In this document: positions 1-64,000 of the stretch, one piece after another | How the letters are laid out: each line of letters begins with the position of its first letter | Numbering within the stretch: position 1 is the stretch's first letter | Notes under the pieces: model-generated | Databases searched by the model: none | The model's input: only the letters and a program-made list of their open reading frames with translations | What the model was told of the DNA's origin: nothing | DNA from: a virus | IMG/VR virus record: IMGVR_UViG_3300026488_000022 | Coordinates: 16,615 to 80,614 of that record | DNA length: 64,000 nt | Strand: one strand, 5' to 3' | Position numbers and translations under genes: made by a program

Positions 1-582
1 TCTCCCATTTCTAAAGGGAGCAATTTTCTCAAAAGAATAATGAGTAGCTCCTATATTCCCTCCTCTACTAAAATAAATTTTTTTGTTTTTATATTTATTA
101 AAATTCTGTGTTCTTCCTACACTACCAATTATATGTGTATAAGTTACATCAAAACCATAAGTTCCAGCAATCCAAGCTTTATTAACTTCTACGTCGTTTT
201 CTTCAAAGTTGGCTAAAACTTTAAAGGGTTTTGAGCTTCCTTTAATAACATCAATAGTTACAATATCTCCATCTTGCCACTCATTCTCCCCCTGTCTAAT
301 TGTAAAACTAATAATACCATTATCATAGGCTTGGTCTATTTGTGCGTCATCTTTTGCACCACTAACGCTACCTGTTACCTTAAAAACATCATTAGTTGCG
401 TCATATTTTATTTCCCAAGTTTCTGTGACAACTGTATCTGGATTAAAAGTAATATTTTCAATATTCCCATCTCCTTGTGCTAAATCATAGCTTGTTTCCA
501 TACTCACAGGGTTACTTAAAAACTCTACTAAATTATCAATAGCTTCTTTTACTGTTTTTTTACATTCAACTCTATATGCCAT
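1..582 (-). CDS. Tail/baseplate structural protein, partial (runs off window; missing from ORF track)
   Basis: ATG at 582-580 after an AAGG RBS, open frame MAYRVECKKTVKEAIDNLVEF... to the window edge. Contains GDGNI..TETWEI..FKVTGSVSG..YDNGIISFTI..GDIVTIDV, homologous to the insert domain of the tail tube protein. Directly follows the tape measure gene. Confidence 0.8.
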   Translation of the reverse strand, partial: MAYRVECKKTVKEAIDNLVEFLSNPVSMETSYDLAQGDGNIENITFNPDTVVTETWEIKYDATNDVFKVTGSVSGAKDDAQIDQAYDNGIISFTIRQGENEWQDGDIVTIDVIKGSSKPFKVLANFEENDVEVNKAWIAGTYGFDVTYTHIIGSVGRTQNFNKYKNKKIYFSRGGNIGATHYSFEKIAPFRNGR

Positions 583-612
583 TTATAGCCTTTTTATTGA
601 TTTACTAAAAGG

Positions 613-620
613 TATATCGG
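613..620 (-). promoter_or_regulatory. Putative late promoter (CCGATATA)
   Basis: Motif 31 bp upstream of the ATG at 582. Confidence 0.7.
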
Positions 621-653
621 AAATAAAAAATTACAAAACGAAAACTTTAAAAC

Positions 654-673
654 TTCCCCTAAATTTAGGGGAA
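654..673 (-). terminator. Palindrome / probable terminator after the tape measure gene
   Basis: ttcccctaaa-tttaggggaa, followed by T-rich sequence on the minus strand. Confidence 0.5.
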
Positions 674-691
674 ACTAAAGATTTTTCTTTC

Positions 692-726
692 TTATATTAT
701 AACTAACTTTAAGGGTTTGGACACTT
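692..726 (+). repeat. Dispersed cassette repeat, copy A (truncated core)
   Basis: taactttaagggtttggacactt matches the core of the other copies and ends at the tape measure stop codon. Confidence 0.8.
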
Positions 727-3700
727 ATTTTCCAACAACATTTCTTATAATTGTTCTGCCACTTCTACTTGTTAAATAGTCTTCAAATGCTTTTGTATCT
801 ACACTATTTAAAATAACTACCTCAGGTGTTGGGGCAGTAACATTCACTTGAGGTGAAGTATTACCACTTGCTTTAATTGCTTTAACTTCCTCTTTGCTTA
901 AAACATATTCTCCTTTTTGTAAAATTGCAGGAATTTCATCATCTTTTAACCCGCCCATTTTTTGATTAGCAGTTTGCCTATCTACATAACCTCCTGTATG
1001 AAATCTTTGTGCTTTAATAATAGCAACTCTCATCATACCTGTTGCAACCGCTAAACCAGCCGCCACATAGTTAAATGGTATAGGTAACTCTGTCATTGCT
1101 TTTTGAGCCGAAGCATAAGTATCAATTATTGCTTGTGCCACCCTCATTGCCTTATAAACTGCAAACCATTTTTTTTGTTTTATTAGTCCTGCTTGCATCA
1201 TTTGGTCTAACATACCAGAAAATTGCCCTATATAACCGCTTAATGCTGACAAAGACGCATTAAAACTTGCTTTTTCAAGAGCTTTTCTTTTTTCTATTTC
1301 ATTTTTTACTATCTCAGTTTTTAAAGCCTCTAATTTTTTATAAGCCTCAGCTTCAGTTATTCTTTTAGACTCTAATTCTTGTAAAATTTCTTGTTCTTGA
1401 GCTTGTATTAAAGCTTTTTTTTGTGCATAAAAATTTTTAATAGCCTGAATTTGTTGTTGATATTGATTAAAAGCATTAACTGCACCAGCCGTACCACTAT
1501 CAACATTCCCCGGCACTATACCTAATTTAATTTCTTTTTCTTTTTGTTTTAATTCTTGTGCTTTTGTTTTAATATAAGCATTTATATTTCCAAAATAAGC
1601 GTTTAGTTTTTCTTTATCTTTTTCACTATCAAAACTAACAATACTTAACTTTCTTCTATTTTCATACATTTTATTTTGTATATCTAACAAAAGAGCGTCA
1701 GCTGGATTTTGCATTGCTTTAGTTTCTCTATTCATTTCAGCGATTGTAGCTTTAATCCTTTGTCTTATTTCTAATTCTTTAATTTCTGCCTGTAAAGTTC
1801 TTTTTTTATACTCCTCTTCTTTTTGATATAAACCTTTAATTTCACTTTCTAATTCTCTTTTTTTAGTTAAAAGTTGGGTTTTTTGTTCTTCATCTTTATA
1901 ACCTGTCCATTTTAAACGTTTAATTTTAGCTACTAAAGCATAATACTCTTTTTCTTTTGCAACTCTTTGGTCATAATAAGTTTTATACATACCGTCTAAT
2001 CTTTGTATTTCTTTTTGAGCCTCTACTAAATCATTTACAATAGGCATACGACCTGTTGCTTTTACCTTTTCTAAATCAGAGAACGCTTGTCTTAGTTTAT
2101 CAGCCAATCTTTGAATTTCAGCCTCTACTTCACCAAAATCTTTAAAATTAAAAATATCTTTAATTTGATAATCCTGCCATTTAACCTCTAATGATTTTTT
2201 AGTAGAGTTTGCTTTATTAGCTACTGAATTTAAAGCATTCAGTCTTGCTTTTAAAATACCTTCTAAATTTGCAAAATCTTTGTCAAGCCCTTCTAAATAT
2301 GCTTTTAATGCTTGATATGTATTTTTATCTAAGCTGTTTTTAGTTTTATCTAACAATAATTTCAATCTTATAAATTCAGCCTCTAATTTAACAACTTCTT
2401 TAGGGTCAGTAGCATTTGCAAGCATAGTTTTAAATTGTATAAATTCTTTAGCTAAACTTTCTGGTAAAACATTGACATCAATTTTAGCTTGTTTAAAGCT
2501 AACTTCCATTGTATCTACAAGACCTTTTACTGTTTCTCTAAAAGCATTATCAAGCTCTGTATTTAAGTTATTTACTAAGTCAGTTACATCAAGCCCGTTT
2601 TTTAAGAAAAACTTAATCTTTTCTGATAATTGTTGAAATCTTTGAACTTCCTCTTTAGTTACTAAAGTAATTAAACCTTTTTTAGTCTCGTCTTTTATTT
2701 CTTGAACATCTCTTTTTACTTTATCTTTAAAAACACCAAAATTCACAGTTAGCATATCAAAAGGATTAGTATCTAATCGAATACTATTTAATGTAGTATC
2801 TATCTGTTTTATTTTTTGATTTAAAATTTCACTTTGTTTTATAGGTGTTGTAAAATCTATTAAATTCTGTTCCCAAGTAGTATTAGAAACACCTTGTGCT
2901 ACGTTTGGTGTTTGTTCTTTATAAGGAGTAAAAACACTTACAGTCTGTGCTACATTTGTTTTAGGTTTATAATTAGCAAACTCTTTTAATTTTTCTAATT
3001 GTTTTTCTATAACAATAATTTGATTTTCTAATTCTTTTGAATTTGTTTTTAAATACTGAGACCTCAATCTTTCTAACTTAGCACTTAATAGTTGGTATTC
3101 AACATATTTTTGAGCTTTATCAACTTCTTCTTGTTTTTGTTTAACTAAATTTTCTTGTTCATTAATAATCTTTTTATACATTTCTAATTGTTGCTCAATT
3201 TTGTTTAACTCACTGCCTAATAATTTAATTCTTTGACTATCATTATTAACCAAGGCTTCTGCTAATTGTTTTTTAATTTGTTGTTTTTTAGCTATTAAGC
3301 TATCATATTGTGAGATTAAACTGTTTAATTTCTGTTGTTCAGCTAACAAACCATTACTTTTTGCTAATTCCTCATTTACATTTTTAATTGTAAAAAACAA
3401 CTTACCAAAAGCACCTAAAGCTAAAGTTGCCACTAAAACATAAGGATTTCTCATTGCAATTAAAGCAACACTTGTTAAAGCGCCCCCAATTGCTTTAACA
3501 ATATCTAAAAGGTTTTTACCTGCTAAAGTAGCCATTCTAAATGACTCTACTAAAGACTTAACACCTTTAAAAATTAATACACCTCCAATAACTCCTGCAA
3601 TACCTTTGATTATACTCCATATTTGACTTAAATCTCTTTGAATTTGTGGCATAGCATTATTAATAGTATTAACCCACTCAATAGTTTTATTAACTATACT

Positions 3701-6649
3701 TTCTAAAATAGGCAAGGCATTCTGCATTAAACCATTAAAAGCTAATCCTAAACTATTTTTTAACCTTTCCCATTTGCCTATATAAGTATCTAACATAACA
3801 TTTGATTTTTCTAATTCACCATTAACACCATCATTTAACGTTTTTAAATGAGTTAAAAGAGCGTCTGCATTATTTCTAATAGCTGAAAGGGTTTGTTTTG
3901 CTAATGTTTCCATATTCCCAACAGCTTCTTGAAACTCACTGTCACTCATATTTTTAAGCTTTTTAACAAGCCACACCATCATTCTTTCACTGTCTTCTGC
4001 ACTTTTTCCTACTTGTTGTGCGAATAATTTTTGATTTACCCCAAGACTTTTAAAAAATTGCCTAACAGCCTCTGAATTATCTTGTAATAAATCTCCTAAT
4101 CTCCTGATACTTGTACCTATTGTACTTGCCTCAAATCCTGCATTTGAAAAAGCAATCGCTAAAGCCTCAATAAAATGCCTTGTAATATTAGCACTTTTAG
4201 CAGTTGCCAAAGCATAGTTAGAAAATACATTTATATCTTCAGTTGATAATTTACTTGCGTTTGCCATATAAGTTAATTCATCAGCTAATTGCTTAATACT
4301 AACTCCTGCTTTTTGATAATTGTGAATATAAGTAATCAAAGCATTAGCAGTTGTTTCAAACTGGTCACCTGTTAATTTAGACATTTTTATAACATATTCA
4401 GTAACTTTAATTAATTTATCACTTTCAATTCCTGCCCTACCAAGAGCCATAGCAATTTCATTAATTGACTCAATATCACCTCCATAAGCCATACCAAGCC
4501 TAACTAATCTTTCTTCTAATTGTTTTGCTTTACTTGCACTAATATCAAAAACAGCACTCATTTTACCGACAGCTTCATTCATTTGAACAATAAATCCAAA
4601 ACCTCTTTGAATAACATTTATAACCTCATAAATGCTCATATATAAAGCACTATACCCAAGTGCCATTTTAGTAATATGAGATATAAATTTACTAAATGAA
4701 GTCTCTTGTAATGTTGCTTTTACTTTTGCTAATGTAATATCTAATTTATTTAATTGTTTAACTGCCTCATCTGCATTTTGTTTAATATTTGCAAAAATAG
4801 AAGTATTAAATGTTCCTGTTCTCAAACTTAATTTCAACTTATTTTGAACATCAGTTAATGTTTCTATTTTTGATGTATATTCTTCAATTAAACGTTCTGC
4901 TTCTTTAATTGCTTTACTGTCTGCAAATTCTTTTCTACTACTTTTTTGAATTTCTAAGTTTTGAACTACTTTCATATATTTATTTTTAATTCTATCTAAC
5001 TCTTTAATAAACTTATCTGCGTCTTTATATAAACCTTCAAAGAGTTTTATTTCTTTTACATTAGCACCTTTTATACTTGCCATAAACTTTTCAAAAGCGG
5101 CTCTGTCATTAAACAACAATTCTCTTAAATTTTTAGAACTTATTTGAATTGAATTAATTTTCTGTTCAAACTCTTTTAAAGGTGTAATATCTGCTGTCTT
5201 CTTAACTTCTTCATTAAGTTTTTTAAACTCTTCTTTTAAAGCTCTGATAGTATCGCTTGGTACTCCATAAGAACGTAAAACCTTTAAAGTTTCATTAATA
5301 GATTTTATTTTTCTTTCAACAACACTTAAATCTTTAACTTCTTTTTTTAATTCTCTCATATCTTTTAATAACAAACCTAAATAAGTTGTCTTTCCTAAAC
5401 TCTTACTTTCTTCTGCTAATTTTTTAAATTCTTTCTCAAAATTAGCTAAAACAGTATCACTGACTCCTAATTTTTTTAACTCTTTTTCTAATCTTTCAAA
5501 AGTATCACTCGCTTTTACTAAACCTAAACTGTTATTTACTATCTGTTTTATTTCTTTATTTAATAAAGCTAAAGGTTTAGCGTCTCCTGTTTTAACAGCT
5601 ACATCGTATAATTTTTGAATTTCATTTTGAAATTGAGCTATTTTAGTACTATCAATAAAGGGCAATCTACTTGCTTTATGTATGTTTTCTAAAGCTTTTA
5701 AATATAAGTCACTATATTTTTTAGAATTCTCAAAAGTTTTTTTAGCCTGTACCTCAAACTCTACTAAATCTTTTTCTAATTTTTCAAATCCATCTATTTT
5801 TCCTGTTTTAAACCACTCTCTTATAATACCATCAATTTGTTTTTTTAATCTTTCTATATCTTTTTCTGTTTTACCATACACTCTTAAACTTAAAGTTTTA
5901 TTTAATAAATCTTCTCTTTTCTTTAAAAGCTTTTCAAAAGATTTATATTTATTTTCTAACTCTCCCATTTTCTGTTTTAATTCTTCAGTAGTTAAAACCC
6001 CTTTTTTCATTTTCTTATAAAAAGTTTCTAATGGTGCAGTTAATTGTTTTTTAAATTTAGAACTAATATCTAAATTGTTAATTTTCTCTAATTGTGTTTT
6101 ATAAAAATTTAAAAGGTTAATCTTATCTTCTAATTCTTTATTAAAAGAAATAAGATTTTGTTTTCTTTCTGTTCTATCTTTAGCTTTTAATAATCTTTTA
6201 TAAGCTCTTTCTAATGCTAAAACTTCACTTTTTGTAGTAGCTAATTGTTTATAATTTTGCAAATTTGCTTCAATTAAAGCTTTAATAGCTTTTTCACTTT
6301 GTTGAATTGCTTGTTTAAAAACTTCAAATTCTTTATCTAATTTTCCAACATCTTTAACTATTCCTAACAATTCATTTTTTAAAGTAGAAACAATATTATT
6401 TTTTAATTTTACATCTTTTAAAGACTCTAACTTACTTTTAAATTTATTAATTTTATCATATACACTCTCTACTTCTTTATTTAAAGTGTTAATTTGTTTT
6501 TTAAATTTATCTTTTACTTCTAATTTATTTAAAGTATCGTTTAAATGATATAAACTTTTATCTATATTCTCTACAATCTCTTCAAAAGCTTTAACACCTT
6601 TTTGTTTAAATTCAATAACTATTTCAGCTTTGTTATTTCTATAAGCCAT
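725..6649 (-). CDS. Tail tape measure protein
   Basis: 1974 aa, coiled-coil rich, central TP901-type TMP segment, hydrophobic stretches, C-terminal FHTGG...DEIPAILQKGEYVL motif. Confidence 0.93.
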   Translation of the reverse strand: MAYRNNKAEIVIEFKQKGVKAFEEIVENIDKSLYHLNDTLNKLEVKDKFKKQINTLNKEVESVYDKINKFKSKLESLKDVKLKNNIVSTLKNELLGIVKDVGKLDKEFEVFKQAIQQSEKAIKALIEANLQNYKQLATTKSEVLALERAYKRLLKAKDRTERKQNLISFNKELEDKINLLNFYKTQLEKINNLDISSKFKKQLTAPLETFYKKMKKGVLTTEELKQKMGELENKYKSFEKLLKKREDLLNKTLSLRVYGKTEKDIERLKKQIDGIIREWFKTGKIDGFEKLEKDLVEFEVQAKKTFENSKKYSDLYLKALENIHKASRLPFIDSTKIAQFQNEIQKLYDVAVKTGDAKPLALLNKEIKQIVNNSLGLVKASDTFERLEKELKKLGVSDTVLANFEKEFKKLAEESKSLGKTTYLGLLLKDMRELKKEVKDLSVVERKIKSINETLKVLRSYGVPSDTIRALKEEFKKLNEEVKKTADITPLKEFEQKINSIQISSKNLRELLFNDRAAFEKFMASIKGANVKEIKLFEGLYKDADKFIKELDRIKNKYMKVVQNLEIQKSSRKEFADSKAIKEAERLIEEYTSKIETLTDVQNKLKLSLRTGTFNTSIFANIKQNADEAVKQLNKLDITLAKVKATLQETSFSKFISHITKMALGYSALYMSIYEVINVIQRGFGFIVQMNEAVGKMSAVFDISASKAKQLEERLVRLGMAYGGDIESINEIAMALGRAGIESDKLIKVTEYVIKMSKLTGDQFETTANALITYIHNYQKAGVSIKQLADELTYMANASKLSTEDINVFSNYALATAKSANITRHFIEALAIAFSNAGFEASTIGTSIRRLGDLLQDNSEAVRQFFKSLGVNQKLFAQQVGKSAEDSERMMVWLVKKLKNMSDSEFQEAVGNMETLAKQTLSAIRNNADALLTHLKTLNDGVNGELEKSNVMLDTYIGKWERLKNSLGLAFNGLMQNALPILESIVNKTIEWVNTINNAMPQIQRDLSQIWSIIKGIAGVIGGVLIFKGVKSLVESFRMATLAGKNLLDIVKAIGGALTSVALIAMRNPYVLVATLALGAFGKLFFTIKNVNEELAKSNGLLAEQQKLNSLISQYDSLIAKKQQIKKQLAEALVNNDSQRIKLLGSELNKIEQQLEMYKKIINEQENLVKQKQEEVDKAQKYVEYQLLSAKLERLRSQYLKTNSKELENQIIVIEKQLEKLKEFANYKPKTNVAQTVSVFTPYKEQTPNVAQGVSNTTWEQNLIDFTTPIKQSEILNQKIKQIDTTLNSIRLDTNPFDMLTVNFGVFKDKVKRDVQEIKDETKKGLITLVTKEEVQRFQQLSEKIKFFLKNGLDVTDLVNNLNTELDNAFRETVKGLVDTMEVSFKQAKIDVNVLPESLAKEFIQFKTMLANATDPKEVVKLEAEFIRLKLLLDKTKNSLDKNTYQALKAYLEGLDKDFANLEGILKARLNALNSVANKANSTKKSLEVKWQDYQIKDIFNFKDFGEVEAEIQRLADKLRQAFSDLEKVKATGRMPIVNDLVEAQKEIQRLDGMYKTYYDQRVAKEKEYYALVAKIKRLKWTGYKDEEQKTQLLTKKRELESEIKGLYQKEEEYKKRTLQAEIKELEIRQRIKATIAEMNRETKAMQNPADALLLDIQNKMYENRRKLSIVSFDSEKDKEKLNAYFGNINAYIKTKAQELKQKEKEIKLGIVPGNVDSGTAGAVNAFNQYQQQIQAIKNFYAQKKALIQAQEQEILQELESKRITEAEAYKKLEALKTEIVKNEIEKRKALEKASFNASLSALSGYIGQFSGMLDQMMQAGLIKQKKWFAVYKAMRVAQAIIDTYASAQKAMTELPIPFNYVAAGLAVATGMMRVAIIKAQRFHTGGYVDRQTANQKMGGLKDDEIPAILQKGEYVLSKEEVKAIKASGNTSPQVNVTAPTPEVVILNSVDTKAFEDYLTSRSGRTIIRNVVGK

Positions 6650-6681
6650 CAGACTATCCTTTTGTAATAATTGCTACTAAA

Positions 6682-6689
6682 TATATCAG
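6682..6689 (-). promoter_or_regulatory. Putative late promoter (CTGATATA)
   Basis: 33 bp upstream of the tape measure ATG. Confidence 0.7.
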
Positions 6690-6878
6690 TATAAAATAAA
6701 AGTAAAATTTAATTTAAAAGCTCTATTATAATATATAATAACTTTAAGGGTTTGGACAGTGTTGGACAGTAACAAAAAGCCCTAAAATTCGGACTTTTAA
6801 CAACTTGCAAACATTTATAATCAGTAAAAAATATCATTTGGGCGGTCAAGAACATTTTATAATTTTTGTAAAAAACTC

Positions 6879-6907
6879 TTGACATAAAGTTAAAAGTGTT
6901 TTATAAT
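6879..6907 (+). promoter_or_regulatory. Consensus sigma70 (early) promoter
   Basis: TTGACA(6879-6884)-17 bp-TATAAT(6902-6907), then AAGGAG RBS. Confidence 0.9.
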
Positions 6908-6938
6908 TCTTAGCATAAAACAAAAAACAAAAGGAGAA

Positions 6939-7331
6939 TTGAAAATGAAAACTACATTTATAAACACAAGAGCAGATTTAGAAAAAATGCTAAAAGAAAC
7001 AAACAAAGAACTTGCTCTTAAATACTTAGAAATATTTAAAAATAGAATAATTTGGGGACAAGCTGAAAAATTTGACAATAATTATTATATAGACATTACA
7101 TTATTTGAAGACACTGATAGCATAAAAAGAGTTAAAGTATCAAAACCAATATTAGAAAATTCAGAGGATGTTCAAAGGTTTATTATGTTTTGTCTTGATG
7201 AAAAAGATTATATTCATTATTCGAATATAATCACTGATAAAAAACTAATAGGTTTTATAAATGAATTTTATTTAGACTTAATCTCTTATCACCATTTAAA
7301 AGATGAATTAACAAAGGAAAACAATGAATAA
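6939..7331 (+). CDS. Hypothetical cassette cargo protein
   Basis: 130 aa ORF behind the cassette promoter/RBS, antisense to the structural genes. Confidence 0.75.
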   Translation: MKMKTTFINTRADLEKMLKETNKELALKYLEIFKNRIIWGQAEKFDNNYYIDITLFEDTDSIKRVKVSKPILENSEDVQRFIMFCLDEKDYIHYSNIITDKKLIGFINEFYLDLISYHHLKDELTKENNE

Positions 7332-7584
7332 TTATCCTATTCTTTCATTTAGAGTTTATAGTGTTATTTATAGGGCTTTAGAAAACAAAAAAGCTAAGAT
7401 AACATTAAAACACAAGAAAAAAGGCAATTTTAATGTAGAACATTACATAGTAGAAATTAACAACCCCACTTTAAAAGGAAGTGCTATTAGAACATACAAA
7501 CAATATTTTAAAGATAAAAATTTAGAAAAATTTAAAGAAATAATAAATAAAAATGAAAAGATAATTTTTGAAAAGTTTGAGTAA
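7324..7584 (+). CDS. Hypothetical cassette cargo protein 2
   Basis: 86 aa, overlaps the previous stop, AAGGA RBS. Confidence 0.7.
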   Translation: MNNYPILSFRVYSVIYRALENKKAKITLKHKKKGNFNVEHYIVEINNPTLKGSAIRTYKQYFKDKNLEKFKEIINKNEKIIFEKFE

Positions 7585-7585
7585 A

Positions 7586-7603
7586 GGGCAGATTTTTCTG
7601 CCC
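7586..7603. terminator. Hairpin between the convergent cargo and capsid genes
   Basis: gggcaga-tttt-tctgccc. Confidence 0.65.
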
Positions 7604-7614
7604 CCTCAAACGTT

Positions 7615-8829
7615 TTAGTTAGAAGCTACATTAACAATTACAGAAACAGGTGTAGAAGTTACAGAAAGTTTCTTAAAGTCAATATCTCTATATCCAACAT
7701 ATAGAGTTGTTGAACTAACTGCTTTTCTTTCAGTTTCAATTCCAATGTTTCCTCTATCAGCAACACCAAAATATGCTTTATTAACAAGTAAAACTGCTGT
7801 TTTGTCTCCATTTGTTTCATCAACATCACCATTAGCGTCAAGATTATCAGGGATATACTCAGTTACTACAATAGGCATACCAAATAATTTCCCAATCTCA
7901 CCTGTGATAATTGTAGCTTTAGCACCATATTTATCAATTGTTAGAACTTCTGGAAGTTCAAGCATTTGATATGCTACATTAACAGGCGCTACAATAGCAA
8001 GGTCACTTAAATTAATACCATAAACTCCAAGTAACCTTCTTGCTTGCGCTATAAGACTTGCAGTTACTGTATTTCCACCTGCATCAACTTTATTTCCAGC
8101 ACTTTTAGCGTATTTTAAAAGACCATCAAATGCTTTTTTAACATCATTAACATCAGAAATACCTGTATCACCCATTACAAGTGCGTCTTCTGTGGCTCTT
8201 GCAAGTGATTTTACAAGTTCTTGTCTAACAAGTTGTGTAATAGCTGTTACCATTTCTTTGTCTGCTTGGTCAGTTACTGCTAAAAGAGTTTTAAATCTTG
8301 AAGTTGCAAAACTCACTTTTGCACCATTAATTGCACTTTCAATTGCGTTATCACCAGGAGCAATCAAATAAGCTTTTGCTTTGTCTGTTTTTGCAGGAAT
8401 AGAGAACGTACTTCTATTATCAGGCATTCTAAATCTTTGAAATAATCCTTCAACTTTAAGGTCAAGTTCAAGTTCTTCAAGCACTCTATTTGAAAATTCC
8501 TCAGCAAGCCAACTTGCAATGTCTGCTGGTTTAATTGCTTTTTCAACAATAGGAGCAATCTCTTTAAACTCCTCAAAAGTCTCAACAGGTCTGCCTAATA
8601 GCTTTGATTTAATATGCAAATCAACTGCTTTTTCTCTTGCTTTTTCTACTTCTTTATCGTCATAAGCTTTTGTTTCAAATTGAGTTTTTCTGTTAGACCA
8701 TTTATCTTCAAATTCTTTTTTAAGTTCTTCTACTTTTTTTTCTGCTTCAGTTTTAGTAGAGTCAAGTTGTTTTTTAAGTTCTTCTACTTCTTTTTGTAGT
8801 GTAGAAATTGCTTCAATACCCATAACCAT
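7615..8829 (-). CDS. Major capsid protein (HK97 fold, T5-like, N-terminal coiled-coil delta domain)
   Basis: 404 aa with a coiled-coil N-terminus, EDALVMGD..KKAFDGLLKYA and VLTIDKYGAKATIITGEIGKLFGMPIVVTEY. Confidence 0.9.
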   Translation of the reverse strand: MVMGIEAISTLQKEVEELKKQLDSTKTEAEKKVEELKKEFEDKWSNRKTQFETKAYDDKEVEKAREKAVDLHIKSKLLGRPVETFEEFKEIAPIVEKAIKPADIASWLAEEFSNRVLEELELDLKVEGLFQRFRMPDNRSTFSIPAKTDKAKAYLIAPGDNAIESAINGAKVSFATSRFKTLLAVTDQADKEMVTAITQLVRQELVKSLARATEDALVMGDTGISDVNDVKKAFDGLLKYAKSAGNKVDAGGNTVTASLIAQARRLLGVYGINLSDLAIVAPVNVAYQMLELPEVLTIDKYGAKATIITGEIGKLFGMPIVVTEYIPDNLDANGDVDETNGDKTAVLLVNKAYFGVADRGNIGIETERKAVSSTTLYVGYRDIDFKKLSVTSTPVSVIVNVASN

Positions 8830-8855
8830 ATCCTTTAATGTTATTTTACAAAAGT

Positions 8856-8863
8856 TATATCGG
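8856..8863 (-). promoter_or_regulatory. Putative late promoter (CCGATATA)
   Basis: 27 bp upstream of the capsid ATG. Confidence 0.7.
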
Positions 8864-8868
8864 AAAGT

Positions 8869-9033
8869 TTAATTAGATTTATTTTTAACAAATTTTTCAT
8901 TATATTCTTTTATTTGTTGATTTAAAAAATCATTAATCTTTTTCAAATCATTACGCTCTTTAACACAGATTTTATAACGATTAAAAAGTTCTTCAAATTC
9001 ATTTAGAGGAATTTCTATCATTTTCTTTTTCAT
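8869..9033 (-). CDS. Small coiled-coil protein (54 aa), possibly spanin-associated
   Basis: MKKKMIEIPLNEFEELFNRYKICVKERNDLKKINDFLNQQIKEYNEKFVKNKSN. Fills the gap after the lipoprotein and is below the ORF-track cutoff. Confidence 0.5.
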   Translation of the reverse strand: MKKKMIEIPLNEFEELFNRYKICVKERNDLKKINDFLNQQIKEYNEKFVKNKSN

Positions 9034-9211
9034 CTTTTACCTTTATATGTAAAGTAATAGGTTTTGTTTTTGTTATATTATATTCATAAGTTTGTAAAGC
9101 GGGACATTTAGACTTTACAAAAACATATTTAATTTTTTCGGTTTCTTTACAAGCACACCCACTAAGGAATAGTAATATTAACATCACGCTCAAAAGTAAT
9201 ATTTTTTTCAC
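8999..9211 (-). CDS. Lipoprotein, o-spanin (Rz1-like)
   Basis: Signal peptide with lipobox LSGC, overlapping the 3' end of the i-spanin gene. Confidence 0.7.
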   Translation of the reverse strand: MKKILLLSVMLILLFLSGCACKETEKIKYVFVKSKCPALQTYEYNITKTKPITLHIKVKDEKENDRNSSK

Positions 9212-9482
9212 TATTTTTTCCTTCTTTTTTTATTATTTCTTCTTTAATGTTTTGATATTTATCTTCAAATAAAATAACTTTTAAATCATTTTTAATTTTC
9301 TGTAATTTAACTTCTAAATTCTCTTTTTCTCTTTTTAGTTTTTTAATTTCTTTTTGTTTTACTAAAATTTGTTGTTCTAATTTTTTTACTTCTAAACGAT
9401 AATTAACAACTCCTGCTAATAAAACCAATACAATTCCACTTATAAAATAAGAAAACAATTTAGTTTTTAAAAAATCAAACAT
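9162..9482 (-). CDS. i-spanin (Rz-like)
   Basis: N-terminal TM helix followed by a coiled coil, overlapping a lipoprotein gene. Confidence 0.7.
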   Translation of the reverse strand: MFDFLKTKLFSYFISGIVLVLLAGVVNYRLEVKKLEQQILVKQKEIKKLKREKENLEVKLQKIKNDLKVILFEDKYQNIKEEIIKKEGKNSEKNITFERDVNITIP

Positions 9483-9696
9483 TTGAATTTTCCTTTAATT
9501 TTGATTTTTCATAACTTCTTCCAGCAATCCAAGCTATCGGAATACCCACAGCAATTGTAGTCCATAAACTTATCAAACTTTCTTTTAAATTTAAAACCCC
9601 AAAACCTTCAAGCAAAGTAATTAACGCACTAAAACACAGAACAAACCAAGACATTAAAGGTCTTGATGTGTTTCTAATTAATTCGACTTTATTCAT
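9475..9696 (-). CDS. Small 2-TM membrane protein, holin-like
   Basis: 73 aa, two TM helices, GRSYEK C-terminal motif, next to the spanins. Confidence 0.55.
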   Translation of the reverse strand: MNKVELIRNTSRPLMSWFVLCFSALITLLEGFGVLNLKESLISLWTTIAVGIPIAWIAGRSYEKSKLKENSNV

Positions 9697-11107
9697 CTAA
9701 CTTAAGTTTCTCGTTAATAGTTTTTTCTATTTCCGTATAAACCTCAAACAATAAATTCACATCTTCTTTTTCTTTTAAAAATTTTAAAATTTCATCTTTT
9801 GTTAGTGCTTTTTCACTATTAACAGATTTTTTATTTCCTTGGTCATCTCTATCTGCAAAATACTTTTTCATAAAAGCTAATAGTTTTGCAACCTCACTTC
9901 TACCTATAATAAAATCATAAACATTTCCATCATCTTTAACATATCTTCTAATTCTATAACCTAAAGGTGGGTTAGGATAAGCTGTTAAAACACTGTTTTC
10001 AGTTACATTAACAATCAACTCACCTTGTTCTCCTCCTTGTAACTGACTTCCCTCCTCTGCACCTTGTGCATCACTAATAATTTGATTTACTTTATCTTTT
10101 CCTAAATTTGTAGTTCCTCCACGTTTAGCTTTTGTTTGCATATTTTCAACCTCCTTAATTTCAGAATAAACTTTTTCTACTTGTGACTCAAATTCTTTTA
10201 CCATATCTTGTAATTCTTGTGGTATTTCTCCTATCAGTTCCTGTTTTAACATTTCTTTATAATGTTTTAAAAGATGCCTTGCGGCATCTCTTTTTTCAAC
10301 AGCACTAATATTAGGATTGTTTCTTGCACCTCTTAGTGCTTGATAAGCCGCAATCACACCATTTTTATTAACTATTAAATCTTCACCTTGTAATTCGTGA
10401 TGAGGAAACTTCCAAGTACTTCTAAGTTCTGGGTCTCCTACAACTAAATACGCTTCTTTAATATAGTTTAATTTACCCATTTCAGCTAATTTTTGTCCTA
10501 AAGCAGTCTTATCTACTTCTGACCAAGGTTTAGTACTAATTACGTTATTTTTTATTGCTTTTTCTTTCATTTTTTTATTTCCTTTCTTATTGTAATTTTG
10601 TCTTGTTGAAAGCAAACAAACTCCACTTTCACAAGGACTGCTTTCTAAAACATTAAACAAGCTATCTTGATTATCTGGTATTGAAACGATACTAACTTCA
10701 TAAAGCTCAATTTTAGTCCAATACCAGATACCATTCACCTCTTTGTATTCAAGCCCTCTAAATCCAATTGAAAAAGCCTTTAAAATACCCTCTTTTACAG
10801 CTAAATAAACTTTTGGGTTTAAATCTTTATAAACAACAGCCTCAATTTCAAGCCCTTGAGCATTTAAATTAATATTAGTAACTTTACCAACAACATCACT
10901 TGGATTATGCTGATAAAGCAAAATAGGATTTTTCATATAGTTTTTTAAATCGTAACTTTCAGGCAAAACACTTTCGTCACTTCTATCAATAACCAAATTA
11001 CCGTTATCGTCGATATAACGATTAGCATATCCTTTTATTGTTATTTTTTCATCAGTAACTTCTGTTGAAAATTCTTTTATAATCAAATTTAAGTTTTTAT
11101 CCATCAA
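9689..11107 (-). CDS. HK97-family prohead protease with C-terminal extension domains
   Basis: IKGYA..IDRSDE, NPILLYQH, AFSIGF and ELYEVSIVSIPDN motifs, followed by a WKFPHH..GVIAAYQALRGAR domain. Confidence 0.9.
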   Translation of the reverse strand: MMDKNLNLIIKEFSTEVTDEKITIKGYANRYIDDNGNLVIDRSDESVLPESYDLKNYMKNPILLYQHNPSDVVGKVTNINLNAQGLEIEAVVYKDLNPKVYLAVKEGILKAFSIGFRGLEYKEVNGIWYWTKIELYEVSIVSIPDNQDSLFNVLESSPCESGVCLLSTRQNYNKKGNKKMKEKAIKNNVISTKPWSEVDKTALGQKLAEMGKLNYIKEAYLVVGDPELRSTWKFPHHELQGEDLIVNKNGVIAAYQALRGARNNPNISAVEKRDAARHLLKHYKEMLKQELIGEIPQELQDMVKEFESQVEKVYSEIKEVENMQTKAKRGGTTNLGKDKVNQIISDAQGAEEGSQLQGGEQGELIVNVTENSVLTAYPNPPLGYRIRRYVKDDGNVYDFIIGRSEVAKLLAFMKKYFADRDDQGNKKSVNSEKALTKDEILKFLKEKEDVNLLFEVYTEIEKTINEKLKLDE

Positions 11108-11128
11108 AACTCCTTAAAACTTTTATAT

Positions 11129-11136
11129 TATATCGT
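11129..11136 (-). promoter_or_regulatory. Putative late promoter variant (ACGATATA)
   Basis: About 22-25 bp upstream of the protease start. Confidence 0.5.
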
Positions 11137-11147
11137 CTTAAAAAATT

Positions 11148-11288
11148 CTATTATAATATATAAATAACTTTAAGGGTTTGGACACTTTGGACAGTAACAA
11201 AAAGCCCTAAAATTCGGACTTTTAACAACTTGCAAACATTTATAATTAGTAAAAAATATCATTTCGGCGGTCAAGAGGTTTTTATAAA
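11148..11288 (+). repeat. Dispersed cassette repeat, copy C (core only, no promoter or cargo)
   Basis: ctattataat...aagggtttggacactttggacagt...cggcggtcaaga. Confidence 0.95.
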
Positions 11289-11307
11289 AAGAGAGAAAAG
11301 AAAAGAT

Positions 11308-11805
11308 TTATACTCCAACAAAAGCGTGGTTAATAAACACAATCAATTGGTCTTGGTCAGTAACATCAAAAGCCTCATCAAATAAAAAATGGTTTAAAGC
11401 TTCAGTAGGATTATCTGGGTCATCTACTAAAGCACCTTCTATAACTCCATTTGCGACTACTTCACCTACGTCATATGTTATTTTATATGTTATAACATTT
11501 TCCCCTCCATTAGTATTTCCTTCATCTGTATAGTTTCTTTGGGGGAAACCACTATCGACAATTCTTGAACTTGGGTCTATATAAGCATTAACATCAGTAT
11601 CGTCTTTTGTAGGGTTTGAACTATCCGTTCCTAACCTTAAATATAAAGTATCTAATGAACTTGTTTCACCTATAATTTTTTTAGCATAATGAATATCCCC
11701 AGCATTTGTTACTATATTATGCCCTTTAATTATTTTTTCTTTTCCTGTTTTTTTATTAATTATTTTTACTAAAATATTATCTTTTACAATTCCTTTTACT
11801 AACAC
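11308..11805 (-). CDS. Virion structural protein (tail-associated)
   Basis: HNIVTNAG..LRLGTDSSNP pattern typical of tail collar/baseplate-like small proteins, in tail-gene context. Confidence 0.55.
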   Translation of the reverse strand: MLVKGIVKDNILVKIINKKTGKEKIIKGHNIVTNAGDIHYAKKIIGETSSLDTLYLRLGTDSSNPTKDDTDVNAYIDPSSRIVDSGFPQRNYTDEGNTNGGENVITYKITYDVGEVVANGVIEGALVDDPDNPTEALNHFLFDEAFDVTDQDQLIVFINHAFVGV

Positions 11806-11831
11806 TTTAAAACTCCTTTAATCTTTACATT

Positions 11832-11839
11832 TATATCAG
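11832..11839 (-). promoter_or_regulatory. Putative late promoter (CTGATATA)
   Basis: 27 bp upstream of the start at 11805. Confidence 0.65.
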
Positions 11840-12519
11840 AAACTGCTTTCTTTGTTGTTTTTTTGTAATTCTTTCATTTCCTCTTGTTGTATCTTATCAT
11901 AAAGTTTTAAACTTGCTAAATAAAAAAATTTAGTCTGGTCGTATAAACCGCCCTCATCTGGTAGAAAACCTTTTTCAAAAGCGTTATAACATTCAATAGC
12001 TTCTGCAATTAACTTTTTATCTACATCATAAATAGGACAATATGTATAGACTTTATCTCCAACATAAACTTTAAAATCTTTTTTCTTGTTTTTTTCTCCT
12101 CTAAAACCACAATTTCTAACTCTATCAAGTCTTTTTGCTTTACAAACTTCACATTTCCAAGTTTCAGCTTTAAATTTACTATCAAAATAAATATCAATAC
12201 TATCATAAAGTTTATTTAGCACCTCTAAAGTAACATCGCTCACTTCAAAAATAAACTTACCTACTTCTTTAATAGTATCTGAAGATAAAAAAGAGAAAGG
12301 CAATTCAACTCCCTTTTTATCTTCTATTTTTACAACTGAAAATTTAAGAGCGTAATAATATAATTTTAAAACCTCACCGTTTAACATATAAGGCTCAAGT
12401 GAGTTAATTTCCCTATAAGATAACGTTCTTAGCATTAATTCTAAATTAGGTTGAGAATTTGGAGTAATAAAGTGAATTACCTTATGACTTTTAACATTAT
12501 TTATCATCCTCTTCTTCAC
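11836..12519 (-). CDS. Probable tail assembly chaperone (second)
   Basis: Second gene after the tail tube. CxxC..C..CP and GFLPDEGGLYDQ motifs. Confidence 0.55.
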   Translation of the reverse strand: MKKRMINNVKSHKVIHFITPNSQPNLELMLRTLSYREINSLEPYMLNGEVLKLYYYALKFSVVKIEDKKGVELPFSFLSSDTIKEVGKFIFEVSDVTLEVLNKLYDSIDIYFDSKFKAETWKCEVCKAKRLDRVRNCGFRGEKNKKKDFKVYVGDKVYTYCPIYDVDKKLIAEAIECYNAFEKGFLPDEGGLYDQTKFFYLASLKLYDKIQQEEMKELQKNNKESSF

Positions 12520-12907
12520 CTAAGTAAAGTTTTGCATTTTCTGGGTCTTTAGAAATTCCTACAATTACATTTGCAATTTCAGTTATAAATGAAATAGGAA
12601 GATAATTTAAAGTTTCATCAGAAATACCGATAGTATCCCTATTAATAGGAATTTCTCTATTTCTCTCATCAAGTAAATTCCTCCAATCTACTATTCCTCT
12701 TTTGCAAACTTCCCAATTATAAGAACCGGTAGAAACACTAATACTTTCATCTTTATTTAACCTAACCATTTTATCTTCAATCTCAATGAGTTCTTTTGGA
12801 GTTAAAGGTCTAATTTCAACTGTAAAAGGGTCTTTTTCTCCTCTTTCTAAGATAGGAACATATCTATAAGTTATATCCTTTTTAGCTCTATCAATTCTAA
12901 TTGCCAT
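12497..12907 (-). CDS. Tail assembly chaperone
   Basis: Directly after the tail tube, with EIRPLT..GIVDWRNLLD pattern. Confidence 0.65.
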   Translation of the reverse strand: MAIRIDRAKKDITYRYVPILERGEKDPFTVEIRPLTPKELIEIEDKMVRLNKDESISVSTGSYNWEVCKRGIVDWRNLLDERNREIPINRDTIGISDETLNYLPISFITEIANVIVGISKDPENAKLYLGEEEDDK

Positions 12908-12942
12908 TTATTATCCTTTATTAATTAAATTTAGTTAATAAA

Positions 12943-12966
12943 GCACACAAAAATTATTTGTGTGCT
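12943..12966 (-). terminator. Hairpin after the tail tube gene
   Basis: gcacacaaa...tttgtgtgc followed by a T-rich run on the minus strand. Confidence 0.5.
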
Positions 12967-14279
12967 AAATAGAATGCCTCACCTAAAACTGGATGTTCAT
13001 ATGCCTCAAACTCAAGTTTATTTGCAAGAACACCATCATCATCTTCTACACTTACACTTGTGTATTTGATATATGGTAACCAAATTGCAAATTTATGTTT
13101 TTGTGTTTCATCGTCAGTTTCAGTTTTCATTTCAAGGAAAAACTCTGCTGTTTGATTATTTTTGAATTTGTTAAGCTCATCCCAATTTTCAAAAGTAACA
13201 GTCATACTACCTTTAACTGTTTTTTTAGTGATAATTTTCCTCATAATACCAGAACTTGTAATAGCCTCTCTATCAGAAACTTGATTTTCGATTGTTATTT
13301 CAACATCTTTACCTTCATAAGTTTTACCATCAACTGTAAGAACTGCATTTTTACCAACATATGGTATTGTTGTTAAATATTGATTTGAAAGCAAAGGTTC
13401 ATTTTCTGCTGTTTCAAAAGAACTTGCTCCTAAATCAATTGACAATGTTGCAATATCTGCAACAGGAAAACTAAATTTAACTGAATTTGGAACTGCACCT
13501 TTTAGTGTTAAACTTCTACTATCAGTCTCATCACACCCATACATCAATTTAACAGCTAAAGATTGTTCCTGACCACAAGGCTTAGCGAGTTTATATAAAA
13601 CAGCATCCCCTGTTTCGCCTTCTTGAACTTCGTAGATTTGATAAGCAACATTACTAACAACATCAATTGTGAATTTATCTCCTACTGCAAAGTCAGTAGA
13701 GCCACTAACAATTTTAAATTTAATAATACCGTTGTCATAATCAACACCTGTTGTTGCCTCAGCTTGTGTGCCACTTTCAGTTCCTTCAACACTCCAAACC
13801 TCAGCACCTGCTGTATCTGCATTTATACACTCAATAGTCCAAGTTTCAGTTTTAATAGTGTCTTCATAATACCCAAAATTAGTTAAGTTACCGTCCCCTG
13901 TGTTTCCACTATCAGCTGTGATAGTACTTTCAACTTGAGGGGCTTTGTTTGCTCTAATTACAGCCCCTGTACCAGACCCTGCCTCTTCTCTAATACCTAA
14001 TGCTACTTCTAAAACTACATTACCTGCTAAATCATTACTTCCATCTCCTAATGGAATTAGCTCAAATGCTAATGTCCCACTACCAAATTCTTTACCCGGT
14101 AATGCAGGAGCAGTAATATAAGAGTTTCTTACAACTTTTCTTTCAATAACGTCAATTTCTGGTTTTAATGCACTATCAGATGTAACTTCAACAACATCAC
14201 TGTCTGTAAATGTACCACCTTTATTAAATTCTGCTTCTTTAATAACCGCATAAAGAGTAGATAAAGTTTTATATGCCAT
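12954..14279 (-). CDS. Major tail tube protein with inserted beta-domain
   Basis: 441 aa acidic protein with siphovirus tube-like N- and C-terminal parts (EITIENQV..KKTVKGSMTVTFE) and an internal insert. Confidence 0.8.
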   Translation of the reverse strand: MAYKTLSTLYAVIKEAEFNKGGTFTDSDVVEVTSDSALKPEIDVIERKVVRNSYITAPALPGKEFGSGTLAFELIPLGDGSNDLAGNVVLEVALGIREEAGSGTGAVIRANKAPQVESTITADSGNTGDGNLTNFGYYEDTIKTETWTIECINADTAGAEVWSVEGTESGTQAEATTGVDYDNGIIKFKIVSGSTDFAVGDKFTIDVVSNVAYQIYEVQEGETGDAVLYKLAKPCGQEQSLAVKLMYGCDETDSRSLTLKGAVPNSVKFSFPVADIATLSIDLGASSFETAENEPLLSNQYLTTIPYVGKNAVLTVDGKTYEGKDVEITIENQVSDREAITSSGIMRKIITKKTVKGSMTVTFENWDELNKFKNNQTAEFFLEMKTETDDETQKHKFAIWLPYIKYTSVSVEDDDGVLANKLEFEAYEHPVLGEAFYLAHK

Positions 14280-14310
14280 TTTACCTTCCTTTTATTTATT
14301 CTACAAAAAT

Positions 14311-14318
14311 TATATCGG
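14311..14318 (-). promoter_or_regulatory. Putative late promoter (CCGATATA)
   Basis: 32 bp upstream of the tail tube ATG. Confidence 0.7.
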
Positions 14319-14325
14319 ATAGGTA

Positions 14326-15303
14326 TTATTCACCTTCGATAATACCTTCACCTGCTAATTTTATCGGACTTTTCACCACAGGATTTAACACCCTGTATTT
14401 TACATTCAATTTATCAAAACCTTCTTCTGTTATTATTTTAGTTTCTATTATTTCAATTTCTGGTAATTCTATACCATAAGAAAATTGAACATTTTTATTA
14501 TTAATTTCAAAAAATGACACTTCTTTACTTAGATAATCAATTTCAGCTAAATTTAAAGTTCTGTTAAAAAATCTTGTCTGGTCAAATAAAGCCTTAGTAT
14601 AAGATTTATTACTCATAGGAGGCAAGAAAGCATAATTTCTTTTTGCACATAAAATATAAGATACTTTTACTCCGTTTTCAAATTCAATTGTTAGTTTATT
14701 TTGATAAAGCTCTTTTAAACCTACAAAATATAAAAATTCAATATTAAATACTTTTTCGGTATTAGGATTTATTACATCTCCTATATTAATACCTTTAATT
14801 TGAATACCATAAACATTTAACAAATTAATACTTTTAACTTTTAAATCTTCCTTATAACCATTAACAAACTTAACTTCAACAACTTTACTAATATCATCAG
14901 TTAAATCCACTTCAACCCAAAAATTGCCTTTAAAAACACCTTTACTCCAGATTAAATTTTCTTTTAAAGTATCCTTAATAAGATAAAAATTGTCTTTTAT
15001 TTCTGTCTGAATAATTTTGTTTTCTAATTTATAACCATAAACTGTTAATTTTTTAAGTTTTTGTTGAGGTTTAACAAAATAAGTAGAATATAAAACACTA
15101 TAATAATTACAATTTTTTAAATTAATTTTATAATTGCAACTTTTAACAGAAGTTACATTTCCTTCTAAGGCTTTTAATAACTTATAAGAAACACTTTCAT
15201 TAATACTTTCGTTTTCTAAATTATAAACTCTTAATTTTGCATTAACAAAATTTTTATCACCTATATTTGTGTTTTCATTTATATACTTATTTATAGTAGC
15301 CAT
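14326..15303 (-). CDS. Hypothetical tail-region protein
   Basis: 325 aa ORF coupled to the upstream gene. Confidence 0.6.
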   Translation of the reverse strand: MATINKYINENTNIGDKNFVNAKLRVYNLENESINESVSYKLLKALEGNVTSVKSCNYKINLKNCNYYSVLYSTYFVKPQQKLKKLTVYGYKLENKIIQTEIKDNFYLIKDTLKENLIWSKGVFKGNFWVEVDLTDDISKVVEVKFVNGYKEDLKVKSINLLNVYGIQIKGINIGDVINPNTEKVFNIEFLYFVGLKELYQNKLTIEFENGVKVSYILCAKRNYAFLPPMSNKSYTKALFDQTRFFNRTLNLAEIDYLSKEVSFFEINNKNVQFSYGIELPEIEIIETKIITEEGFDKLNVKYRVLNPVVKSPIKLAGEGIIEGE

Positions 15304-17024
15304 TACAATTTCCTTGCTAAATTACCTATTTTAAATATCTTATCAGTTAAATCAATATCAGGTAGATATCCCCACAAAACTTTTTCACTATTAACATAAA
15401 CTTCTACATATTTTTCTTCTTTATAAAAGATAAGTGTATAAAAAAGCCACTCTTGTAAATTATATTTTTTATCACTTATAGTTTGCCCATCTAAATAAAT
15501 ATAATTTCCATTTTTAACAATATAAACATAGATTTTTCCGTTTGGGTGCATTCCTAAGCCAAGTCCGTTTTGCTCTTCATAATTACTTAAAATTAAACGT
15601 TCATAACCATTCAAATAAAACCAGCCACTAACGGAAAAATCGCTATTAGGAATAGGAACATTTGTTTTTACCCCCGAATAACCTTCTAAAACCACTGCTT
15701 TATGTAGATAACCTTTTTCATAATAACCGGGATATTCCTCATTAATCCATTCCCCTAAATAAACTTCTTCTTCATCGTTTAAATTTTCTTCAAACCTAAA
15801 CAATCCTACACAACTACCATCACCAAAAATATCTTTTATTTTTTCAGTTCCTTCTTGTTTATAATGCCCTACTAAAACTTCTGAACTTATACTATAATAT
15901 AAAGAGGCTTTAAAATCATTACTTAAAGCTTCTTTAATTAAATCAAAACATTTAATATCAGTTACAAATTCACCGTATCCGATTTTATCAACTACTTCAA
16001 AATCTTTTATTCCGTTTTTACTATTTATAGTATTAATCTCTTTTAATTTATTTTCTAAAACAAATTGAAACCTCTCAACATTATAATTTTCACCAGAAAT
16101 ATTAAAACAACCATATTGTTGATAAATTTCAGTCAAAAATACCTCTCTAAAAGGCTCTCTTAAAAATTCATTCTTATGAAATATATATTCAGGAGATTTT
16201 AATTCAAATATGAGTTCAGGAGTATTATTAACATCAAACAACATAGTAAATTTAGAAACAACAGCTTTTTTTAATTCAATCGCACAAGTGTCGTCTCCAC
16301 AATAATATCCCATTAATAAATCAACCTTCGGTAACTCACTACATTTCATTGAAGGTTTATATAAAAAAGCACTTCCTAATTCTCCTGCTTGTACTTCATA
16401 AATCTGACAAGCTACATTTGAAGTTATATTTATTGTAAAATAATCACCAACATTGTATTCAAATTCGTCTGAAATTAAAACTTTAATAATTTCATTAAAA
16501 TAATCTTTTCCTGTTATGGCATTGTGTTTCCAACCACTTTCACTACCATAAACAGACCACTTTTTATCTCCTAAATATTCAAATGTCCAAACTTCAGTTT
16601 TTACATTAAAAGCAACATAATCTAATAATTGAACTTTTTTATTAATGCTTTCTATTGTATCACTCTCTATTTCATATTCAATTCTCGGATATTTATTAGC
16701 ATTTAAAATCCCTCCACTACTAATACCGGGTATCTGCCTTTCTCCAAAGACACTATAAAAAAGCTCATTATTCACATTATCAAAAACTTTATTATAAACA
16801 AAAGGTAAAAGAGATGTTTTAACGATAGCTGACCCGTTGCTTTTTCCTAAAACTTTCTTTTTATCAAAAAAATAAGTTTTACTTTTATTTCTGTCAATTT
16901 TAGTAAAATCAATATTTACTAAACTTCCGCTTTTAAATTCAATCAAGTCATTAGCAACAAAAAAATCATTACGTTCATTATCACTTCTTTTAACTGCTAT
17001 TATTTTAACTGACTCTTTTTTCAA
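15303..17024 (-). CDS. Diverged tail-tube paralog fused to a LamG-like domain
   Basis: Shares KTEVWT..WSVYGSESG..GDYFTI..SNVACQIYEVQAGELGSAFLYK with the tube protein. The C-terminal DIFGDGSCVGLFRF..FSVSGWF resembles 29582-30556. Confidence 0.7.
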   Translation of the reverse strand: MKKESVKIIAVKRSDNERNDFFVANDLIEFKSGSLVNIDFTKIDRNKSKTYFFDKKKVLGKSNGSAIVKTSLLPFVYNKVFDNVNNELFYSVFGERQIPGISSGGILNANKYPRIEYEIESDTIESINKKVQLLDYVAFNVKTEVWTFEYLGDKKWSVYGSESGWKHNAITGKDYFNEIIKVLISDEFEYNVGDYFTINITSNVACQIYEVQAGELGSAFLYKPSMKCSELPKVDLLMGYYCGDDTCAIELKKAVVSKFTMLFDVNNTPELIFELKSPEYIFHKNEFLREPFREVFLTEIYQQYGCFNISGENYNVERFQFVLENKLKEINTINSKNGIKDFEVVDKIGYGEFVTDIKCFDLIKEALSNDFKASLYYSISSEVLVGHYKQEGTEKIKDIFGDGSCVGLFRFEENLNDEEEVYLGEWINEEYPGYYEKGYLHKAVVLEGYSGVKTNVPIPNSDFSVSGWFYLNGYERLILSNYEEQNGLGLGMHPNGKIYVYIVKNGNYIYLDGQTISDKKYNLQEWLFYTLIFYKEEKYVEVYVNSEKVLWGYLPDIDLTDKIFKIGNLARKL

Positions 17025-17025
17025 A

Positions 17026-17433
17026 TCAAATCCTTTTAATATACCTAACTTCTATATCTATCTTTGCAATAGCATAAGGATGAACTATCCCACCTTCTCT
17101 TTTCATACTACTCACTGTCATATCAACAACACCCATAGGTTGCCATCTAATATCCTCTACAACCTCATAAACAACATCAATTAAATCACTTAATATATCC
17201 TCATATTTATTTCTATGTTGTTTATTAAACACATAAACACTAATGTTACCAATATAATAAGCTTTTCTATTTGTTAAATTGTCTCTTTCTTTTTCCTCAC
17301 TTTCATAAATCACACTAACAGCCGGAAATCTGTCTATTTGAGACCATAAAGGAACTATATTTTTATAAAACTTAACAAACAAATTCTTATCTTTTAAGCC
17401 TTGGACTATTTTCTCTACAATTTCTTTTCTCAT
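17026..17433 (-). CDS. Tail terminator / tail completion protein
   Basis: 135 aa, FPAVSV motif, position between neck and tube genes. Confidence 0.65.
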   Translation of the reverse strand: MRKEIVEKIVQGLKDKNLFVKFYKNIVPLWSQIDRFPAVSVIYESEEKERDNLTNRKAYYIGNISVYVFNKQHRNKYEDILSDLIDVVYEVVEDIRWQPMGVVDMTVSSMKREGGIVHPYAIAKIDIEVRYIKRI

Positions 17434-17512
17434 AATGAAAACCCTTTTAAAAATTCAATACATAACATCAATAAAATTACAAAATAAAATAAATTAGTAC
17501 TTTTTTTAATTA

Positions 17513-17998
17513 TCATATCAGCTCCTTAGACTCTTTTAAAATCAATTCAAATAAATCTCCTACTGAAGTGATATTACCTCTACCTTTATCAAACAAAACA
17601 TCATACATCCAATCTTTCCAATAAGGCACTTTTCCATCTTTTCTTTGGGGTTTTGCCATATCAGTAAATTTAGCATAAGGCACTCCTATTTCTGCCCAAC
17701 TATGAATTATAAAACTTTCTCCTTTTTTATAACTCTCAACCTTTGTTTTAATACTATTAACTTGATTTCCACTAATTTTATAAGTAAATCTTCTTTTTAA
17801 CGGTCTTCTTTTATGGAGGTATTCAACAGGAATAGGAGTACCTAATGCTCTTTTAAGTGCTTTTTTCCAAGCTTTTAAATCTAAATCAAGATTTTTTGCT
17901 AAAAGTTCTAATTTATGAAAAGATAAATCGGGTAATTCTTTTTTAAGCCCTACCCAAGCCTCCCCGACTGATTTTTTTATCCTCACATTAGCTATCAT
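17513..17998 (-). CDS. Neck / tail completion protein
   Basis: Basic 161 aa protein with SGN..NSI and VPYA patterns, synteny. Confidence 0.5.
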   Translation of the reverse strand: MIANVRIKKSVGEAWVGLKKELPDLSFHKLELLAKNLDLDLKAWKKALKRALGTPIPVEYLHKRRPLKRRFTYKISGNQVNSIKTKVESYKKGESFIIHSWAEIGVPYAKFTDMAKPQRKDGKVPYWKDWMYDVLFDKGRGNITSVGDLFELILKESKELI

Positions 17999-18552
17999 AA
18001 TCTAAATACCCTAAAAGAATTTAACATTTTATCTACAACAGCAGGAACTTCATCATTAACTTTCATACTTTCTCTAATGCCTGTGGATAAAGAAGCTATG
18101 TTATCTGTATCTTTTGTTACGTCATTATAAAGTTTTTTTCCTAATAACAATAAACCTGATACCAACCCCTCAGGTATTAAATCAATATCATTATAACCTA
18201 CCTTATATTCAATTCGCATAATCTGATAGTTCTCTATTGAAAATAAAACAGGCAGATAAATTCTATTTAATTCTCCTATTTCAAAACTTAATAACACATC
18301 ATTTTCAAGCTCCTCGCCATCAATCGTTATTTTTATAATTTCACTTATTAGACCTTTTTTTGTATAAATAGAGTTACCATAAATTTTATTAATGCGCTCA
18401 ACTAAATCTCTTTCAAAAATTCCCACATTATAATAGTCATAAATATAACTCTCACTTATAATTAATATTTCTTTTAACAATTCATCTATTTCATCATCTT
18501 GAATATCTAAAACTTTTTTAAACTCTATTAACAAATCATCTATAAGAGCCAT
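17995..18552 (-). CDS. Head-tail connector (adaptor) protein
   Basis: FKKVLDIQDDEIDELL...IEYKVGY..IPEGL...VDKMLNSFR pattern. Confidence 0.75.
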   Translation of the reverse strand: MALIDDLLIEFKKVLDIQDDEIDELLKEILIISESYIYDYYNVGIFERDLVERINKIYGNSIYTKKGLISEIIKITIDGEELENDVLLSFEIGELNRIYLPVLFSIENYQIMRIEYKVGYNDIDLIPEGLVSGLLLLGKKLYNDVTKDTDNIASLSTGIRESMKVNDEVPAVVDKMLNSFRVFRL

Positions 18553-18592
18553 AACTTATCCTTTTATAAAACTTACAATTTTAGACCAAAAA

Positions 18593-18871
18593 TCAACTAT
18601 TTTCTTTTTTAGACTTTGCTTTTCTTTTCCTCGTTTGACTTTTGGTATGTAATTCGCTTGTGGTTTCCCTCTCTTTACGAAGTAACTCCTTTTTAGAATT
18701 TTTAGTCGTATCTTTAATCTTTTCTATTAAAACAAATTCTTTTGGAAAAGTAGAAAGCAGATATTTACCAAGCTCTTCATCTACAACATACAAACCATCA
18801 TATCTATTAGGACTAAATAAAATCCCTCTAACCATAATACCTTTACCGATAACTTTAATTTTATATTTCAT
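18593..18871 (-). CDS. Small basic hypothetical protein
   Basis: 92 aa with RBS and late promoter, of a type usually found just after capsid genes. Confidence 0.6.
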   Translation of the reverse strand: MKYKIKVIGKGIMVRGILFSPNRYDGLYVVDEELGKYLLSTFPKEFVLIEKIKDTTKNSKKELLRKERETTSELHTKSQTRKRKAKSKKENS

Positions 18872-18902
18872 TATAAATCCTTTTAATAAATGTATTTACT
18901 TA

Positions 18903-18910
18903 TATATCAG
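18903..18910 (-). promoter_or_regulatory. Putative late promoter (CTGATATA)
   Basis: 32 bp upstream of the ATG at 18871. Confidence 0.7.
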
Positions 18911-19169
18911 TATAAAATAAAAGTAAAATTTAATTTAAGAATTCTATTATAATATAATAATAACTTTAAGGGTTTGGACACTTTTGGACAGTAGCAGAAA
19001 GCCCTAAAATTCGGACTTTTAACAACTTGCAAACATTTATAATCAGTAAAAAATGTCATTTCGGCGGTCAAGAGTTTTTTATAATTTTTGTAAAAAACTC
19101 TTGACATAAAGTTAAAAGTGTTTTATAATTCTAAGCATAAAACAAAAAACAAAAGGAGAATTGAAAATG
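18903..19169 (+). repeat. Dispersed cassette repeat, copy D (full)
   Basis: Near-identical to copies B and F. TTGACA 19101-19106 / TATAAT 19124-19129. Confidence 0.95.
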
Positions 19170-19292
19170 AAAAGAGATTTTAATATTTTAAAAATATATC
19201 AAAGAGAAATAAATTGCAGACCAAAAGTTGTTAAAAACAAAAAGAAATATACAAGGAAAGTAAAGCATAAAAAAGCTTTACTAAACTTTTAA
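19167..19292 (+). CDS. 41 aa basic cargo peptide, ArfA-like
   Basis: MKRDFNILKIYQREINCRPKVVKNKKKYTRKVKHKKALLNF behind the cassette promoter and RBS. Confidence 0.6.
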   Translation: MKRDFNILKIYQREINCRPKVVKNKKKYTRKVKHKKALLNF

Positions 19293-20615
19293 ATCAGGCT
19301 CACCACCAAGTGGGTCTGTGCTTCCTACATTTGTAGGTTTGTTTTGCCCTTCTGAACTATTTTGACTCATTTTTACTAAATCTTGAAAGAATTGTGCTTC
19401 ACTTCCTGTTAAAAATGCAGGAACAACATTTTTGTCAGCTCCTTCAAAATCCATTTCTGGTAAATCAACTAAATCTCTTGCCTCATTTAATGTAGCAAGT
19501 CCTGTTGCAAACAATGTTCTTGCACTATCAGCTTTTACATCAAGTGCAGTATCAAGTTCTGTTATTCTTCCAAAATCAAACTCAAAATAATATTTTCCAT
19601 AACCAAATTGTTTCCCTAAAAAGAGATTAATTTGGTCTTGTATTCTATAAAGATAAGGTCTGACTGCAGTATTAAAAACAACTTTCATTAATTCTTGAGG
19701 TTTTCCTGCACTTTTATCTTCTCCTCCTAAAACAAGAGAATTTAATTTAAAAACTCTTAAAACTCTTTTTTCACTTATATCAAGGCTATCTAATAACATT
19801 GCGTCTCTTGGACTTGCTTGTACTGTTTTATAATCCATTTTAGCGGGTAAAACAGCAATTCCTCTTCTCTCACTTCCTCCTTTACCATATAAAGCATTGA
19901 ATTGGTCTCTTAATTCATCTATTTGTTGAGGTGTTAGAGCATATTCTGCTTTTAAAATACCAGCTAAAATTACACTACCCTCATAAAACTCTTTTAAACT
20001 ATCAATAGCGTCCTTTTCTAAAGTTAAAGTGTCAAGTAAAGGTGCTACACTCGGCAAACCGTAATATGCATTATTTAATGTTGGGTTAATAATCCAAATA
20101 AGTTCGTTTTCTTTATAAGCAATTTGGTCATTATAAATATACCCTTTAATAAATTTAGAGGCGTCAGGTACAACTTGCACTAAATGTGGTTGGGTTAAAA
20201 ACCAAGTTTCATAACTTCCTTTAACGTTTTCAAAAGTTAAAGGCGCTACCCCTGAAAGTAATAAACCTTGAATTGCAAGTTCAATTATAACTCCCCAGGA
20301 CCAAAAAGGATTTGGTCTATATTCCCATTCTGCTAATTTTTTATCTTTAACAGGCAGTTTTTTACCCGATTTATCTAACCTATAAAGTCTTGGGATTGCT
20401 TGTCCTCCAGCTTTTGCGATATAATCAACTGCACTAAAAACAAGCTCACTTGTATGAAAAGTGTTTTCCATTCCACTTGTAGCAAGTTGATTGTTACCTA
20501 ATTTATAATCCTCAGCTATTTTTTTATTTGCTTTTGTTGCCTTTGTGTCCATATAAACTATTGTTTGTTTTTCTGTTTTTATATCCTTAGGTTTTAAAAA
20601 ATCAAATAATCCCAT
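19281..20615 (-). CDS. Portal protein (HK97/T5-like)
   Basis: VFSAVDYIA, RPNPF, YYGLPS, AVLPAKMDYK and TLNEARDLVDLP motifs. Confidence 0.92.
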   Translation of the reverse strand: MGLFDFLKPKDIKTEKQTIVYMDTKATKANKKIAEDYKLGNNQLATSGMENTFHTSELVFSAVDYIAKAGGQAIPRLYRLDKSGKKLPVKDKKLAEWEYRPNPFWSWGVIIELAIQGLLLSGVAPLTFENVKGSYETWFLTQPHLVQVVPDASKFIKGYIYNDQIAYKENELIWIINPTLNNAYYGLPSVAPLLDTLTLEKDAIDSLKEFYEGSVILAGILKAEYALTPQQIDELRDQFNALYGKGGSERRGIAVLPAKMDYKTVQASPRDAMLLDSLDISEKRVLRVFKLNSLVLGGEDKSAGKPQELMKVVFNTAVRPYLYRIQDQINLFLGKQFGYGKYYFEFDFGRITELDTALDVKADSARTLFATGLATLNEARDLVDLPEMDFEGADKNVVPAFLTGSEAQFFQDLVKMSQNSSEGQNKPTNVGSTDPLGGEPDLKV

Positions 20616-20646
20616 TTATATTCCTTTTTGTTATTTTACTATTAAA

Positions 20647-20654
20647 TATATCAG
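20647..20654 (-). promoter_or_regulatory. Putative late promoter (CTGATATA)
   Basis: 32 bp upstream of the portal ATG, fused to a leftover cassette RBS (aaacaaaaggagaaaaaatg). Confidence 0.7.
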
Positions 20655-20701
20655 TATAAAAAACAAAAGGAGAAAAAATGAAAAAGAAGAAAGAGCGGAA
20701 G

Positions 20702-20811
20702 CTCAATTGAAGCTTGTTTTACAAACCTCAATTGAACGCCCATTTCAGGCGTTCTAAATCAAACACCCATTTCAGGTGTTTTAAATTGAACACCCACCCC
20801 AGGTGTTCTAC
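20702..20811 (-). ncRNA. Candidate late-expressed four-hairpin small RNA (three 27-bp tandem stem-loop units plus one long hairpin)
   Basis: Units at 20731-20757, 20758-20784 and 20785-20811 with compensatory stem changes. The fourth hairpin needs G-U pairs available only on the minus strand. Own late motif at 20815-20822. Confidence 0.65.
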
Positions 20812-20814
20812 TAT

Positions 20815-20822
20815 TATATCGG
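20815..20822 (-). promoter_or_regulatory. Putative late promoter (CCGATATA) facing the non-coding hairpin array
   Basis: Motif immediately 5' of the first hairpin, with no ORF at the usual ~30 bp distance. Confidence 0.6.
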
Positions 20823-20825
20823 AAA

Positions 20826-21878
20826 TTAAACTAATCTTAATGACACATAATTTCCAACATAAGTTTTTTCACTTAAAGTAGCATCTGTGGTAAATAAAGG
20901 AAAATGTTTAATGCTTAAAGTTTCTTTAAAAAATTCACTAAAATAAACTTTTCCGTCTATTTCCTGTCTTAACCTAAATCTTAATTGGTTTGTTCTCCCC
21001 CATTGTCTTGTAGCTCCAATAAAATCAAAAAGAACTTCATTTTTAGTAAAAGCATATAAAGGATAATAACTGCCCCTTCTGTTTTGAGAAACACTACCTC
21101 TGTTTCCTGAATTATTAAAGTTTGTGTTTTTATCAAATCCCCATACTTCTAATTTTATTCCATCAGGAAAATCTTTCCCTAATTCAAAACCACCCGCAAA
21201 CACAACATTAAAAAACCTTTTTTGTATTGTATATGTGTCACCTGAATTAAAACTTTGATAAGTAACATCCCAACTTGTTAAATCACTATCATTCATAATT
21301 GCACTTTTTAAAAAACCATTCCCGTTAAATGCGTCTATATAAGATGTTTGAGGGATAAGGGCATTTCTTGCTTTAACATAGGAATTTCCTTCCTTTCTTG
21401 CCAATCTTAAATTGTATTGTCCGCCATATTTTAAAGGCTCTTCATAGACTATTTTAACAACCCCAGAAGGCGCACCATCTGGAAATTCTAAATGTTCTAC
21501 ATAACCGGCAGGATTAATCACTTGTCCGTGAAAATCCCAATCTTCAAACAATTCGTCATTAATATAAACTTTTACTAAATCTTTTTTTGGAAAAATAACT
21601 TGTCTTAAAAACAAACGATTTTTGCTGGATAAATTATCCGTATGATTATAAAATACCATCACATTCTTTTTGCTGTTTTCAGCTCCAAAAGGTATTAAAT
21701 GTTCATTATTTATTGCGTCATTTACGCTTTCATAAGAAATTGTATTATCTCGTACAACATAATATTTTAATTCAGTTCCATTATCCACTATAACAAGCTG
21801 GTTTAATTGATAATTTTTTAAACTTATATAATCATTGCTTTTTAAAACCGGTAATTTATAATGAGTATAAGTTGCCAT
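20826..21878 (-). CDS. Virion structural protein (paralog of the C-terminus of 21888-23753)
   Basis: KVYINDELFEDWDF and HFPLFTTD..TYVGNY shared with the neighbouring gene. Confidence 0.6.
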   Translation of the reverse strand: MATYTHYKLPVLKSNDYISLKNYQLNQLVIVDNGTELKYYVVRDNTISYESVNDAINNEHLIPFGAENSKKNVMVFYNHTDNLSSKNRLFLRQVIFPKKDLVKVYINDELFEDWDFHGQVINPAGYVEHLEFPDGAPSGVVKIVYEEPLKYGGQYNLRLARKEGNSYVKARNALIPQTSYIDAFNGNGFLKSAIMNDSDLTSWDVTYQSFNSGDTYTIQKRFFNVVFAGGFELGKDFPDGIKLEVWGFDKNTNFNNSGNRGSVSQNRRGSYYPLYAFTKNEVLFDFIGATRQWGRTNQLRFRLRQEIDGKVYFSEFFKETLSIKHFPLFTTDATLSEKTYVGNYVSLRLV

Positions 21879-21887
21879 TTTTTCTCC

Positions 21888-23753
21888 TTATATTATTTTC
21901 ATTAATTTGTAATGTCCTACAAAAGTATTGACATTATCTTCAGGGTCTGTTGTAAAAACAGGAAAATTACGCACACTAACTACACTTGATAACCATTGAC
22001 TAAACAAAACATCTCCAGAATTATCAACTTTAATCATTCTAAAATGATATACACCGTTTTTGTCTAAATTATAAATTTTATTTCTTGTAAATTTTCCTAC
22101 TGGAACTAACCTACCTTGTGCCTCCTTGTTATCAGGAATATGTTTTTTAGCTGGTGATTTACTGTCTCTTGCCCAAACTTCTATAACAAAACCATCTGGC
22201 AAATCAGTTTCTTTTGGAAACTCAGCTATATAGGCTAAATTTGGACTTGCTTTTTCTACATCAATTGTATAATCACGATTATTGACGCCTTTATAATGAC
22301 AGATGTAACGCTCAAAACCATAACTTGTATTAACTAAATCTACACTATCTAAATAATATCTAATACCTCCTTGGTCAGTAATAAATTTAGTTATCATTTT
22401 TGGTCTTGAAATTATAAAATTTGCACCTTCTTTTCTATATAAAACAAGCTTATAATCTCCAAGACCGATTGGCTCAACATATTCAATTTTTATTTTATCA
22501 TCATCGTTTAAAGCAGAATTAAACTTTAAATGAGTTGTATAATCTGGATTTAAACTTTCAACTTGGTCGCCAAAATCCCAATCTTCAAACACCTCATCAT
22601 TAACATAAACTTTAATTAAATTTCTACTTTTATAAATATATCTTTTTAAAAACAACAAATTTTTACCTGAAATATCTTCCCCTTTTCTGTAAATAAAAAC
22701 TTTATTAGTCGGGTCAGCACTTAGATTAAAACTAAAAAGCTCTCCTGTTGAGGTATCCACTCCAATTACATAAGGGTTATTAGGTTTTGCTTTAGGATTT
22801 TTACCATATGCATAAAAAATAGGATTATCTTCTTTTGTAAATTGATAATTGGTTTTTTTAACAATAAAATAAGGACTTAAACTTCCAAAATCATCACCTA
22901 AAACCACATCATATTGAGCATTATCACCATAAGCACCTACTACAAGTTGTGTGTCAGTTAAATTTCCGCCTTTCCCAGCAAGATAAGTTTGGTAAAAATT
23001 ATCACCATACATTGTTAAGAATACTTGTTTGGCATACGGGTCAGCTGATGTAGAGGCAGTAAAACTTGCTCCTGTATAATTATCATCATTATTTGTATTT
23101 GTAGCATTAAATTCTACAATACCATAAGCATTTCTTTCAATATAAACTCTTTGGACGTTTTCGGTGTTTTCATTAGGTACTAATTGTTCCCCTATGCCTG
23201 TATCTGCGTCTTCTTTTTTCCAATAAGTTTTAGTATCAATAATATCACAAATATCTTTAGGTGTGTATCTCCTCACTTCATTAACTTCACAAGGATTTTG
23301 TTTTTCGGCGTCTGATATTTTATGTATCTGAACTCCAAGATAAAACCAATTTGGATTACCTTCATCATCTGTTCTTGCCTCATATAAACCAGCTTTTTTC
23401 CTATTGAAAAAAACCCAAGTTCCTGTTGCTTTTTGTACTAACCATTGCTCACCGAGATGGTCTGCTGGGTCTGGCAAATCAGCATAAGTTTCAACTTCGC
23501 CTTCCCAACCATCAAAATTTGCATTACCTCCTAAGCTAACTTCAACCCAACTAAGCAAATCGTCTTGTAATTGCCAAAATTTTTGGTCTTCTTGATTATA
23601 AACAACCATTCCTACTTTTTTTCTTAAGTCAGGAATGTTATCACGTTCTTCAGTTGTTGCTACAACACGAAAACCACCTTCTAAATGAATATCCTCAATT
23701 AACGGATATTCACCACCGCCTGTATCAAATTTACCTGTTATTTTAATTGCCAT
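21888..23753 (-). CDS. Virion structural / fibre protein
   Basis: N-terminal GGFRVVATTEERDNIP..RKKVGMVVY motif common in phage fibre/decoration proteins. Confidence 0.65.
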   Translation of the reverse strand: MAIKITGKFDTGGGEYPLIEDIHLEGGFRVVATTEERDNIPDLRKKVGMVVYNQEDQKFWQLQDDLLSWVEVSLGGNANFDGWEGEVETYADLPDPADHLGEQWLVQKATGTWVFFNRKKAGLYEARTDDEGNPNWFYLGVQIHKISDAEKQNPCEVNEVRRYTPKDICDIIDTKTYWKKEDADTGIGEQLVPNENTENVQRVYIERNAYGIVEFNATNTNNDDNYTGASFTASTSADPYAKQVFLTMYGDNFYQTYLAGKGGNLTDTQLVVGAYGDNAQYDVVLGDDFGSLSPYFIVKKTNYQFTKEDNPIFYAYGKNPKAKPNNPYVIGVDTSTGELFSFNLSADPTNKVFIYRKGEDISGKNLLFLKRYIYKSRNLIKVYVNDEVFEDWDFGDQVESLNPDYTTHLKFNSALNDDDKIKIEYVEPIGLGDYKLVLYRKEGANFIISRPKMITKFITDQGGIRYYLDSVDLVNTSYGFERYICHYKGVNNRDYTIDVEKASPNLAYIAEFPKETDLPDGFVIEVWARDSKSPAKKHIPDNKEAQGRLVPVGKFTRNKIYNLDKNGVYHFRMIKVDNSGDVLFSQWLSSVVSVRNFPVFTTDPEDNVNTFVGHYKLMKII

Positions 23754-23764
23754 TTAAAAACTCC

Positions 23765-24577
23765 TTAACTGATAGTACTATCTAATGAACTACCTTGTTG
23801 ATAAGCAGTTCGCAATACTTTATATTCAATTGTAATACCATAATCATTTGTTATATTTATATTATCCAAATAAGTAAAATCAACAGCAAAACCAGACTCA
23901 TTGTCACGCCAATCATTGATATTTCCCCATTCAGCTGGATAAATAACATAACAATATTTATTTGTGCTTCCTATTGAAAAACTATAATGTCCAGCATACC
24001 CACTTTTCAAGGCACTGTTTTCAAGATTTTTAACCTCATCTTCAGTTAATGTATCATTCACTGAAGTTCCCCAATAAACTCTTGCCCTCCAATAAACACG
24101 AAAATCACGGCTAAAGATTTGCCCTTTTGTATTAATTCCACTAATTCTCCAAGTATAAGAACTGTTAATTCCGCTTGAAGTTTTATCGTCCCCAATATCT
24201 AAATCTTCCTGTCCATCGTTTGCTAAATTATCACCTAAAATCGCATTAGCATTTACATCTTTAATTCTAATTGAGTTTTCTTGAATGTTTTCTGAATGAC
24301 TTGTAGTCCATTTAAAAGTTCTAACTCCTCCGTTTATAACTTGGCCCACTTCTAACTGCGTAACTTGTCCATCAATATAAAAACTTGTAAAAGCAGGGTA
24401 TTGATAAGGAAATAAAATCATTTTTAAAACTTCACAAGGTTGTAGCCCGTTTATATCCGTTCCTGCTTCTAAACCTCCGTGTGTTTCAGGCACTGTATCC
24501 TCAGTTTGCATAACACAACCAGCTTGGTCTCCTACCCCTATATCTGGATAAATTATAGAAAATTTATTATTTGCCAT
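23765..24577 (-). CDS. Virion structural protein (Ig-like beta-rich)
   Basis: GGLEAGTDING..LKMILFPYQYPAF motif, beta-rich. Confidence 0.6.
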   Translation of the reverse strand: MANNKFSIIYPDIGVGDQAGCVMQTEDTVPETHGGLEAGTDINGLQPCEVLKMILFPYQYPAFTSFYIDGQVTQLEVGQVINGGVRTFKWTTSHSENIQENSIRIKDVNANAILGDNLANDGQEDLDIGDDKTSSGINSSYTWRISGINTKGQIFSRDFRVYWRARVYWGTSVNDTLTEDEVKNLENSALKSGYAGHYSFSIGSTNKYCYVIYPAEWGNINDWRDNESGFAVDFTYLDNINITNDYGITIEYKVLRTAYQQGSSLDSTIS

Positions 24578-24603
24578 ACTCAGCCTTTATTAGCATTTAT
24601 ACA

Positions 24604-24611
24604 TATATCAG
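24604..24611 (-). promoter_or_regulatory. Putative late promoter (CTGATATA)
   Basis: 27 bp upstream of the ATG at 24577. Confidence 0.7.
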
Positions 24612-24629
24612 TTATATTACTCTTATAAA

Positions 24630-24721
24630 AAATTTTAAAATTTTTGTAAAAAACTCTTGACATAAAGTAAAAAATATTTTATAATTCTAAATGTAAAACA
24701 AAAAACAAAGGAGAAAATATG
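24630..24721 (+). repeat. Dispersed cassette repeat, copy E (sigma70 promoter + RBS part only)
   Basis: tttttgtaaaaaactcTTGACA(24657-24662)-17-TATAAT(24680-24685)..aaacaaaggagaaaatATG. Confidence 0.9.
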
Positions 24722-25288
24722 GCAACAATTAAACAACTTGGAGAAATTAAAGTAGTAGAAATTAGAGGGGTTGGAGAAAACATCTCCGACGAAACTAAAA
24801 GAATTTTTTTAAGTAAAAGTGGGTTAAAAATAATTGAAGAATATGAAAGAACAAAAGAAAGCAATCCTGAGGAAGCACCAAGCTGGGAAGATGTTATTAA
24901 CAAGCTTGAACTTTATTTTAACAAAAACAACAAACCTATTTTAACTGCTAAAAAAGATAAAACAAAAATAACAATTAACAAATATATTGAAAGCAGTTAT
25001 AGGGGAACTTCTTATATTGAAGAAACAAGTGAAGGAGTTACAATAGTTAGCGCAACAGGTGCTGGAAGACTTGGTGAGCATACTGAATTTATTGCTACTA
25101 TACCAGAAGGATGTTATGTTATTGTTTATAGTGGTGGGAGATATCACAAAGGTTGGACTTGTTTTAAAAATGTAGAAGGAGAACTTAAAACTTATGAATT
25201 TTACAATAGAGGCAAATATGTAGAAAAACCTGATTATGAAGACGCTAAAATAGCTTTTGGATTAATGGATTGTGCTTGTGAAGATTAA
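24719..25288 (+). CDS. Hypothetical cassette cargo protein
   Basis: 189 aa, antisense to the late operon, behind the cassette promoter. Confidence 0.8.
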   Translation: MATIKQLGEIKVVEIRGVGENISDETKRIFLSKSGLKIIEEYERTKESNPEEAPSWEDVINKLELYFNKNNKPILTAKKDKTKITINKYIESSYRGTSYIEETSEGVTIVSATGAGRLGEHTEFIATIPEGCYVIVYSGGRYHKGWTCFKNVEGELKTYEFYNRGKYVEKPDYEDAKIAFGLMDCACED

Positions 25289-25291
25289 TTT

Positions 25292-26650
25292 TTACACGAC
25301 CTGAATTTGTAAATTTTGCAATTTCCACCACCCACTTGTTAAATACCTTAAAGCACCTACGGACAAATCAAAATGTCCGTCCTTGTTTCTTTCTATTGTT
25401 TTTCCATTGCTATTTTCTTTCCAATGAGCTAATTTTAATTCTTCAATCAATTGCATACAATTTTCTGATATGAATAATTTTCCTTTTTGAAATGCCGTGT
25501 TAATGTCCCTAATGCTTTCTACTAATTGAATTGGTGCGGGTTGTGTATAGTAACTATAACTATACGCCATATCTGCCATTGTCAAACTTGCACTTGGGTC
25601 ACAAAATCTTACAATCTGCATATCAGGATTTTCACAATATCTTTGTTCTATTTCTCTAAAATGTTTAATGTGCCATTCAATAGGCATTTGCCCCGCCATA
25701 TATTCATCTAAAACATAAATATTACCAGTCATTGGCTCTATCCAAGCCATAACAAAACTTGTATTGTCCCTAAAACCAATATCAATTCCTACTGCAAACG
25801 TATCTTTTGTTGTCATTTTATTTTTTAAATCACTAACTCTAAATACATTTTTTTCTAAATCAAAAGCATAAAATACCTGCAAATCCTCACTAAACCCACT
25901 TTGAAACTCACATAAATATTCTTGTTCAAAACTTCTTTTATCAAGTTTTGCTTTTATTGACTCAATCATTTCTTTTGTTATCATAGGATTATCATAAACT
26001 GTAACTTTTTTACAAAAATAATCGTTTCTTTGCCCACATCTTTTCCATAACTTATAAAAATCATTATCAAAAGTTCTTGGTGTTCCTATAAAATAAGTTT
26101 TAGAAAACATAAAGCCGTTTTCATCAGTACCATAATCGTTTTGTGCTGGTGAAATGTAGGTTTCCCAAATTTCAAGAACATTATTTATACTCGCAGTTTC
26201 ATCAAAAATAACTAAACTGAATTTATCTCCAAGTGCATTTTCATAATTTTTTTCTGTAACTACACGAAATTTAGCACCATTTTCTAATGTAAATGTTAAA
26301 CCTTTCATATCCTTTGATTTAAAAGGTAATTGTAGTTTATTTACATCTTTTTCAACATTACTAAAAATAGCTTGTGCATTTGCAAATGTAGGTGTTACTA
26401 ATAATATACTTGCATTAGGAATTAAAAGTTCTGACAATGCAATTTTTGACATAATTGTAGATTTACCTGCCCTTCTTGACATTAAAAAAACACCAACATT
26501 AAAATCAGCTTTTTGTATCCTATCAATTATCTCTTGTTGATATTTTGTAGGTGTAAATTCTAACAATTTTAATACTTTATTATAATCAATTTTTCTTTTT
26601 ACTTTTTTATAAAGTTCTATTTCTTGATTTACAGGTTTAAATTCTGACAT
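25292..26650 (-). CDS. terL: Terminase large subunit
   Basis: SRRAGKS Walker A, VIFDE Walker B, GTP coupling motif, FEQEYLCEF, GIDIG nuclease motif. Confidence 0.95.
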   Translation of the reverse strand: MSEFKPVNQEIELYKKVKRKIDYNKVLKLLEFTPTKYQQEIIDRIQKADFNVGVFLMSRRAGKSTIMSKIALSELLIPNASILLVTPTFANAQAIFSNVEKDVNKLQLPFKSKDMKGLTFTLENGAKFRVVTEKNYENALGDKFSLVIFDETASINNVLEIWETYISPAQNDYGTDENGFMFSKTYFIGTPRTFDNDFYKLWKRCGQRNDYFCKKVTVYDNPMITKEMIESIKAKLDKRSFEQEYLCEFQSGFSEDLQVFYAFDLEKNVFRVSDLKNKMTTKDTFAVGIDIGFRDNTSFVMAWIEPMTGNIYVLDEYMAGQMPIEWHIKHFREIEQRYCENPDMQIVRFCDPSASLTMADMAYSYSYYTQPAPIQLVESIRDINTAFQKGKLFISENCMQLIEELKLAHWKENSNGKTIERNKDGHFDLSVGALRYLTSGWWKLQNLQIQVV

Positions 26651-26685
26651 TAAATCTTCCTTTTTAATAGATTGTAATTTTAAGT

Positions 26686-26693
26686 TATATCAG
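26686..26693 (-). promoter_or_regulatory. Putative late promoter (CTGATATA)
   Basis: 36 bp upstream of the terL ATG. Confidence 0.7.
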
Positions 26694-26946
26694 TATAAAA
26701 TAAAAGTAAAATTTAATTTAAGAATTCTATTATAATATAATAATAACTTTAAGGGTTTGGACACTTTTGGACAGTAGCAGAAAGCCCTAAAATTCGGACT
26801 TTTAATAACTTGCAAACATTTATAATCAGTAAAAAATGTCATTTCGGCGGTCAAGAACATTTTATAATTTTTGTAAAAAACTCTTGACATAAAGTAAAAA
26901 ATGTTTTATAATTCCAATACAAATAAAAACAAAGGAGAATAAAATG
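26686..26946 (+). repeat. Dispersed cassette repeat, copy F (full)
   Basis: Near-identical to copy D. TTGACA 26884-26889 / TATAAT 26907-26912. Confidence 0.95.
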
Positions 26947-27408
26947 GAATATAGCGTAATAATAAATCTAACTCAACATAAAGCAACTGAAGAACAAAAA
27001 CAGGCAGGTGTGATAGACCTGCCAGAAAAATATCAAACAAAATTAAGAACACTTTTAACGTTTAATGAATTACCAAATTGTAAAGAAATCACTAATAGAG
27101 CTGAAAAAATAGGAGATTTAGTTTTAGAATTTTTATCAGATAATTTAAGTCCTGTTAAAAACGAAGTTGAACAAATTTTAAAATTAGATGAAATTAAACA
27201 AATTGAAGAATTTGAAAAACTAAATTTAGGTTTTATGATAGGTGGAGCGCCTTATCTTATGGGCGCTTTAGAAGAAGAACTAAGTTATTTTGGGACACCT
27301 TTATATGCCTTTACAAAAAGAATTGTAGAAGAAATAAAAAAATCAGACGGAACAGTAGAAAAGAAAGCAATATTCAAACACGAAGGCTTTGTTCCTGCTT
27401 GTATTTAA
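26944..27408 (+). CDS. Cargo protein resembling Csx20/CARF-like ring nucleases
   Basis: INLTQH.AT.EQ..GV.DLP, MIGG and PLYAFTKRIVEE...DGTVEKKAIFKH.GF motifs. Confidence 0.55.
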   Translation: MEYSVIINLTQHKATEEQKQAGVIDLPEKYQTKLRTLLTFNELPNCKEITNRAEKIGDLVLEFLSDNLSPVKNEVEQILKLDEIKQIEEFEKLNLGFMIGGAPYLMGALEEELSYFGTPLYAFTKRIVEEIKKSDGTVEKKAIFKHEGFVPACI

Positions 27409-27932
27409 TCTTTTATAACTTGATTTAAAATATTGACAAAAACATTTCCTGTTGTTCCTAATTTTTTTCTTTCTTCTTCTTTCATAATATCATCAAGCAT
27501 TTTAGCTACATCTAAAATATCTTTGTCAGTAGCATTAGCAAAATCACCTCCTTGTTTTTCAATTTGTTCTATTTTATCTTCTAATGTTCTCATAACAACA
27601 GAAACTACAACATTTTTAGCATTTTCTTTTATTTCTTTCATAATTGCATTATAAAAATCTTTAACATAAGGTTTTGATAAAGTTCTACTAATATATTGAT
27701 ATGGCAAACCAAGTTCAATTGCTATTCTTTTATTGCTATAACCTTTTGCTTTCATTTCTACAATATATCTTTCAACTGTTGATAAAGGTTTATCGAAATT
27801 AACATTTGTAAATTCTAAAACTTCAGTAGAAACTTTATTGTTTTTAACATTAGCGTCTGGTAAATTTTCTAATTCTTCTTTTTCTACAACTGCCACAGGA
27901 GTTATTTCTTTAGTTTCTTTATTCTTCATCAA
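27405..27932 (-). CDS. terS: Terminase small subunit (HTH)
   Basis: GYSNKRIAIELGLPYQYISRTL HTH plus coiled coil, upstream of terL. Confidence 0.65.
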   Translation of the reverse strand: MMKNKETKEITPVAVVEKEELENLPDANVKNNKVSTEVLEFTNVNFDKPLSTVERYIVEMKAKGYSNKRIAIELGLPYQYISRTLSKPYVKDFYNAIMKEIKENAKNVVVSVVMRTLEDKIEQIEKQGGDFANATDKDILDVAKMLDDIMKEEERKKLGTTGNVFVNILNQVIKD

Positions 27933-28164
27933 AATGCCTTTTATTTACAGTATTACTAAATTTAATTACTAAATCTTTAATTACTTCATCTTCTATTTTT
28001 ATTTTCTTGTTTTTTTCTTGACAAACATTACAACGTGTTTTTAATTCTAATTCTTTTAGACTTTCAACAAAAAATACATTAGAACAAGAGCAAACAACTT
28101 CATATTTTTTTAATTCTTCATTATAAACATAATCTAATAAAGGACTAATTTTATCTTTTTTCAT
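27919..28164 (-). CDS. Small zinc-ribbon protein
   Basis: CSC...CNVC. Confidence 0.55.
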   Translation of the reverse strand: MKKDKISPLLDYVYNEELKKYEVVCSCSNVFFVESLKELELKTRCNVCQEKNKKIKIEDEVIKDLVIKFSNTVNKRHFDEE

Positions 28165-28195
28165 TTTAAACCTTTTTATTAATTATAGCTTAATT

Positions 28196-28507
28196 TCATT
28201 TTATTTTCAATTTTTTTATAATTTCTGTTTCTATTAAATATAAAAAATTAGCTCCTTTGTGAGCCATAACACCGCCTATTGCACTTGCTCCATAAACGCT
28301 TATATCCATTAAATCATAAGCAAGAATAAAACCTATTAAACCTAAAAAACTTGCATAAAATAAATCTAAAAAATATAAAAAAATTTTAGATTTTAATGAT
28401 TTATTTTGTAAATCTCTTTGTGTAAAATTAATAGACGTAGCCCAAATAATAAAACCCATTAATAAAATATATGCTTTTATAGAAATTTCATCCCACTTAT
28501 TTTTCAT
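28196..28507 (-). CDS. Holin (3 TM)
   Basis: 103 aa with three hydrophobic helices, AIGGVMAHKG motif and basic C-terminus. Confidence 0.65.
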   Translation of the reverse strand: MKNKWDEISIKAYILLMGFIIWATSINFTQRDLQNKSLKSKIFLYFLDLFYASFLGLIGFILAYDLMDISVYGASAIGGVMAHKGANFLYLIETEIIKKLKIK

Positions 28508-28540
28508 CTTTTAAAACCTTTATATTTTAATGTTATTAAA

Positions 28541-28548
28541 TATATCAG
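28541..28548 (-). promoter_or_regulatory. Putative late promoter (CTGATATA)
   Basis: 34 bp upstream of the holin ATG. Confidence 0.7.
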
Positions 28549-28707
28549 TATAAAAATAAAAGTAAAATTTAATTTAAAAAACTCTATTATAATATATAAA
28601 AACTTTAAGGGTTTGGACACTTTGGACAGTAACAAAAAGCCCTAAAATTCGGACTTTGTTGATAACGTAAATTAAATTTTAGTTGTTTTTTGTTAATTTC
28701 GGCGGTA
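28541..28707 (+). repeat. Dispersed cassette repeat, copy G (core, degenerate right end, no cargo)
   Basis: Core intact to ~28657. A remnant atttcggcggt at ~28697-28707 lies inside the 3' end of the next ORF. Confidence 0.9.
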
Positions 28708-29074
28708 TAGAAGTTTTTATTATTTGAGGCAATTTATATTTAAAAAAATGATAAAATTTAACTGCATAATAAAAAAGATAACTTGTAAATTTTCCTACTT
28801 TTAAATCTAATAAGCAATTTAAGAAACATTTATCAGCCTTATCGTAGAGTTCTAAATTACAAAGATAATCGTGTAAAATAGCACAAGGTAAATAATCAGG
28901 TCTATATTTTGTATAGTTAAAAAGATATGCTATAAAAGGCACACTTGCTCCATCACTTTTAAAACCTTTTGGAATTTTTATGCTCTTATAATAAAAAGGT
29001 TTGACAACCTTAAATTTGTTATTTTTTAAAGGTTGTAACCAAACATCGCTATATTTTAACATTTTTAATTCCAA
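28679..29074 (-). CDS. DUF1353-family protein
   Basis: IPKGFKSDGASVP...AILHDYLC...KADKCF motif. Confidence 0.8.
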   Translation of the reverse strand: MELKMLKYSDVWLQPLKNNKFKVVKPFYYKSIKIPKGFKSDGASVPFIAYLFNYTKYRPDYLPCAILHDYLCNLELYDKADKCFLNCLLDLKVGKFTSYLFYYAVKFYHFFKYKLPQIIKTSIPPKLTKNN

Positions 29075-29580
29075 GAAATATTTATTACTTCTTTAATAGA
29101 AGTAGCATTATAAATTGCTTTTCTTAAGCTGACTTTTTTACTCCATAAAGTTGAATAATTTATACCAAGTTCTGTTAGCATTTTTTTGACTTCAGCAAGT
29201 TCAAGTTCGTGGTCCTGATTATAATAATCACCAACCAACATTGTACTCATACCTAATGTTTCAGCAAGTTCAATTCCCGCTTTTAATTTTTGTATATCTA
29301 AAAAGTCGCAATCCATAGTTATACCATTAGAGCATTTATAACCATTTTTAATATGAAAATTAAAAGCTTTTTTAATTTCTTCAATTTTTAAATCTTTAGC
29401 TTTTTCTAATATTAATTCTTCATCAGGAATAATATTTCCGTTTTCATCTAATTTATAAAACGGATATAATGCTTGTGGTAAATTATCAGTGACTAAAAAA
29501 TTTTCTTTATTAATATAATCTTCTTCGTTTGATACTTCAACAGGAATTAACCTTTTTTCATCATTTATAAAAAATACCAT
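29065..29580 (-). CDS. Tail fibre assembly protein (DUF4376-like)
   Basis: AKDLKIEEIK...IYNATSIKEVINISW, follows the fibre genes. Confidence 0.65.
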   Translation of the reverse strand: MVFFINDEKRLIPVEVSNEEDYINKENFLVTDNLPQALYPFYKLDENGNIIPDEELILEKAKDLKIEEIKKAFNFHIKNGYKCSNGITMDCDFLDIQKLKAGIELAETLGMSTMLVGDYYNQDHELELAEVKKMLTELGINYSTLWSKKVSLRKAIYNATSIKEVINISWN

Positions 29581-29581
29581 T

Positions 29582-30556
29582 TTACTCTCCTTGAATTAAA
29601 TATAAAATTTTAACTTCATCATCATTTAAATTTCTTGTGAATATCCTAACATCATCAATTGTTCCGCTTTGTCTATAACCCGCATTTCTGCCCCAACCAA
29701 ACAAATATAAAGTATCGTTAAAAACCATACTATATCTGTTAATTGTGCCACAGTTTTGAGCTAAGTTTTGCTTTTCACCGTTAAGGTAAATATCGCCATA
29801 TTCTCCCTTTCTAAAATTAACTGATAAATGCACCCACTGATTTTTATATTTTAAAAAATTAAAACCAAAATTATCGCTATTAGCAGTATTAAAACCAAGT
29901 TTTCCATTTCTGCAAATATAAATATCACATTCTTTAAAACCAAATGGCATAGTATAATCCCTGCCATTCCATTTAAACCACATTGAAATATTTAACTCTT
30001 CTGTATTTACATTAAAAGGTAAATTTTTTATTTGAATTTGTCCCCAATCAGAATAAACAGCTAAATTTTCTTTACCTTCAACGTATCTTATGCCTCCTAC
30101 TATTGTTCCTCTATATTTTCCGCTAACATCAAGGACATTTCTATTAAATTTAAACAAAGCAATACCACTACCATCGCCAAAAACATCAACTTTTTCAAAA
30201 GGCGGAACATTCATAATTGTTGTTCCTTTATTTCCTACCCAAATGTTATCATTATTATCATTTTTAACACATTCAAACATTTCTGAAGTTTGAATATTAT
30301 ACCATTTAAAACCTTTAAAAGCCGGGTTAAAATTAACAGTAGGATTTTCTAAACTTATAATGTTAGCTATATTTTTAGTAATTTTATCTACTACTTTTAG
30401 TTTGCCGTTATTTATTAAATCTCTTGCTTTTTGGTTTTTTACATCTTCTTTTAAATAACATTTATAAACAACATTTTGACGTTCGATATTTAAAATTACA
30501 ATTAAATCATCTTTTTTTCCGGTTATTAAACTATCTAAATTTTCTATATAAAACAT
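29582..30556 (-). CDS. LamG/concanavalin-like domain tail fibre/RBP
   Basis: ISMWFKW, NQWVHL, IYLNGE and GTIDDVRIFTRNLNDDEV LamG motifs. Confidence 0.8.
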   Translation of the reverse strand: MFYIENLDSLITGKKDDLIVILNIERQNVVYKCYLKEDVKNQKARDLINNGKLKVVDKITKNIANIISLENPTVNFNPAFKGFKWYNIQTSEMFECVKNDNNDNIWVGNKGTTIMNVPPFEKVDVFGDGSGIALFKFNRNVLDVSGKYRGTIVGGIRYVEGKENLAVYSDWGQIQIKNLPFNVNTEELNISMWFKWNGRDYTMPFGFKECDIYICRNGKLGFNTANSDNFGFNFLKYKNQWVHLSVNFRKGEYGDIYLNGEKQNLAQNCGTINRYSMVFNDTLYLFGWGRNAGYRQSGTIDDVRIFTRNLNDDEVKILYLIQGE

Positions 30557-30570
30557 AAAAACTCCTTATT

Positions 30571-32133
30571 TTAATTAATTTGATATCCCCAAAGTTCGTC
30601 TTTATAAACATTACCATTACCATCTGCCCAATAAACAACGAAGCTTGAATTGTCATTTTCTTTAATCCCCCCTAAAACAAAAGTAGGTTTGTCTAACGGC
30701 TCTAATAATGCCACTGCATTATCATCATTTGCAATAAAATTAATAAACATCATCGCACGTCTTGTATCGTTGGCTTCTCCGTCATTATTAATTAATTTTA
30801 GTCCGTTAGGTAAGTTATAAAATTTAATACTATCTTCATCACAATCAACTTCCATTCTTGTTGCATTATCTATGCTTGTGTATTTTGAGCTTGTAGCTCT
30901 AATATGCAAATGTTTTTTGTTATTTGAATTGTTATACCAATCAATCCTTGCTTGTGCCGGATAAGCAGTACCTAAACCAAAATTATAACCTACCCAATTA
31001 TCAGCACTTGTTGTGTCTTTATAAGCAAGATAAGTGCCACTATCTCCAGCTACAACATCATAAACGTTAATATTTGAACTTGTAACATCTACACCTAAAC
31101 CAAGTGTTCCTGTTGTCCAATTATATTTTAAACTTTTTCCTAAAGTTGAACTTGCATTGTAATTGTCGTTTTGACTTATAACAACATCGTAATTTACATA
31201 ATCATTAGTTTTAACAGCTAATGCCTTCCATTCGTTTGAGTTACCTTTTCTTCTAACTATAATTTCTTCAGCGGAATTATCGTAAATTAACTGCCCACCT
31301 TTTGGGTATTCGTTAATATCATTTTTCCAATCTTCAATTTTTTGATAAACAACATCGTGTGAATTTGCAGGTAAATAAACCCAGCTATCACTCCATAAAA
31401 CAAAACCTGAATATTTAATTTCTTTATTACCAACTAACGAAGTTTTACCTTTAAACCAACCAAAATGTCCATTTGAATTATAAATAGCAAGGTTTTGATT
31501 TTCATAATCAATCCAATAATAACCATCTTCGGGTGTTCCTTGTCCTGTGGCTGGGTATCCTGTGACATAATTAAAGCGATTATCCATAGAACGATTAAAA
31601 TCCCAACCAAAACCATCACGTGCTTTAATTGCATTTGAACGACCACAATATAGATTGTAATTATTTGTATTTCCATCAATAGAAATACCAGCACCAATGA
31701 CACCATATTGATTAACAGCAAATTGAACTTGTGAGGTATAAGCTTGTATAATTTTTTCGCTATGTGTAAAAATTCTCAATGGTGTAACACCATTATTATC
31801 AACAGTTGTATCAATATTTAGTGCTGAATTTGTACCTTGTGGGTTATGTTGTAAATATGGACTTGTTACAGCTTTGTCTCCGTTAATTTTATATAAAAAC
31901 TTTCCATTTTCACCTTCAATTGTTGTTCCGTATTTTATTTTTAAAAGTTGTCCATTATCAATTGCGTCTGTTACACTTACTCCAACAACATCATTTGGAT
32001 TAGCTACTAAAACATAATATTCAAAAATATCTTGGTCTGTTTGGATTTTTAAAATTTCACCTTTTCTAAACTTATTAAGCCCTGTAAATTGAATATCAAC
32101 TACTGCAAAATTACTATGGGTGCTTATAGACAT
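30571..32133 (-). CDS. Putative tail fibre / structural protein
   Basis: 520 aa N/G/D-rich beta protein in the fibre cluster. Confidence 0.55.
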   Translation of the reverse strand: MSISTHSNFAVVDIQFTGLNKFRKGEILKIQTDQDIFEYYVLVANPNDVVGVSVTDAIDNGQLLKIKYGTTIEGENGKFLYKINGDKAVTSPYLQHNPQGTNSALNIDTTVDNNGVTPLRIFTHSEKIIQAYTSQVQFAVNQYGVIGAGISIDGNTNNYNLYCGRSNAIKARDGFGWDFNRSMDNRFNYVTGYPATGQGTPEDGYYWIDYENQNLAIYNSNGHFGWFKGKTSLVGNKEIKYSGFVLWSDSWVYLPANSHDVVYQKIEDWKNDINEYPKGGQLIYDNSAEEIIVRRKGNSNEWKALAVKTNDYVNYDVVISQNDNYNASSTLGKSLKYNWTTGTLGLGVDVTSSNINVYDVVAGDSGTYLAYKDTTSADNWVGYNFGLGTAYPAQARIDWYNNSNNKKHLHIRATSSKYTSIDNATRMEVDCDEDSIKFYNLPNGLKLINNDGEANDTRRAMMFINFIANDDNAVALLEPLDKPTFVLGGIKENDNSSFVVYWADGNGNVYKDELWGYQIN

Positions 32134-32162
32134 TTTGTCTCCTTATATTGCTACTTTAAACA

Positions 32163-32170
32163 TATATCAG
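32163..32170 (-). promoter_or_regulatory. Putative late promoter (CTGATATA)
   Basis: 30 bp upstream of the ATG at 32133. Confidence 0.7.
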
Positions 32171-32192
32171 TTTAATATATAAGCTATAATAA

Positions 32193-32374
32193 TTATAAAA
32201 TGTTCTTGACCGCCGAAATGCTATTTTTCATTGTTTGTAGATAATTATAGTTTGTTAAAAGTCCGAATTTTAGGGCTTTCTGCTACTGTCCAAAGTGTCC
32301 AAACCCTTAAAGTTATAATATATTATAATAGAGCTTTTAAAACAAAATTTTATTTCTATCTTTACTTTTATTTT
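32193..32374 (-). repeat. Dispersed cassette repeat, copy H (inverted), upstream of the Rep-like gene
   Basis: Reverse complement of the core: tcttgaccgccgaaatg...gtccgaattttagggctttctgctactgtccaaagtgtccaaacccttaaagtt...tattataatagagctttt. Confidence 0.92.
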
Positions 32375-32389
32375 GCTTTTTGTTATAAT
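32361..32389 (+). promoter_or_regulatory. Sigma70-type promoter for the Rep-like operon
   Basis: TTTACT-17-TATAAT with extended -10 TG. Confidence 0.55.
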
Positions 32390-32427
32390 CTTTTAAAGAT
32401 TTATAATTTATAAAAAGGAGTTGTAGA

Positions 32428-34314
32428 ATGATGAATGTAAGAAAAGAGAAAAGTAGAATTTTAACAGGAAATGATGTGATGAAAGAAAAAAAAGAAAAAA
32501 TTTTTAAAGAAAAAACTTTAGAAATTTTATTTGTTAGAAAAACAAAAAAAGGAGAAATTTTAGCAACCCGACCGGATAAATTTGAAGATTTAATTGGGTT
32601 GCTAAAGAATTATACTATATTTATATATACTTTGTCAATACAAAAAGGACAATTTTTATCTATTTTTAATAATATTTTATTTTTATTAGATAGAGCTGAT
32701 AAAAATGATGTTTTTATCAAAAATTTTAAACATTTAATTTATGATTGGGCAACTAATAAAATTACAACAGACGAAATTGCAGATAATTTTATTTCTTTTT
32801 ATGAAGCCTTAACAGCTAATCATTTTGAAAGTAAAGGTTTTAGTTTTGTTGCTAATCCTTATAAAGTAACACAATATGATAAAGCAAGACCTAATACTAA
32901 AAATGGAAAGTTTTATAATATTTATAGAAAAGGTTATGAAGAAAATTTAGGTCTTGCTTTTGATAATGAAGTTTCTCTTGTTACTGCTTATTTCAAAATG
33001 CTTATAAATCCTCATTGTGCGTTTTATATTCCTAATAATAAATATTCTAAAAATTCTTTAAGATTTGATATTGATGATAAAAGTTTAAGTTTAGAAGAAA
33101 TAACTTTATTAAGCAAGGCAACTATGAATGCTTTAAGTTTTAACGGACAAGTAGTAGTTTTAGAAACTACAAAAGGTTATCAAATTAGTATTTATATTCC
33201 TGTATTTTTTGTTAAAACATTTTTTGATAAAGATGATTATGTAGTTAGTGAAATTTTTGGTAAAAAAAGAAAAGTTACAAAAGCATTTTACGCTTATCAA
33301 TTTGTAGTTAAAAAATTTATTGAAAAATTTGAATTTTTAGCAAATGAATTATATGAAGTTAAATTAAAAATTGATAAATTTGCAGTCGAACAAGAAAAAG
33401 CAAGAATTTGGAGGAATTTTCAAGCTCATAATTATAATACATTTTCAATAACTGAAAATGATAGGACTACTATTTTTGATTTAGCTGGGGAATTTGAAAA
33501 AGAAGAAGAAAAAAAAGAAATAGTTAATTTATTTGAAGCTAAAACAATGAGTTATGCGGGTTTTAAACAAAAATTTTATAATGTTTATAAATTTTCTAAA
33601 AAATATAAAGTAAATTTACCAGCTGTTAATTTAGAAATGGTAGGTAAATTTAGTGAAAATGCTGAAATGTTTTGGCTAACTAAAGCTTTAACTCATAAAT
33701 TTATTATAAATTATAATCATTTATCAAATTTTAATATGCTTTTATTAGAGCTTTTCACTGCTATTGAAAATGATTTAATGTTTGTTTATGGTAATGAAAA
33801 TGTTAAAGATGTTGTTTGGGATGTTTATGATTTTTATTTAGAAAATATGACAAAATACTTAAATGGACAAAAAATAGCAAGAAGTAAAACATTTAAAAAA
33901 ATTACTGAAAGTTTAAAAGTAATTAAAAATGCTCCAGAAAATAAAAAAGAAAAGTTACAACAAGTTAAAATTGAAGTAGAAAAATTTGTAAATAATAAAG
34001 AAGATAAATTATCAGTTAGAAAATTAGCTGATTTAGTAAAAAATGTAGGGCTTGATTTTTCAAAATCTACAATCCATAATTACATTAAAAATGAAAATAT
34101 GGATATTTTAGTAGAAATAATCGATATTTTATTAGAATATGTTATTATTTTAATGAACGGCAATAAACAAGAACAAGAAAAAGCAATTTTATTATTAAAA
34201 ATTGCTGATGAATTTCAAAGTGCTGTTAAGTTAATGGTAGTTATGATAAATCAAGGTTTGTTTTTACATAATGAAAAATTAAAAAATTATTTTTACTACA
34301 ATAAAAAGGAATGA
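32428..34314 (+). CDS. Rep-like protein: AEP (primase-polymerase)-type domain plus C-terminal HTH
   Basis: LRFDIDD (hhhDxD) and VLETTKGYQI motifs as in plasmid RepE/RepS-type initiators. HTH LSVRKLADLV..FSKSTIHNYIK. Confidence 0.5.
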   Translation: MMNVRKEKSRILTGNDVMKEKKEKIFKEKTLEILFVRKTKKGEILATRPDKFEDLIGLLKNYTIFIYTLSIQKGQFLSIFNNILFLLDRADKNDVFIKNFKHLIYDWATNKITTDEIADNFISFYEALTANHFESKGFSFVANPYKVTQYDKARPNTKNGKFYNIYRKGYEENLGLAFDNEVSLVTAYFKMLINPHCAFYIPNNKYSKNSLRFDIDDKSLSLEEITLLSKATMNALSFNGQVVVLETTKGYQISIYIPVFFVKTFFDKDDYVVSEIFGKKRKVTKAFYAYQFVVKKFIEKFEFLANELYEVKLKIDKFAVEQEKARIWRNFQAHNYNTFSITENDRTTIFDLAGEFEKEEEKKEIVNLFEAKTMSYAGFKQKFYNVYKFSKKYKVNLPAVNLEMVGKFSENAEMFWLTKALTHKFIINYNHLSNFNMLLLELFTAIENDLMFVYGNENVKDVVWDVYDFYLENMTKYLNGQKIARSKTFKKITESLKVIKNAPENKKEKLQQVKIEVEKFVNNKEDKLSVRKLADLVKNVGLDFSKSTIHNYIKNENMDILVEIIDILLEYVIILMNGNKQEQEKAILLLKIADEFQSAVKLMVVMINQGLFLHNEKLKNYFYYNKKE

Positions 34315-34562
34315 AAATGCAAATAACTAAAACAAATCTTTTAAATCTTATTACAAATGACCCGATAATTTCAAAACTCTGGGAGGAAGGGTTAGCGTGG
34401 TTTGATTATTATAAAGAAAGAAAAGAAGAAAATGGTATGAGTTATGAAAAATATATGGTATATATGGATTTACGTCAAAAATGTATAGAGTTAAAAAAAG
34501 AAAATTTAGATAAAAGAGAAGAGAAAATTATAAAAGATTTTGTTGATTTTTATTTTAATTAA
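34311..34562 (+). CDS. Hypothetical protein
   Basis: Coupled ORF. Confidence 0.6.
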   Translation: MKMQITKTNLLNLITNDPIISKLWEEGLAWFDYYKERKEENGMSYEKYMVYMDLRQKCIELKKENLDKREEKIIKDFVDFYFN

Positions 34563-34574
34563 AAAGGAAAAATT

Positions 34575-35048
34575 ATGGAATTAATAAAAGCAGATTGGTC
34601 ATTTGGTTTAAAAAATTTAAAATCACAAAATATCTCACTTACTAAAAAGCAATACGATGTTATTACACCTATTGTATTGCCTTCAAGAAATTATGATGAA
34701 ATTAGAAGTGCATATGTTAAATCAGTGCAGAAATTAAGAAGGTATTATAACGCACCTGTTTTTTCTACAATGAAAATTGTGTATTTTAATAATATGAGTT
34801 GGTTTATTTATTCTAAAGCTTATTTAGAACAATGGTTAGAGTTTATGTTAAGAGAAGCAAATATCAAATTAAATGATTATATTTTTGAGCCACATAAACT
34901 ATCTGAAAAAGTAATTAAAAAGGAAATTAAGTTTTTTATAAAACCAAAAGAAAAAGCACAATTTGATTTAGTTAAAATTTTTTATAAAGATAAAGCTATC
35001 GGATATAAAGTTGAAAACGAAGTTTTAAAATATAAGGAGATAAAATAA
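34575..35048 (+). CDS. Hypothetical protein
   Basis: ORF with AAGGA RBS. Confidence 0.65.
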   Translation: MELIKADWSFGLKNLKSQNISLTKKQYDVITPIVLPSRNYDEIRSAYVKSVQKLRRYYNAPVFSTMKIVYFNNMSWFIYSKAYLEQWLEFMLREANIKLNDYIFEPHKLSEKVIKKEIKFFIKPKEKAQFDLVKIFYKDKAIGYKVENEVLKYKEIK

Positions 35049-35284
35049 TGTTATACAGAAAGGTTACTTTTGAAAGGTTAAAATTTTTATTAGAAAATTT
35101 AAATAAAAATGTTGAGGTTGTTGCTTATGTTTATGAGGATAATTGTAAAGTTGTTTTAAAAATAGGTAGTATTTTTTATGAAATAAAAGAAAAAAATCCA
35201 ATTTTTGTCAATAAATCGAATAAATTTTATAAAATAATAAGGTTTTTAACCGAAAAAAACATAAAAAAGATAAAAAAATGTTAA
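35048..35284 (+). CDS. Hypothetical protein
   Basis: Coupled ORF with RBS. Confidence 0.6.
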   Translation: MLYRKVTFERLKFLLENLNKNVEVVAYVYEDNCKVVLKIGSIFYEIKEKNPIFVNKSNKFYKIIRFLTEKNIKKIKKC

Positions 35285-35796
35285 AAATTTCTCCGATTTT
35301 TGCATTTTTTAAAGAAAAAAAGATAGAAAATTGGTTAAATCAACAAAAATTTAAAGAAATTGCTTTACTTTTTTATAAAATAAAGCAAAAAGAGCTTGAA
35401 AATTTAATAGCTGATTATAATGAAATAGAAATTTTAATGAGTTTTTTTAGTTATTTAAAAACTTATAACAAGTTAGATTATTTTTATGTTTTACATAAAG
35501 AAGACAAAATGTTTGGCGTTTTAAGTTTTGATATTAATGAAGGCGACTTATATTTTAAAAAAGGTAAATATATGATATTTACTCAAACCGGTGTTATTGG
35601 TGGATTAAACGAATTTTGGTTTTTGTTAAAACAATTCAAAATAAAAACCAAAGAAATTATTGAAATTGAAAAACCAGATTTTTATATTTCTTATTTAAAA
35701 AATGTAAAACATAATGATAGATTATTTAGTTGGTTTATTAAAGCATATAATTTAAAAACAAAATTACATTATAATTTAAAATTTGTAGGAGAATAA
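35278..35796 (+). CDS. Hypothetical protein
   Basis: Coupled ORF. Confidence 0.6.
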   Translation: MLKISPIFAFFKEKKIENWLNQQKFKEIALLFYKIKQKELENLIADYNEIEILMSFFSYLKTYNKLDYFYVLHKEDKMFGVLSFDINEGDLYFKKGKYMIFTQTGVIGGLNEFWFLLKQFKIKTKEIIEIEKPDFYISYLKNVKHNDRLFSWFIKAYNLKTKLHYNLKFVGE

Positions 35797-35797
35797 A

Positions 35798-36076
35798 ATG
35801 AAAACAAATTTGATTTTATCTGATAAAAAACTTGGAAAAGAAAATAATCAAAAAATTGTGGATTTAATAAGAGAACTTTATCCTTATTTATCAATAGACG
35901 CAGTAGCGAATTTAACAGGTTTATCAAGAACTAAAGTTAAAGAAATTTTAAAAGCTAATAATATTACAAAAGAAGAAGACCCGAGTTGGTATATAAATAT
36001 TCCGATTGTAATTTGGTTACCAAAAAAATTATATGATAAGATTGATATAGAAAATTTAAAATTTATTGAAAAATAG
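35798..36076 (+). CDS. HTH DNA-binding protein
   Basis: LSIDAVANLTGLSRTKVKEILK. Confidence 0.65.
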   Translation: MKTNLILSDKKLGKENNQKIVDLIRELYPYLSIDAVANLTGLSRTKVKEILKANNITKEEDPSWYINIPIVIWLPKKLYDKIDIENLKFIEK

Positions 36077-36077
36077 C

Positions 36078-36106
36078 TTGACATATACATAGACAAAAGT
36101 TATAAT
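36078..36106 (+). promoter_or_regulatory. Consensus sigma70 promoter
   Basis: TTGACA-17-TATAAT. Confidence 0.85.
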
Positions 36107-36135
36107 ATTTATACAAAAAATTTTAAGGAGAAAAA

Positions 36136-36579
36136 ATGGAAATGACAACTTCAGTTTATCTAAAACAACTGCTAACACCAGAAATTGTTTTAGCGATTTG
36201 TAATAATAAACCAACAAAAGTTAAAAATGAAATTCCGCTGTTAGCGGTTTTGACAAGAAAACTTGTTAAAGAAAAAAATTTAAAAAAAGATATAGAAAAT
36301 TTTTGTGCTGTTGTAGGTTATGTAGCATATGTTGAATTTATGTTTGTTGAGGAAGATGATTATTTTGATGTAGATATGCTTGATAATGCTTTTTATCTTT
36401 TAGTTGGTAAAATAGAAAAAGCAGGTATAGCTAAAGGTTTTATTAAACAATTTATCATAGATTGTTTTAAATCTTATTTTGGTATAAGTGATAAAACGAT
36501 TGATACACTAATATGGAAATACCAAGATAAAAAAGAAAAATTACCTCAACAAATAGGAGGAGCAAATGTTAGAGCGTAA
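36136..36579 (+). CDS. Hypothetical protein
   Basis: ORF with AAGGAG RBS. Confidence 0.7.
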   Translation: MEMTTSVYLKQLLTPEIVLAICNNKPTKVKNEIPLLAVLTRKLVKEKNLKKDIENFCAVVGYVAYVEFMFVEEDDYFDVDMLDNAFYLLVGKIEKAGIAKGFIKQFIIDCFKSYFGISDKTIDTLIWKYQDKKEKLPQQIGGANVRA

Positions 36580-36871
36580 ATTTAGTTGCTATCAAATCCA
36601 AAAAATAATGGATTTGTTTTATTTTAGAAAAGCTACAATTACAAAAATAGCAAAATATTTTAACGCAAGTTATAAAACAATTCAATATATAATCCAAGGC
36701 AAAACTTATAGGAATTGTTGGCGTTATGATAGATATGGTTGGGAGAATGAAGAAGATTTTAAAAGAGCGTATGAACATAGAAAAAAAGAAAATGTTAGGT
36801 TATATGGTAACGGGCGTAAAAGCCAAAGCATTGAAATGATGTTAAAACAATTAGAAAAGGGAAAAGTTTGA
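36566..36871 (+). CDS. HTH DNA-binding protein
   Basis: TITKIAKYFNASYKTIQYIIQGKTY. Confidence 0.6.
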   Translation: MLERKFSCYQIQKIMDLFYFRKATITKIAKYFNASYKTIQYIIQGKTYRNCWRYDRYGWENEEDFKRAYEHRKKENVRLYGNGRKSQSIEMMLKQLEKGKV

Positions 36872-37116
36872 AAATCATTTGGGTAGTAAAGTGCAAAAAG
36901 TGCAATGATGAAATTGAACGTGGTTTTTGTAAATGTGGAAATGTTGGGGTAAGGAAAAAAGGAAACCAAATTTTAGCTTTGTTTTGTGATGATTTAACAA
37001 CTTGTAATTTAAAACAAATTGTTAAAAATAAAAACTTAATAATAAAAGAAAAAAGTTGGTTTCCTTTTAGTTTTGCTAAAGTTGAAAAAATAAATATGGA
37101 GTTAGATTATGAATGA
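36868..37116 (+). CDS. Small Cys-rich (zinc) protein
   Basis: CKKCND...CKCGNV. Confidence 0.6.
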   Translation: MKIIWVVKCKKCNDEIERGFCKCGNVGVRKKGNQILALFCDDLTTCNLKQIVKNKNLIIKEKSWFPFSFAKVEKINMELDYE

Positions 37117-37195
37117 TTTAGTTTTAGGTTTAACTTTATTAAGTTTTTATGTTGGTTTATTTTATATAATTCAAGAAATTTTAAAGGAGCATTAA

Positions 37196-37450
37196 ATGAG
37201 TAAATTAAGAGAAATTTTAACACCGTTTTTAATAATTTTATTTTTAGTGATTTTTGGTTTAGCGGGGTTATTATTATATGGTGTTTTAGGGTATCTTTTA
37301 TTTTTATTTATAAATACAATATTTTATAGTGGAGAAATACTTGCAAATGCAAATTGGGAGGTAGTAGTTTTAGATTTAAAAATGGTTGTATTTTTGGGTT
37401 TAGCTGGTTTTTTGGTTTTTTTAATTGCTTATTTTGTAAATGAAAATTAA
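37196..37450 (+). CDS. Small membrane protein
   Basis: Two long hydrophobic segments. Confidence 0.65.
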   Translation: MSKLREILTPFLIILFLVIFGLAGLLLYGVLGYLLFLFINTIFYSGEILANANWEVVVLDLKMVVFLGLAGFLVFLIAYFVNEN

Positions 37451-37460
37451 AGGAGAATAA

Positions 37461-37634
37461 ATGAAAATTAGAGAAAGTTTCAATCTAAACGAAATAAAAA
37501 ATCTTGTTTTTGACGAAAAAACGAAAGCGGTTTCTTTCGTTTATAATAATAAAAAAGTAACAGGTAAATTGATTTTCTTTTATAAAGGCGAAAACATATT
37601 AGTAATTGAAAAGGAAATAAAATGGTGTGGTTAA
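37461..37634 (+). CDS. Hypothetical protein (57 aa)
   Basis: AAGGAG RBS, MKIRESFNLNEIK... Confidence 0.5.
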   Translation: MKIRESFNLNEIKNLVFDEKTKAVSFVYNNKKVTGKLIFFYKGENILVIEKEIKWCG

Positions 37635-37864
37635 ATATTGAGAATATCGGTTTTTTAAAAGTTAGTGATATTAGTTATATTGGTGAAGTTAGTTTAATTG
37701 ATTTTGATGAATATACTAATAAAAATTTGTATGGTTTTGAATTAGTAGTTGGTGGTGAGCTTTTACCTTTAATTTATGAAAACAAAGAAAAAGCGCTAAA
37801 AATTCATAGTGAAATTAAAAAACAACTTTTGATGAGCGCTAAAATAATTAAGTTGGAGGTTTAG
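37622..37864 (+). CDS. Hypothetical protein (small paralog family)
   Basis: Similar architecture to 37865-38110. Confidence 0.6.
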   Translation: MVWLNIENIGFLKVSDISYIGEVSLIDFDEYTNKNLYGFELVVGGELLPLIYENKEKALKIHSEIKKQLLMSAKIIKLEV

Positions 37865-38110
37865 ATGAAAATTTATAAATTAGGTGGGGATGTTTTTGAT
37901 TTATCTAAGATTGAAGTTGTAAGTGAAATTGAACAGGTTGGGCTTGATTATAAATTTAAAGTAATAGTAAATGGAATTACACTTGCTTTTATTGATGATA
38001 ATTTAGAAAAAGTTAAAAAAGAAAGAGAAAAATTAATAAAGGAGTGGAAAAATGAAAACCGCAACAAGCTTGAGTTTTTTAGAAAATCTAAAAAGTACAG
38101 AAATAAGTGA
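37865..38110 (+). CDS. Hypothetical protein (small paralog family)
   Basis: GGAGG RBS. Confidence 0.6.
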   Translation: MKIYKLGGDVFDLSKIEVVSEIEQVGLDYKFKVIVNGITLAFIDDNLEKVKKEREKLIKEWKNENRNKLEFFRKSKKYRNK

Positions 38111-38345
38111 GGAACAAGAAAAACAACTCATAAAATTTTATGAGTTGTTGTTTGAATATGAGAAAGAAATAGATAAATTAAGAGGTGAAAACAACATCTT
38201 GTTTATACAAGAAGAAGATAATGAATTTTTAGCTTATTTTAGCGGTGTCTATTTTTTACCAATAGATAAAGAGAAATTTTTTAGTTTTAGTTCAGATGAT
38301 TTAATTATAATTGGTGAGTTTTTAGAGGAGGCTTTAAATGATTAA
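38052..38345 (+). CDS. Acidic hypothetical protein
   Basis: AAGGAG RBS, E-rich. Confidence 0.6.
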   Translation: MKTATSLSFLENLKSTEISEEQEKQLIKFYELLFEYEKEIDKLRGENNILFIQEEDNEFLAYFSGVYFLPIDKEKFFSFSSDDLIIIGEFLEEALND

Positions 38346-38697
38346 ATTCATAAAACGCTATGTTTGTGATGGGGATTTTAAAGATGATTTTGAAAATAAA
38401 GTGGTTTTTTATCAAGTTTTAGTTAAAAAACAAAAAGGTGGTTTTGCTTGGAATGATATTATAGTTAAAGGTTTTCTTGTATTTTTAAAAGGTGGTAGGT
38501 ATGATAGGCATATAAAAGGAATGTACGAATTGAGCGAGGAAAAATGGCAAGAACTTGAAAACTTATTGTATGATACGGTCGAAAAAATTGATTGTAAAGA
38601 AGAAAGTGAATTTGAAAGTTATGAAAAAGGTTTGGTTGGAATAACTTTACCAGAGCTTCACCAATTTTTAGAAAAAAACGGAAGGAAAGTAAAATGA
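38338..38697 (+). CDS. Hypothetical protein
   Basis: GGAGG RBS. Confidence 0.65.
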   Translation: MIKFIKRYVCDGDFKDDFENKVVFYQVLVKKQKGGFAWNDIIVKGFLVFLKGGRYDRHIKGMYELSEEKWQELENLLYDTVEKIDCKEESEFESYEKGLVGITLPELHQFLEKNGRKVK

Positions 38698-38993
38698 GAA
38701 TTGTTGCCCTTCTTTTCGCTCTTTTTTCGCTATCTTTTAGTTGGGATTTGTTATGTATTGTAGGTAAAAAAGGTAATAAGTGGTATAACGTTGAAGTGCA
38801 AGAAACTTTTCATTGTAGTTATGATGTTTTAGAGAAAAATGCGGTAGAAAAAAGCAAAAAAGGCGATTTGTTTATTTTTAAAATGCCTGATGGTAGGGTT
38901 ATGTATTGTGAAAGCGATTGGGTTTGGAGTTTTAGAAATTTTGTTATTTTTGGGCGTGATAATTTTAACGAAAAGTTTTGCGAGGAAAAATAA
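38694..38993 (+). CDS. Secreted/periplasmic hypothetical protein
   Basis: N-terminal signal peptide MRIVALLFALFSLSFS, four Cys. Confidence 0.6.
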   Translation: MRIVALLFALFSLSFSWDLLCIVGKKGNKWYNVEVQETFHCSYDVLEKNAVEKSKKGDLFIFKMPDGRVMYCESDWVWSFRNFVIFGRDNFNEKFCEEK

Positions 38994-39429
38994 CAAGAAT
39001 TTTTTTGAAATGTTATATTAACATAATGTTTTTACTCTGTATATACTAAGCTAAAAAATAGTAATTGTTAGGTAATAGAAAGTCCGCCGGTTTGTTGAGC
39101 GGTCGGCAATCAAGGACCTCCCCCTTTTTTTGTTTGCTCCAGGTTCTTTCCATTTTGTTTTTATTTGGTGACAAACACTGATTTTTTACTTAACATAATG
39201 CATATTCTCTTGGAGAAAAAGCATTGTTTTCTTAAAGAAAATTTAAGTAGAAATAACGATTTTAAGTTTTGTTTAAGCTATTTATAAAAAGTTTTTTATT
39301 ACTTGGAGGTGATTTTTGCTAAAAACACAAAATAAGTAGGTAGTTTATATAATAAGCGACAGGCACGATTTTTCGGTCAGTTTGTGTTCAAAAGGGTAGC
39401 GTTCTACAATAAAGGTGCAAAAAATGGTG

Positions 39430-39450
39430 CGTTTAGTAGGTCACATTGTA
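39430..39450. repeat. 21 bp inverted repeat arm (partner at 41461-41481)
   Basis: cgtttagtaggtcacattgta vs reverse complement cgtttagtagggcatattgta (19/21). Confidence 0.75.
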
Positions 39451-39505
39451 GCTTATATTTTCATTGCAAGTAGCTTATATTTTCATTGCAAGTAGCTTAT
39501 ATTTT
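39448..39505. repeat. 22 bp tandem repeat x2.6 (iteron-like)
   Basis: gtagcttatattttcattgcaa at 39448 and 39470, partial at 39492. Confidence 0.9.
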
Positions 39506-39580
39506 TTGTTTTAAAAAAATTATATCTTATAGTCTCTGGCACTAACTTGATTAAAAATAGAGAGAGAAAGGGGAGGAGAT

Positions 39581-39907
39581 TTAATATTCGTTTTTTATTT
39601 TTAATTTTTTTATAAAATTAAGCCATCTTTTTTCTTTTATTTCTTTAAATTCACCTTTATCATACCAATACCATTTTTTAAGCTTCCTGTTATAGAAAGC
39701 TTTTTCATTTAAAATTAAAAATTTTTCAATATCTTTCCACAAATATTTTGGGAGATGGTCGTCAGCTGCCCATCTCCCATTGTTATACAAAAAAATGTTT
39801 CCTCCTTTACTAAAAGAAGGTCCTTCAAATACATACCATACTCTTCCCATTTTATCGTTGTCTATTTTCCACTTATACTTTCTCAGCTCAATTTGTATGT
39901 TTAACAT
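39581..39907 (-). CDS. Early hypothetical protein
   Basis: W/K-rich ORF with AAGGAG RBS. Confidence 0.65.
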   Translation of the reverse strand: MLNIQIELRKYKWKIDNDKMGRVWYVFEGPSFSKGGNIFLYNNGRWAADDHLPKYLWKDIEKFLILNEKAFYNRKLKKWYWYDKGEFKEIKEKRWLNFIKKLKIKNEY

Positions 39908-39923
39908 TTTTTCTCCTTTTTAG

Positions 39924-40331
39924 TTAATTAATTCTGTAAATAAAAAATATTTTATCATCTACTATAAATTCTCTTTCTTCGCTGTCATAAGGAGCAAGGA
40001 TACTCCCTGCTCCGTCTGACAGCAAAACATCCTCAATCCAGGCCTCTACATCTATGTAATATTGTAGAGGCTCTGGGACTTCTGGAGCATAACACTCTTC
40101 ATAAATTTCAGATAGTTTGTCTTTCGCAAACTCTTTAACAGCATCATAATTATCAAAAATTAGAAATTGACGACAACTGCAATCAGTGAAGAGATAATTA
40201 CTTTTTTCATAAAATCTACAATTTTTTATTTCTTTTGTAGGTATTTCAAAAACTTTTGCTAAATTTTTTAAATCTTCTCTACTTTTAATGTTAAAAAACT
40301 CTATAATTTCTTTAAAAGTTAATTCTTTCAT
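39924..40331 (-). CDS. ArdA-like acidic protein (candidate anti-restriction DNA mimic)
   Basis: EVPEPLQYYIDVEAWIED resembles the ArdA C-terminal EIP..L..YIDYEA motif. Acidic, in an early operon. Confidence 0.5.
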   Translation of the reverse strand: MKELTFKEIIEFFNIKSREDLKNLAKVFEIPTKEIKNCRFYEKSNYLFTDCSCRQFLIFDNYDAVKEFAKDKLSEIYEECYAPEVPEPLQYYIDVEAWIEDVLLSDGAGSILAPYDSEEREFIVDDKIFFIYRIN

Positions 40332-40627
40332 TTTATTCCTCCTCTTTTTGTTTTTAATTTTTCATCAATTTTTTCTATTTTTTCTTTAGTATTCTCTACA
40401 TATTCGACAATTTTAGCTAAAATTTTTTCAAGCTCTTCAATCTCCTCAATTTTAACAAATAATTTTCCTGAATTCACGTCATAATAAACGTGAGGAAAAT
40501 CATTATAATCAATTTTTGCAATAACCTCGTCAGCACCTGCTCTTCTTATAATGAATTCATCAGTAAATTCATTGTAAGTTACATTTAGAGATTTTAAAAA
40601 TTTATTTAATTTTACTTCAAATTTCAT
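40328..40627 (-). CDS. Early hypothetical protein
   Basis: ORF with AAGGAG RBS. Confidence 0.65.
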   Translation of the reverse strand: MKFEVKLNKFLKSLNVTYNEFTDEFIIRRAGADEVIAKIDYNDFPHVYYDVNSGKLFVKIEEIEELEKILAKIVEYVENTKEKIEKIDEKLKTKRGGIK

Positions 40628-40657
40628 TTTCGCTCCTTTTGTTTTTTAATTTTTAGC

Positions 40658-40706
40658 CTCTCAGCTTATATAAACAGACACTCCATCTGTTTATATAAGC
40701 TGAGAG
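40658..40706. other. Perfect 21 bp-stem hairpin between early genes
   Basis: ctctcagcttatataaacaga-cactcca-tctgtttatataagctgagag. Confidence 0.85.
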
Positions 40707-40716
40707 AAGAAGAGTG

Positions 40717-40980
40717 TTATTTAAAACACTCTTCTTCTTCCCTTAATCTTTCTTTATACCACGAAACCCATTTTTGTGGGTTTCTTGGAGCTATTACCCA
40801 GCTCCAATTATATTCTACTACTACATCCCCATCTCTTTCAAAAGGGGTAGCAAATTCAACTGCCACCCAGTCATTAATTATCTCAATAGAGCGGAAAATT
40901 TCCGCTCCTTCTATTTTATTTTTTACTTTTCTCATTTCTTTTAATATTTTTTTAGCTTCTTTTAGTGTTATTTCTTTCAT
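40717..40980 (-). CDS. Early hypothetical protein
   Basis: First gene after a cassette-type promoter. Confidence 0.7.
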   Translation of the reverse strand: MKEITLKEAKKILKEMRKVKNKIEGAEIFRSIEIINDWVAVEFATPFERDGDVVVEYNWSWVIAPRNPQKWVSWYKERLREEEECFK

Positions 40981-41019
40981 TTTCGCTCCTTTTGTTTTTG
41001 TTTTTGTTTTACACTTAGA

Positions 41020-41059
41020 ATTATAAAATATTTTTTACTTTATGTCAAGAGTTTTTTAC
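41020..41059 (-). promoter_or_regulatory. Cassette-type sigma70 promoter (promoter-only repeat copy)
   Basis: TTGACA(41048-41043)-17-TATAAT(41025-41020), same flanks as copy E. Confidence 0.9.
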
Positions 41060-41209
41060 CTTTTTTCAAAAATTTTTAAAAAATTTGTTTGCTTATAAAT
41101 TGTATATACATTATATATAAAAAATAGCTCCAAAAAATTTAAGTGCTAAACACCAAAAATTTTGTATTACTAATTTTTGTAAAATAATCAAATTTTATTC
41201 AATAATATA

Positions 41210-41301
41210 CTATTACCGGTTTTTCAGCAGATTTTGAAAAGTTTATTTCTAATTTCTATTACTGGTTTTTCAGCAGATTTTGAAAAGTTTATTTCTAATT
41301 C
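41210..41301. repeat. 46 bp tandem duplication
   Basis: ctattac(c/t)ggtttttcagcagattttgaaaagtttatttctaatt at 41210 and 41256. Confidence 0.9.
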
Positions 41302-41460
41302 CCTAAATTTCGGGAAGTTTAAATTTTCAATCTCTTGTAAATTGTGCCAAATTTGTTTTTATAAAGCTTTTATTTGTCTTTTAATTTTTATCAAAAATTG
41401 TTAATAAGTTAGAGAAAATTTTAATTTTAGAGCTTTTTGTTCTAAGATAAAAAAGATATT

Positions 41461-41481
41461 TACAATATGCCCTACTAAACG
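41461..41481. repeat. 21 bp inverted repeat arm (partner at 39430-39450)
   Basis: tacaatatgccctactaaacg. Confidence 0.75.
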
Positions 41482-41727
41482 TATTTTTTTATATTTCTTA
41501 TTAATTATTTTATAACTAAATTTTTGTTTCATAGAGATTTCTTTTTAAAAATATAAAATTTAATCTTAAAAAGAAATATTAATTTAAAAGATAAATTTAT
41601 AACATAAATCAATCTTATGTTTTATTTTTCTATATTTTAAAATTTTATTTTATTTTAAAATAAAATAATAAAAGATAATGAAGTAACAAGAGGGAAAGAA
41701 AAAGAAATTTAATTTTTATATTTTATT

Positions 41728-43098
41728 TTAAGAAGAACTTTTTAAGGGATTTTTAGTAATTACTAAATCCTCAAAATTATCTGCTTTATCTTTATCAACT
41801 CTAAACTCTTTAAATCTTGGAAAGTCCATAACTAATTGCTTTTCTTTATCTGCATTTATTATACAATATAAATCTGTATAATAAATTTCTACAAGTTTTC
41901 CAATTAATTTGTTTCCGTCAAGTTCTCTAATTTCATCAGTTAATCCGCTTCCTACTTTGATTTCAAATTTTTTATCTTCTGTTTGGCAAATAAATCCACC
42001 TATTTTACCTTTATATTTTCCTTCACCTTCAAACCAATCTACAATTTTTAAAGTGCAACTTTCAAGTCCTTTATATTTAATCCATTTTTTACTTCTTTTT
42101 TTCTCATAAACTCCACTTAAATCTTTAAGCATAATCCCTTCACCATTTTTATTTCTAATTTCATCAAAAAAATCTTTAACTTGTTTAAAGTTGTCACACA
42201 CAAATTGCTCAACTAATTTAATAAAATTTTTATCGTTTGAATTTTTGACCCCCCTTAAATTTTGACCCCCCTTAAATTTTGACCCCCCTAAAATACGCTC
42301 AAGTCTAACCCGCCTATCTTTCAAGGGCGGACAGTAGGATTTAAGATTATTCCACTCTCTAATTGTGAGATAATCAAAACAATAAAAACTAAGCTCTTGT
42401 TTTTCTTGTTCTGTTGCAGTTTCTTTTAACACTTTATTAACTAAACCGCTTGTTTCTTGTCTTGTGTTTGCAAGTAACTCACCGTCATAATAGCCGTCAG
42501 GTTTATTTTTTAATTCATCAAAAATGTGTGGTAAATTCAAAACACTACCGTTATAAGTAACTGCATTTATTTCATTTTTGTTTTTATAAATAAGACATCT
42601 TACACCGTCTAATTTTTCTTCTACTGCAACAGGAAATTTAATCTCATTAATATCAATTTTATTTAAATCATATGCTTTCATAATTGTTGTATCAGGGATA
42701 AATTCATAACCTAATGCCTCATTTATTAATTTAACTTTAACTCCAATTTTTAATTTTTTAGTTAAAATATCTTGATAATATTTACCTTCTATCCCACAAT
42801 TAGACAAAAAACTAATTACTTTAGTTTCAATTTCTTTGCTTTTACCTTTTACTTTACTGATATTATCTATTACATTTAAAAAAACTTTTGGAGGCATAAT
42901 GAAGCCTCCGTGTTTATAAGAAATTTCTGGTAGTTTTTTTATATGTGTATTTATAAAAGGATTAATAAGAATGTTTAACAAATCAAGAAAATAAGGATAC
43001 TCCTTATTTTCTCTAATAATTTCTATTTTTTTATTTTTAGATTGTGTCATTAAGAGTTTGTTAAAACCTTCTATCCATTTAAAATTTTCTTTTTTCAT
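41728..43098 (-). CDS. lig: ATP-dependent DNA ligase
   Basis: EEKLDGVR motif I, DGELL, EGIMLK, KVGSGLTD, FPRF. Confidence 0.95.
   Translation of the reverse strand: MKKENFKWIEGFNKLLMTQSKNKKIEIIRENKEYPYFLDLLNILINPFINTHIKKLPEISYKHGGFIMPPKVFLNVIDNISKVKGKSKEIETKVISFLSNCGIEGKYYQDILTKKLKIGVKVKLINEALGYEFIPDTTIMKAYDLNKIDINEIKFPVAVEEKLDGVRCLIYKNKNEINAVTYNGSVLNLPHIFDELKNKPDGYYDGELLANTRQETSGLVNKVLKETATEQEKQELSFYCFDYLTIREWNNLKSYCPPLKDRRVRLERILGGSKFKGGQNLRGVKNSNDKNFIKLVEQFVCDNFKQVKDFFDEIRNKNGEGIMLKDLSGVYEKKRSKKWIKYKGLESCTLKIVDWFEGEGKYKGKIGGFICQTEDKKFEIKVGSGLTDEIRELDGNKLIGKLVEIYYTDLYCIINADKEKQLVMDFPRFKEFRVDKDKADNFEDLVITKNPLKSSS
42243..42293. repeat. 17 bp x3 tandem repeat within the ligase gene
   Basis: ttttgaccccccttaaa at 42243 and 42260, with a near-identical third copy at 42277. 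Confidence 0.92.
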
Positions 43099-43101
43099 TT
43101 T

Positions 43102-43365
43102 TTACTTCTCCTTACAGATTTCTCTTAAAAAGCCTAACAACTCATAGCTACCAAGCTCTTCTACAAAATCACTCCAATATAGTTTAAACTCACCTAAAAA
43201 CATTACGTCTTCTTCTAAATGATTATTATTCATATATGTTATTGGGTAACCGTAACTAATTGTAATATACATTTTTTCACCATTTAAAAATTCCTCTATA
43301 ACTTCTCTGGCATTTTCATAAATTTTATCATAAGCTTCATCAAAGTCTTTGGCATTAATCCACAT
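43102..43365 (-). CDS. Acidic hypothetical protein
   Basis: ORF with RBS. Confidence 0.6.
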   Translation of the reverse strand: MWINAKDFDEAYDKIYENAREVIEEFLNGEKMYITISYGYPITYMNNNHLEEDVMFLGEFKLYWSDFVEELGSYELLGFLREICKEK

Positions 43366-43367
43366 TT

Positions 43368-43670
43368 TTAAACTCCTCTTTTTATAGTCTCCTTTAATTC
43401 ATTTAAAATTTTTTTTAATTTACTTACTTCATTTTCACAAAACTCTTTAAAATTTTTAATTTTTTCTTTAATTTCTCCTTCATCTGCACCATAAAATACA
43501 ACTATGTTTTTATTGTTCCAATAATCTGCATTATCAAACCCAAAACTGTCAGGGACATCAATTTCTTTTTTAATTGAATGTCTTTCTTCGCTAAGATAAA
43601 ATTCTATTTTATGCCCCCTCATATTTAAAATATGAGGGTTAATATCTTTTGTTAAAAATGTTACTTTCAT
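43368..43670 (-). CDS. Hypothetical protein
   Basis: ORF with RBS. Confidence 0.6.
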   Translation of the reverse strand: MKVTFLTKDINPHILNMRGHKIEFYLSEERHSIKKEIDVPDSFGFDNADYWNNKNIVVFYGADEGEIKEKIKNFKEFCENEVSKLKKILNELKETIKRGV

Positions 43671-43680
43671 TATACTTCCT

Positions 43681-44274
43681 TTAATTTACTTCAAATAAAT
43701 ATAGCAAAATCGGATTAGACCAAGAGCCTTCTTCTTCTGATAAAAAGAAAAATTTATTCCCTTTTTTTATTAATGTAATATCTTTTCTTGCAAAATATTT
43801 GTTTAGCAATCTGTGCAAGATTACAGTTTCTTTTTCTTTTAGATTGCAGTGATACTCCACGAGAGTATCATCCCACTGATATGCTCTTTTGTATTTTTTC
43901 ACTTTTTTAAGTCTAAAAGATGTAATATTTCTTTTTAACAATTCATTTAATAGTTCTATCTCGTTAATTGTATGATTAATATCTTCTACAATTAGCCCAC
44001 GTTGATTATCATTGTAATCAACATTTCTTTTACATCTTTCACATTCCTCTGTGTATGCACCAAATGCCTCTTCACACTCTTCATAAGTGTAAAGAGGGTC
44101 ATACGCTTCATACTCCTCTTCAAGATATTTAAGAGCTTCTTGGAGGTCTTTAATTTTTCTTCTAATTAAATTTTTATTTATAACTACCTCTTCTTTTTCT
44201 TCTTTTTTTAAAGGGATTTCTAATCTATAATTATCATAAAGTTCTTTAAAGTTGATTTTAGTTAAAATATCCAT
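43681..44274 (-). CDS. Hypothetical early protein (true start likely MDILTK at 44274)
   Basis: AAGGAG RBS precedes the ATG at 44274. The longer ORF-track start lies inside the promoter. Confidence 0.7.
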   Translation of the reverse strand: MDILTKINFKELYDNYRLEIPLKKEEKEEVVINKNLIRRKIKDLQEALKYLEEEYEAYDPLYTYEECEEAFGAYTEECERCKRNVDYNDNQRGLIVEDINHTINEIELLNELLKRNITSFRLKKVKKYKRAYQWDDTLVEYHCNLKEKETVILHRLLNKYFARKDITLIKKGNKFFFLSEEEGSWSNPILLYLFEVN

Positions 44275-44313
44275 ATTTTCTCCTTTGTTTTTTGTTTTTG
44301 TTTTACACTTAGA

Positions 44314-44353
44314 ATTATAAAACATTTTTTACTTTATGTCAAGAGTTTTTTAC
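44314..44353 (-). promoter_or_regulatory. Cassette-type sigma70 promoter (promoter-only repeat copy)
   Basis: TTGACA(44342-44337)-17-TATAAT(44319-44314). Confidence 0.9.
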
Positions 44354-44433
44354 AAAAAATAAAAAATTCTTTGAAATTACAAAAGAAAAGAGGTTTTTGT
44401 AGATTTGTTTTTAACTAATTTTAATATTAAAAG

Positions 44434-45321
44434 CTAAGAATAAAGAAGTTGTAAGAAATCGTTGAAGTCTTTTTGTCTGCTATTATAATACTCTTTTATA
44501 AGAGGTTTTTTAGAGCTAATTGCAAGTTTTAAATCAAACCAATTTTTTAAATCTGATTTAAAAAATTTTCTAATCGCCTCTTGTCCTCTTTTATCATTAT
44601 CAAGCATAATATAAATTGTATCTATACCTTTTTTTAAAAGATAACTGATTTTATAAGAATTAAAATTAACTGCCAAACCAAAATTTGCAATAGCTTGAAT
44701 ATTTAATTGATAAAGACTTAAAGCGTCCATAATGCCCTCAACAAGATAAATTTCATTTTGATTTAAGTCAATTCTAGGGTAAATTAAACTTTTTAAATCC
44801 AAGCCTTTTGCATATAAATATTTTGGCTCTAAATTTTTATCATAAGCTCTTGTATTATAGCCTATACAAATATTTTCATCATTATAAAAAGGAAAAATAA
44901 CCCTGTCTTTATATAAACCTCTTCTGCAAACATAAAGGTCATATTTTTTAATTGTCTGAAAATTTAACCCCCGCCATTTTTTAGGTAACTCTTCATTTCT
45001 TGGAGGTAAAACAAAAGACTTTGTTTTTATTTGTTCTTGGTTTGTTAATTGTTGTAAAAGATTGTTGTATTTAGTTTGTTGTTGAATTTCATAGAGTTCT
45101 TCGTCGGAGAAATTAACATTATCTAACCAAAAGTTTTTATTAACTTTGTAACCGCAACCAAAACACTCACCAAAACCCGTTTCAAAATTAATCCACATAC
45201 TTTCGTGTTTATCATCGTGTTCTGGGTTTAAGCAATTAACAAGGAAAAAATTATCCCCTGTTTGTTTATAATTAACTTTTAATTGTTTGAGTTTATTAAT
45301 TATTAATAATTTTAAATTCAT
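44434..45321 (-). CDS. DNA primase (CHC2 zinc finger + TOPRIM)
   Basis: CLNPEH...CFGCG, PKYL, VEGIMDALS, MLDND. Confidence 0.92.
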   Translation of the reverse strand: MNLKLLIINKLKQLKVNYKQTGDNFFLVNCLNPEHDDKHESMWINFETGFGECFGCGYKVNKNFWLDNVNFSDEELYEIQQQTKYNNLLQQLTNQEQIKTKSFVLPPRNEELPKKWRGLNFQTIKKYDLYVCRRGLYKDRVIFPFYNDENICIGYNTRAYDKNLEPKYLYAKGLDLKSLIYPRIDLNQNEIYLVEGIMDALSLYQLNIQAIANFGLAVNFNSYKISYLLKKGIDTIYIMLDNDKRGQEAIRKFFKSDLKNWFDLKLAISSKKPLIKEYYNSRQKDFNDFLQLLYS

Positions 45322-45799
45322 TGTTAAATCTTTCGATTATTTCTGGCGTATTTTCTTTTCTTAATTGAATATCAAATATTTCCAAATTAATTGTTTGAGT
45401 ATCCAAAAAGACCTTATAATAATTAAATTTTTTTTGAATGTCTTTATCTTTTAAGAGGAAATGTATTTTTTTATAGGTATCTTTTAGCATAGGCTTGACA
45501 TTATATATAGTATCAAACCAAAAATAATAAAGAGCATATTTAATAATATGCTGTCCTATTTTTTTAAGTTTTGATTGATTATTGCTTGTAGCCTCATAAA
45601 TAAAAACCAAATTCCCCTTTGCTAAATGTAATAGCATATCATCTGGTACATTTAATAAAAATTTTTTGTATGCTTTTTGTTCAAATAAAGAAGATTGTAA
45701 TCTACAAAAAGAAATATTGGAAATTGGATTTATAAAAATATGTCTATGCTGAAAAGCCTCTAACCCTGCTGTTAAATTAACATATTCTTTTACTATCAT
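45296..45799 (-). CDS. Hypothetical phage protein
   Basis: 167 aa ORF with RBS. Confidence 0.65.
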   Translation of the reverse strand: MIVKEYVNLTAGLEAFQHRHIFINPISNISFCRLQSSLFEQKAYKKFLLNVPDDMLLHLAKGNLVFIYEATSNNQSKLKKIGQHIIKYALYYFWFDTIYNVKPMLKDTYKKIHFLLKDKDIQKKFNYYKVFLDTQTINLEIFDIQLRKENTPEIIERFNNEFKIINN

Positions 45800-46008
45800 T
45801 TTTTATCCTTTTATTTTATATTTTGAATTTATTTAATTATTGTTTAGTAATTTACTTCATCATTGCCACATTGCTAATAAAATTTGTTTAATTGCTATTT
45901 TTAATTATTATATTATAAAATACTTATTAACATAAAATCAAAAACTTTTATTCTTCTCTAAATTAAAATAATTAAAAAGCTTTAAAAACTTAAATATTAT
46001 AATTTATT

Positions 46009-46305
46009 TTAATTTTCTATTAATTGAATATGCAGATTGTTTTTCGCCAAAAGTCCTTTTCTTTTTGCCTTAAAAGTAAAAAATCCTTCAATTTTATTAA
46101 ATAAGAGATTGTATAAATCATTAATATTTGAGTTTATCTCAGCTGTTTCAATATATTTATCAATTATACAAAAAATACCTTCTGCTTTATTTTCAATTTC
46201 TTCTTCAGTATTTCCTTTTACTTTGACATATACTTCAAATTTTGAAGTATCTTTATTGATAAAAGAAACAGGAATTTTAAATTCCCTGTAAATTGTTTTA
46301 ATCAT
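46009..46305 (-). CDS. Hypothetical protein
   Basis: ORF with AAGGAG RBS. Confidence 0.6.
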   Translation of the reverse strand: MIKTIYREFKIPVSFINKDTSKFEVYVKVKGNTEEEIENKAEGIFCIIDKYIETAEINSNINDLYNLLFNKIEGFFTFKAKRKGLLAKNNLHIQLIEN

Positions 46306-46318
46306 TTTTATCTCCTTG

Positions 46319-46747
46319 TTAATGTGAATTTACTTCTATCGTAGGTAATGGTACTTGTGTTGTAACTTTTGTTTCTACTATAGGTATAATAGTTTGAGGT
46401 CTAAAATTAACTTTGTAATAATAAGCAGGAACATTTATCTCTTTTAATTGTTCAACAAAATAAGCTGTGTTATCTGATAATCCAAAATATTCTTTAATGT
46501 AAGAGTTGTCTCCAACTTTACAAGTTACTTCTAATTGATTATCATATTTATCGTACTCTATACTACAAAACCCTTTTATCTCAAGTAAATATTTATCAGT
46601 TATACCATTAAAAAACACAATCCGTCTTAACACCTTAAAATTATCTGCCTCATAGCTAATATTATATGAGGCAGTTGTTGCCTCTCTTGAACAACCTATA
46701 AATAAGGTAGCTATTATTAATCCAAAAATTAAAGTTTTAATTTTCAT
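46319..46747 (-). CDS. Conserved phage lipoprotein
   Basis: Lipobox FIGC, ASYNISYEADNFKVLRRIVFFNGITDKYLL family motif. Confidence 0.75.
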   Translation of the reverse strand: MKIKTLIFGLIIATLFIGCSREATTASYNISYEADNFKVLRRIVFFNGITDKYLLEIKGFCSIEYDKYDNQLEVTCKVGDNSYIKEYFGLSDNTAYFVEQLKEINVPAYYYKVNFRPQTIIPIVETKVTTQVPLPTIEVNSH

Positions 46748-47423
46748 TTTTATATCCTTTATTCAAATTTATTTTGCAGTTTTTATAGTCAGCTTTTACC
46801 CATTTAGCTCTTGCTTCAGGTGAAGTATCTTTTTGAAATTTACCATCTACTATTTTACCTTTTCTACTGTTAATTTCTTTCCAAGTTTCATATAGAGTGC
46901 ATTTAGGGTCATAACCAAGTTTCATTAACATTCCTATACAAAATACCATAATATCGTTAATACCATCTACAATTTCTTCTTCGCTAATTCCTACATAATC
47001 ATCAAATTTTTTCTTTTCTTCTTCTGATAAATTTAACATAAAGAAATCTTCAACCCATTTTTTTAAAGCAGGACGTCTCTCTTTTGTGATTTTAAACCCA
47101 GCAATTTCAAACATTTCTTCAATTATATTTGTAAATTCGTTTGTCATATTAAATTCTTGCTGGTCTAACAATCTTTCTTTCTGCCACTTTTCGATTTTAT
47201 TTATTACCTTGTTCGGAATATCATCAATGTAAAATAATGTTTGATAACAAATATAAACATAGTGTTTTGTAATTCCAGCAAAATTAAAATCTTCTATATA
47301 CCCTATATTGTTAAATTCTACACTAAAAATTTCGTATTCTTTTTTCACATCAACGACAATTCCATAACCATATCTACAATCCCAAACTCTATCATTTAAT
47401 TTCACATTTTCAAAATAACTCAT
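46737..47423 (-). CDS. MazG-like nucleotide pyrophosphohydrolase with N-terminal SH3-like domain
   Basis: EIVDGINDIMVF...WKEINSRKGKIVDGKFQKD. Confidence 0.65.
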   Translation of the reverse strand: MSYFENVKLNDRVWDCRYGYGIVVDVKKEYEIFSVEFNNIGYIEDFNFAGITKHYVYICYQTLFYIDDIPNKVINKIEKWQKERLLDQQEFNMTNEFTNIIEEMFEIAGFKITKERRPALKKWVEDFFMLNLSEEEKKKFDDYVGISEEEIVDGINDIMVFCIGMLMKLGYDPKCTLYETWKEINSRKGKIVDGKFQKDTSPEARAKWVKADYKNCKINLNKGYKNEN

Positions 47424-47671
47424 TTCAATTCTCCTTTTTGTTTTAAATACATTTTAATTTTTTGATGTTTTTCTTTGATTTGCTTATCCTCTTGTTCTGT
47501 ATAGCACCTTTTAGCTCCATTTTTAAATAAAATGCAAAAACCAAGCCCTAAATCTTTGTATTTAATGCTACCATTTTCATTCCAACCAACAGGAACAGAA
47601 AAGGGTTGTAAGTTTTCAATAAGTCCTATTTCATCTAAATATATTAAATCTTTTCCTATTTGTATTGTCAT
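47420..47671 (-). CDS. Hypothetical protein
   Basis: Coupled ORF. Confidence 0.55.
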   Translation of the reverse strand: MTIQIGKDLIYLDEIGLIENLQPFSVPVGWNENGSIKYKDLGLGFCILFKNGAKRCYTEQEDKQIKEKHQKIKMYLKQKGELK

Positions 47672-47672
47672 T

Positions 47673-48197
47673 TTAACTCCTTTCTAAATGTTCAAAAATT
47701 AGTTGTTGAGGTAAGAGTTTCCAGCAAAACCAGCTTGTATTAAACCAATTACCACTACCCTTTTTAAAACCCATATGCTCTAAAAATTGTACGCGTCTAT
47801 CTAATACAATTACTTCAATTCCCTGTTTTCTAAACATATTACCTCTCTTAATTCCCTCAAAAGTCGTAATAGGAAGTAAAAAAGCAAATGGTTTTCCTAA
47901 TTGGTAAGCTCTTTCTAAAAATTCATCTTTCAAAGAATAAGGCGGGTTTGTCACGATAATATCGTAATCAAAGTCAGGAGTATCTTTTAAAAAATCAAAA
48001 CCTTCTTTTAAATGCGTATTTACAACTTTAAAACCTTTTTCTTTTAAAACTTTTGTTATGTTACTACCGCCAAAATCAGTACATTCCCAAATTATTTTAT
48101 CTTTCGGAATATATTTTAATAAAGGTTTAATTGCGTATTCAGGTGTATAAATTTCATCAAATTTTTTACTTTGTTTTAGTGCTTGTTTAACTGCCAT
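47673..48197 (-). CDS. Small N6-adenine DNA methyltransferase
   Basis: DEIYTP, IWEC, DFL and IVTNPPYS motifs. Confidence 0.8.
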   Translation of the reverse strand: MAVKQALKQSKKFDEIYTPEYAIKPLLKYIPKDKIIWECTDFGGSNITKVLKEKGFKVVNTHLKEGFDFLKDTPDFDYDIIVTNPPYSLKDEFLERAYQLGKPFAFLLPITTFEGIKRGNMFRKQGIEVIVLDRRVQFLEHMGFKKGSGNWFNTSWFCWKLLPQQLIFEHLERS

Positions 48198-48229
48198 TTT
48201 TGATTCTCCTTTGTTTTTGTCGTATTAAC

Positions 48230-48258
48230 ATTATAAAAAATTTTTTATAACTTGTCAA
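48230..48258 (-). promoter_or_regulatory. Consensus sigma70 promoter
   Basis: TTGACA-17-TATAAT upstream of the MTase. Confidence 0.8.
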
Positions 48259-49139
48259 GCTCCTTTAAATATTTTTCAATTTCTTTTTCATTAATATTGT
48301 TTGATAAGGTTATATTTTCTTTGTAATTATAACCCAAGTCAAGCTCTGCTTCTAATTTTACAATAGGCTCTTCATATAAACTATTATTATAATTTCCTAT
48401 CATACATTTAATTAAATTATCATTTACAAATTTAATTATTTTCGGGTTTAATTTTATATATAATAAAATGCTATCGTGAATTGTATTAACAATTTTCACT
48501 TCGTTTATTAAACCTGCCTCTTCAATTTTCTTTTGAAAGCAAACTATCGCATAAAGCGTTAGAATGTTTCCACTTTGAATATTAAAATTAGTTGCCACTC
48601 TTTGTGCTTTTTCTTTTATTTGACTGCTCCAACTTTTAATATCCGGTATTAATAGCCTTAACCCTGAATACCTTGAAATTAAATAACCTTGTTTTTCTGC
48701 TTGTTTAATAATACCATCTTGATATTCTTTTGTAACTTTATATAAAGTCCAATAAGCTTCATATATTTCTTTTCCAACTAAATGCTCACTTGCACCATAA
48801 CTCATACCAAAAGTATAAGATTTCCCTTTTTGTCTAATTTCAGGATATTTTTTCTTAATAGAGTTTATTACATTAATTCTATATGTTTCTCTATCAATTT
48901 CCTTTTTATTTTTATAGTTAGCTGGTAATAAACTTTCACTAAAATAATCAATTTCTTCATTTTCTAATTTAACCTCATAAAATTTTGTATCAACTTCAAG
49001 TTTTTCTAATTTTTCTTTAATATCAGGCATTTCATCAGAAAAATAGTAAAAGGCATTCTGGCAATGACCCCCCACCCCTTTTAAAAATACATCTAATTTA
49101 GCAGGGTCTTTACTTGCATTTGCTATTAATCTATCTTCG
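48245..49139 (-). CDS. polA: Family A DNA polymerase, exon 2
   Basis: (L)EDRL end of motif A, RQKGKSYTFGMSYG motif B, NFNIQS, IHDS motif C. Confidence 0.92.
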
Positions 49140-49427
49140 CTTACCGTTACGCAGGACGCCACTCCTGCTCCACCCTTTCGGGTGGTGTCGGACTATATCA
49201 TCTCCCACAGCATTACCTGTTTGGGAGGCGGGTGTTTCGACAGGTCAGTCGCTTACCTGCCTACTCTACTCGGTGGCTTTAAAAGCCCCTTTCGATAGTC
49301 TCTGCACCTTCCTATTCTCAAATAGAATAGGCTTGGCTCAGGATTGCCCTCAGCATTACCTGTTAGGGTTTCCCTGAATTAACCCGCTTTTCTATCAGAG
49401 TTTCCTCTGATAGCCCCCGTTCTATTA
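49140..49427 (-). mobile_element. Group I self-splicing intron (288 nt, no ORF) in polA
   Basis: Removal restores DYSAL|EDR. The 5' exon ends in U pairing with the IGS (agcccu/gggggcu) and the intron ends in G. P AAUUCAGGGAAAC, Q AAUCCUGAGC, R GUGCAGAGACUAU, S GAUAUAGUCC. Confidence 0.93.
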
Positions 49428-51220
49428 AGGGCTGAATAATCACTTGCACCAAGCAAAAATCCGTCAGGTGCTATAAATAATTTTTTAATTTCTTTTCCAT
49501 ATTTACTACCGCTTGGGATTGTTTGCATATTAATAACCCCGCTACTGCTTAACCTTCCGCTAATTGTCCCACTTTGATTAAAATTAGCAAAAATTCTATA
49601 ATCATTAGGTGCAACTTCGACATACCCTTCAATCATATTTTTTAAATAAGCGGTTTTTATTTTTTCACTTGCCTGATATTCACTTATTAGGTTTAATACT
49701 TCTAATTTCTCTTTATCTGTAATTGTTTTTTTCCATTCTTCTAAAACATCATTACTAGTAGAAGGCTCTCCTGCTTTTGTAGTTTCAATAACAGGTAAAT
49801 CCATAATTTCAAAAAACAAAATTTTCTTTTGTTGGCTACTACTTGGATTAAAAGGTTTTAAAAATTCTTCCCAATTTTCTTTTTTATTTTTATGTGTTTT
49901 ATTATATTTCTCTCTTGCTTGTAATGCTAAAATTTTTTCAGTAGCTTTAACATAAATATTTTCTCTTAATTTTGCTAAATCTCTATCAACTATTTCTTCC
50001 ATTTCTTTATAAAAAGCTTTTGTTTTTTCTAAATCAATTCTCATACCATTCATTTTCATTTTATTAAGAGCAAAGCCAATATCTCTAAACTTTCTATAAG
50101 TTTCTATAAAACCTTCTTGCTTTAACTCTTTCCATAAATCTCTAAAAATTTTATAGTTTGCCACAACGTCAATATTATTATATGTGGCAACTTTTTCAAA
50201 ATCGTACTCAATCAGTTTGCTTTGGTCAATTTCTTTATCCCAATCTCCGAAATATTTAAAAGCCAACTGTTTTAGACTTAAACTTTTTCTTTCAGTGGAA
50301 TTATAAAGCAAATAAGCCATAAGCAAAGTGTCGTCAATTTTAAATTGATTTATTAAAGGCTCTTGATTAACTTGAAAATTAAAATCTCTCATAATTTCGT
50401 GAATTAAAAAAGTTAAGTCAAAGCCTAAAAAGTTATGTCCTATAATTACACCTTCATAATTTTCAAAAAACTCTTTTAAATATTGTTTAATTAACTGATA
50501 ATTTTCTTTACTATGGTATTGAGGGTGAATTGCAATACAAGCAGGGTTTTTATCATCTTTTGTAAAGCTGATTGTGAGAAGTCGATTTTTATACCATTCA
50601 AGCCCTGTTGTTTCAATATCGCATACAACTGCTTTTGCCTTTAAAAGTTCATTTAAATATTGTTTTGTTTCATCTGGTTGTTTTAAAAAAGAATGATTAA
50701 TTTCAATATTCTCAAATTTATCTTTATATTCACCTTTTACAAAAACTTTATAAGTTTCAAAACTTAATTGAAGTTCTTTAGTCCTATTAGGGTATCTTTC
50801 AACAATAATAGGATTTAAAAAAGGTATAACATTTATTTGAGATAAGTTAAAAATCTCTTTGTTTTTTCCACTTCCAAACGTAAATTCAGCACCTTTAATA
50901 ACTCTACCAAGATTATTACTGAAATTTTTATCTTTTGTAATTTCCTGATAAGTATCTGAATGTCCAATTAACCAAACATCTATACCCATAATTTGTGAAT
51001 ATTCAAAAACTTCATTTATGACTTCTTTTAAAACTGCTTTTTTAATTCTCCCTTTTTTAGGAACAGGTATTGATACAAAAGCAAAATCTCTTACATTTAA
51101 ATTAAAAGGTTGTAAGAGTTGTTTATGTAAAAAACCATAATTTTCTTTAAAGCAAATATTATCTGGTAACCAAATAATTGCTTTTGGGTTTGCATTGTTA
51201 TAGGTAAATAAATAAGCCAT
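49428..51220 (-). CDS. polA: Family A DNA polymerase, exon 1 (3'-5' exonuclease + polymerase N-part)
   Basis: CDIETTGL, GHN, YNNID exonuclease motifs. GTISGRLSS..NMQTIP and ASDYSAL. Confidence 0.93.
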
Positions 51221-51251
51221 TTTCTCTCCTTTGGTTTAATTTAGCAATAAT

Positions 51252-51280
51252 ATTATAAAGATTTTTTTACAAAAAAGCAA
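51252..51280 (-). promoter_or_regulatory. Sigma70-type promoter for polA
   Basis: TTGCTT-17-TATAAT. Confidence 0.6.
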
Positions 51281-51285
51281 GAGAA

Positions 51286-52641
51286 TTAGAAAGATTTAAA
51301 AGAATTTATCCATTTTTGATAAGAAGTATATAAAATAGTATCTTTATGAGAGATTTTTAACTTTTGTGACCATTCTTTTTGTAACCTACAACGTCTTTCG
51401 CCTTTTTCTAAAAAACAAAAAGTAAAAAACAAAGGCTCTTTTTTATTTTTATGTTCTCTTCTTAACCTGCCTATCGTTTGTTCATAAGTTTCTTTTGTAT
51501 GTGTTGCCAAATTGATAATAGTATCCATTCTATAAATACTGACACCTTTTTGTAAAATAGTTCCTCCTATTAATACTCTTAATTTTTCATTCTCAAAATC
51601 CTCTAAATATTTTTTTCTTTCCTTACTTGTAGTAGCCCGATTAATAATTTCAGCTCTTATACCTTTTTTAGCTAACAAATTCTTTAAATTTTCTTGATTT
51701 TCATTGTAAATAGAATACAAAAATACACTTCTACCTTTTTTTAACAAAAATTCAACAAAATTAATAATATCATCAAGCAAAAGTTTTGAATTATAAAGTC
51801 TTTGCCAAGCTTTTTGAGCCTCATATTTTCCACTATAAAAAATAGGCAAAGAGTGTTGAATTATTATATGTTTAACAGGTTTAATATCAGGATTGCCTCC
51901 TATGACCAAATTACTAAAATGGTCATAAATAGCCTCTGTAAGCCCATCTGAACGTGTTGGTGTAGCACTTAATCCTAATCTATATTTAGCATTAAAAGAA
52001 AGCATTGTTTTTGTTAAAGCCCCCACCGAAATTAAATGACATTCATCAACTATAATAAACCCTACTTCTTTGTTTAATCTATTAACTACATCTTTATTTA
52101 GATTTAAAAATTGAAGGGTTGAAATATAAATATCTCCTTCTTTAAATTTATTTTTATTATTTAATAAAACCACTTTAGCATTTGAATTTTGTGTAAATTC
52201 TTCATAAGTTTGCTCTGCTAAAGAAGTTTTATCTACTAAAAACAAAGTTTTAATACTTAATTGTTTTATTAAATAAATAGAACTATAAGTTTTACCTGAC
52301 CCTGCTGGCGCTCTATAAAGGCAAGAACTTTCCGGAGAATTTAAAAGTAGTTTTAAAATTTTTTTAGTATCTTTTATTTGATAATCTCTTAAATTAAAAT
52401 TCTTTAATTCAATATTAATTTTTTTGCCTTTTTGTCTTTCATCTATTAATTTATTAATATCTCCTTTATAACTATTAATAAATTTTTCATATTTTCTTGG
52501 AACTAACAAGCCTTCTTTTGTAGGAATAATAGTAGCTACCTTTTCTTCTTTTCTAACATCATAATAAACATATTTTTTAATATTTAAAAATTTCAGGTTA
52601 TCTTTTGAAATTAGATAACCTGCTTTTAATTTTATTGACAT
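51286..52641 (-). CDS. SF2 DExH helicase (T5 D10/UvsW-like)
   Basis: LRDYQ, APAGSGKT, DECH, SATP, QTIGRLRR. Confidence 0.92.
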   Translation of the reverse strand: MSIKLKAGYLISKDNLKFLNIKKYVYYDVRKEEKVATIIPTKEGLLVPRKYEKFINSYKGDINKLIDERQKGKKINIELKNFNLRDYQIKDTKKILKLLLNSPESSCLYRAPAGSGKTYSSIYLIKQLSIKTLFLVDKTSLAEQTYEEFTQNSNAKVVLLNNKNKFKEGDIYISTLQFLNLNKDVVNRLNKEVGFIIVDECHLISVGALTKTMLSFNAKYRLGLSATPTRSDGLTEAIYDHFSNLVIGGNPDIKPVKHIIIQHSLPIFYSGKYEAQKAWQRLYNSKLLLDDIINFVEFLLKKGRSVFLYSIYNENQENLKNLLAKKGIRAEIINRATTSKERKKYLEDFENEKLRVLIGGTILQKGVSIYRMDTIINLATHTKETYEQTIGRLRREHKNKKEPLFFTFCFLEKGERRCRLQKEWSQKLKISHKDTILYTSYQKWINSFKSF

Positions 52642-52946
52642 TAAATTAATTTAAAAAATGGCGTTAGTTTGTCGAAAAGGTAAGCTCCTATCCTATATTT
52701 TCCACTATCTAATTTCTCAATAAATTCATCATACGCTTTTAACATATGATAAACTCTTTGTTTTGAACTATTTGTGTTCTTAGCAATATCTGCTATTGTA
52801 AAATAACCTTTTTCTTGCTGTATTCTTGCTCCTACTAATAAAAACAATAAATTTCTAACTGTTATATTATTAAATTCATTTTTTGACAAATTATTTAAAT
52901 TTTCTAAAAAAAAATTCATTTTCTTCTCCTTTAATTTTTTCTTCAT
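52641..52946 (-). CDS. Winged-HTH DNA-binding protein
   Basis: FTIADIAKNTNSSKQRVYHML..GKYRIG. Confidence 0.6.
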   Translation of the reverse strand: MKKKLKEKKMNFFLENLNNLSKNEFNNITVRNLLFLLVGARIQQEKGYFTIADIAKNTNSSKQRVYHMLKAYDEFIEKLDSGKYRIGAYLFDKLTPFFKLI

Positions 52947-53389
52947 TATAACATATTTTTTACTTTAAATCCATATGTTCTTTCTAATTCACTACTTGAA
53001 ACACCACTTAAAATAAGTTTTTTATCAACTTTTAAGACTCTTGAATACAAACTTTTTAAGATTTGACCGCTATATGCTTTATTATTTGCAAGTTCTGCAC
53101 CAATATTATAAATAATATTAAATTCTTTTAAATTCAAATCATTAATACTTATTTCATTTTTTAAAATATCAGATTGTAACTCAGAAAAATCAAAACCTTG
53201 TACTTCACCATAAAAATTTTCAAATAAATATTTAACAATTTTTTCGATATCTTGATTAATAATTAAAATATTATTTTTAAATTTTAGTTTATTTTCAATT
53301 TTAATTAAATCAATCTCTGTTAATTCAATTTTTGCCCAACTTTTTGGAAAACCATAATAAAAATAAACAAGTTCGATTTTTTTATTCAT
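52946..53389 (-). CDS. Hypothetical protein, possible degenerate DnaC/IstB-like loader fragment
   Basis: IIYNIGAE...IL...R....LILS...EL...YG pattern, no Walker A. Confidence 0.35.
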   Translation of the reverse strand: MNKKIELVYFYYGFPKSWAKIELTEIDLIKIENKLKFKNNILIINQDIEKIVKYLFENFYGEVQGFDFSELQSDILKNEISINDLNLKEFNIIYNIGAELANNKAYSGQILKSLYSRVLKVDKKLILSGVSSSELERTYGFKVKNML

Positions 53390-53957
53390 ATTTATGCCTT
53401 TTGATTATTTCCGAAATAATTTTAGAACACTCTATAATGAAATCCTCCATTTTTTCATTTTTTATAATATAATCAAAAGGCAAATTCTCCCAATCTTTTT
53501 CACTAATATGCTTATCTTCATTTTGTAAAACCCTTTTTATTTTAATAGCATAATATTCATAATCAGGATAATCATTTAATAAACTCATATACTCGTTTTT
53601 AAAACGCAAGTCTGGAATAACAACAATATCATAATTGCTTTTATTAATTTCTTCTTTTATATAATTTACAAAAATATCCTCTCCAAAGACTTCTCTTAAA
53701 CTCATACCTGTGTCTTGTAACAACTCACGCATTGTTTTATTCCCAACTACTTTAAAATCTTTATTTTTCTGTTCTTCTATTGTTTCAAGAGAAAAACCCC
53801 ATTGTTTAGAAATAAACATTTTTAAAGGGTAGGCAAAAGAAAATTTTTTTATTTTTAATAATGGATAATTTTCTAAAATATAATTCATCATAATATTTGC
53901 ACAAGTATCTTTTCCCACACCTTTTTTACCGCTAATACTAATAATTATTTTTGGCAT
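53382..53957 (-). CDS. Deoxynucleoside monophosphate kinase
   Basis: ISGKKGVGKDT, SFAYPLK, RELLQDTG, DLRFKNE, HISE. Confidence 0.9.
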   Translation of the reverse strand: MPKIIISISGKKGVGKDTCANIMMNYILENYPLLKIKKFSFAYPLKMFISKQWGFSLETIEEQKNKDFKVVGNKTMRELLQDTGMSLREVFGEDIFVNYIKEEINKSNYDIVVIPDLRFKNEYMSLLNDYPDYEYYAIKIKRVLQNEDKHISEKDWENLPFDYIIKNEKMEDFIIECSKIISEIIKRHKYE

Positions 53958-55744
53958 TATAACTCCTTAATAATCTTATTATATAAATTAGATTGAAACA
54001 TTTTTATACTATCTAACATTGCAACTGCTATTTTTCTTATTTCTTCTTGTGCGTCTTTTTTTAATCTTAAATTAAAGAAATTTACTAAATTATCTTTATC
54101 CATCTGCACCCAAAATGTTGTATAAGCCCCCACGGGCTGAACTGCCCTTGCTTGTTCTGGTTTTAAACCTATTTCTAATGCTTTTTCATAAATAGTAGTT
54201 ATATAATCATAAGTATCTTCAAACATTCTCTCAATATTTTGTTTATCACCGTAGTCTAAAGAATTATAATTTTCTATTTCAGGCATATAAAACTCAAAAG
54301 GCACTTTATTATTTTTTACGTATCTACGTGAATTATGAACAACAATACCGTTTGCTACATAATTATGGTCTTTGTGTTCTACTTCTAAATCATAAGTTTC
54401 CTCTTCTCCAACAAACTTTATGCTTTCTATTATTCCAAATTTAATTGTTCTTTTAGCAGTAGATACTTCTTTTTTTGTTTTTTCTCTATGACAATTTTTG
54501 CACAGGACTTGTATATTTTCATAATCAAAAGCCAATTCAGGATATTGATTAACAGGTTTTATATGGTCAAGCTCAAGCTCGTTTTTAGCACCACAATAAG
54601 CACATTTATAATTATATTTTTCTAATACTTTTTTCCTTCTAAATTCAGCATACCAATAATTAGCAACTCTGTTTCTAAAACCTCCTTTTGTTTCCAAATA
54701 ATCTTTTACTAATTTTTCAGATATTTTTTTTCTAACTTCTGGTGGATGTTTCATACCATAGGCATGACTTTGTTCTCCTTTAAGCCCTTTATTCCAAACT
54801 TTTCTACATTTTAATGCTTCAAGAGGGGTATAAGTAATACCGTGTTTTCTTAACCAAACTCTAACTGTATTATAGTTTAAACCTTCGATTTTAACCCAAT
54901 CTTTCAGTGAAATACCTCTTTCAGTATAATAATTCTTTTTATTTAATAGCCATTCTTTATTTCTGTATAAAGGTTGTCCATTTACAGCTATAAAATCCCC
55001 TTCTTTTAAGTTTTTAAGTCTAACCCAGCCATTTTTTGTTAAAAATTTATGCTCAAGAGAAGTTTTAATTTTATATCTTTTTTGATTTACTTGTACAGTT
55101 ACCTCAAATATTTTTTTAGTTCCTGTTTTAAAAACTTCTTTTATTGGCGTATAAAAGAATTCTTTTGTTTCAAAATTATAAGACTTAACTCTTGGCAAAC
55201 GACCATCAGTTCCTTTTTTATATTGCTGTTCATATAAATCCTTTATTTTTCTTTTTCCTTTTGAAGTATGTATAAGAGTGTCCCCAGATACACATAATTC
55301 TAAATAGGAGGCTCCCCTGTGACGCATAAATTGTCTTGCAACAAAAATAGGACATTTAATTTTAAATGTAGCAACCTCACTTGCGTGGTCAAGCATTAAT
55401 TGTGTTAAAATTTCTTCATTTCCTTCAGCAATTTGTTCAAACGTAGGCAAATTTTCGTGTCTTAAACTCTCTCTTATCCTATCACTAAAATAAGCAGGAG
55501 TAATAAATTCAAACACACTCTCGTGTTTTAATTTTTGTAGTCTTTTATATAATTTAGCAGGGTCTTTTGCCGTTTCATTACCATAACTCGAAGTTGCTAT
55601 TGTAGCAACCATTTCTTCTCTACTTTCTTGATTGAGATTACCAACCCAACCACTCCACAACTCAACAAAACCATTTTCCCATTTTGTACCAATATTATAT
55701 ATAGGTTTTACAAAAGAAACCATTTTAAAACATTTATTTTCCAT
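53957..55744 (-). CDS. thyX: Flavin-dependent thymidylate synthase containing an intein
   Basis: HESVFE, PIFVARQFMRHR..SYLEL|SRRYV, PEQAR, AQEEIR. Confidence 0.93.
   Translation of the reverse strand: MENKCFKMVSFVKPIYNIGTKWENGFVELWSGWVGNLNQESREEMVATIATSSYGNETAKDPAKLYKRLQKLKHESVFEFITPAYFSDRIRESLRHENLPTFEQIAEGNEEILTQLMLDHASEVATFKIKCPIFVARQFMRHRGASYLELCVSGDTLIHTSKGKRKIKDLYEQQYKKGTDGRLPRVKSYNFETKEFFYTPIKEVFKTGTKKIFEVTVQVNQKRYKIKTSLEHKFLTKNGWVRLKNLKEGDFIAVNGQPLYRNKEWLLNKKNYYTERGISLKDWVKIEGLNYNTVRVWLRKHGITYTPLEALKCRKVWNKGLKGEQSHAYGMKHPPEVRKKISEKLVKDYLETKGGFRNRVANYWYAEFRRKKVLEKYNYKCAYCGAKNELELDHIKPVNQYPELAFDYENIQVLCKNCHREKTKKEVSTAKRTIKFGIIESIKFVGEEETYDLEVEHKDHNYVANGIVVHNSRRYVKNNKVPFEFYMPEIENYNSLDYGDKQNIERMFEDTYDYITTIYEKALEIGLKPEQARAVQPVGAYTTFWVQMDKDNLVNFFNLRLKKDAQEEIRKIAVAMLDSIKMFQSNLYNKIIKEL
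54332..55294 (-). mobile_element. Intein (321 aa) with HNH homing endonuclease
   Basis: Starts CVSGDT, block B TSLEHKFLT, ends TYDLEV..HNYVANGIVVHN|S. Internal CAYCG..LELDHIKP..NIQVLCKNCH. Confidence 0.93.
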
Positions 55745-55988
55745 TTGTTTTTCCTTTCAAAAATTTTAATAAGTCTTTTTTAAGTTTTTCTTTTGTAGGC
55801 TCTTTTCTAATTTTTTTAACCATTTTACTGCTTGTATGATACCTCAAAATAGAGCTTTTAGGCATCTGCAAATCTTTTACTAAACCTTCTGGAATAATTA
55901 AATCATAATAATAAACTCTTTTTTCTTCAGGTACATATAGAATTGTTCCTTTTAAATTCTTATAAGTAGTTTCAACTAACATAATCAA
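55734..55988 (-). CDS. Hypothetical protein
   Basis: Coupled ORF. Confidence 0.55.
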   Translation of the reverse strand: MIMLVETTYKNLKGTILYVPEEKRVYYYDLIIPEGLVKDLQMPKSSILRYHTSSKMVKKIRKEPTKEKLKKDLLKFLKGKTNGK

Positions 55989-56224
55989 ACTCCTTTTATT
56001 TTTTTATAAATTTCAACAAAAGCAACTTTAGCATTTAACATATTTTTATATTTTCCAACTACAACAATATTTTTATTATACTCTTTAATTATAGCATAGT
56101 TTCCTCCTATTTCTGTAATTAAATACTTCTCCATTTCTTTGCTTTTTAGGGCCTCTACATATTTTTTATTAATATATTTCTTATTTAATTTTTCTTTTTT
56201 AAAAAATTTAACTAAATTAAACAT
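55985..56224 (-). CDS. Hypothetical protein
   Basis: Coupled ORF with RBS. Confidence 0.55.
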   Translation of the reverse strand: MFNLVKFFKKEKLNKKYINKKYVEALKSKEMEKYLITEIGGNYAIIKEYNKNIVVVGKYKNMLNAKVAFVEIYKKIKGV

Positions 56225-56235
56225 TAACCACTCCT

Positions 56236-57483
56236 TTATAAAATTATTCCTGTGTCATCAAAACGCATATAATGAAAATTTGTTTCAGCAACATAAACAT
56301 TTTTTTGAGCATTTCTTGCTTTTATTGTAAAAATTCTTGCAACTTTATTATCAAAATCATCTTTATTTTGATAAATAAACAACAACACAGTAGCACTAAA
56401 TTCAAGTTCTCTACTCCCTCTTGTTGTAATTGAAATTCTATTATCTTTTTCTTTTACATCAGTTAAATTAACTTGTGTCGGAGCTATTATTACAATACCA
56501 AGCTCTCTTGTTAATCTATGCAACCTTTTAACAAAACTGCTCAAACTTTTCCATTCTTCTTTTGATGTGGGCATTTCTACTAAATTAAGATAATCAATAC
56601 CAAAAACTTTAAAACCTTCTTTTGCTCTAATTCTAATTTCTCTTTCTAATTCATAAACATCATAAGGCTGGTCATTTACAAAAAATTTATTTTCTCTATC
56701 AAAAAATTCTTTTTTCCATTGTTTAATTTTTTCAACATAAGCAGGGTTTCCATAAACCTCTTTAAAATATTCTCGATTTTCACAACAATACATTCTCGCT
56801 ATTGTTTCATCATTACCAAGCTCTAGATTAAATAAACAAACATTTTCGCCTTGTTTATAAGAATATAATAATTGCTGAAGAGTAAAAATGGATTTACCTC
56901 CTCCTGATAAACCACCAATAATTGAAAGACCACCAAACATTAAATTTTTATCTTTCATTGATTTTATAAAAGGCTCAATTAATTTAATATTAACAGGATT
57001 ATAATCTGCGTCTTTTACATCTGTTGTCAATTTTGTGACAACTGAAAGCTCTTCCTCAATTTTTTTAATTAAATTAACAGCAGTCTTATCTTTTTCTTTT
57101 AATTTATAAACCAATGTTTCAATATATTTATCAATAACATTTAATTGATAACTTTCAATTAAAATTTCTAACAAACCATTTTTATCGATATCATTAACAT
57201 CTATATCTTCAAAACTTTCTAACAAACTAATATAATTTAATTCATCTTTTTCTTTAACTTTTAATTTTATATAATCTTTTAATAAACTAAAAGAAGGTAA
57301 AAAACCCTTTTCTTTTTCAAAACTATCAATAAAAAAGTATATATCTTTTAATCGTGTTATAAACATATCTGGCTTTAATCTACGAAAAAAAGATAAATCC
57401 TTTTTTTTCAAAACATAGGCTAATGCTATTCTTTGTGTTGTATTAGTATTAATCATATTGTAACCTTTCAACTTTAACACCAT
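56236..57483 (-). CDS. DnaB-like replicative helicase
   Basis: GGLSGGGKS, FNLEL, IDYLNL, PTQVN, RGSRELE, KARN. The true start is probably MINTN. Confidence 0.88.
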   Translation of the reverse strand: MVLKLKGYNMINTNTTQRIALAYVLKKKDLSFFRRLKPDMFITRLKDIYFFIDSFEKEKGFLPSFSLLKDYIKLKVKEKDELNYISLLESFEDIDVNDIDKNGLLEILIESYQLNVIDKYIETLVYKLKEKDKTAVNLIKKIEEELSVVTKLTTDVKDADYNPVNIKLIEPFIKSMKDKNLMFGGLSIIGGLSGGGKSIFTLQQLLYSYKQGENVCLFNLELGNDETIARMYCCENREYFKEVYGNPAYVEKIKQWKKEFFDRENKFFVNDQPYDVYELEREIRIRAKEGFKVFGIDYLNLVEMPTSKEEWKSLSSFVKRLHRLTRELGIVIIAPTQVNLTDVKEKDNRISITTRGSRELEFSATVLLFIYQNKDDFDNKVARIFTIKARNAQKNVYVAETNFHYMRFDDTGIIL

Positions 57484-58129
57484 TTTCTTTTAAAAATTCT
57501 AAACCACTTGTATCTCTATATTCTTCTTTATAAACCACTCTTTTAATCCCTGCTTGTATAATATGTTTTGCACAATTATGACAAGGAGATAAGGTAACAT
57601 ATAAAGTTGTATTCTTTGTTGGCAAACCATTTTTAGCACAAAATAAAATAGCATTTAGCTCTGCGTGTATTACTATATCGTGGTTAGTTTTAAGTTCTTT
57701 TTTAATTTCAAAATCACCAACAAGCCTATAATTATCTGAATTATCATTTGCAAAGTCAATAATACCAACTTTTTTTCTACATTTTGAACAAAATACTTTT
57801 TTCTCTTCTTTATTTTCTATAAGTTCTGCACCGCAACATTTACTTACTAAAACCTCTTGTTCCTTTTCACAATCATATTTATATGGAACAATAATATACC
57901 CTTTGCCAAAACAACAAGCGCACTCATATTTAAACTCATAACCTGTACCTCCACAACAATTACAAATTTCTTTAATTTTTTTAGAATATCCTGTTGGTGT
58001 TCCATTGTAACCCACACTAATAATTCTACCTTCTTTTGCTATAACTGCCCCTACTTTTGCTCTAATACATTTACTTTGTTCAGCCCAAACTTCTGCTGTT
58101 TTCATCATTACAATATCGTATTTCTTCAT
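57449..58129 (-). CDS. dCMP deaminase with Cys-rich insertion
   Basis: SKCIRAKVGAVI, GYNGTP, HAELNAI, SPCHNC. Confidence 0.92.
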   Translation of the reverse strand: MKKYDIVMMKTAEVWAEQSKCIRAKVGAVIAKEGRIISVGYNGTPTGYSKKIKEICNCCGGTGYEFKYECACCFGKGYIIVPYKYDCEKEQEVLVSKCCGAELIENKEEKKVFCSKCRKKVGIIDFANDNSDNYRLVGDFEIKKELKTNHDIVIHAELNAILFCAKNGLPTKNTTLYVTLSPCHNCAKHIIQAGIKRVVYKEEYRDTSGLEFLKENGVKVERLQYD

Positions 58130-58130
58130 C

Positions 58131-58472
58131 TTATTGCTCCCTAATTTTTTGTTTCAGACAATCTTTTAAACAATCTAATTTAGTTCCTGTTGGTAATTGT
58201 TTTAACATATTATTATAATAAAATTCTGCAAGTTCCTCGTAAGAATTTATTTGAGAAGAAACCCAACAAATTTTATATATTTTAATAAATCCAAACAATT
58301 TTTTGTAAATATAATATTTATATGGCTGAAAAACTCTATCAAACAATTTTACTTCGTCATTTACAGAGGGTTTAAATAAAGAGTGGGTTGCAAACATACA
58401 ACCCAAACCACACTCAAAATAATAATCTTTGCTATCTTTTTCTACTACTATTTTTACTTTTTCAAAAGACAT
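58131..58472 (-). CDS. Hypothetical protein
   Basis: ORF with RBS. Confidence 0.55.
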   Translation of the reverse strand: MSFEKVKIVVEKDSKDYYFECGLGCMFATHSLFKPSVNDEVKLFDRVFQPYKYYIYKKLFGFIKIYKICWVSSQINSYEELAEFYYNNMLKQLPTGTKLDCLKDCLKQKIREQ

Positions 58473-58473
58473 T

Positions 58474-59502
58474 TTAACTCCTTTCTAAACTTAGTAAGAC
58501 TTTTTCAATAGCTTCACCAAAAGTTAAAGTTGAATATTGATTTTTAATATTTAATAAATTACTTATCCTTTTTGGTTGTAAATTATAAGCTCTTTTGATT
58601 TTTATTTTATCATATTGTAAGCCAAAACCACAAACCACACAACCTGTCCTCTTTTCTGTCTCATACGCTTTTGAGATTTTAACATTATACTTATTTATAT
58701 AATCCCAAATATCTTTTTCTGTCCAAAAGTAAATAGGATAAACTTTATAATCGTGTTTGTAACCATTTTTTAAAATACTTTGCAACCTTAAATTACTTTC
58801 TTCTGTCATTAACCCTATAAAACTAACCTCTTTTGTCTTATTTTGATAAATTTTAAAAGGATTTTTCTTTAAAACATTACAACAATAATTAGTTAAAACA
58901 ATTCTATCATTAATTTTTAAACCTAATTCTTTTCGTTTTTCTACTATAACATCAAAATAATATTCTTCTTTATTTTTTAAGATTTTATACCAATTTTCTT
59001 TTTTTACTAATTCTTTTGGTGGGTTAAAATAATGTTTTGCAACTTCCTCGTCTAAAAGCCATAACCATTTGTTTGAAAATTTATATTTATTCTTTCCAAA
59101 AAAACTCATTGAATACACACTTTTTAAATATTTATTATCCCTAAATTGTTTCATTATTTGTTTTTGTAATTCACTTATTTCTTTACTAACAAGAGGGTAA
59201 CCTTCTGTTTTTAAAATTTGACTAAAACTTTTTTTAGGTTTTAACCAAACTACATTTTCTGTTTCTTTTACAAATTTTATTATTTCTTTATGCTCATTTG
59301 TAGTATTAAAAAATACTGCTTTTACTTCAGGATACAAACTTCTAACTAAATGTAAAACTACTGTACTATCTTTACCACCACTAAAACTCACATTTACATT
59401 TCTATTATTTTCTTGATAAACCTCTTTTATAATTTGTTTTGATATTTCTATTTTTTCTTCTAATGGTAAATTTTTTAATTGTTCTAATTCTTGATATGTC
59501 AT
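58474..59502 (-). CDS. PAPS reductase-family (PP-loop) protein
   Basis: SFSGGKDSTV, CC..LKK.P, WTEKDIWDY, RTGCVVCGFG. Confidence 0.88.
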   Translation of the reverse strand: MTYQELEQLKNLPLEEKIEISKQIIKEVYQENNRNVNVSFSGGKDSTVVLHLVRSLYPEVKAVFFNTTNEHKEIIKFVKETENVVWLKPKKSFSQILKTEGYPLVSKEISELQKQIMKQFRDNKYLKSVYSMSFFGKNKYKFSNKWLWLLDEEVAKHYFNPPKELVKKENWYKILKNKEEYYFDVIVEKRKELGLKINDRIVLTNYCCNVLKKNPFKIYQNKTKEVSFIGLMTEESNLRLQSILKNGYKHDYKVYPIYFWTEKDIWDYINKYNVKISKAYETEKRTGCVVCGFGLQYDKIKIKRAYNLQPKRISNLLNIKNQYSTLTFGEAIEKVLLSLERS

Positions 59503-59686
59503 TTTGCTTCCTTTAGTCTAAACTTAAAATAAATTGTTTAATTTCCATAGTACATTAATTTAATTAAATATTCAGCTCTATTTTTAGTTTGTCTATACCA
59601 TAAACTCTTTTTCATTCTATTAGACAAACCCTTTGTTGTTAAAAATTTACTCATTTCATTTCCTTTTAAATTTATGATTTTTAAAA

Positions 59687-59715
59687 ATTATAAATAAAAA
59701 AGAAGAGATTGTCAA
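59687..59715 (-). promoter_or_regulatory. Consensus sigma70 promoter
   Basis: TTGACA-17-TATAAT. Confidence 0.8.
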
Positions 59716-59722
59716 GAATTTT

Positions 59723-60721
59723 TTATAAGCTATTTAAAAAATTCAAATAATCAATTCCTCTTTCAATATCAAGAAATATTTTTATTCTATCAAAAGAATT
59801 ATCAGAAGGATTAATGACAGCAAGGACAGCAGGAGTTATATTTGTATCGTGTGTCATAAATTTTTTTCCATATTCATCAAACCTTTTGTAGCTACCTACT
59901 ACAAAACAATGACTTATTTTGTTATCTGGCTGGACATACATTTGATAACCAAATTGATGTGTATGCCCCATACAAATGATATCATCAGGTTTATTAAAAA
60001 TTGCTTGTTTAACTAATGGAAATGCCGGATTATATTGACTTCTTCCAGTAAAACTATGACGCATTCTAATTGTAATATTTGTTTCATTTGGAAATTGTAA
60101 ATTTAGTCTAATATCCTCTGAAACAATACAATCATCACCTAAAACTTCCCTAAAATAAACTTCAAACAAATTCCAAACATCGTGATTTCCTAAAACACAC
60201 GCTAAAATGTGTAAATCATCAAAATAATGTTTTAATAAAGCAAATGCCTCTTCTTGTGTTATAGAATGTTTTGCAAACAATTTTGAGAGATAACCAACCC
60301 AATTATCCAAATAATCACCAAGACCAATTATAAAAACATTTTCGTTTTTTCTTGCTAATTCTAAATGTTTTTCAAATAGCTCTAAGTCAGTTGATTGATT
60401 ATCTAAATGTGGGTCACCCATAAATAAAATTGCAATTGCTTTTTCTTCTTTAAATTTTATAGGAACATTAGAAAAATATTGGTCTTTTCTTCTTTCATAT
60501 TCAAAAATCTCTTTTCTAACTTTTATAATATCATCAACTTCTCTTTTTAATTGAGGAGGTTTAACTTGTTCATATTTTGCCTTTTTCCTCCAAGTATAAT
60601 AAGTTCTTTCAGCTATACCTATTTCTGATAAAATTTCATCTCTTTCCTTACCTTGTTCTAACAACTCACAAAATTTGTTAAATTTCTCATAATCAAACTT
60701 AGCCATTTTAATTCCTTTCAT
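59723..60721 (-). CDS. Metallophosphoesterase with N-terminal HTH
   Basis: GDPH, GDYLD, GNHD, GHTH motifs and N-terminal GIAERTYYTW. Confidence 0.85.
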   Translation of the reverse strand: MKGIKMAKFDYEKFNKFCELLEQGKERDEILSEIGIAERTYYTWRKKAKYEQVKPPQLKREVDDIIKVRKEIFEYERRKDQYFSNVPIKFKEEKAIAILFMGDPHLDNQSTDLELFEKHLELARKNENVFIIGLGDYLDNWVGYLSKLFAKHSITQEEAFALLKHYFDDLHILACVLGNHDVWNLFEVYFREVLGDDCIVSEDIRLNLQFPNETNITIRMRHSFTGRSQYNPAFPLVKQAIFNKPDDIICMGHTHQFGYQMYVQPDNKISHCFVVGSYKRFDEYGKKFMTHDTNITPAVLAVINPSDNSFDRIKIFLDIERGIDYLNFLNSL

Positions 60722-62064
60722 TGATTAAATTTTAATGGTAATTTAAATTGATATCCTTTTGGTAACAAACTATCGTCTCTTACAAACTTAACATTTTTAC
60801 CTCCTATTCCATAAAGTTTATATTTTTCAACTTCAGTTTCAAAATAAGGATTTTTTATAAAATCAAAATATTCAATAAATTCTTTATCAATATTATACTC
60901 TGCAACTTCATAAAACCTTTTATAACACATAGGACATAATTGTTTTTTAAATTTAGAAAAATAATCCCCACAACAAACACATTTTCTAAAAATACCCACT
61001 TGTAAATCATTTAATTGTCTAAAAATTTCTTGTCTATTAAAATAATAAATATTTTCTTGAACATATAAATGTTCTAAACCAAAACTTACAATATCTTCTG
61101 TAATTTTATATTTTATTTTTTTACCATTTTCTAATATAAAACCAACAGGTAATAAATTTTCGTCAAACCAATAATCAATAATTTTTTTATAAGTTTTTCT
61201 TGTTTTTAAAGAAATAGTTTTTATATTCTCCCCATCAATTATTAGATGTTTTTTAACTAAATTCTTACCTAAAGCTTTAAACTCATAAAAAGTATTTATC
61301 TCTTTAACAGTTGGATATTTTATATCAAAACTTTGTTGTTTTTTAAATCTAAAATTCTTTATTTTTTTACCTTCATTAATTAAAAATAAAGGAACAAAAA
61401 TATTTTTATCAAAAATAAAACAAAAATATAAATCATTTTTAAACTTAAAATAATCTTTTAAAAAATTAATTATAAATTTATTTTTAATATTTGTTTTAAT
61501 TTTGTTGCCTTTTTTAACAAAATTAAAAATTTTATAATAAGTTACTTTTTTAGGTAATAAATAAAAATTAAAAGGATAATTTATTTTATCATCAATACCT
61601 GTAATTAGATTAATCTTATAATCTTTAAGTTCAACATCCTCAATTTTCAGTGATGTATATAATTCTTCTTTAGTGTATAATTTTTTTAAAACACTAAAAA
61701 TAAAATCCTCCCCTACATTAAGAAACTTCCCGCTTAAAAATAACTTTATAATCCAAACTATTTTTCTATTTATAGATTTTGAGTAATCCCGTAATGAAAT
61801 TAAATCTCCTTGCTCTATATAATTTAAAATAACACTTAAAGCAGTGAGTAAATCTCCTCCTTCAATTTGGCTACCCTCTCTTAAAAAACTTAAAAAATTC
61901 TTATTTTTTGGAGCTAAAGTATAATAAGCAGAAACTAAAAGTTCTATTTCATTTTTAAAATTATTATAAACAATTAAAAAATTTCTTTGTCTGTTATAAT
62001 AACTTTTTTCAAAATAAAAATTATTAATTAAATTAAAAAGAATTGTAATATTTTTCGACTTCAT
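60718..62064 (-). CDS. Hypothetical protein with C-terminal C4 zinc finger
   Basis: 448 aa, CVCC..LCPMC. Confidence 0.6.
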   Translation of the reverse strand: MKSKNITILFNLINNFYFEKSYYNRQRNFLIVYNNFKNEIELLVSAYYTLAPKNKNFLSFLREGSQIEGGDLLTALSVILNYIEQGDLISLRDYSKSINRKIVWIIKLFLSGKFLNVGEDFIFSVLKKLYTKEELYTSLKIEDVELKDYKINLITGIDDKINYPFNFYLLPKKVTYYKIFNFVKKGNKIKTNIKNKFIINFLKDYFKFKNDLYFCFIFDKNIFVPLFLINEGKKIKNFRFKKQQSFDIKYPTVKEINTFYEFKALGKNLVKKHLIIDGENIKTISLKTRKTYKKIIDYWFDENLLPVGFILENGKKIKYKITEDIVSFGLEHLYVQENIYYFNRQEIFRQLNDLQVGIFRKCVCCGDYFSKFKKQLCPMCYKRFYEVAEYNIDKEFIEYFDFIKNPYFETEVEKYKLYGIGGKNVKFVRDDSLLPKGYQFKLPLKFNQ

Positions 62065-62635
62065 TTACACTAACCTTTTTAATTTCACCTTTAACTATAT
62101 AATTTTTTAAAAAAATAACACATTTTACTATTATAAATTTGACTAAATTTACATTTAAATCTACCTCATTTGCTATTTTAATCAGACCTTTATTTTTTAT
62201 AAAATATAAAAACAAAATATATAATTCTAAATTAGTAAAATAACTTTTCATAACCTCTTTAATTTCTTCTTGTAATAAATAATTTTCAATTTTTTCCTCA
62301 AAATCATAATCTGTATGAAAAGACTCATAATCCTCTGGTGTTGCTGTGAGCCAACTCTCTTTATCTTTTAAACTTTTTTTAATAGCCCCATATTTATTAA
62401 GGCTATTCTTTGCAACCCAATCAAGCATTCTACCATATATTTTTTTATACGCAAAACCCATAAAGTAATCATTTTTATCTTCATCATACTTCTCTTTTGC
62501 CATTAAATAACCTAAAACCCCTTCTTGTATTAAATCCTCTAATTCAATTCCTGTAAAACTTTTTTTATAAACTTTATAAGCTAAACCTTCAATATGTTTA
62601 TAATCTTTATCAGGTATATTATATTTATTTGACAT
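62033..62635 (-). CDS. Sigma70-family (FliA/SigD-like, group 3) RNA polymerase sigma factor
   Basis: ELEDLIQEGVLG..AKEKYD..FMGFAYKKIYGRMLD region 2. ILFLYF..GLIKIANEVDLN region 4. Confidence 0.85.
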   Translation of the reverse strand: MSNKYNIPDKDYKHIEGLAYKVYKKSFTGIELEDLIQEGVLGYLMAKEKYDEDKNDYFMGFAYKKIYGRMLDWVAKNSLNKYGAIKKSLKDKESWLTATPEDYESFHTDYDFEEKIENYLLQEEIKEVMKSYFTNLELYILFLYFIKNKGLIKIANEVDLNVNLVKFIIVKCVIFLKNYIVKGEIKKVSVNEVEKYYNSF

Positions 62636-63341
62636 CTAAAATCCTTTGTTTTGTTATTTCACAATATTTTTCTTCTAACTCAATTCCTACCCATCTTCTA
62701 TTTAATTTTTCACAAGCCACAAGAGTTGTTCCACTTCCTATAAAACAATCTAACACAATATCATTTTCATTTGAATGTTTTGTTAATATATATTCAATTA
62801 ATTCTAATGGTTTTTCATTCTGATGTTTTTGTTTTTTACCACTAACTCTATTAAAATTCCACACATCAGTATCACGCCTACCATTAAAAAATGCTCTACC
62901 TTTGTTCGCATACATAATAATTTCATATTGTTGTCCATATTGAGCCTTTAAATCTCCAGCAGTCCAATTATTTTTAACCCAGATTATTTGATTTTTTAAT
63001 TTATAATATTTTTCAATTTTCTGTTTGAAAAAATCAATAGTTTTCCAAGATGTAAAACAATAAAATGCTCTATTATTTTTTAATATATTATAACTATATT
63101 TTACAAACTCGGCAATTAGTTTGTGATTATTATCATTTTGTATTGGTCTGCAGAATTGATGATTTTTATTTTTTCTACGATTTGTTTTATAATTAATTAA
63201 ATAAGGGGGGTCAGTAAGTATTAAATCAACACTTTCTTTTGAAAAGTTTTTCATTATCTCCAAACAATCACCCTTATACAAAATACCATTTTCAGTTTCA
63301 AAATATCTATTTTCTTTTGGAAAGCTATCTTTCCAACTCAT
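62625..63341 (-). CDS. N4/N6 DNA methyltransferase (beta class)
   Basis: GDCLE, LTDPPY, HQNEKP, VLDCFIGSGTT. Confidence 0.92.
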   Translation of the reverse strand: MSWKDSFPKENRYFETENGILYKGDCLEIMKNFSKESVDLILTDPPYLINYKTNRRKNKNHQFCRPIQNDNNHKLIAEFVKYSYNILKNNRAFYCFTSWKTIDFFKQKIEKYYKLKNQIIWVKNNWTAGDLKAQYGQQYEIIMYANKGRAFFNGRRDTDVWNFNRVSGKKQKHQNEKPLELIEYILTKHSNENDIVLDCFIGSGTTLVACEKLNRRWVGIELEEKYCEITKQRILDVK

Positions 63342-64000
63342 TTTAACTCCTTAACTTCTAAACTTGAAATTCCATTTTCTTTTACAATAGTAAATAAATA
63401 ATCTGCAAAAGTTTCTTCAATTTCATTATGATGAGTAATAATAAAAATAGCTTTATCTTGTTTTAAATAATTTAAAACATTTTTCATAAATTCTATACCC
63501 TCATCATCTAAAACACCAAGCAACTCATCAATTACAAGAAAATTAATATTAATACCTATTAACTCTTCTAACGTTTTAATAGTAGCTAATAATAATAAAA
63601 GACTAACTCTTGTTTTTTCACCAGAACTTAATTGATAAAAGGTCTTTTTAACTCCTTTATCAACAAATTTATAATCAAGACTACCTTTATTTATTTTAAT
63701 TTCAAAATCAAATTCAAAAGCACTTTTATTTTTAAAAAATTCTATATTAAGTTTTAAAAGACGGACATAATCTTTTAAAAATTCATTCATAATAATACCT
63801 TTTTTAAATAAACTTAAAACTTCTTTATAAATATCAATTTTTTTAGTCAAATATAATCTTTTTTCTTTTAATTGCTCTAATTTTTCTTTTAGTTTATCTA
63901 AATTTTCTTCAAGTTGTTTTTTTAATTCTTTTTGTTTAACATATTCATCTCTTTTTACTTTTAACTTTTCAATTTGTAATAAAATACTTTTTTTCTTTTT
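63338..64000 (-). CDS. SbcC/Rad50-like recombination ATPase, C-terminal part (runs off window)
   Basis: Coiled coil, LSSGEK signature, VIDE..LD, ITH. The frame is open to the window edge. Confidence 0.88.
   Translation of the reverse strand, partial: KKKKSILLQIEKLKVKRDEYVKQKELKKQLEENLDKLKEKLEQLKEKRLYLTKKIDIYKEVLSLFKKGIIMNEFLKDYVRLLKLNIEFFKNKSAFEFDFEIKINKGSLDYKFVDKGVKKTFYQLSSGEKTRVSLLLLLATIKTLEELIGININFLVIDELLGVLDDEGIEFMKNVLNYLKQDKAIFIITHHNEIEETFADYLFTIVKENGISSLEVKELK

Follow-up and report, generated by a model that had tools for sequence, protein, structure and literature searches.

The closest described counterparts of the repeats reported here are the PeSL elements of T4-type phages, in which a consensus sigma-70 promoter preceded by an AT-rich tract is combined with a stem-loop overlapping or close to the −35 box and a 3' end formed by SD and ATG (PMC2839356; PMC4122927). 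PeSL elements precede ORFans, and where close relatives differ by an indel or a replacement, the motif delimits the change; it has been proposed that the copies recombine homologously by way of a circular intermediate (PMC2839356; PMC4122927). A first-pass annotation had likened a family of dispersed phage repeats to these elements, and the comparison is apt (PMC2839356): the two have in common the promoter, the AT tract, the SD/ATG end and motif-bounded changes of cargo between relatives.

The repeats were found in an uncultured phage represented by an 80,614-bp IMG/VR record with 26.5% GC, of which we analysed the last 64,000 nt (the window, to which coordinates refer unless given as genome positions). 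Among cultured phages, its terminase and capsid match T5-like ones, at 25-29% identity; terminase homologues P0002-P0006 are closer, at 50-59%. Its replication genes include a DnaG-type primase, DnaB and PolA, and its gene set includes Mre11-like and Rad50-like recombination proteins. No DNA match to a cultured relative was present among 50,697 phage records. The lineage comparison is based on three genomes, all of them metagenome assemblies (the present phage, g0, and its relatives g1 and g2), with five outgroup phages serving alongside g1 and g2 as the reference for gene order. The exact core pattern had no match in IMG/VR, and a looser 14-base box gave mostly single chance matches there, with more than one occurrence, among the matches listed, only in the two relatives. 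Searches for further relatives returned g2 alone, again, from metagenomes and nothing close from genome contigs.

We consider it likely that these repeats are composite, portable transcription-signal cassettes that also act as general substrates for homologous recombination. A full cassette has four parts: a predicted leftward late promoter (CYGATATA) ahead of a virion operon; a core of 150-190 bp; a predicted rightward sigma-70 promoter of consensus sequence, which follows an AT-rich tract and in three copies has a hairpin at the −35 box; and a CA-rich leader of standard sequence that carries the SD and ATG. From the rightward promoter, small 'moron' genes that change rapidly would be expressed in antisense to the virion genes. 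We infer the early and late timing classes of the promoters from sequence. The genome contains nine cassette copies, A to H in the window and Z outside it; below, M1 and M2 denote the core modules and M3 the early promoter and leader.

Copy Z, genome 7520-7701: outside the window, found by BLAST with copy D.
Copy A, 685..726, + strand: 42-nt fragment of the left end of the core, with the AT tract and the CTTTAAGGGTTTGGACA box; abuts the stop codon of the tape-measure gene.
Copy B, 6682..6945, + strand: full copy with late motif (6682-6690, predicted leftward driver of the tape-measure gene), core M1 and M2, early promoter M3, leader and SD.
Copy C, 11129..11287, + strand: late motif of the protease operon, TATATCGT (11129-11136), and core M1 and M2; no early promoter and no cargo.
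Copy D, 18903..19166, + strand: full copy with late motif, core and early promoter; a palindrome with 15-bp arms overlaps the −35 box.
Minimal derivative, 20647..20680, + strand: late motif joined to SD/ATG and a 10-codon ORF; no core and no promoter.
Copy E, 24604..24718, + strand: late motif and early promoter M3; no core.
Copy F, 26686..26943, + strand: full copy with late motif (predicted driver of the large terminase gene), core and early promoter.
Copy G, 28541..28712, + strand: late motif, core M1, 41-nt spacer and right-hand box ATTTCGGCGGT; no promoter and no cargo.
Copy H, 32163..32374, − strand: late motif on the + strand (32163-32171) and inverted core (32185-32374), at the divergence point between the late genes and a rightward early operon.
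M3-only cassette, 40995..41082, − strand: predicted to drive an 87-aa early gene.
M3-only cassette, 44272..44376, − strand: predicted to drive a 214-aa early gene.

BLAST of copy D against the whole record gave 14 matches, with E-values from 3.5e-135 to 4e-4. The core is represented in the genome by seven full copies, one fragment and one extra copy beyond the window, and M3 by six copies. The first-pass annotation had listed eight related copies, and all eight were recovered in place, but A is only a fragment, E has no core and Z raises the total to nine. Copy G holds as a copy in the left half of its core and its right-hand box, but the spacer between them is unrelated in sequence, though of unchanged length; in the supposedly inverted H the core is inverted but the late motif is not. 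The two promoter-only copies expected near 41020 and 44314 are those listed above, and C, G and the minimal derivative at 20647-20680 were likewise described correctly as empty or reduced to joined ends. The core, given as ~130 bp, extends over about 150-190 bp. Copies differ from one another by 3-20% in sequence and also in module content, and in a modular alignment the boundaries of the core vary from copy to copy. A transposon or MITE was considered and rejected, given these variable boundaries and the lack of terminal inverted repeats and target duplications.

All six copies of M3 have an invariant −35 to −10 region, an A/T-rich upstream tract and a common CA-rich leader with an SD, and their similarity stops at the ATG, as the first-pass annotation had observed. 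The promoter, TTGACA-17-TATAAT, reaches a consensus score of 12/12 in D, E and F, and B carries the same sequence. The hairpin over the −35 box is strongest in copy D (−21 kcal/mol, z −7.1) and weaker in B and F (−11.5 kcal/mol, z about −2.8). Copy E has no such hairpin, and both early-region M3 copies also lack the left arm. No U-run follows the palindrome.

The late motif, TATATCRGW, is strand-specific: it occurs 12 times against 1.56 expected, always on the + strand, and on the transcribed strand it reads leftward as CYGATATA. The phage encodes a candidate reader of this motif.

Phage sigma factor, 62033..62635, − strand: 200 aa.

This protein matches Sigma70_r2 (30.2 bits, cut-off 24), TIGR02937 (57.7, cut-off 42.9) and phrog_351; its best subfamily matches are FliA models, at 47 bits far under their cut-offs of 190-201. 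CYGATATA resembles what we take to be the −10 element of sigma-28 promoters (GCCGATAA; FliA/WhiG subfamily), and the late promoter is probably read by the phage's own sigma factor.

The cargo of the cassettes consists of small genes antisense to the virion genes, with stop codons that abut or overlap the converging virion genes.

Cargo of B, 6946..7584, + strand: two ORFan genes of about 128 and 86 aa.
Cargo of D, 19167..19292, + strand: 41-aa protein matching phrog_18092 and, weakly, DUF7230.
Cargo of E, 24719..25288, + strand: 189-aa ORFan.
Cargo of F, 26944..27408, + strand: 154-aa protein of family PF27247, with sub-threshold similarity to Csx20.

Four of the five cargo proteins have no informative family match; the 41-aa protein, one of these four, matches families of unknown function alone and has a 58%-identical homologue in the early region of outgroup phages. 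The 154-aa protein scores 35 bits against the Csx20 model NF040559 (cut-off 70) over residues 118-149 only, and the PADLOC Csx20 model matches the same stretch with E 1.7e-8. Its predicted structure (pLDDT 96.9) gave Foldseek E-values of at least 0.13, a best VIA Z-score of 6.3 to racemase domains and Z-scores of 4.1-4.8 at most to SAVED/CARF folds. It is at most a distant relative of Csx20 (CRISPR-associated, CARF-related).

None of the five cargo genes is intact in g1 or g2, in which the flanking virion genes are 70-97% identical and other genes occupy the same cassette sites. Both genes of the B cargo and the E cargo are absent from the two relatives. At site F, the present phage has the promoter followed by the 154-aa gene, while g2 has the promoter, an 82-aa gene, a 77-aa gene and then a frameshifted pseudogene of the 154-aa gene; in g1, four other genes replace it. 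At site E, the two genes that enclose M3 and the 189-aa gene are separated by 38-65 nt in g1 and g2, and M3 with its cargo is an insertion relative to both. Site G, empty here, does carry cargo in the relatives, in the same back-to-back late/early layout with an unrelated promoter sequence and no core. The expectation that cassettes mark variable cargo is thus borne out, and the relatives differ from the present phage in both cargo and block order. No repeat family was mapped at the 3' ends of the cargo, and no cargo gene alone is bracketed by two cassettes. Turnover beside the promoter would be bounded by the cassette and, at the far end of the cargo, by a conserved virion gene; because no cargo is bracketed, its exchange may be ordinary recombination in flanking genes combined with illegitimate joins.

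Recombination between the copies themselves is indicated by their sequences. Core identity is 80-97% within the present genome and 50-62% between genomes, all seven copies of the present genome form one clade (support 100/100), and core copies are mosaic by the four-gamete test. The core copies evolve in concert. Two blocks of virion genes are also displaced.

Head block, 7615..11107, − strand: genes from the protease through the major capsid protein, flanked by B and C; transposed in comparison with relatives and outgroups.
Neck/tail block, 11308..18871, − strand: includes the tail tube, between C and D.

The five outgroups and both relatives have the order portal-protease-capsid-tail, and in the relatives the neck/tail block lies between the capsid gene and the tape-measure gene. 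In the present phage the protease-capsid and neck/tail blocks are swapped, a derived gene order that rests on one contig. The breakpoints, at genome 23414, 27772 and 35525, are inside B, C and D. The right flank of copy C is orthologous to the right flank of the tape-measure-proximal core of the relatives, and the module content of B, C and D is consistent with single-crossover insertion of a circle. The core of H is inverted in all three genomes. As had been proposed, the cassettes therefore behave as recombination substrates, given their concerted evolution, mosaic copies and breakpoints.

Recombination between copies is plausible because they are long and alike, and it would homogenise them. 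Under our proposal, the protease-capsid block would have been excised as a circle, or moved in an equivalent way by unequal exchange, and then re-inserted into the tape-measure-proximal core. Between portal and protease neither relative has a cassette at present, and the donor configuration for the excision step is for that reason hypothetical.

The main alternative is that the copies share regulation only: the same promoters, leaders and operators would be needed at many sites, recombination would be incidental and the cargo would be ordinary morons acquired by illegitimate recombination. Every module does resemble a transcription signal, the relatives have built the same layout at site G from unrelated promoters without a core, and cargo 3' ends carry no repeat. 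However, selection alone leaves unexplained why genome-specific variants occur in all copies, spacers included, and it accounts neither for mosaic copies nor for block breakpoints inside three of them. We therefore think this explanation unlikely.

The window contains 7 occurrences of the invariant 17-nt core box CTTTAAGGNNNNGGACA, whereas shuffled sequence gives an expectation of 0.00, and the box is present in 19 core copies across the three genomes; eight of nine invariant boxes have a common orientation. Two boxes are exactly 50 nt apart in all seven copies, including the one with an unrelated spacer, which is identical at 10 of 41 positions. An AT-rich tract adjoins direct repeats TTYGGAC(A), 9-10 bp apart, with more TTCGG boxes at the fixed distance of 50 nt. 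Core copies of g2 have one GGACA repeat only, and truncated copies stop just past a GGACA repeat. ORFs of 43-66 aa run through the core on the minus strand in B, D, F and G; the inverted H has a 60-aa ORF on the plus strand. A protein-coding core was rejected on account of a 1-nt indel between the GGACA repeats, the lack of an SD and the lack of any such ORF conserved in the relatives. A conserved RNA structure was also rejected, as RNAalifold found no pairs among 13 copies from three genomes. Neither an Rfam scan of the whole window nor a lax-filter scan of the seven copy-bearing loci matched the core. A protein-bound core is plausible in view of the constant spacing of its boxes and the absence of an RNA fold, and our tentative best guess is that it may be a DNA element recognised by a protein, such as an operator or insulator array. 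One gene next to H is a candidate trans-acting factor only.

Lineage-specific early protein, 32428..34314, + strand: 628 aa, adjoins copy H.

Its C-terminal region (residues 471-552) has a weak resolvase-type HTH match, and the Atlas leads are HTH_7/HTH_23 clusters (score 0.92) and AEP/Prim-Pol models (TM about 0.3). It has no Pfam, PHROG or PDB sequence match and a single homologous cluster among 1.84 billion representatives, and its AF2 model (pLDDT 44) is unusable. It is a rather improbable but conceivable extension that the core is a lineage-specific cis-element read by an ORFan HTH protein such as this one, targeting breaks, replication starts or transcription blocks to the cassettes and forming, with the adjacent promoter, an integrase-free platform for gene capture.

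The core could instead be an iteron-type origin or loading site for the 628-aa protein, taken as a possible primase-like Rep with a C-terminal HTH, and be present in multiple copies as in multi-origin phages. The AT-rich tract beside the direct repeats and 50-nt boxes, the position of H next to the gene, and the HTH, AEP/Prim-Pol and resolvase-type leads would fit an origin. Nevertheless, the protein's lack of any family or PDB match, its single cluster and its low pLDDT led us to reject it as a Rep, the phage already has DnaG-type primase, DnaB and PolA, copies in g2 retain a single GGACA repeat, and nine origins all in the late region would be odd. We regard an origin as very unlikely.

Similarly improbable is that the core encodes a small RNA. 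Its transcription would start at the TATAAT/GATATAAA box if rightward, and at the late-like ACTGATTATA box of M2 if leftward. The invariant CTTTAAGG is preceded in all three genomes by a −10-like box, 2-10 nt away, single copies in g0 and g1 fold into hairpins of −11 to −19 kcal/mol, and at 28657-28636 the minus strand has a predicted hairpin that resembles a terminator. No consensus pair, however, survives RNAalifold over 13 copies, most z-scores do not reach −2.5, the g2 copies have virtually no structure, bases pair with different partners from one genome to another, and Rfam gave no match even with lax filters; truncated copies retain only about the first 25 nt.

The first-pass annotation had called the system integron-like, and a true site-specific system would have a dedicated recombinase or nuclease that recognises the invariant box and captures genes beside the promoter. 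The invariance of the 17-nt box, its near-uniform orientation, truncated copies that end just past a GGACA repeat and newer genes in g2 between the promoter and decaying older cargo are as such a system would have them. We consider it highly improbable and the label unsupported: no catalytic domain of an integrase, transposase or serine recombinase appears among the Pfam matches listed (the best 25 of 48 families, with some small proteins left out), the one related signal being the weak resolvase-type HTH match of the 628-aa protein, cargo 3' ends have no attC-like repeat, no cargo is doubly flanked, and core boundaries vary without terminal inverted repeats or target duplications.

An assembly artefact, which a metagenome contig with a 120-nt exact run common to D and F might suggest, is equally improbable, since three independent records have multi-copy cores at orthologous sites, copies differ in sequence (3-20%) and in module content, and no exact run between copies (46-120 nt overall, 46-60 nt among B, C and D) attains the length of the 127-nt end overlap in all three records, presumably the assembler's k, and those of B, C and D are below read length.

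Portable cassettes that double as recombination substrates thus remain our preferred reading, and they fit PeSL-like homologous-recombination cassettes in another phage lineage, with an extra core. If so, they extend cassette-mediated modular shuffling beyond the T4-like myoviruses, where experiments have documented it so far, to an uncultured lineage unrelated to them, and they moved an essential capsid module as well as ORFans. They would also place strong predicted early promoters antisense within a virion gene cluster. Standard promoter sites of this kind are natural places to search for new counter-defence genes, one cargo being the possible distant Csx20 relative, and the conserved core offers a defined sequence with which to seek a new regulator-DNA pair.

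The present cassettes differ from PeSL elements in several respects. PeSL elements belong to T4-like myoviruses, in whose hyperplastic early regions they lie, whereas the present phage is distantly T5-like in terminase and capsid and has its cassettes inside the virion cluster, antisense to virion genes. Unlike PeSL elements, these cassettes are fused back-to-back with a late promoter and have the additional 150-190-bp core, which also occurs without promoter or cargo. They are fewer (6-9 copies against about 50), and the units moved include an essential head module rather than ORFans alone.

Cluster A mycobacteriophages have stoperators, short asymmetric intergenic sites that are nearly always in one orientation and are bound by a phage regulator. 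They may be an analogy for the invariant 17-nt box, although the box lies inside a much longer conserved unit.

In the Campylobacter group II phages CP21, CP220 and CPt10, repeats with a core consensus separate large modules (PMC4546147). As in the present phage, close relatives differ in how their modules are ordered, extra ORFs lie within some of the repeats and single units occur elsewhere in the genome. Their repeats, however, are long bipartite arrays of up to 18 tandem 72-86 bp units, and their modules are inverted (PMC4546147). The present phage instead has one composite, promoter-bearing cassette per site and has transposed adjacent blocks.

The morons of lambdoid phages, reportedly described by Juhala, Hendrix et al. 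in 2000, are said to consist of a gene with its own promoter, and sometimes a terminator, inserted where related phages have two neighbouring genes. The same arrangement is seen at sites E and G. In contrast to lambdoid morons, the units of the present phage have their promoter, leader and SD as one standardised repeat common to every site, and they run antisense to the adjacent genes.

The repeat cassettes that the first-pass annotation had placed between genes are all present: repeat finding, direct reading and alignment bore out every copy listed. A BLAST search with copy D against the whole IMG/VR virus record (80,614 bp, of which the window is bases 16615-80614) gave 14 matches (best E 3.5e-135) and added a ninth copy, Z, which lies beyond the window. 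The family is built of four modules, of which M1 and M2 make up the core:

L: late motif TATATCRGW, 12 in the window, all on the + strand, each in the gap upstream of a minus-strand gene.
M1: AT tract with a -10-like box, then box CTTTAAGGGTTTGGACA, a second TTGGACA 9-10 nt further, then CCCTAAAATTCGGAC.
M2: 41-nt spacer and ATTTCGGCGGTCAAGA.
M3: TTGACA-17-TATAAT (12/12 to consensus) with an A/T-rich upstream tract, a CA-rich leader, SD and ATG.

The late motif is over-represented in the window (12 observed vs 1.56 expected). Of the six M3 copies, four are in the virion region and two in the early region; the -35 to -10 stretch is invariant across all six and identity stops at the start codon. 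The modules are combined as follows (start positions in the window):

B (6682), D (18903) and F (26686): complete, L+M1+M2+M3.
C (11129) and Z (genome 7520-7701): M1+M2 alone.
G (28541): L, M1, an unrelated spacer and the right-hand box.
E (24604): L+M3, without a core.
A (685): a 42-nt fragment.
H (32163): inversion limited to M1+M2.
20647-20680: L fused to SD/ATG.

Three regions of predicted hairpins lie close to these sites. Just past copy A, downstream of the tape-measure gene, is a strong bidirectional terminator-like hairpin, CCCCTAAATTTAGGGG (640-690; -15 to -16 kcal/mol, z ~-5), and another, GGGCAG...CTGCCC, separates the B cargo from the capsid gene (7585-7615; -21 kcal/mol, z -4.8 to -6.5). 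Three tandem putative hairpin units with a period of ~27 nt (20700-20822; stems AACGCC/GGCGTT, AACACC/GGTGTT and AACACC/GGTGTT) stand between two late motifs in the gap immediately upstream of the portal gene.

The minus-strand genes running leftward from ~32133 are the virion set, comprising terminase, portal, prohead protease, major capsid protein, tail tube and tape-measure protein (1974 aa). The remainder of the genome (26.5% GC for the record) has genes for replication and nucleotide metabolism, and also encodes a 200-aa sigma factor and proteins resembling Mre11 and Rad50. Two close relatives, g1 (83,931 bp) and g2 (78,936 bp), were reached via terminase (97% and 93% identical) and compared as whole genomes. 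Virion proteins flanking the cargo sites are 70-97% identical to theirs, and neither relative has an intact counterpart of any M3-driven virion-region gene (~128, 86, 41, 189 and 154 aa). Tabulated site by site, the same positions hold other genes, as expected if the cassettes mark variable cargo:

After the terminase gene, g1: four genes (215, 67, 225 and 73 aa).
After the terminase gene, g2: two genes (82 and 77 aa), then the 154-aa gene as a frameshifted copy whose SD is mutated.
Site G: empty in this phage; a 167-aa ORFan in g1; a PAPS-reductase-family gene in g2.
Site E: M3 and the 189-aa gene in this phage; a 38-65-nt gap in g1 and g2.

The first post-terminase gene of g1 (L034:6208-6855, +; 215 aa) is paralogous, at 30% identity, to a conserved gene of the early region (window 46737-47423). 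Elsewhere in g1, an HNH homing-endonuclease gene (L034:10188-10820, -; phrog_374, E 5.8e-39) separates two late genes that are direct neighbours in both this phage and g2.

Within this genome, core copies share 80-97% identity, vs 50-62% with their positional counterparts, and all seven form one clade (support 100/100). Variant sites are shuffled among them: F is D-like in M1 and Z-like in M2, and two variant sites occur in all four combinations. By these sequence comparisons, the core copies evolve in concert.

Whole-genome BLAST against g1 and g2 identified one rearrangement. B and C enclose the protease-capsid block, and C and D the neck/tail block, in exchanged order vs both relatives, with homology breakpoints at genome 23414, 27772 and 35525, inside B, C and D. 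Neither the cargo nor the gene order of this phage is identical to that of these relatives. The order portal, protease, capsid, then neck/tail is found in g1, g2 and 5/5 more distant phages (terminase ~43% identical), in which genes are tightly spaced and the core box is absent. Because all seven have the other order, comparison indicates that the order in this phage is derived.

In the relatives a single core separates the tape-measure gene from the last gene of the tail block. The left flank of this core has its orthologue to the left of B, and the right flank has its orthologue to the right of C. In B, M3 and cargo are followed by the capsid terminator and gene; in C, the late motif belonging to the protease operon (TATATCGT) is present and M3 is missing. 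Two direct cassettes flanking the head block would exchange to give a circle, core-M3-cargo-capsid...protease-late motif, and the arrangement remaining after this excision, portal-cargo-M3-core-late motif-tail block, corresponds to copy D. A single crossover of the circle with the resident core would then yield B and C as found. The insertion product, read directly from the sequences, is consistent with that expected of a single crossover; the circle and a donor cassette between portal and protease are what we infer. In g2 a truncated core is still found downstream of the capsid gene, the site of one of the two proposed donor cassettes. Concerted evolution, shuffled variants and breakpoints inside B, C and D together provide comparative evidence for the earlier proposal that the cassettes are substrates of homology-driven recombination.

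The block swap is unlikely to be an assembly error, because the exact runs common to B, C and D are 46-60 nt, vs an overlap of 127 nt between the record's ends, which we take to reflect an assembler k of 127. The overlap is exactly 127 bp in 3/3 records (this phage, g1 and g2), which IMG/VR labels as direct terminal repeats; it may be plain k-mer overlap on a circular path, in which case the records do not give the true genome ends.

Across 19 full or partial copies of the core from the three genomes, there is no variation in CTTTAAGG, in the T two positions further on or in the first GGACA, and the 13 full copies also keep the box CC.AA..T..G followed by a T-run; the 17-nt pattern occurs seven times in the window vs 0 expected. 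The starts of AATTCGGAC and ATTTCGGCGGT are exactly 50 nt apart in 7/7 copies of this genome, even in G and H, whose spacers match the others at 10/41 and 28/41 positions; the corresponding distance in g1 and g2 falls into two classes, 51 and 64 nt. As RNA, the core yielded no consensus structure and no Rfam match, its single-copy folds are weak and pairing partners differ between genomes. A protein-coding core was rejected, since its minus-strand ORFs lack an SD and copies differ by a 1-nt indel that breaks them. From the invariant boxes and fixed spacing, without RNA structure, Rfam match or intact ORF, a sequence-specific DNA element fits best. The suggestion of protein-binding DNA between promoters holds to the extent of this DNA-element reading, protein binding itself being a prediction. 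Its possible roles include those of an operator, an insulator, an origin, or a promoter whose start region is conserved. In C, Z and G the core stands without a promoter or cargo, and the two repeat families flanking it, L and M3, could act as homology arms for its spread.

Two candidate trans factors are encoded in the window. The sigma factor (62033-62635, -) scores above the cut-offs of Sigma70_r2 and TIGR02937; its best subfamily matches are FliA/WhiG models, far under cut-off. On the transcribed strand the late motif reads CYGATATA, which presumably resembles a sigma-28 -10 element. The 628-aa protein encoded beside H (32428-34314, +) has no family or PDB match, one homologous cluster among 1.84 billion representatives and an unusable structure model (pLDDT 44); the hints come down to a weak match to a resolvase-type HTH and, from the Atlas, leads to clusters of HTH and primase-like proteins.

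Among the cargo proteins, those of ~128, 86 and 189 aa have no family match, and the 41-aa protein belongs to phrog_18092, a homologue being encoded in the outgroup phages' early region. The 154-aa protein is a member of PF27247 (>200 homologues) and has a predicted fold of pLDDT 96.9, with which fold searches gave no conclusive match. Csx20 models (NCBIfam, PADLOC) match its last 32 residues (E ~1e-8; under the curated cut-off), making a counter-defence role a reasonable sequence-based lead for this cargo protein only. For a 135-aa early protein (39924-40331, -), the match to ArdA antirestriction proteins falls just short of threshold (26.5 bits vs cut-off 27).

Other features were also found. 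A group I intron (49169-49437, -; RF00028, 99.4 bits, E 8.9e-27, full model), missed by the whole-window gathering scan and found by a local Rfam scan, interrupts the gene for the family A DNA polymerase, leaving ORFs of 613 and 305 aa; the g2 gene is uninterrupted (896 aa). The ThyX (Thy1) gene (53957-55744, -) contains an intein bearing an HNH endonuclease domain; its orthologues in g1 and g2 (274 aa) lack an intein. An anaerobic ribonucleotide reductase gene of g1 (L032:8023-9870, -; NRDD, E 6.4e-107), absent in this phage, hints at an anoxic habitat.

The cassettes had been likened to integrons. This analogy is not supported on its defining parts, because there is no integrase among the families listed, repeat finding over the window gave no repeat marking cargo 3' ends, and cargo stop codons abut or overlap converging virion genes. 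Campylobacter group II phages also reshuffle modules at repeats, but these are long tandem arrays, unlike the cassettes here (PMC4546147). The comparison with PeSLs fares better. A PeSL is a strong sigma-70 promoter with an AT-rich upstream tract, a stem-loop, and SD and ATG at its end; PeSLs mostly precede ORFans, mark the limits of indels that distinguish close relatives, and give rise to mini-circles (PMC2839356; PMC4122927). M3 agrees in promoter, leader, ORFans and indels. Agreement in the stem-loop is partial: over the -35 box, D has a strong palindrome (-21 kcal/mol, z -7.1), B and F have a weaker one and E has none, and both early-region M3 copies lack the left arm. The cassettes differ from PeSLs in lineage, in their placement inside the virion cluster and in their antisense orientation, and they add a late-promoter fusion and the core. 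T5-like phages have terminase and capsid proteins just 25-29% identical to those of this phage, which has no DNA match among 50,697 phage records. The element is of the PeSL kind, in a novel form and in a new lineage.

What the first reader, a model, noticed from the sequence alone, without database searches (positions are those of the whole stretch)
20702..20822. Late-promoter-driven tandem-hairpin small RNA immediately upstream of the portal gene
SEEN on the minus strand, right after CCGATATA: GAACACC-uggggug-GGUGUUC, AAACACC-ugaaaug-GGUGUUU, GAACGCC-ugaaaug-GGCGUUC at a 27 nt period, then UCAAUUGA-GGUUUGU-aaa-ACAAGCU-UCAAUUGA. Stem differences between units are compensatory (G-C vs A-U), and the last hairpin uses two G-U pairs possible only on this strand. 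The portal has its own promoter at 20647, so this is not simply its leader. INFERENCE: an undescribed structured ncRNA, such as a multivalent protein sponge, an antitoxin or crRNA mimic, or a portal/packaging-associated RNA. A tandem operator or terminator array is the alternative.
Basis: partly seen in the sequence, partly recalled or inferred. Interest (0 to 1): 0.8.

Follow-up and report, generated by a model that had tools for sequence, protein, structure and literature searches.

The report
Late-promoter triple-hairpin RNA before portal gene
Three uncultured hydrothermal-vent phages share a conserved, strand-specific RNA of three near-identical hairpins plus one long hairpin, placed directly after a late promoter just upstream of the portal gene; it matches no catalogued RNA family, and its function (probably a stable late regulatory RNA) is untested.

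Summary
On the minus strand a late-promoter motif (CCGATATA, 20822-20815) is followed at once by three 21-nt hairpins with a 27-nt period (20808-20734) and a 13-15-bp hairpin (20735-20703). The array is unique in the genome. Two syntenic relatives keep it, and every stem substitution preserves pairing: 120 of 120 cells paired, 6 double compensatory changes, 0 of 500 shuffles as good. Wobble pairs favour the minus strand.

It has no match in Rfam, cultured phages or plasmids. It is absent from 17 more distant relatives' records and from the portal flanks of 41 relatives. In those with the upstream gene in view, terL usually abuts the portal promoter.

New here: 25-45 nt downstream lies a conserved, single-stranded CU-rich box. 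It is a perfect 17-26-nt antisense to the shared leader and ribosome-binding site of the phage's own early genes, and it tracks each genome's own leader variant.

Best reading (about 0.4): a stable late non-coding RNA, with the hairpins as a stability or protein-binding domain and the box as an antisense seed. A discrete transcript is not shown, because no terminator is conserved. Rivals are a portal leader, a 3' end module, a DNA site and a cassette relic.

The scan noted this same stretch earlier in another reading of this genome; that follow-up is withheld.

The parts
20808..20825 (-). Promoter P1: conserved block TTTCCGATATAATAGTAG (core CCGATATA 20822-20815). The predicted start is at or next to G20808, the first base of hairpin 1.
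   Evidence: The motif family has 14 copies in the genome, all on the minus strand. Twelve lie 19-35 nt before an SD and start codon of genes in the structural (late) block. 17 of 18 positions are invariant in G038 and G039. The start site is inferred, not measured.
20788..20808 (-). Hairpin 1: GAACACC UG GGG UG GGUGUUC (7 Watson-Crick pairs, then U.G and G.U, then a 3-nt loop).
   Evidence: Pair 5/17 is A-U here and in G039 but G-C in G038. Model R2 scores it 42.9 bits.
20761..20781 (-). Hairpin 2: AAACACC UG AAA UG GGUGUUU.
   Evidence: The outer pair is A-U here and U-A in both relatives, a transversion double change.
20734..20754 (-). Hairpin 3: GAACGCC UG AAA UG GGCGUUC.
   Evidence: Pair 5/17 is G-C here and in G038 but A-U in G039.
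20703..20735 (-). Hairpin 4: UCAAUUGAGGUUUGU-AAA-ACAAGCUUCAAUUGA. It has 13-15 bp, shares 2 nt with hairpin 3, and has two wobble pairs on this strand only.
   Evidence: Three pairs change on both sides among the three genomes. Of the window's two wobble pairs, the G.U lies between A-U in one relative and G-C in the other, and the U.G is U-A in both.
20683..20704 (-). Variable linker. In this genome it is a 4-bp GC hairpin (GAGC-UUCC-GCUC) followed by a U/C-rich run, which looks terminator-like.
   Evidence: G038 keeps the small hairpin without a U run. G039 has neither. It is therefore not a conserved terminator.
20664..20682 (-). Conserved CU-rich box TTCATTTTTTCTCCTTTTG. It is the reverse complement of the shared early-gene leader, SD and ATG. 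Read on the plus strand it is an orphan ribosome-binding site with a 10-codon ORF.
   Evidence: It is a conserved island between non-alignable flanks. It matches the early leader consensus. Duplex energies with early ribosome-binding sites are -24 to -27 kcal/mol on average (best -29 to -38), against -14 to -16 for late ones. It tracks each genome's own leader variant. It is predicted 75-96% unpaired.
20647..20654 (-). Promoter P2 (CTGATATA) of the portal gene.
   Evidence: conserved in the relatives.
19281..20615 (-). Portal gene (444 aa).
   Evidence: PF04860 at 2.8e-38 and phrog_12 at 8.5e-53.
20826..21878 (-). Upstream 350-aa ORFan, last gene of a three-gene insert. It is a paralogue of the 621-aa gene at 21888-23753, with only weak fibre-like leads.
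   Evidence: Only 3 homologues, at 57-59% identity. No Pfam, PHROG or PADLOC hit. Paralogy E = 3e-34. Atlas leads score below 0.9.

Best explanation
The array is the 5' domain of a non-coding RNA transcribed late in infection from promoter P1 on the minus strand.

Shown:
- P1 belongs to the phage's structural-gene promoter family.
- Three near-identical hairpins (7 Watson-Crick pairs, an invariant U.G/G.U tandem, a freely varying 3-nt loop) and one long hairpin follow it directly. They are kept by compensatory evolution in the only three genomes that carry them.
- 25-45 nt further on, a conserved, predicted single-stranded CU-rich box is perfectly antisense over 17-26 nt to the leader, Shine-Dalgarno and AUG shared by the phage's own early genes.

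Inferred:
- Transcription starts at the base of hairpin 1. The RNA would then have a base-paired 5' end and four stable helices, which would protect it from nucleases and could give three equivalent docking sites for a hairpin-binding protein.
- The exposed box pairs with early mRNAs, and in cis with the portal ribosome-binding site on read-through transcripts, and so masks translation once late transcription begins.
- The 3' end would come from processing or Rho action in the G-poor, pyrimidine-rich linker, not from an intrinsic terminator.
For: - Promoter family: 14 copies, all on the minus strand, 12 of them 19-35 nt before an SD and start codon of genes in the structural (late) block; 12 observed against 2.5 expected in the window; none in the early half. 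P1 is 17/18 invariant in the relatives although synonymous sites in the adjacent portal gene are only 69-75% identical.
- Structure: 100% of 120 pair cells are standard pairs, 6 pairs change on both sides, and 0/500 shuffles reach this; slid controls give 30-48% pairing.
- All 9 units keep pairs 1/21 and 5/17 complementary, with no mixed unit.
- Strand: minus-strand fold -50.7 against -37.5 kcal/mol on the plus strand. The hairpin 4 wobble pairs are Watson-Crick in the relatives, one of them lying between A-U and G-C.
- The portal has its own promoter P2, giving a typical 31-nt leader, so P1 is not needed for the portal.
- Box: a conserved island; strong duplexes with early but not late ribosome-binding sites; it follows each genome's own leader flavour, with perfect runs of 17, 22 and 26 nt; unpaired probability 0.75-0.96.
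- No plus-strand promoter of the phage's early type lies upstream of the box.
Against: - No transcript data exist.
- No intrinsic terminator is conserved after hairpin 4, so a discrete small RNA is unproven.
- Only three closely related genomes carry the element, so the covariation rests on few independent events, and unit-to-unit gene conversion could account for one of them (G039 unit 3).
- The box is equally well described as a leftover copy of an early-gene ribosome-binding site, kept uniform by recombination among the roughly 9 leader copies per genome.
- Late transcripts that run antisense through the four complete plus-strand cassettes would also contain anti-leader sequence, so the box is not unique in that respect.
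- No second copy of the hairpin occurs in any of the three genomes, and no partner protein is identified.
Confidence: 0.4

Rival explanations
1. It is a cis-acting 5' leader. P1 transcripts run on into the portal gene and the late genes downstream. The hairpins act only on that transcript, by protecting its 5' end, by masking the portal ribosome-binding site through the CU box, or by modifying RNA polymerase as the HK022 put RNA does.
For: There is no conserved terminator between P1 and the portal. Folds of the full leader pair a CU-rich segment with the portal SD in all three genomes. The layout of structured RNA immediately after a promoter resembles putL, which is about 70 nt, has two stem-loops and lies just downstream of PL (PMC9378689).
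Against: The portal already has its own conserved promoter 168 nt downstream, with a normal short leader. Each downstream late block also has its own promoter, so long-range antitermination is not obviously needed. The segment that pairs with the portal SD differs between genomes. The portal is a low-copy protein, so two tandem promoters are unexpected. Relatives with the same portal family do without the element.
Confidence: 0.25
2. It is the 3' end module of the inserted three-gene operon (270, 621 and 350 aa). A stack of hairpins would stop or pause transcription and block 3'-to-5' exonucleases, insulating that operon from the portal operon. P1 would be incidental or the ancestral portal promoter.
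For: The array starts 17 nt after the operon's stop codon. It fills the slot where the repeated cassettes of this genome carry a terminator-like hairpin ahead of the next late promoter. This genome has a small GC hairpin plus a U-rich run after hairpin 4. The array occurs only in the genomes that have the insert.
Against: P1 lies between the stop codon and the hairpins and is better conserved than the coding sequence beside it. None of the hairpins is followed by a conserved U tract, and the terminator scan did not call the array. A simple exonuclease barrier does not explain the invariant U.G/G.U tandem in all 9 units.
Confidence: 0.15
3. It is a DNA-level site: three palindromic operators or enhancer sites for a dimeric regulator of P1 or P2, a terminase recognition (pac) site, or a hairpin signal in single-stranded DNA such as a priming site.
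For: There are three 21-bp palindromes at a regular 27-bp spacing between two promoters, centred 104-158 bp upstream of the predicted P2 start. They lie near the packaging genes. CTG, a known primase recognition triplet in some bacteria (from memory), sits in every loop.
Against: Half-sites never occur in mixed form: both arms always change together. The conserved centre TG-NNN-TG is a direct, not an inverted, repeat. The upper stem of hairpin 4 differs in sequence between genomes yet stays complementary. The terminase genes are about 4.5-7 kb away, and relatives lack the site. GC skew shows no switch here.
Confidence: 0.08
4. It is a relic or cargo of a plus-strand early cassette. The orphan early ribosome-binding site at 20664-20682 once headed, or still heads, a plus-strand early unit whose payload is the hairpin array, for example an early anti-defence decoy RNA such as a CRISPR-repeat or antitoxin mimic. 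The present minus-strand promoter would then be coincidental.
For: The box is identical to the leader of the plus-strand early cassette genes, which include defence-related candidates such as a Csx20-like gene. Phages are known to carry promoter-proximal repeat-mimic RNAs (PMC10651486). Tandem-repeat antitoxin RNAs followed by a hairpin exist in bacteria (PMC3401426); that phages can mimic them is taken from memory of the pseudo-ToxI work, which was not read here.
Against: No early-type promoter precedes the box in any of the three genomes, and G039 lacks even the nearest downstream cassette. The plus-strand mini-ORFs (10, 7 and 11 codons) are not conserved, and the longer plus-strand frame is broken in G038 (and direct reading). 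The plus-strand fold is 13 kcal/mol weaker, and the hairpin 4 wobbles become C.A mismatches there. No CRISPR-DR family reaches even a third of its threshold. The unit is a 27-nt plain hairpin, against pseudoknotted repeats of 31-46 nt in the aligned ToxI sequences, with a few of about 60 nt and the other two families generally longer.
Confidence: 0.07

Closest known systems
P1/P7 C4 and P4 CI phage antisense RNAs
   Same: From memory, not read here: these are phage-encoded small RNAs that pair with repeated complementary sites, including ribosome-binding regions, on the phage's own transcripts to shut off a gene set. The conserved CU box is antisense to a sequence repeated at about 9 early genes.
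   Different: Those RNAs serve immunity or lysogeny and are cut out of leader transcripts. Here the RNA would be late and lytic, carries a triple-hairpin 5' domain, and has no sequence or Rfam relationship to them. Its activity is untested.
T4 RegA translational repressor
   Same: From memory: it turns off translation of many early mRNAs late in infection by occupying their ribosome-binding sites. The box would do the same job.
   Different: RegA is a protein. Here the proposed effector is an RNA. No RegA homologue was sought or found.
HK022 put RNA and lambda nut boxB (PMC9378689)
   Same: These are structured RNA hairpins encoded immediately downstream of a phage promoter. putL is about 70 nt with two stem-loops.
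   Different: put has two long irregular stems with a triplex, not three identical 9-bp triloop hairpins. A boxA-like CGCUCUUU occurs only in this genome. The loop centre is variable here, whereas from memory boxB loops are fixed. No terminator that needs bypassing was identified, and there is no Rfam match.
Type III antitoxin RNAs (ToxI, CptI, TenpI) and phage pseudo-ToxI (PMC3401426)
   Same: The layout is promoter, then short tandem direct repeats, then a palindromic hairpin.
   Different: No toxin gene follows; the next gene is the portal, PF04860. The units are 27-nt plain hairpins rather than the 31-46-nt pseudoknots of the aligned ToxI repeats. The hairpin lacks a U tract. A late-type promoter drives the array.
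RNA anti-CRISPRs (Racr, solitary repeat units; PMC10651486)
   Same: These are stem-loop RNAs placed just downstream of a promoter in a phage that also carries a candidate anti-CRISPR gene (Csx20-like).
   Different: There is no similarity to any Rfam CRISPR-DR family. The period is 27 nt with 6-nt linkers, so there is no repeat-spacer logic. The host repeat is unknown. The array is not adjacent to the Csx20-like gene, which is about 6 kb away.
REP/BIME-type intergenic palindromes and T7 RNase III sites
   Same: From memory: these are stable hairpins between operons that shape mRNA 3' ends and stability.
   Different: Those elements are dispersed in many copies, or are single long irregular helices. 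This array is unique in its genome, directly repeated, and preceded by its own promoter.

Membership tests
Any Rfam family (including phi29 prohead RNA and CRISPR-DR, as far as Rfam holds models for them) | Score at or above the family's gathering threshold | tested here: not met
   The best hits are generic hairpin matches: mir-95 at 20.4 bits against a threshold of 67.5, and CRISPR-DR53 at 15.5 against 45 on the plus strand.
Type III toxin-antitoxin antitoxin RNA | Tandem direct nucleotide repeats downstream of a promoter | tested here: met
   2.8-3 copies with a 27-nt period, directly after P1.
Type III toxin-antitoxin antitoxin RNA | The repeats are followed by a terminator and then an endoribonuclease toxin gene (PMC3401426 criteria) | tested here: not met
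   The next gene is the portal, PF04860 at 2.8e-38. Hairpin 4 has no conserved U tract. No PADLOC hit in the neighbouring genes points to a toxin.
Type III toxin-antitoxin antitoxin RNA | Each unit folds as a pseudoknot (31-46 nt in the aligned ToxI repeats) | tested here: not met
   The unit is 27 nt: a plain 9-bp hairpin plus a 6-nt A/U linker.
Racr / viral solitary repeat unit | Sequence and structure similarity to the host's CRISPR repeat | tested here: inconclusive
   No Rfam CRISPR-DR match. No repeated copies in 37 genomes of the one phylum that could be reached. The host is unknown, so its repeats could not be compared.
Racr / viral solitary repeat unit | Promoter within 250 bp upstream | tested here: met
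   P1 ends 6 nt before hairpin 1.
HK022 put-type antiterminator RNA | About 70 nt with two stem-loops, acting on the polymerase that made it so that it reads through downstream terminators | not testable with these tools
   Only the position after a promoter is shared. The architecture differs, with three identical short hairpins plus one long one. No downstream terminator dependence can be measured.
Intrinsic (Rho-independent) terminator array | A G+C-rich stem immediately followed by a U tract, conserved in relatives | tested here: not met
   The terminator scan does not call any of the four hairpins. The U-rich run after a small GC hairpin exists only in this genome.
Trans-acting antisense small RNA | An accessible seed complementary to target ribosome-binding sites | tested here: met
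   Perfect complementarity of 17-26 nt to the genome's own early leaders; duplexes of -29 to -38 kcal/mol; box 75-96% unpaired.
Trans-acting antisense small RNA | A discrete transcript with defined 5' and 3' ends | not testable with these tools
   The promoter is inferred from the motif family. No terminator is conserved. No expression data were available.

The most novel reading that the evidence does not exclude
A lytic phage uses a late-promoter-driven non-coding RNA as a global switch. A nuclease-resistant triple-hairpin 5' domain carries a single-stranded seed that is antisense to the leader, Shine-Dalgarno and AUG shared by all of the phage's early genes. One abundant late RNA would then silence the whole early gene set, doing with RNA what T4 RegA does with protein. 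The seed co-evolves with each genome's own early leader.
Probability: 0.2. Interest if true: 0.8.

Novelty: new variant of a known kind. Interest (0 to 1): 0.5.

Why it matters
Few structured non-coding RNAs are known from lytic phages, and almost none from uncultured environmental phages. This element has unusually clean comparative support: a conserved promoter, full pairing, compensatory changes and strand-specific wobble pairs. It comes with a concrete, testable idea. A late RNA carrying an antisense copy of the common early-gene leader could explain how such phages shut off early genes without a RegA-like protein. If the hairpins instead dock a host or phage protein, they define a new RNA-protein recognition motif, namely a tandem U.G/G.U under a triloop. 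Either way it would be a candidate new RNA family. The caveat is narrow distribution (three genomes) and no expression data.

Tried and rejected
- **Plus-strand protein coding.** The 55-aa ORF at 20714-20881, and a 68-codon frame from the orphan ATG read through one TGA, are rejected. The 27-nt period is 9 codons, so an open frame repeats itself. The frame differs in G038, which has three TGAs. TGA is used as a stop by the neighbouring gene in G038. The compensatory stem changes are non-synonymous.
- **Known RNA families.** None matches.
- **Cultured phages and plasmids.** Only chance matches of 23-49 nt.
- **IMG/VR pattern scans.** Arrays appear only in the two relatives; the other 84 contigs that matched carry a single palindrome each.
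- **More distant relatives.** Portal-based searches of viral, genome and metagenome collections, followed by inspection and covariance-model searches, found no array. Relatives at 64-66% portal identity have a plain promoter before the portal.
- **Extra hairpin copies that could be regulated targets.** None in any of the three genomes.
- **CRISPR-like or toxin-linked copies in host-like genomes.** None in the 37 genomes reachable through the one Desulfurellales MAG handle. The real host is unknown.
- **Replication-origin reading.** No GC-skew change at the array.
- **tRNA-like reading.** No tRNA genes, and the loops lack U33 and R37.
- **boxA.** The motif is present only in this genome.

Full report
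**Where the window lies.** The window is bases 16615-80614 of an 80,614-bp IMG/VR virus record with 26.5% G+C. It has a 127-bp terminal repeat that looks like an assembler overlap of a circular assembly. An earlier follow-up report of this scan calls it a hydrothermal-vent phage.

**Check of the observation.**
- Tandem Repeats Finder reports period 27, 2.8 copies.
- The hairpin pattern occurs 3 times against 0.03 expected in the window and nowhere else in the genome.
- The minus-strand RNA folds at -50.7 kcal/mol, z = -6.07. The complementary strand reaches only -37.5.

**The promoter claim.**
- C[CT]GATATA occurs 14 times in the genome, always on the minus strand. Twelve copies are intergenic, 19-35 nt before a Shine-Dalgarno sequence and start codon of genes in the structural (late) block.
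- In the window there are 12 copies against 2.5 expected. All lie in the structural half (1-32 kb) and none in the other half.
- Distant relatives have (A/C)CGATATA in the same place before their portal genes.
- P1 at 20822 matches the CCGATATA sub-class that directly follows a stop codon elsewhere (8863, 14318). Unlike those, it is followed by the hairpins rather than by a ribosome-binding site.
- If the motif acts like a -10 element, transcription would begin at about G20808, the first paired base of hairpin 1. This is an inference.
- The portal (PF04860) has its own copy, P2, at 20654-20647, 31 nt before its ATG.

**Relatives.**
- Two IMG/VR genomes, G038 (83.9 kb) and G039 (78.9 kb), are syntenic at 65-92% nucleotide identity across aligned blocks. 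Both carry the whole arrangement.
- On the three-way alignment, all 120 pair cells of the four helices are standard pairs. Six pairs change on both sides and two more change through a wobble. None of 500 shuffles reaches these values, and sliding the partner drops pairing to 30-48%.
- Across the nine short hairpins, pair 1/21 is G-C six times, U-A twice and A-U once. Pair 5/17 is A-U six times and G-C three times. No unit is mixed.
- U8.G14 and G9.U13 are invariant. The three central loop bases vary freely.
- In hairpin 4, the window's G.U pair lies between A-U in one relative and G-C in the other, and its U.G pair is U-A in both. On the plus strand both would be C.A mismatches.
- Synonymous third positions in the portal gene are only 69-75% identical, whereas the array is 85-89% identical and its stem changes are all compensated. 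The structure is therefore under selection, and the evidence favours the minus strand.
- Caveat: there are only three genomes, and one unit (G039 unit 3) could have been copied from unit 1.

**Distribution.**
- The array is unique in each of the three genomes.
- Covariance models of the whole array and of one unit find nothing in the complete records of 17 more distant relatives. They also find nothing in the portal flanks of 41 relatives at 31-66% portal identity.
- Many of those relatives place the large terminase gene directly before a plain promoter and the portal. Others, including the two at 64-66% identity (L180, L194), have cassette-like or opposite-strand sequence there instead.
- In the three-genome clade, about 4.6 kb lies between terL (25292-26650) and the portal. 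It holds a plus-strand early gene and a promoter-led operon of three ORFan genes (270, 621 and 350 aa). The last two are paralogues with only weak fibre-like leads. The array closes this insert.
- Rfam, cultured phages and plasmids give no match.

**What follows the array.**
- No intrinsic terminator is conserved. This genome has a 4-bp GC hairpin plus a U/C run, G038 has the hairpin without a U run, and G039 has neither. The terminator scan does not call the array.
- After a variable, G-poor, pyrimidine-rich linker comes an island of conservation: TTCATTTTT(C)TCTCCTTT at 20682-20664.
- This box is the reverse complement of the leader that the phage's early genes share. Those genes have a near-perfect TTGACA-17-TATAAT promoter followed by ...AAAAACAAAGGAGA(G)AAAAATG.
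- On the plus strand the box has no such promoter and heads ORFs of only 10, 7 and 11 non-conserved codons.
- On the minus strand, as part of any P1 or read-through transcript, it is predicted 75-96% unpaired.
- Its duplexes with early ribosome-binding sites average -24 to -27 kcal/mol, with the best at -29 to -38. Late sites give -14 to -16 and a reversed-sequence control gives -11 to -15.
- Each genome's box fits its own early leaders best, with perfect runs of 17, 22 and 26 nt. This includes a C/T difference upstream of the SD that separates G038 from G039.
- Either selection for complementarity or short-patch recombination among leader copies would explain this. The data do not decide between them.

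**Interpretation.**
- My best reading (about 0.4) is a late non-coding RNA. P1 fires into a four-helix 5' domain whose base-paired 5' end would resist nucleases and could offer three equivalent protein-docking sites. The exposed CU box would mask the common early ribosome-binding site, and in cis the portal site on read-through molecules.
- Shown: the promoter family, the conserved strand-biased structure, and the antisense box.
- Inferred: the start site, the stability, the 3' end and the silencing.
- Rivals:
  - A purely cis-acting portal leader (0.25).
  - A 3' end and insulator module of the inserted operon (0.15).
  - A DNA-level site (0.08). Against it: both arms always change together, the conserved centre is asymmetric, and the upper stem of hairpin 4 varies yet stays complementary. 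There is also no GC-skew change.
  - A relic or cargo of a plus-strand early cassette, including decoy-RNA ideas (0.07).

**Comparison with known systems.**
- The promoter, tandem repeat and hairpin layout recalls type III antitoxin loci. But no toxin gene follows, and the units are 27-nt plain hairpins rather than the 31-46-nt pseudoknots of the aligned ToxI repeats (PMC3401426).
- It recalls Racr solitary repeats placed after promoters (PMC10651486). But no CRISPR-repeat similarity was found, and the host is unknown.
- It recalls HK022 putL, which has two stem-loops just after a promoter (PMC9378689). But the architecture differs, and no terminator dependence can be tested.
- In function, the proposed mechanism is closest to the P1 C4 and P4 CI antisense RNAs and to the role of T4 RegA. 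Both comparisons are from memory.
- I therefore file it under no named family. It is a new variant within the known kind of phage-encoded structured regulatory RNA.

**Earlier notes.** The scan had already noted this stretch in another reading of the same genome; that follow-up is withheld. Earlier notes on the repeated promoter cassettes of this genome agree with what I found.

Noticed in passing
window 6930, 19152, 24707, 26931 (+ strand), and many minus-strand sites in 39-64 kb: Early genes share a near-perfect sigma70-type promoter (TTGACA-17-TATAAT) and an almost identical leader and ribosome-binding site (AAAAACAAAGGAGA(G)AAAAATG). Four such units sit as plus-strand cassettes inside the minus-strand late block.
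   Followed up: partly
window 20826-24577 and 24719-25288: About 4.6 kb lies between the large terminase gene and the portal gene in this clade; many relatives have terL directly before the portal promoter. It holds a plus-strand 189-aa early gene and an operon of three ORFans (270, 621, 350 aa). The 621- and 350-aa proteins are paralogues (E = 3e-34) with weak tail-fibre, Mtd_N and DUF2793-like leads.
   Followed up: partly
window 20693-20704: CGCUCUUU, resembling the boxA antitermination motif, follows hairpin 4 in this genome only. It is not conserved in G038 or G039.
   Followed up: yes
window 20714-20881 (+): A 55-aa plus-strand ORF spans the array because the 27-nt period equals 9 codons. 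With the orphan ATG at 20678 and one in-frame TGA it would reach 68 codons in G000 and G039, but the frame is broken in G038.
   Followed up: yes
genome ends (G000:C1 1-127 and 80488-80614): The 127-bp direct terminal repeat matches a common assembler k-mer length, so it more likely marks a circular or permuted assembly than true virion ends.
   Followed up: no
L194 380-660: A relative with a 66% identical portal has three copies of CCAGTGGACAAACCATCTAT, each inside a repeat of about 100 bp, upstream of its portal promoter. The sequence is reminiscent of the GTCCAAACCC motif in this genome's cassettes.
   Followed up: no
window 28636-28657 and cassette copies near 6750, 18980, 26760: Each repeated cassette carries the hairpin AAAGTCCGAATTTTAGGGCTTT followed by T-rich sequence about 70-90 nt upstream of its late promoter. 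It is probably the terminator that insulates successive late operons.
   Followed up: partly

Follow-up and report, generated by a model that had tools for sequence, protein, structure and literature searches.

A candidate ring nuclease of the Csx20/MJ1673 family encoded in the terL-terS slot of a hydrothermal-vent phage

A small gene located between the terminase genes of an uncultured phage from hydrothermal vents encodes a protein, P0001. As judged from its sequence, this phage protein belongs to the Csx20/MJ1673 family, in a stand-alone form. We favour, with moderate confidence, the view that P0001 acts as a dimeric cA4 ring nuclease, which the phage would use to blunt type III CRISPR signalling, and a counter-defence role of its gene is probable. 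The gene itself, its family membership and conservation, the variability of its slot and the sequence of its promoter are established here; the ligand of the protein, its catalysis, the timing of its expression and this role we infer from the evidence presented below.

The DNA analyzed (the window; 64,000 nt, G+C content of 26.6%) comprises bases 16615-80614 of an IMG/VR virus record of 80,614 bp, which carries direct terminal repeats. An earlier note on this DNA had claimed an ORF at 26944-27408, lying between terS and terL. The ORF exists on the plus strand, and the matches of its flanking genes to Terminase_6N and phrog_3802 confirm its location:

26944..27408, plus strand: Csx20-like (MJ1673 family) gene encoding protein P0001 (154 aa)
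25292..26650, minus strand: terL, terminase large subunit (Terminase_6N, E = 2.8e-10)
27405..27932, minus strand: terS-like HTH protein (phrog_3802, E = 1.6e-6)

The P0001 gene is antisense to both of its neighbours, and its stop codon overlaps that of the convergent terS-like gene by 4 nt. The terL product is distantly T5-like, sharing 25-27% identity with those of cultured T5-like phages. The locus is a phage structural and packaging region and is neither within nor beside a type III CRISPR-cas locus; no tRNA gene or CRISPR-like array was found in the window, and no Cas10-palm match in the whole 80.6-kb record. A blastn search with the P0001 gene region gave no match among 50,697 cultured phage records. 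Near-identical, intact pieces of the gene are present in public runs from three studies, all of which, where labelled by organism, are hydrothermal-vent metagenomes.

The resemblance to Csx20 pointed out in the earlier note proved to be far beyond chance. It is seen in (i) the match of P0001 to the NCBIfam model CAS_Csx20 (NF040559; E = 1.5e-8, 35 bits), (ii) the match to the PADLOC Csx20 models (E = 1.7e-8) and (iii) the precomputed Pfam label PF27247.1, carried by P0001 and by 120 of the 120 relatives listed (224 were returned from a large protein collection). In the ESM Atlas, PF27247 is named "MJ1673" and occurs in 83-97% of the members of the clusters nearest to P0001, which are 60-79% viral. 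NF040559 is an equivalog model of 124 positions with a curated cut-off of 70 bits. P0001 reaches half of this value, its alignment covers 32 C-terminal residues (118-149, model positions 90-121), and a six-frame search of the phage record with the same model gave 29.3 bits; on this score, the P0001 branch lies outside the curated Csx20 equivalog. In the alignment constructed for the family (A1, 36 sequences), 34 of the sequences match NF040559 (best E = 7.8e-14). Since some cellular relatives are aligned with the model across positions 2-121, the homology spans the full length of the protein.

The other sequence searches with P0001 gave no match: local Pfam-A returned no family at E values up to 1 (the set searched does not include PF27247), the PHROGs returned nothing, and the PDB sequences returned nothing for either the single sequence or the profile. 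The DUF1874 domain of AcrIII-1/Crn2 was not found by the Pfam search. The statement of the earlier note that this established viral ring nuclease has a different fold agrees with the literature. Among the control genomes, only that of M. jannaschii exceeded the NF040559 cut-off, and none did among 301 and 251 sampled genomes of two phyla. The family as a whole is large: a profile made from A1 collected 2507 representative clusters at E ≤ 0.001, including 873 at E ≤ 1e-30. In some of its members (P0121, P0122, P0013 and others; 261-668 aa), two or three MJ1673/Csx20 domains are fused in tandem; these are covalent pseudo-dimers and recall the relation of SAVED to CARF.

Residues N8, T10, Q11, H12, Q18, G22, V23, F40, P44, G100, G101, A102, F123, R126, K140, F144, H146 and G148 (P0001 numbering) are invariant in A1, and E130 is nearly so among the 36 sequences. 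The motifs from which a Csx20-type protein had been proposed, NLTQH, FMIGG and PLYAFTKRIVEEIKKSDGTVEKKAIFKHEGF, are all present and correspond to invariant columns (N8, T10, Q11 and H12; G100, G101 and A102; F123, R126, K140, F144, H146 and G148); the spacing between EQ and GVIDLP, given as two residues, is in fact three (KQA). On the basis of conserved His, Arg and acidic residues, a ring-nuclease function had been predicted for Csx16 and Csx20 (Makarova 2020, as cited in PMC8284326). The invariant H12, R126, H146, K140, T10 and Q11 are compatible with the kind of catalysis predicted there. In P0001 and its closest relatives, about 30 additional residues (roughly 65-93), which are helical and include a conserved Ser-Pro, form an insertion that the usual family members of 120 aa lack.

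AlphaFold2, run with A1, gave an alpha/beta model of P0001 (mean pLDDT of 96.8) with strands at residues 5-8, 23-25, 95-99, 118-132 and 138-151 and helices between them. Foldseek found no match in the PDB at E ≤ 0.001; its weak top rows include the CARF domain of Cad1 and the SAVED domain of Cap4. When the top 1000 chains were rescored, many of the structural neighbours were CARF or SAVED sensors of cyclic oligonucleotides, with modest Z scores (Cam1 CARF, 5.5; SAVED-CHAT, 5.3; Cap5 SAVED, 5.2; Csm6, 4.5; the ring nuclease Sis0811, 4.0; a viral SAVED ring nuclease, 4.0; Sso2081, 3.5). The unbiased fold search was topped by generic racemase-type domains, and the fold matches were middling; such scores fit a CARF-like derivative of the Rossmann fold, short of proof.

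Modelling also predicts that P0001 is a homodimer with a shared ligand site. The prediction of the homodimer with two AMP molecules scored 0.79, versus 0.00 for the best of three controls, with 100% agreement of contacts among the three runs and a partner pLDDT of 90. Among the calibration proteins, 20 of the 30 solved as one-chain pairs and one of the 23 solved as single chains came up to this mark, counts that apply roughly here because a custom alignment was used and AMP was included. The predicted interface includes residues 40-44, 99-104, 121-125 and 147-153, placing it at or next to two invariant motifs, TF..LP and IGGAP, and the hairpin at the C-terminus (R126 and H146).

Relatives of P0001 are encoded at 187 IMG/VR loci and at 64 loci in species-representative genomes of highly diverse bacteria and archaea. 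Most of the genes found within two positions of the cellular homologues have no Pfam family, and four of the 148 belong to Cas families (two Cas_NE0113, one Cas_APE2256 and one Cas_Csy2). A match to Cas10-palm2 is present somewhere in 18 of the 49 cellular genomes with a homologue, at 90 bits or more in 11 of them; since PF22335 also matches E. coli among the control genomes, the weak matches may not represent Cas10. The rate of 18 in 49 looks high against the approximately 1000 type III loci per 40,000 genomes reported in print, a rough comparison as the datasets differ. In a Campylobacteraceae MAG (L112:3617-10363) the homologue directly follows Gam among the early genes of a Mu-like prophage. 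This prophage encodes a MuA-like transposase, a MuB-like ATPase and Gam, and its contig also has a strong Cas10-palm match, some 1.2 kb outside the start of the locus retrieved.

The position of most cellular homologues away from cas genes, together with the score of P0001 under the NCBIfam cut-off and the middling fold matches headed by racemase-type domains, would suit a small Rossmann-like protein whose role is unrelated to cyclic oligoadenylates and whose similarity to Csx20 reflects shared fold ancestry. We consider this very unlikely, given that the motifs are conserved family-wide, including in members aligning full-length to the Csx20 model, that the Pfam label is identical to that of the CRISPR-linked MJ1673, and that a few of the homologues adjoin CARF effectors (Cas_NE0113 and Cas_APE2256).

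What a Csx20 enzyme does has recently been described by Hoikkala et al. (2025; PMC12409355). Csx20 is a stand-alone ring nuclease of type III systems, found in 80 type III loci, which degrades cA4 fully, does not degrade cA6, and requires a ten-fold greater concentration of enzyme to act on cA3. With Csx20 since established as a cA4 ring nuclease, the assignment of a cA4-directed function to P0001 is better founded than was apparent to the earlier note. The same paper reported Csx20 from the Millard phage set, in five of 28,114 genomes of cultured phages (PMC12409355). Homologues of csx20 occur in operons under the RHH regulator Aca14, where csx20-aca14 has been read, as a suggestion, as cas genes co-opted for counter-defence (bioRxiv 10.64898/2026.07.27.740549). 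No assay of a viral Csx20 was found in the literature searched.

On this basis the following mechanism may be proposed. A strong promoter of the sigma-70 consensus type would let host RNA polymerase transcribe the P0001 gene, probably as infection begins. The product would form a symmetric homodimer, with a pocket lined by the T10-Q11-H12 loop after strand 1 and by the Gly-rich I99-G-G-A-P103 loop after strand 4; the long C-terminal hairpin (R126, K140 and H146) would complete this cyclic oligoadenylate pocket, which would straddle the two-fold axis. Metal-free cleavage would convert the ring bound there, most likely cA4, into linear products, and the loss of this Cas10-made second messenger would leave the cA4-dependent effectors of a host type III CRISPR system silent. 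The reading of P0001 as a cA4 ring nuclease is supported by its family, the conserved residues, the predicted dimer, the viral habit of its relatives, the link to type III systems and the accessory slot occupied by the gene. An anti-CRISPR role of the gene draws its support from context: the variable slot, the strong promoter and the use of that promoter by an operon with an ArdA-like gene as well (see below). Against the reading stand the NF040559 score at half the cut-off with an alignment of 32 residues, the insertion of about 30 residues and the broken copy in a sister phage (see below).

The two extra helices of the insertion, specific to the viral clade of P0001 and its closest relatives, may be an acquired lid that alters the action of the Csx20 scaffold, and this clade might have another or a broader range of cyclic nucleotides (cA3, cA6 or CBASS signals) or act as a tight-binding sponge. 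P0001 could be a non-catalytic sponge, or could prefer cA3, cA6, a CBASS signal or another messenger and so counter a different defence. This we regard as fairly unlikely, though several observations agree with it: the helical insertion with its Ser-Pro could alter the shape of the pocket, the nearest structures include several SAVED sensors of CBASS, Csx20 degrades cA3 too when its concentration is high, and Csx15, a related protein with almost no turnover, was suggested as a possible sponge (PMC12409355). The candidate catalytic His and Arg are nevertheless invariant throughout the family, P0001 included, which exceeds what would be expected for binding alone, and all of the characterized activity of Csx20 is centred on cA4 (PMC12409355).

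The slot between terL and terS differs among related phages. The description of its content as a cassette is upheld by two sister phages, whose terL genes are 93-97% identical to that of the window and which carry other cargo at this site. In phage L040 (terL 93% identical) the slot contains two extra small ORFs followed by a broken Csx20-like copy (L040:6001-6465, plus strand), which is interrupted by an in-frame stop at codon 38 and frameshifted after codon 55. The 85 differences and three gaps of a diverged contig from public run X1 include the deletion of 1 nt at 27104; this deletion matches the lesion of L040, although X1 may be the same sample. In phage L148 (terL 97% identical) the slot is occupied by three unrelated ORFs (215, 225 and 73 aa), and no relative of Csx20 was found in it. 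These ORFs, and a second cassette of the window on the other side of terL, are located as follows:

L148:2918-4693, minus strand: slot ORFs of phage L148, between terL and terS, of no clear family
24649..25288, plus strand: sister cassette with a 189-aa ORF (24719-25288), under the same promoter as the P0001 gene and without a known family

Neither L040 nor a variant co-occurring in run X1 has the 189-aa cassette, which is thus a presence/absence polymorphism; in the variant, position 24629 is joined to 25292 with 10 replacement letters. L040 also carries, in a plus-strand island at another slot, a gene with a PAPS-reductase domain (L040:7694-8419, plus strand; E = 1.5e-12), of which the window has no counterpart.

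Since the copy in L040 is broken, the Csx20-like gene is dispensable there. This dispensability, and the fact that cellular Csx20 serves to switch off signalling of the host itself (PMC12409355), would be in keeping with an active ring nuclease that the phage or lysogen uses for a purpose other than evasion, e.g. to temper growth arrest or abortive responses of the host and keep the infected cell productive. Such a use seems most improbable, as the phage has no Cas10 of its own; moreover, damping of cOA signalling during infection would be counter-defence in practice, so that the two views differ in framing more than in mechanism. A phage-borne cA4 ring nuclease directed against type III signalling remains the reading that we prefer.

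The P0001 gene is preceded by a module comprising a promoter and a leader:

26884..26912, plus strand: sigma-70 promoter TTGACA-17 nt-TATAAT, matching 12 of 12 consensus positions
26856..26943, plus strand: conserved promoter and leader module of the P0001 gene, with GGAG at 26934-26937
26651..26855, minus strand: left half of a two-directional intergenic module (family D1), with a hairpin and promoter-like unit upstream of terL

The GGAG lies 6 nt ahead of the ATG. The module shows 82% identity over 90 nt to that at 24629-24718, and its 27-nt core, AAAAACTCTTGACATAAAGTAAAAAAT, is present in six copies at no more than two mismatches, where none would be expected by chance; about 60 nt around the core are nearly invariant among the six, and no further copies were found in the rest of the genome:

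6871-6897, plus strand: promoter copy, with ORFs of 130 and 86 aa downstream
19093-19119, plus strand: promoter copy, with a 43-aa basic ORF downstream
24649-24675, plus strand: promoter copy, with the 189-aa ORF downstream
26876-26902, plus strand: promoter copy, with the Csx20-like gene downstream
41030-41056, minus strand: promoter copy of an operon with an ArdA-like gene
44324-44350, minus strand: promoter copy of an operon ending in DNA ligase
39924..40331, minus strand: ArdA-like anti-restriction candidate of 135 aa (Pfam ArdA, phrog_2059)

The ArdA-like protein scores 26.5 bits with Pfam ArdA (cut-off of 27) and matches the anti-restriction family phrog_2059 at E = 2.5e-4. Four of the six promoter units are plus-strand islands of one or two genes within minus-strand structural operons; they are likely to be read by host RNA polymerase, probably early. 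Together, the six copies look like a single regulon made up of accessory genes that may serve in anti-defence. The term "early-expressed", used in the earlier note, finds its support in the perfect sigma-70 consensus of the promoter. Near-perfect tandem repeats are located in and around the two minus-strand operons behind the repeated promoter (39448-39505, 22 nt x 2.6; 41210-41300, 46 nt x 2; 42243-42294, 17 nt x 3.1) and may be iterons or regulatory sites.

In the two-directional intergenic module (260-290 bp; 84-93% identity between copies), a minus-strand hairpin and promoter-like unit is joined with the plus-strand promoter. The copies are located as follows:

6682-6939, 18881-19161 and 26651-26943: two-directional module
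11138-11287, 28521-28657 and 32185-32366 (inverted): partial copies

Two near-identical ORFs of 66 aa, at 18907-19107 and 26690-26890, are spurious products of the module. A cassette in the strict sense, delimited by flanking repeats, was considered and rejected: the P0001 gene has no bounding repeats of its own, and the regulatory modules recur genome-wide. The six-copy promoter may define a dedicated immediate-early anti-defence regulon, with cargo swapped at fixed slots inside the late operon. That both proposals hold together, i.e. an insertion that serves as a function-changing lid and an immediate-early anti-defence regulon of six promoters whose cargo is swapped among vent phages, we consider unlikely.

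Few protein families are, to our knowledge, known to subvert type III CRISPR, and the only proven viral ring nucleases of which we are aware are AcrIII-1/Crn2 and, recently, a viral SAVED protein. A working viral Csx20, if confirmed, would add a further ring-nuclease family to these, and a widespread family (2507 clusters, 187 viral loci) would be largely a weapon of mobile elements and not a housekeeping switch of the host. Hydrothermal vents are a habitat rich in type III systems. The P0001 gene offers a clean natural example, being a single gene with a perfect promoter in a slot that differs among three near-identical phages. Phage Csx20 genes and their counter-defence reading are already in the literature; for this reason, the value of P0001 is that of a candidate for the bench and not of a new concept. 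Two local features merit attention there: the clade-specific insertion and the six-promoter regulon with swappable cargo.

Among known systems, AcrIII-1/Crn2, a small dimeric enzyme with a catalytic His and an established viral ring nuclease, shares with P0001 the proposed action, i.e. fast removal of cA4 that would blind type III CRISPR effectors, but it belongs to an unrelated fold and family, and P0001 has no DUF1874. The Crn1 enzymes (Sso2081, Sis0811 and Sis0455), which are CARF-domain ring nucleases, are also among the closest known systems. In Crn4 (Unk01), which occurs on phages and plasmids, the loop that follows the first strand carries the catalytic His, and a long beta-hairpin reaching across the dimer contributes an Arg (PMC12830947). 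These residues parallel the invariant H12 and R126 of P0001, a likeness for which homology is not demonstrated; Crn4 differs in its mostly beta fold and its broad cOA range. Csx20 itself (NF040559; PF27247) is of the same sequence family as P0001 and is likewise a small single-domain protein; the two have in common the N-terminal T-Q-H, the Gly-rich loop and the C-terminal R/K/H hairpin. A homodimer is predicted for P0001, whose alpha/beta topology may be CARF-like. P0001 departs from Csx20 in its score below the equivalog cut-off, its insertion of about 30 residues and its origin in a phage without cas genes. As with the published csx20 genes of phages and other MGEs, it is a relative of Csx20 on a mobile element that may be read as co-opted for counter-defence. 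Unlike csx20-aca14, the gene forms a single-gene unit with no adjoining gene for an RHH (Aca14) or HTH regulator, and it is distinguished from the published phage csx20 genes by its repeated consensus promoter, its terL-terS slot and its carriage by a vent phage with a T5-like terminase.
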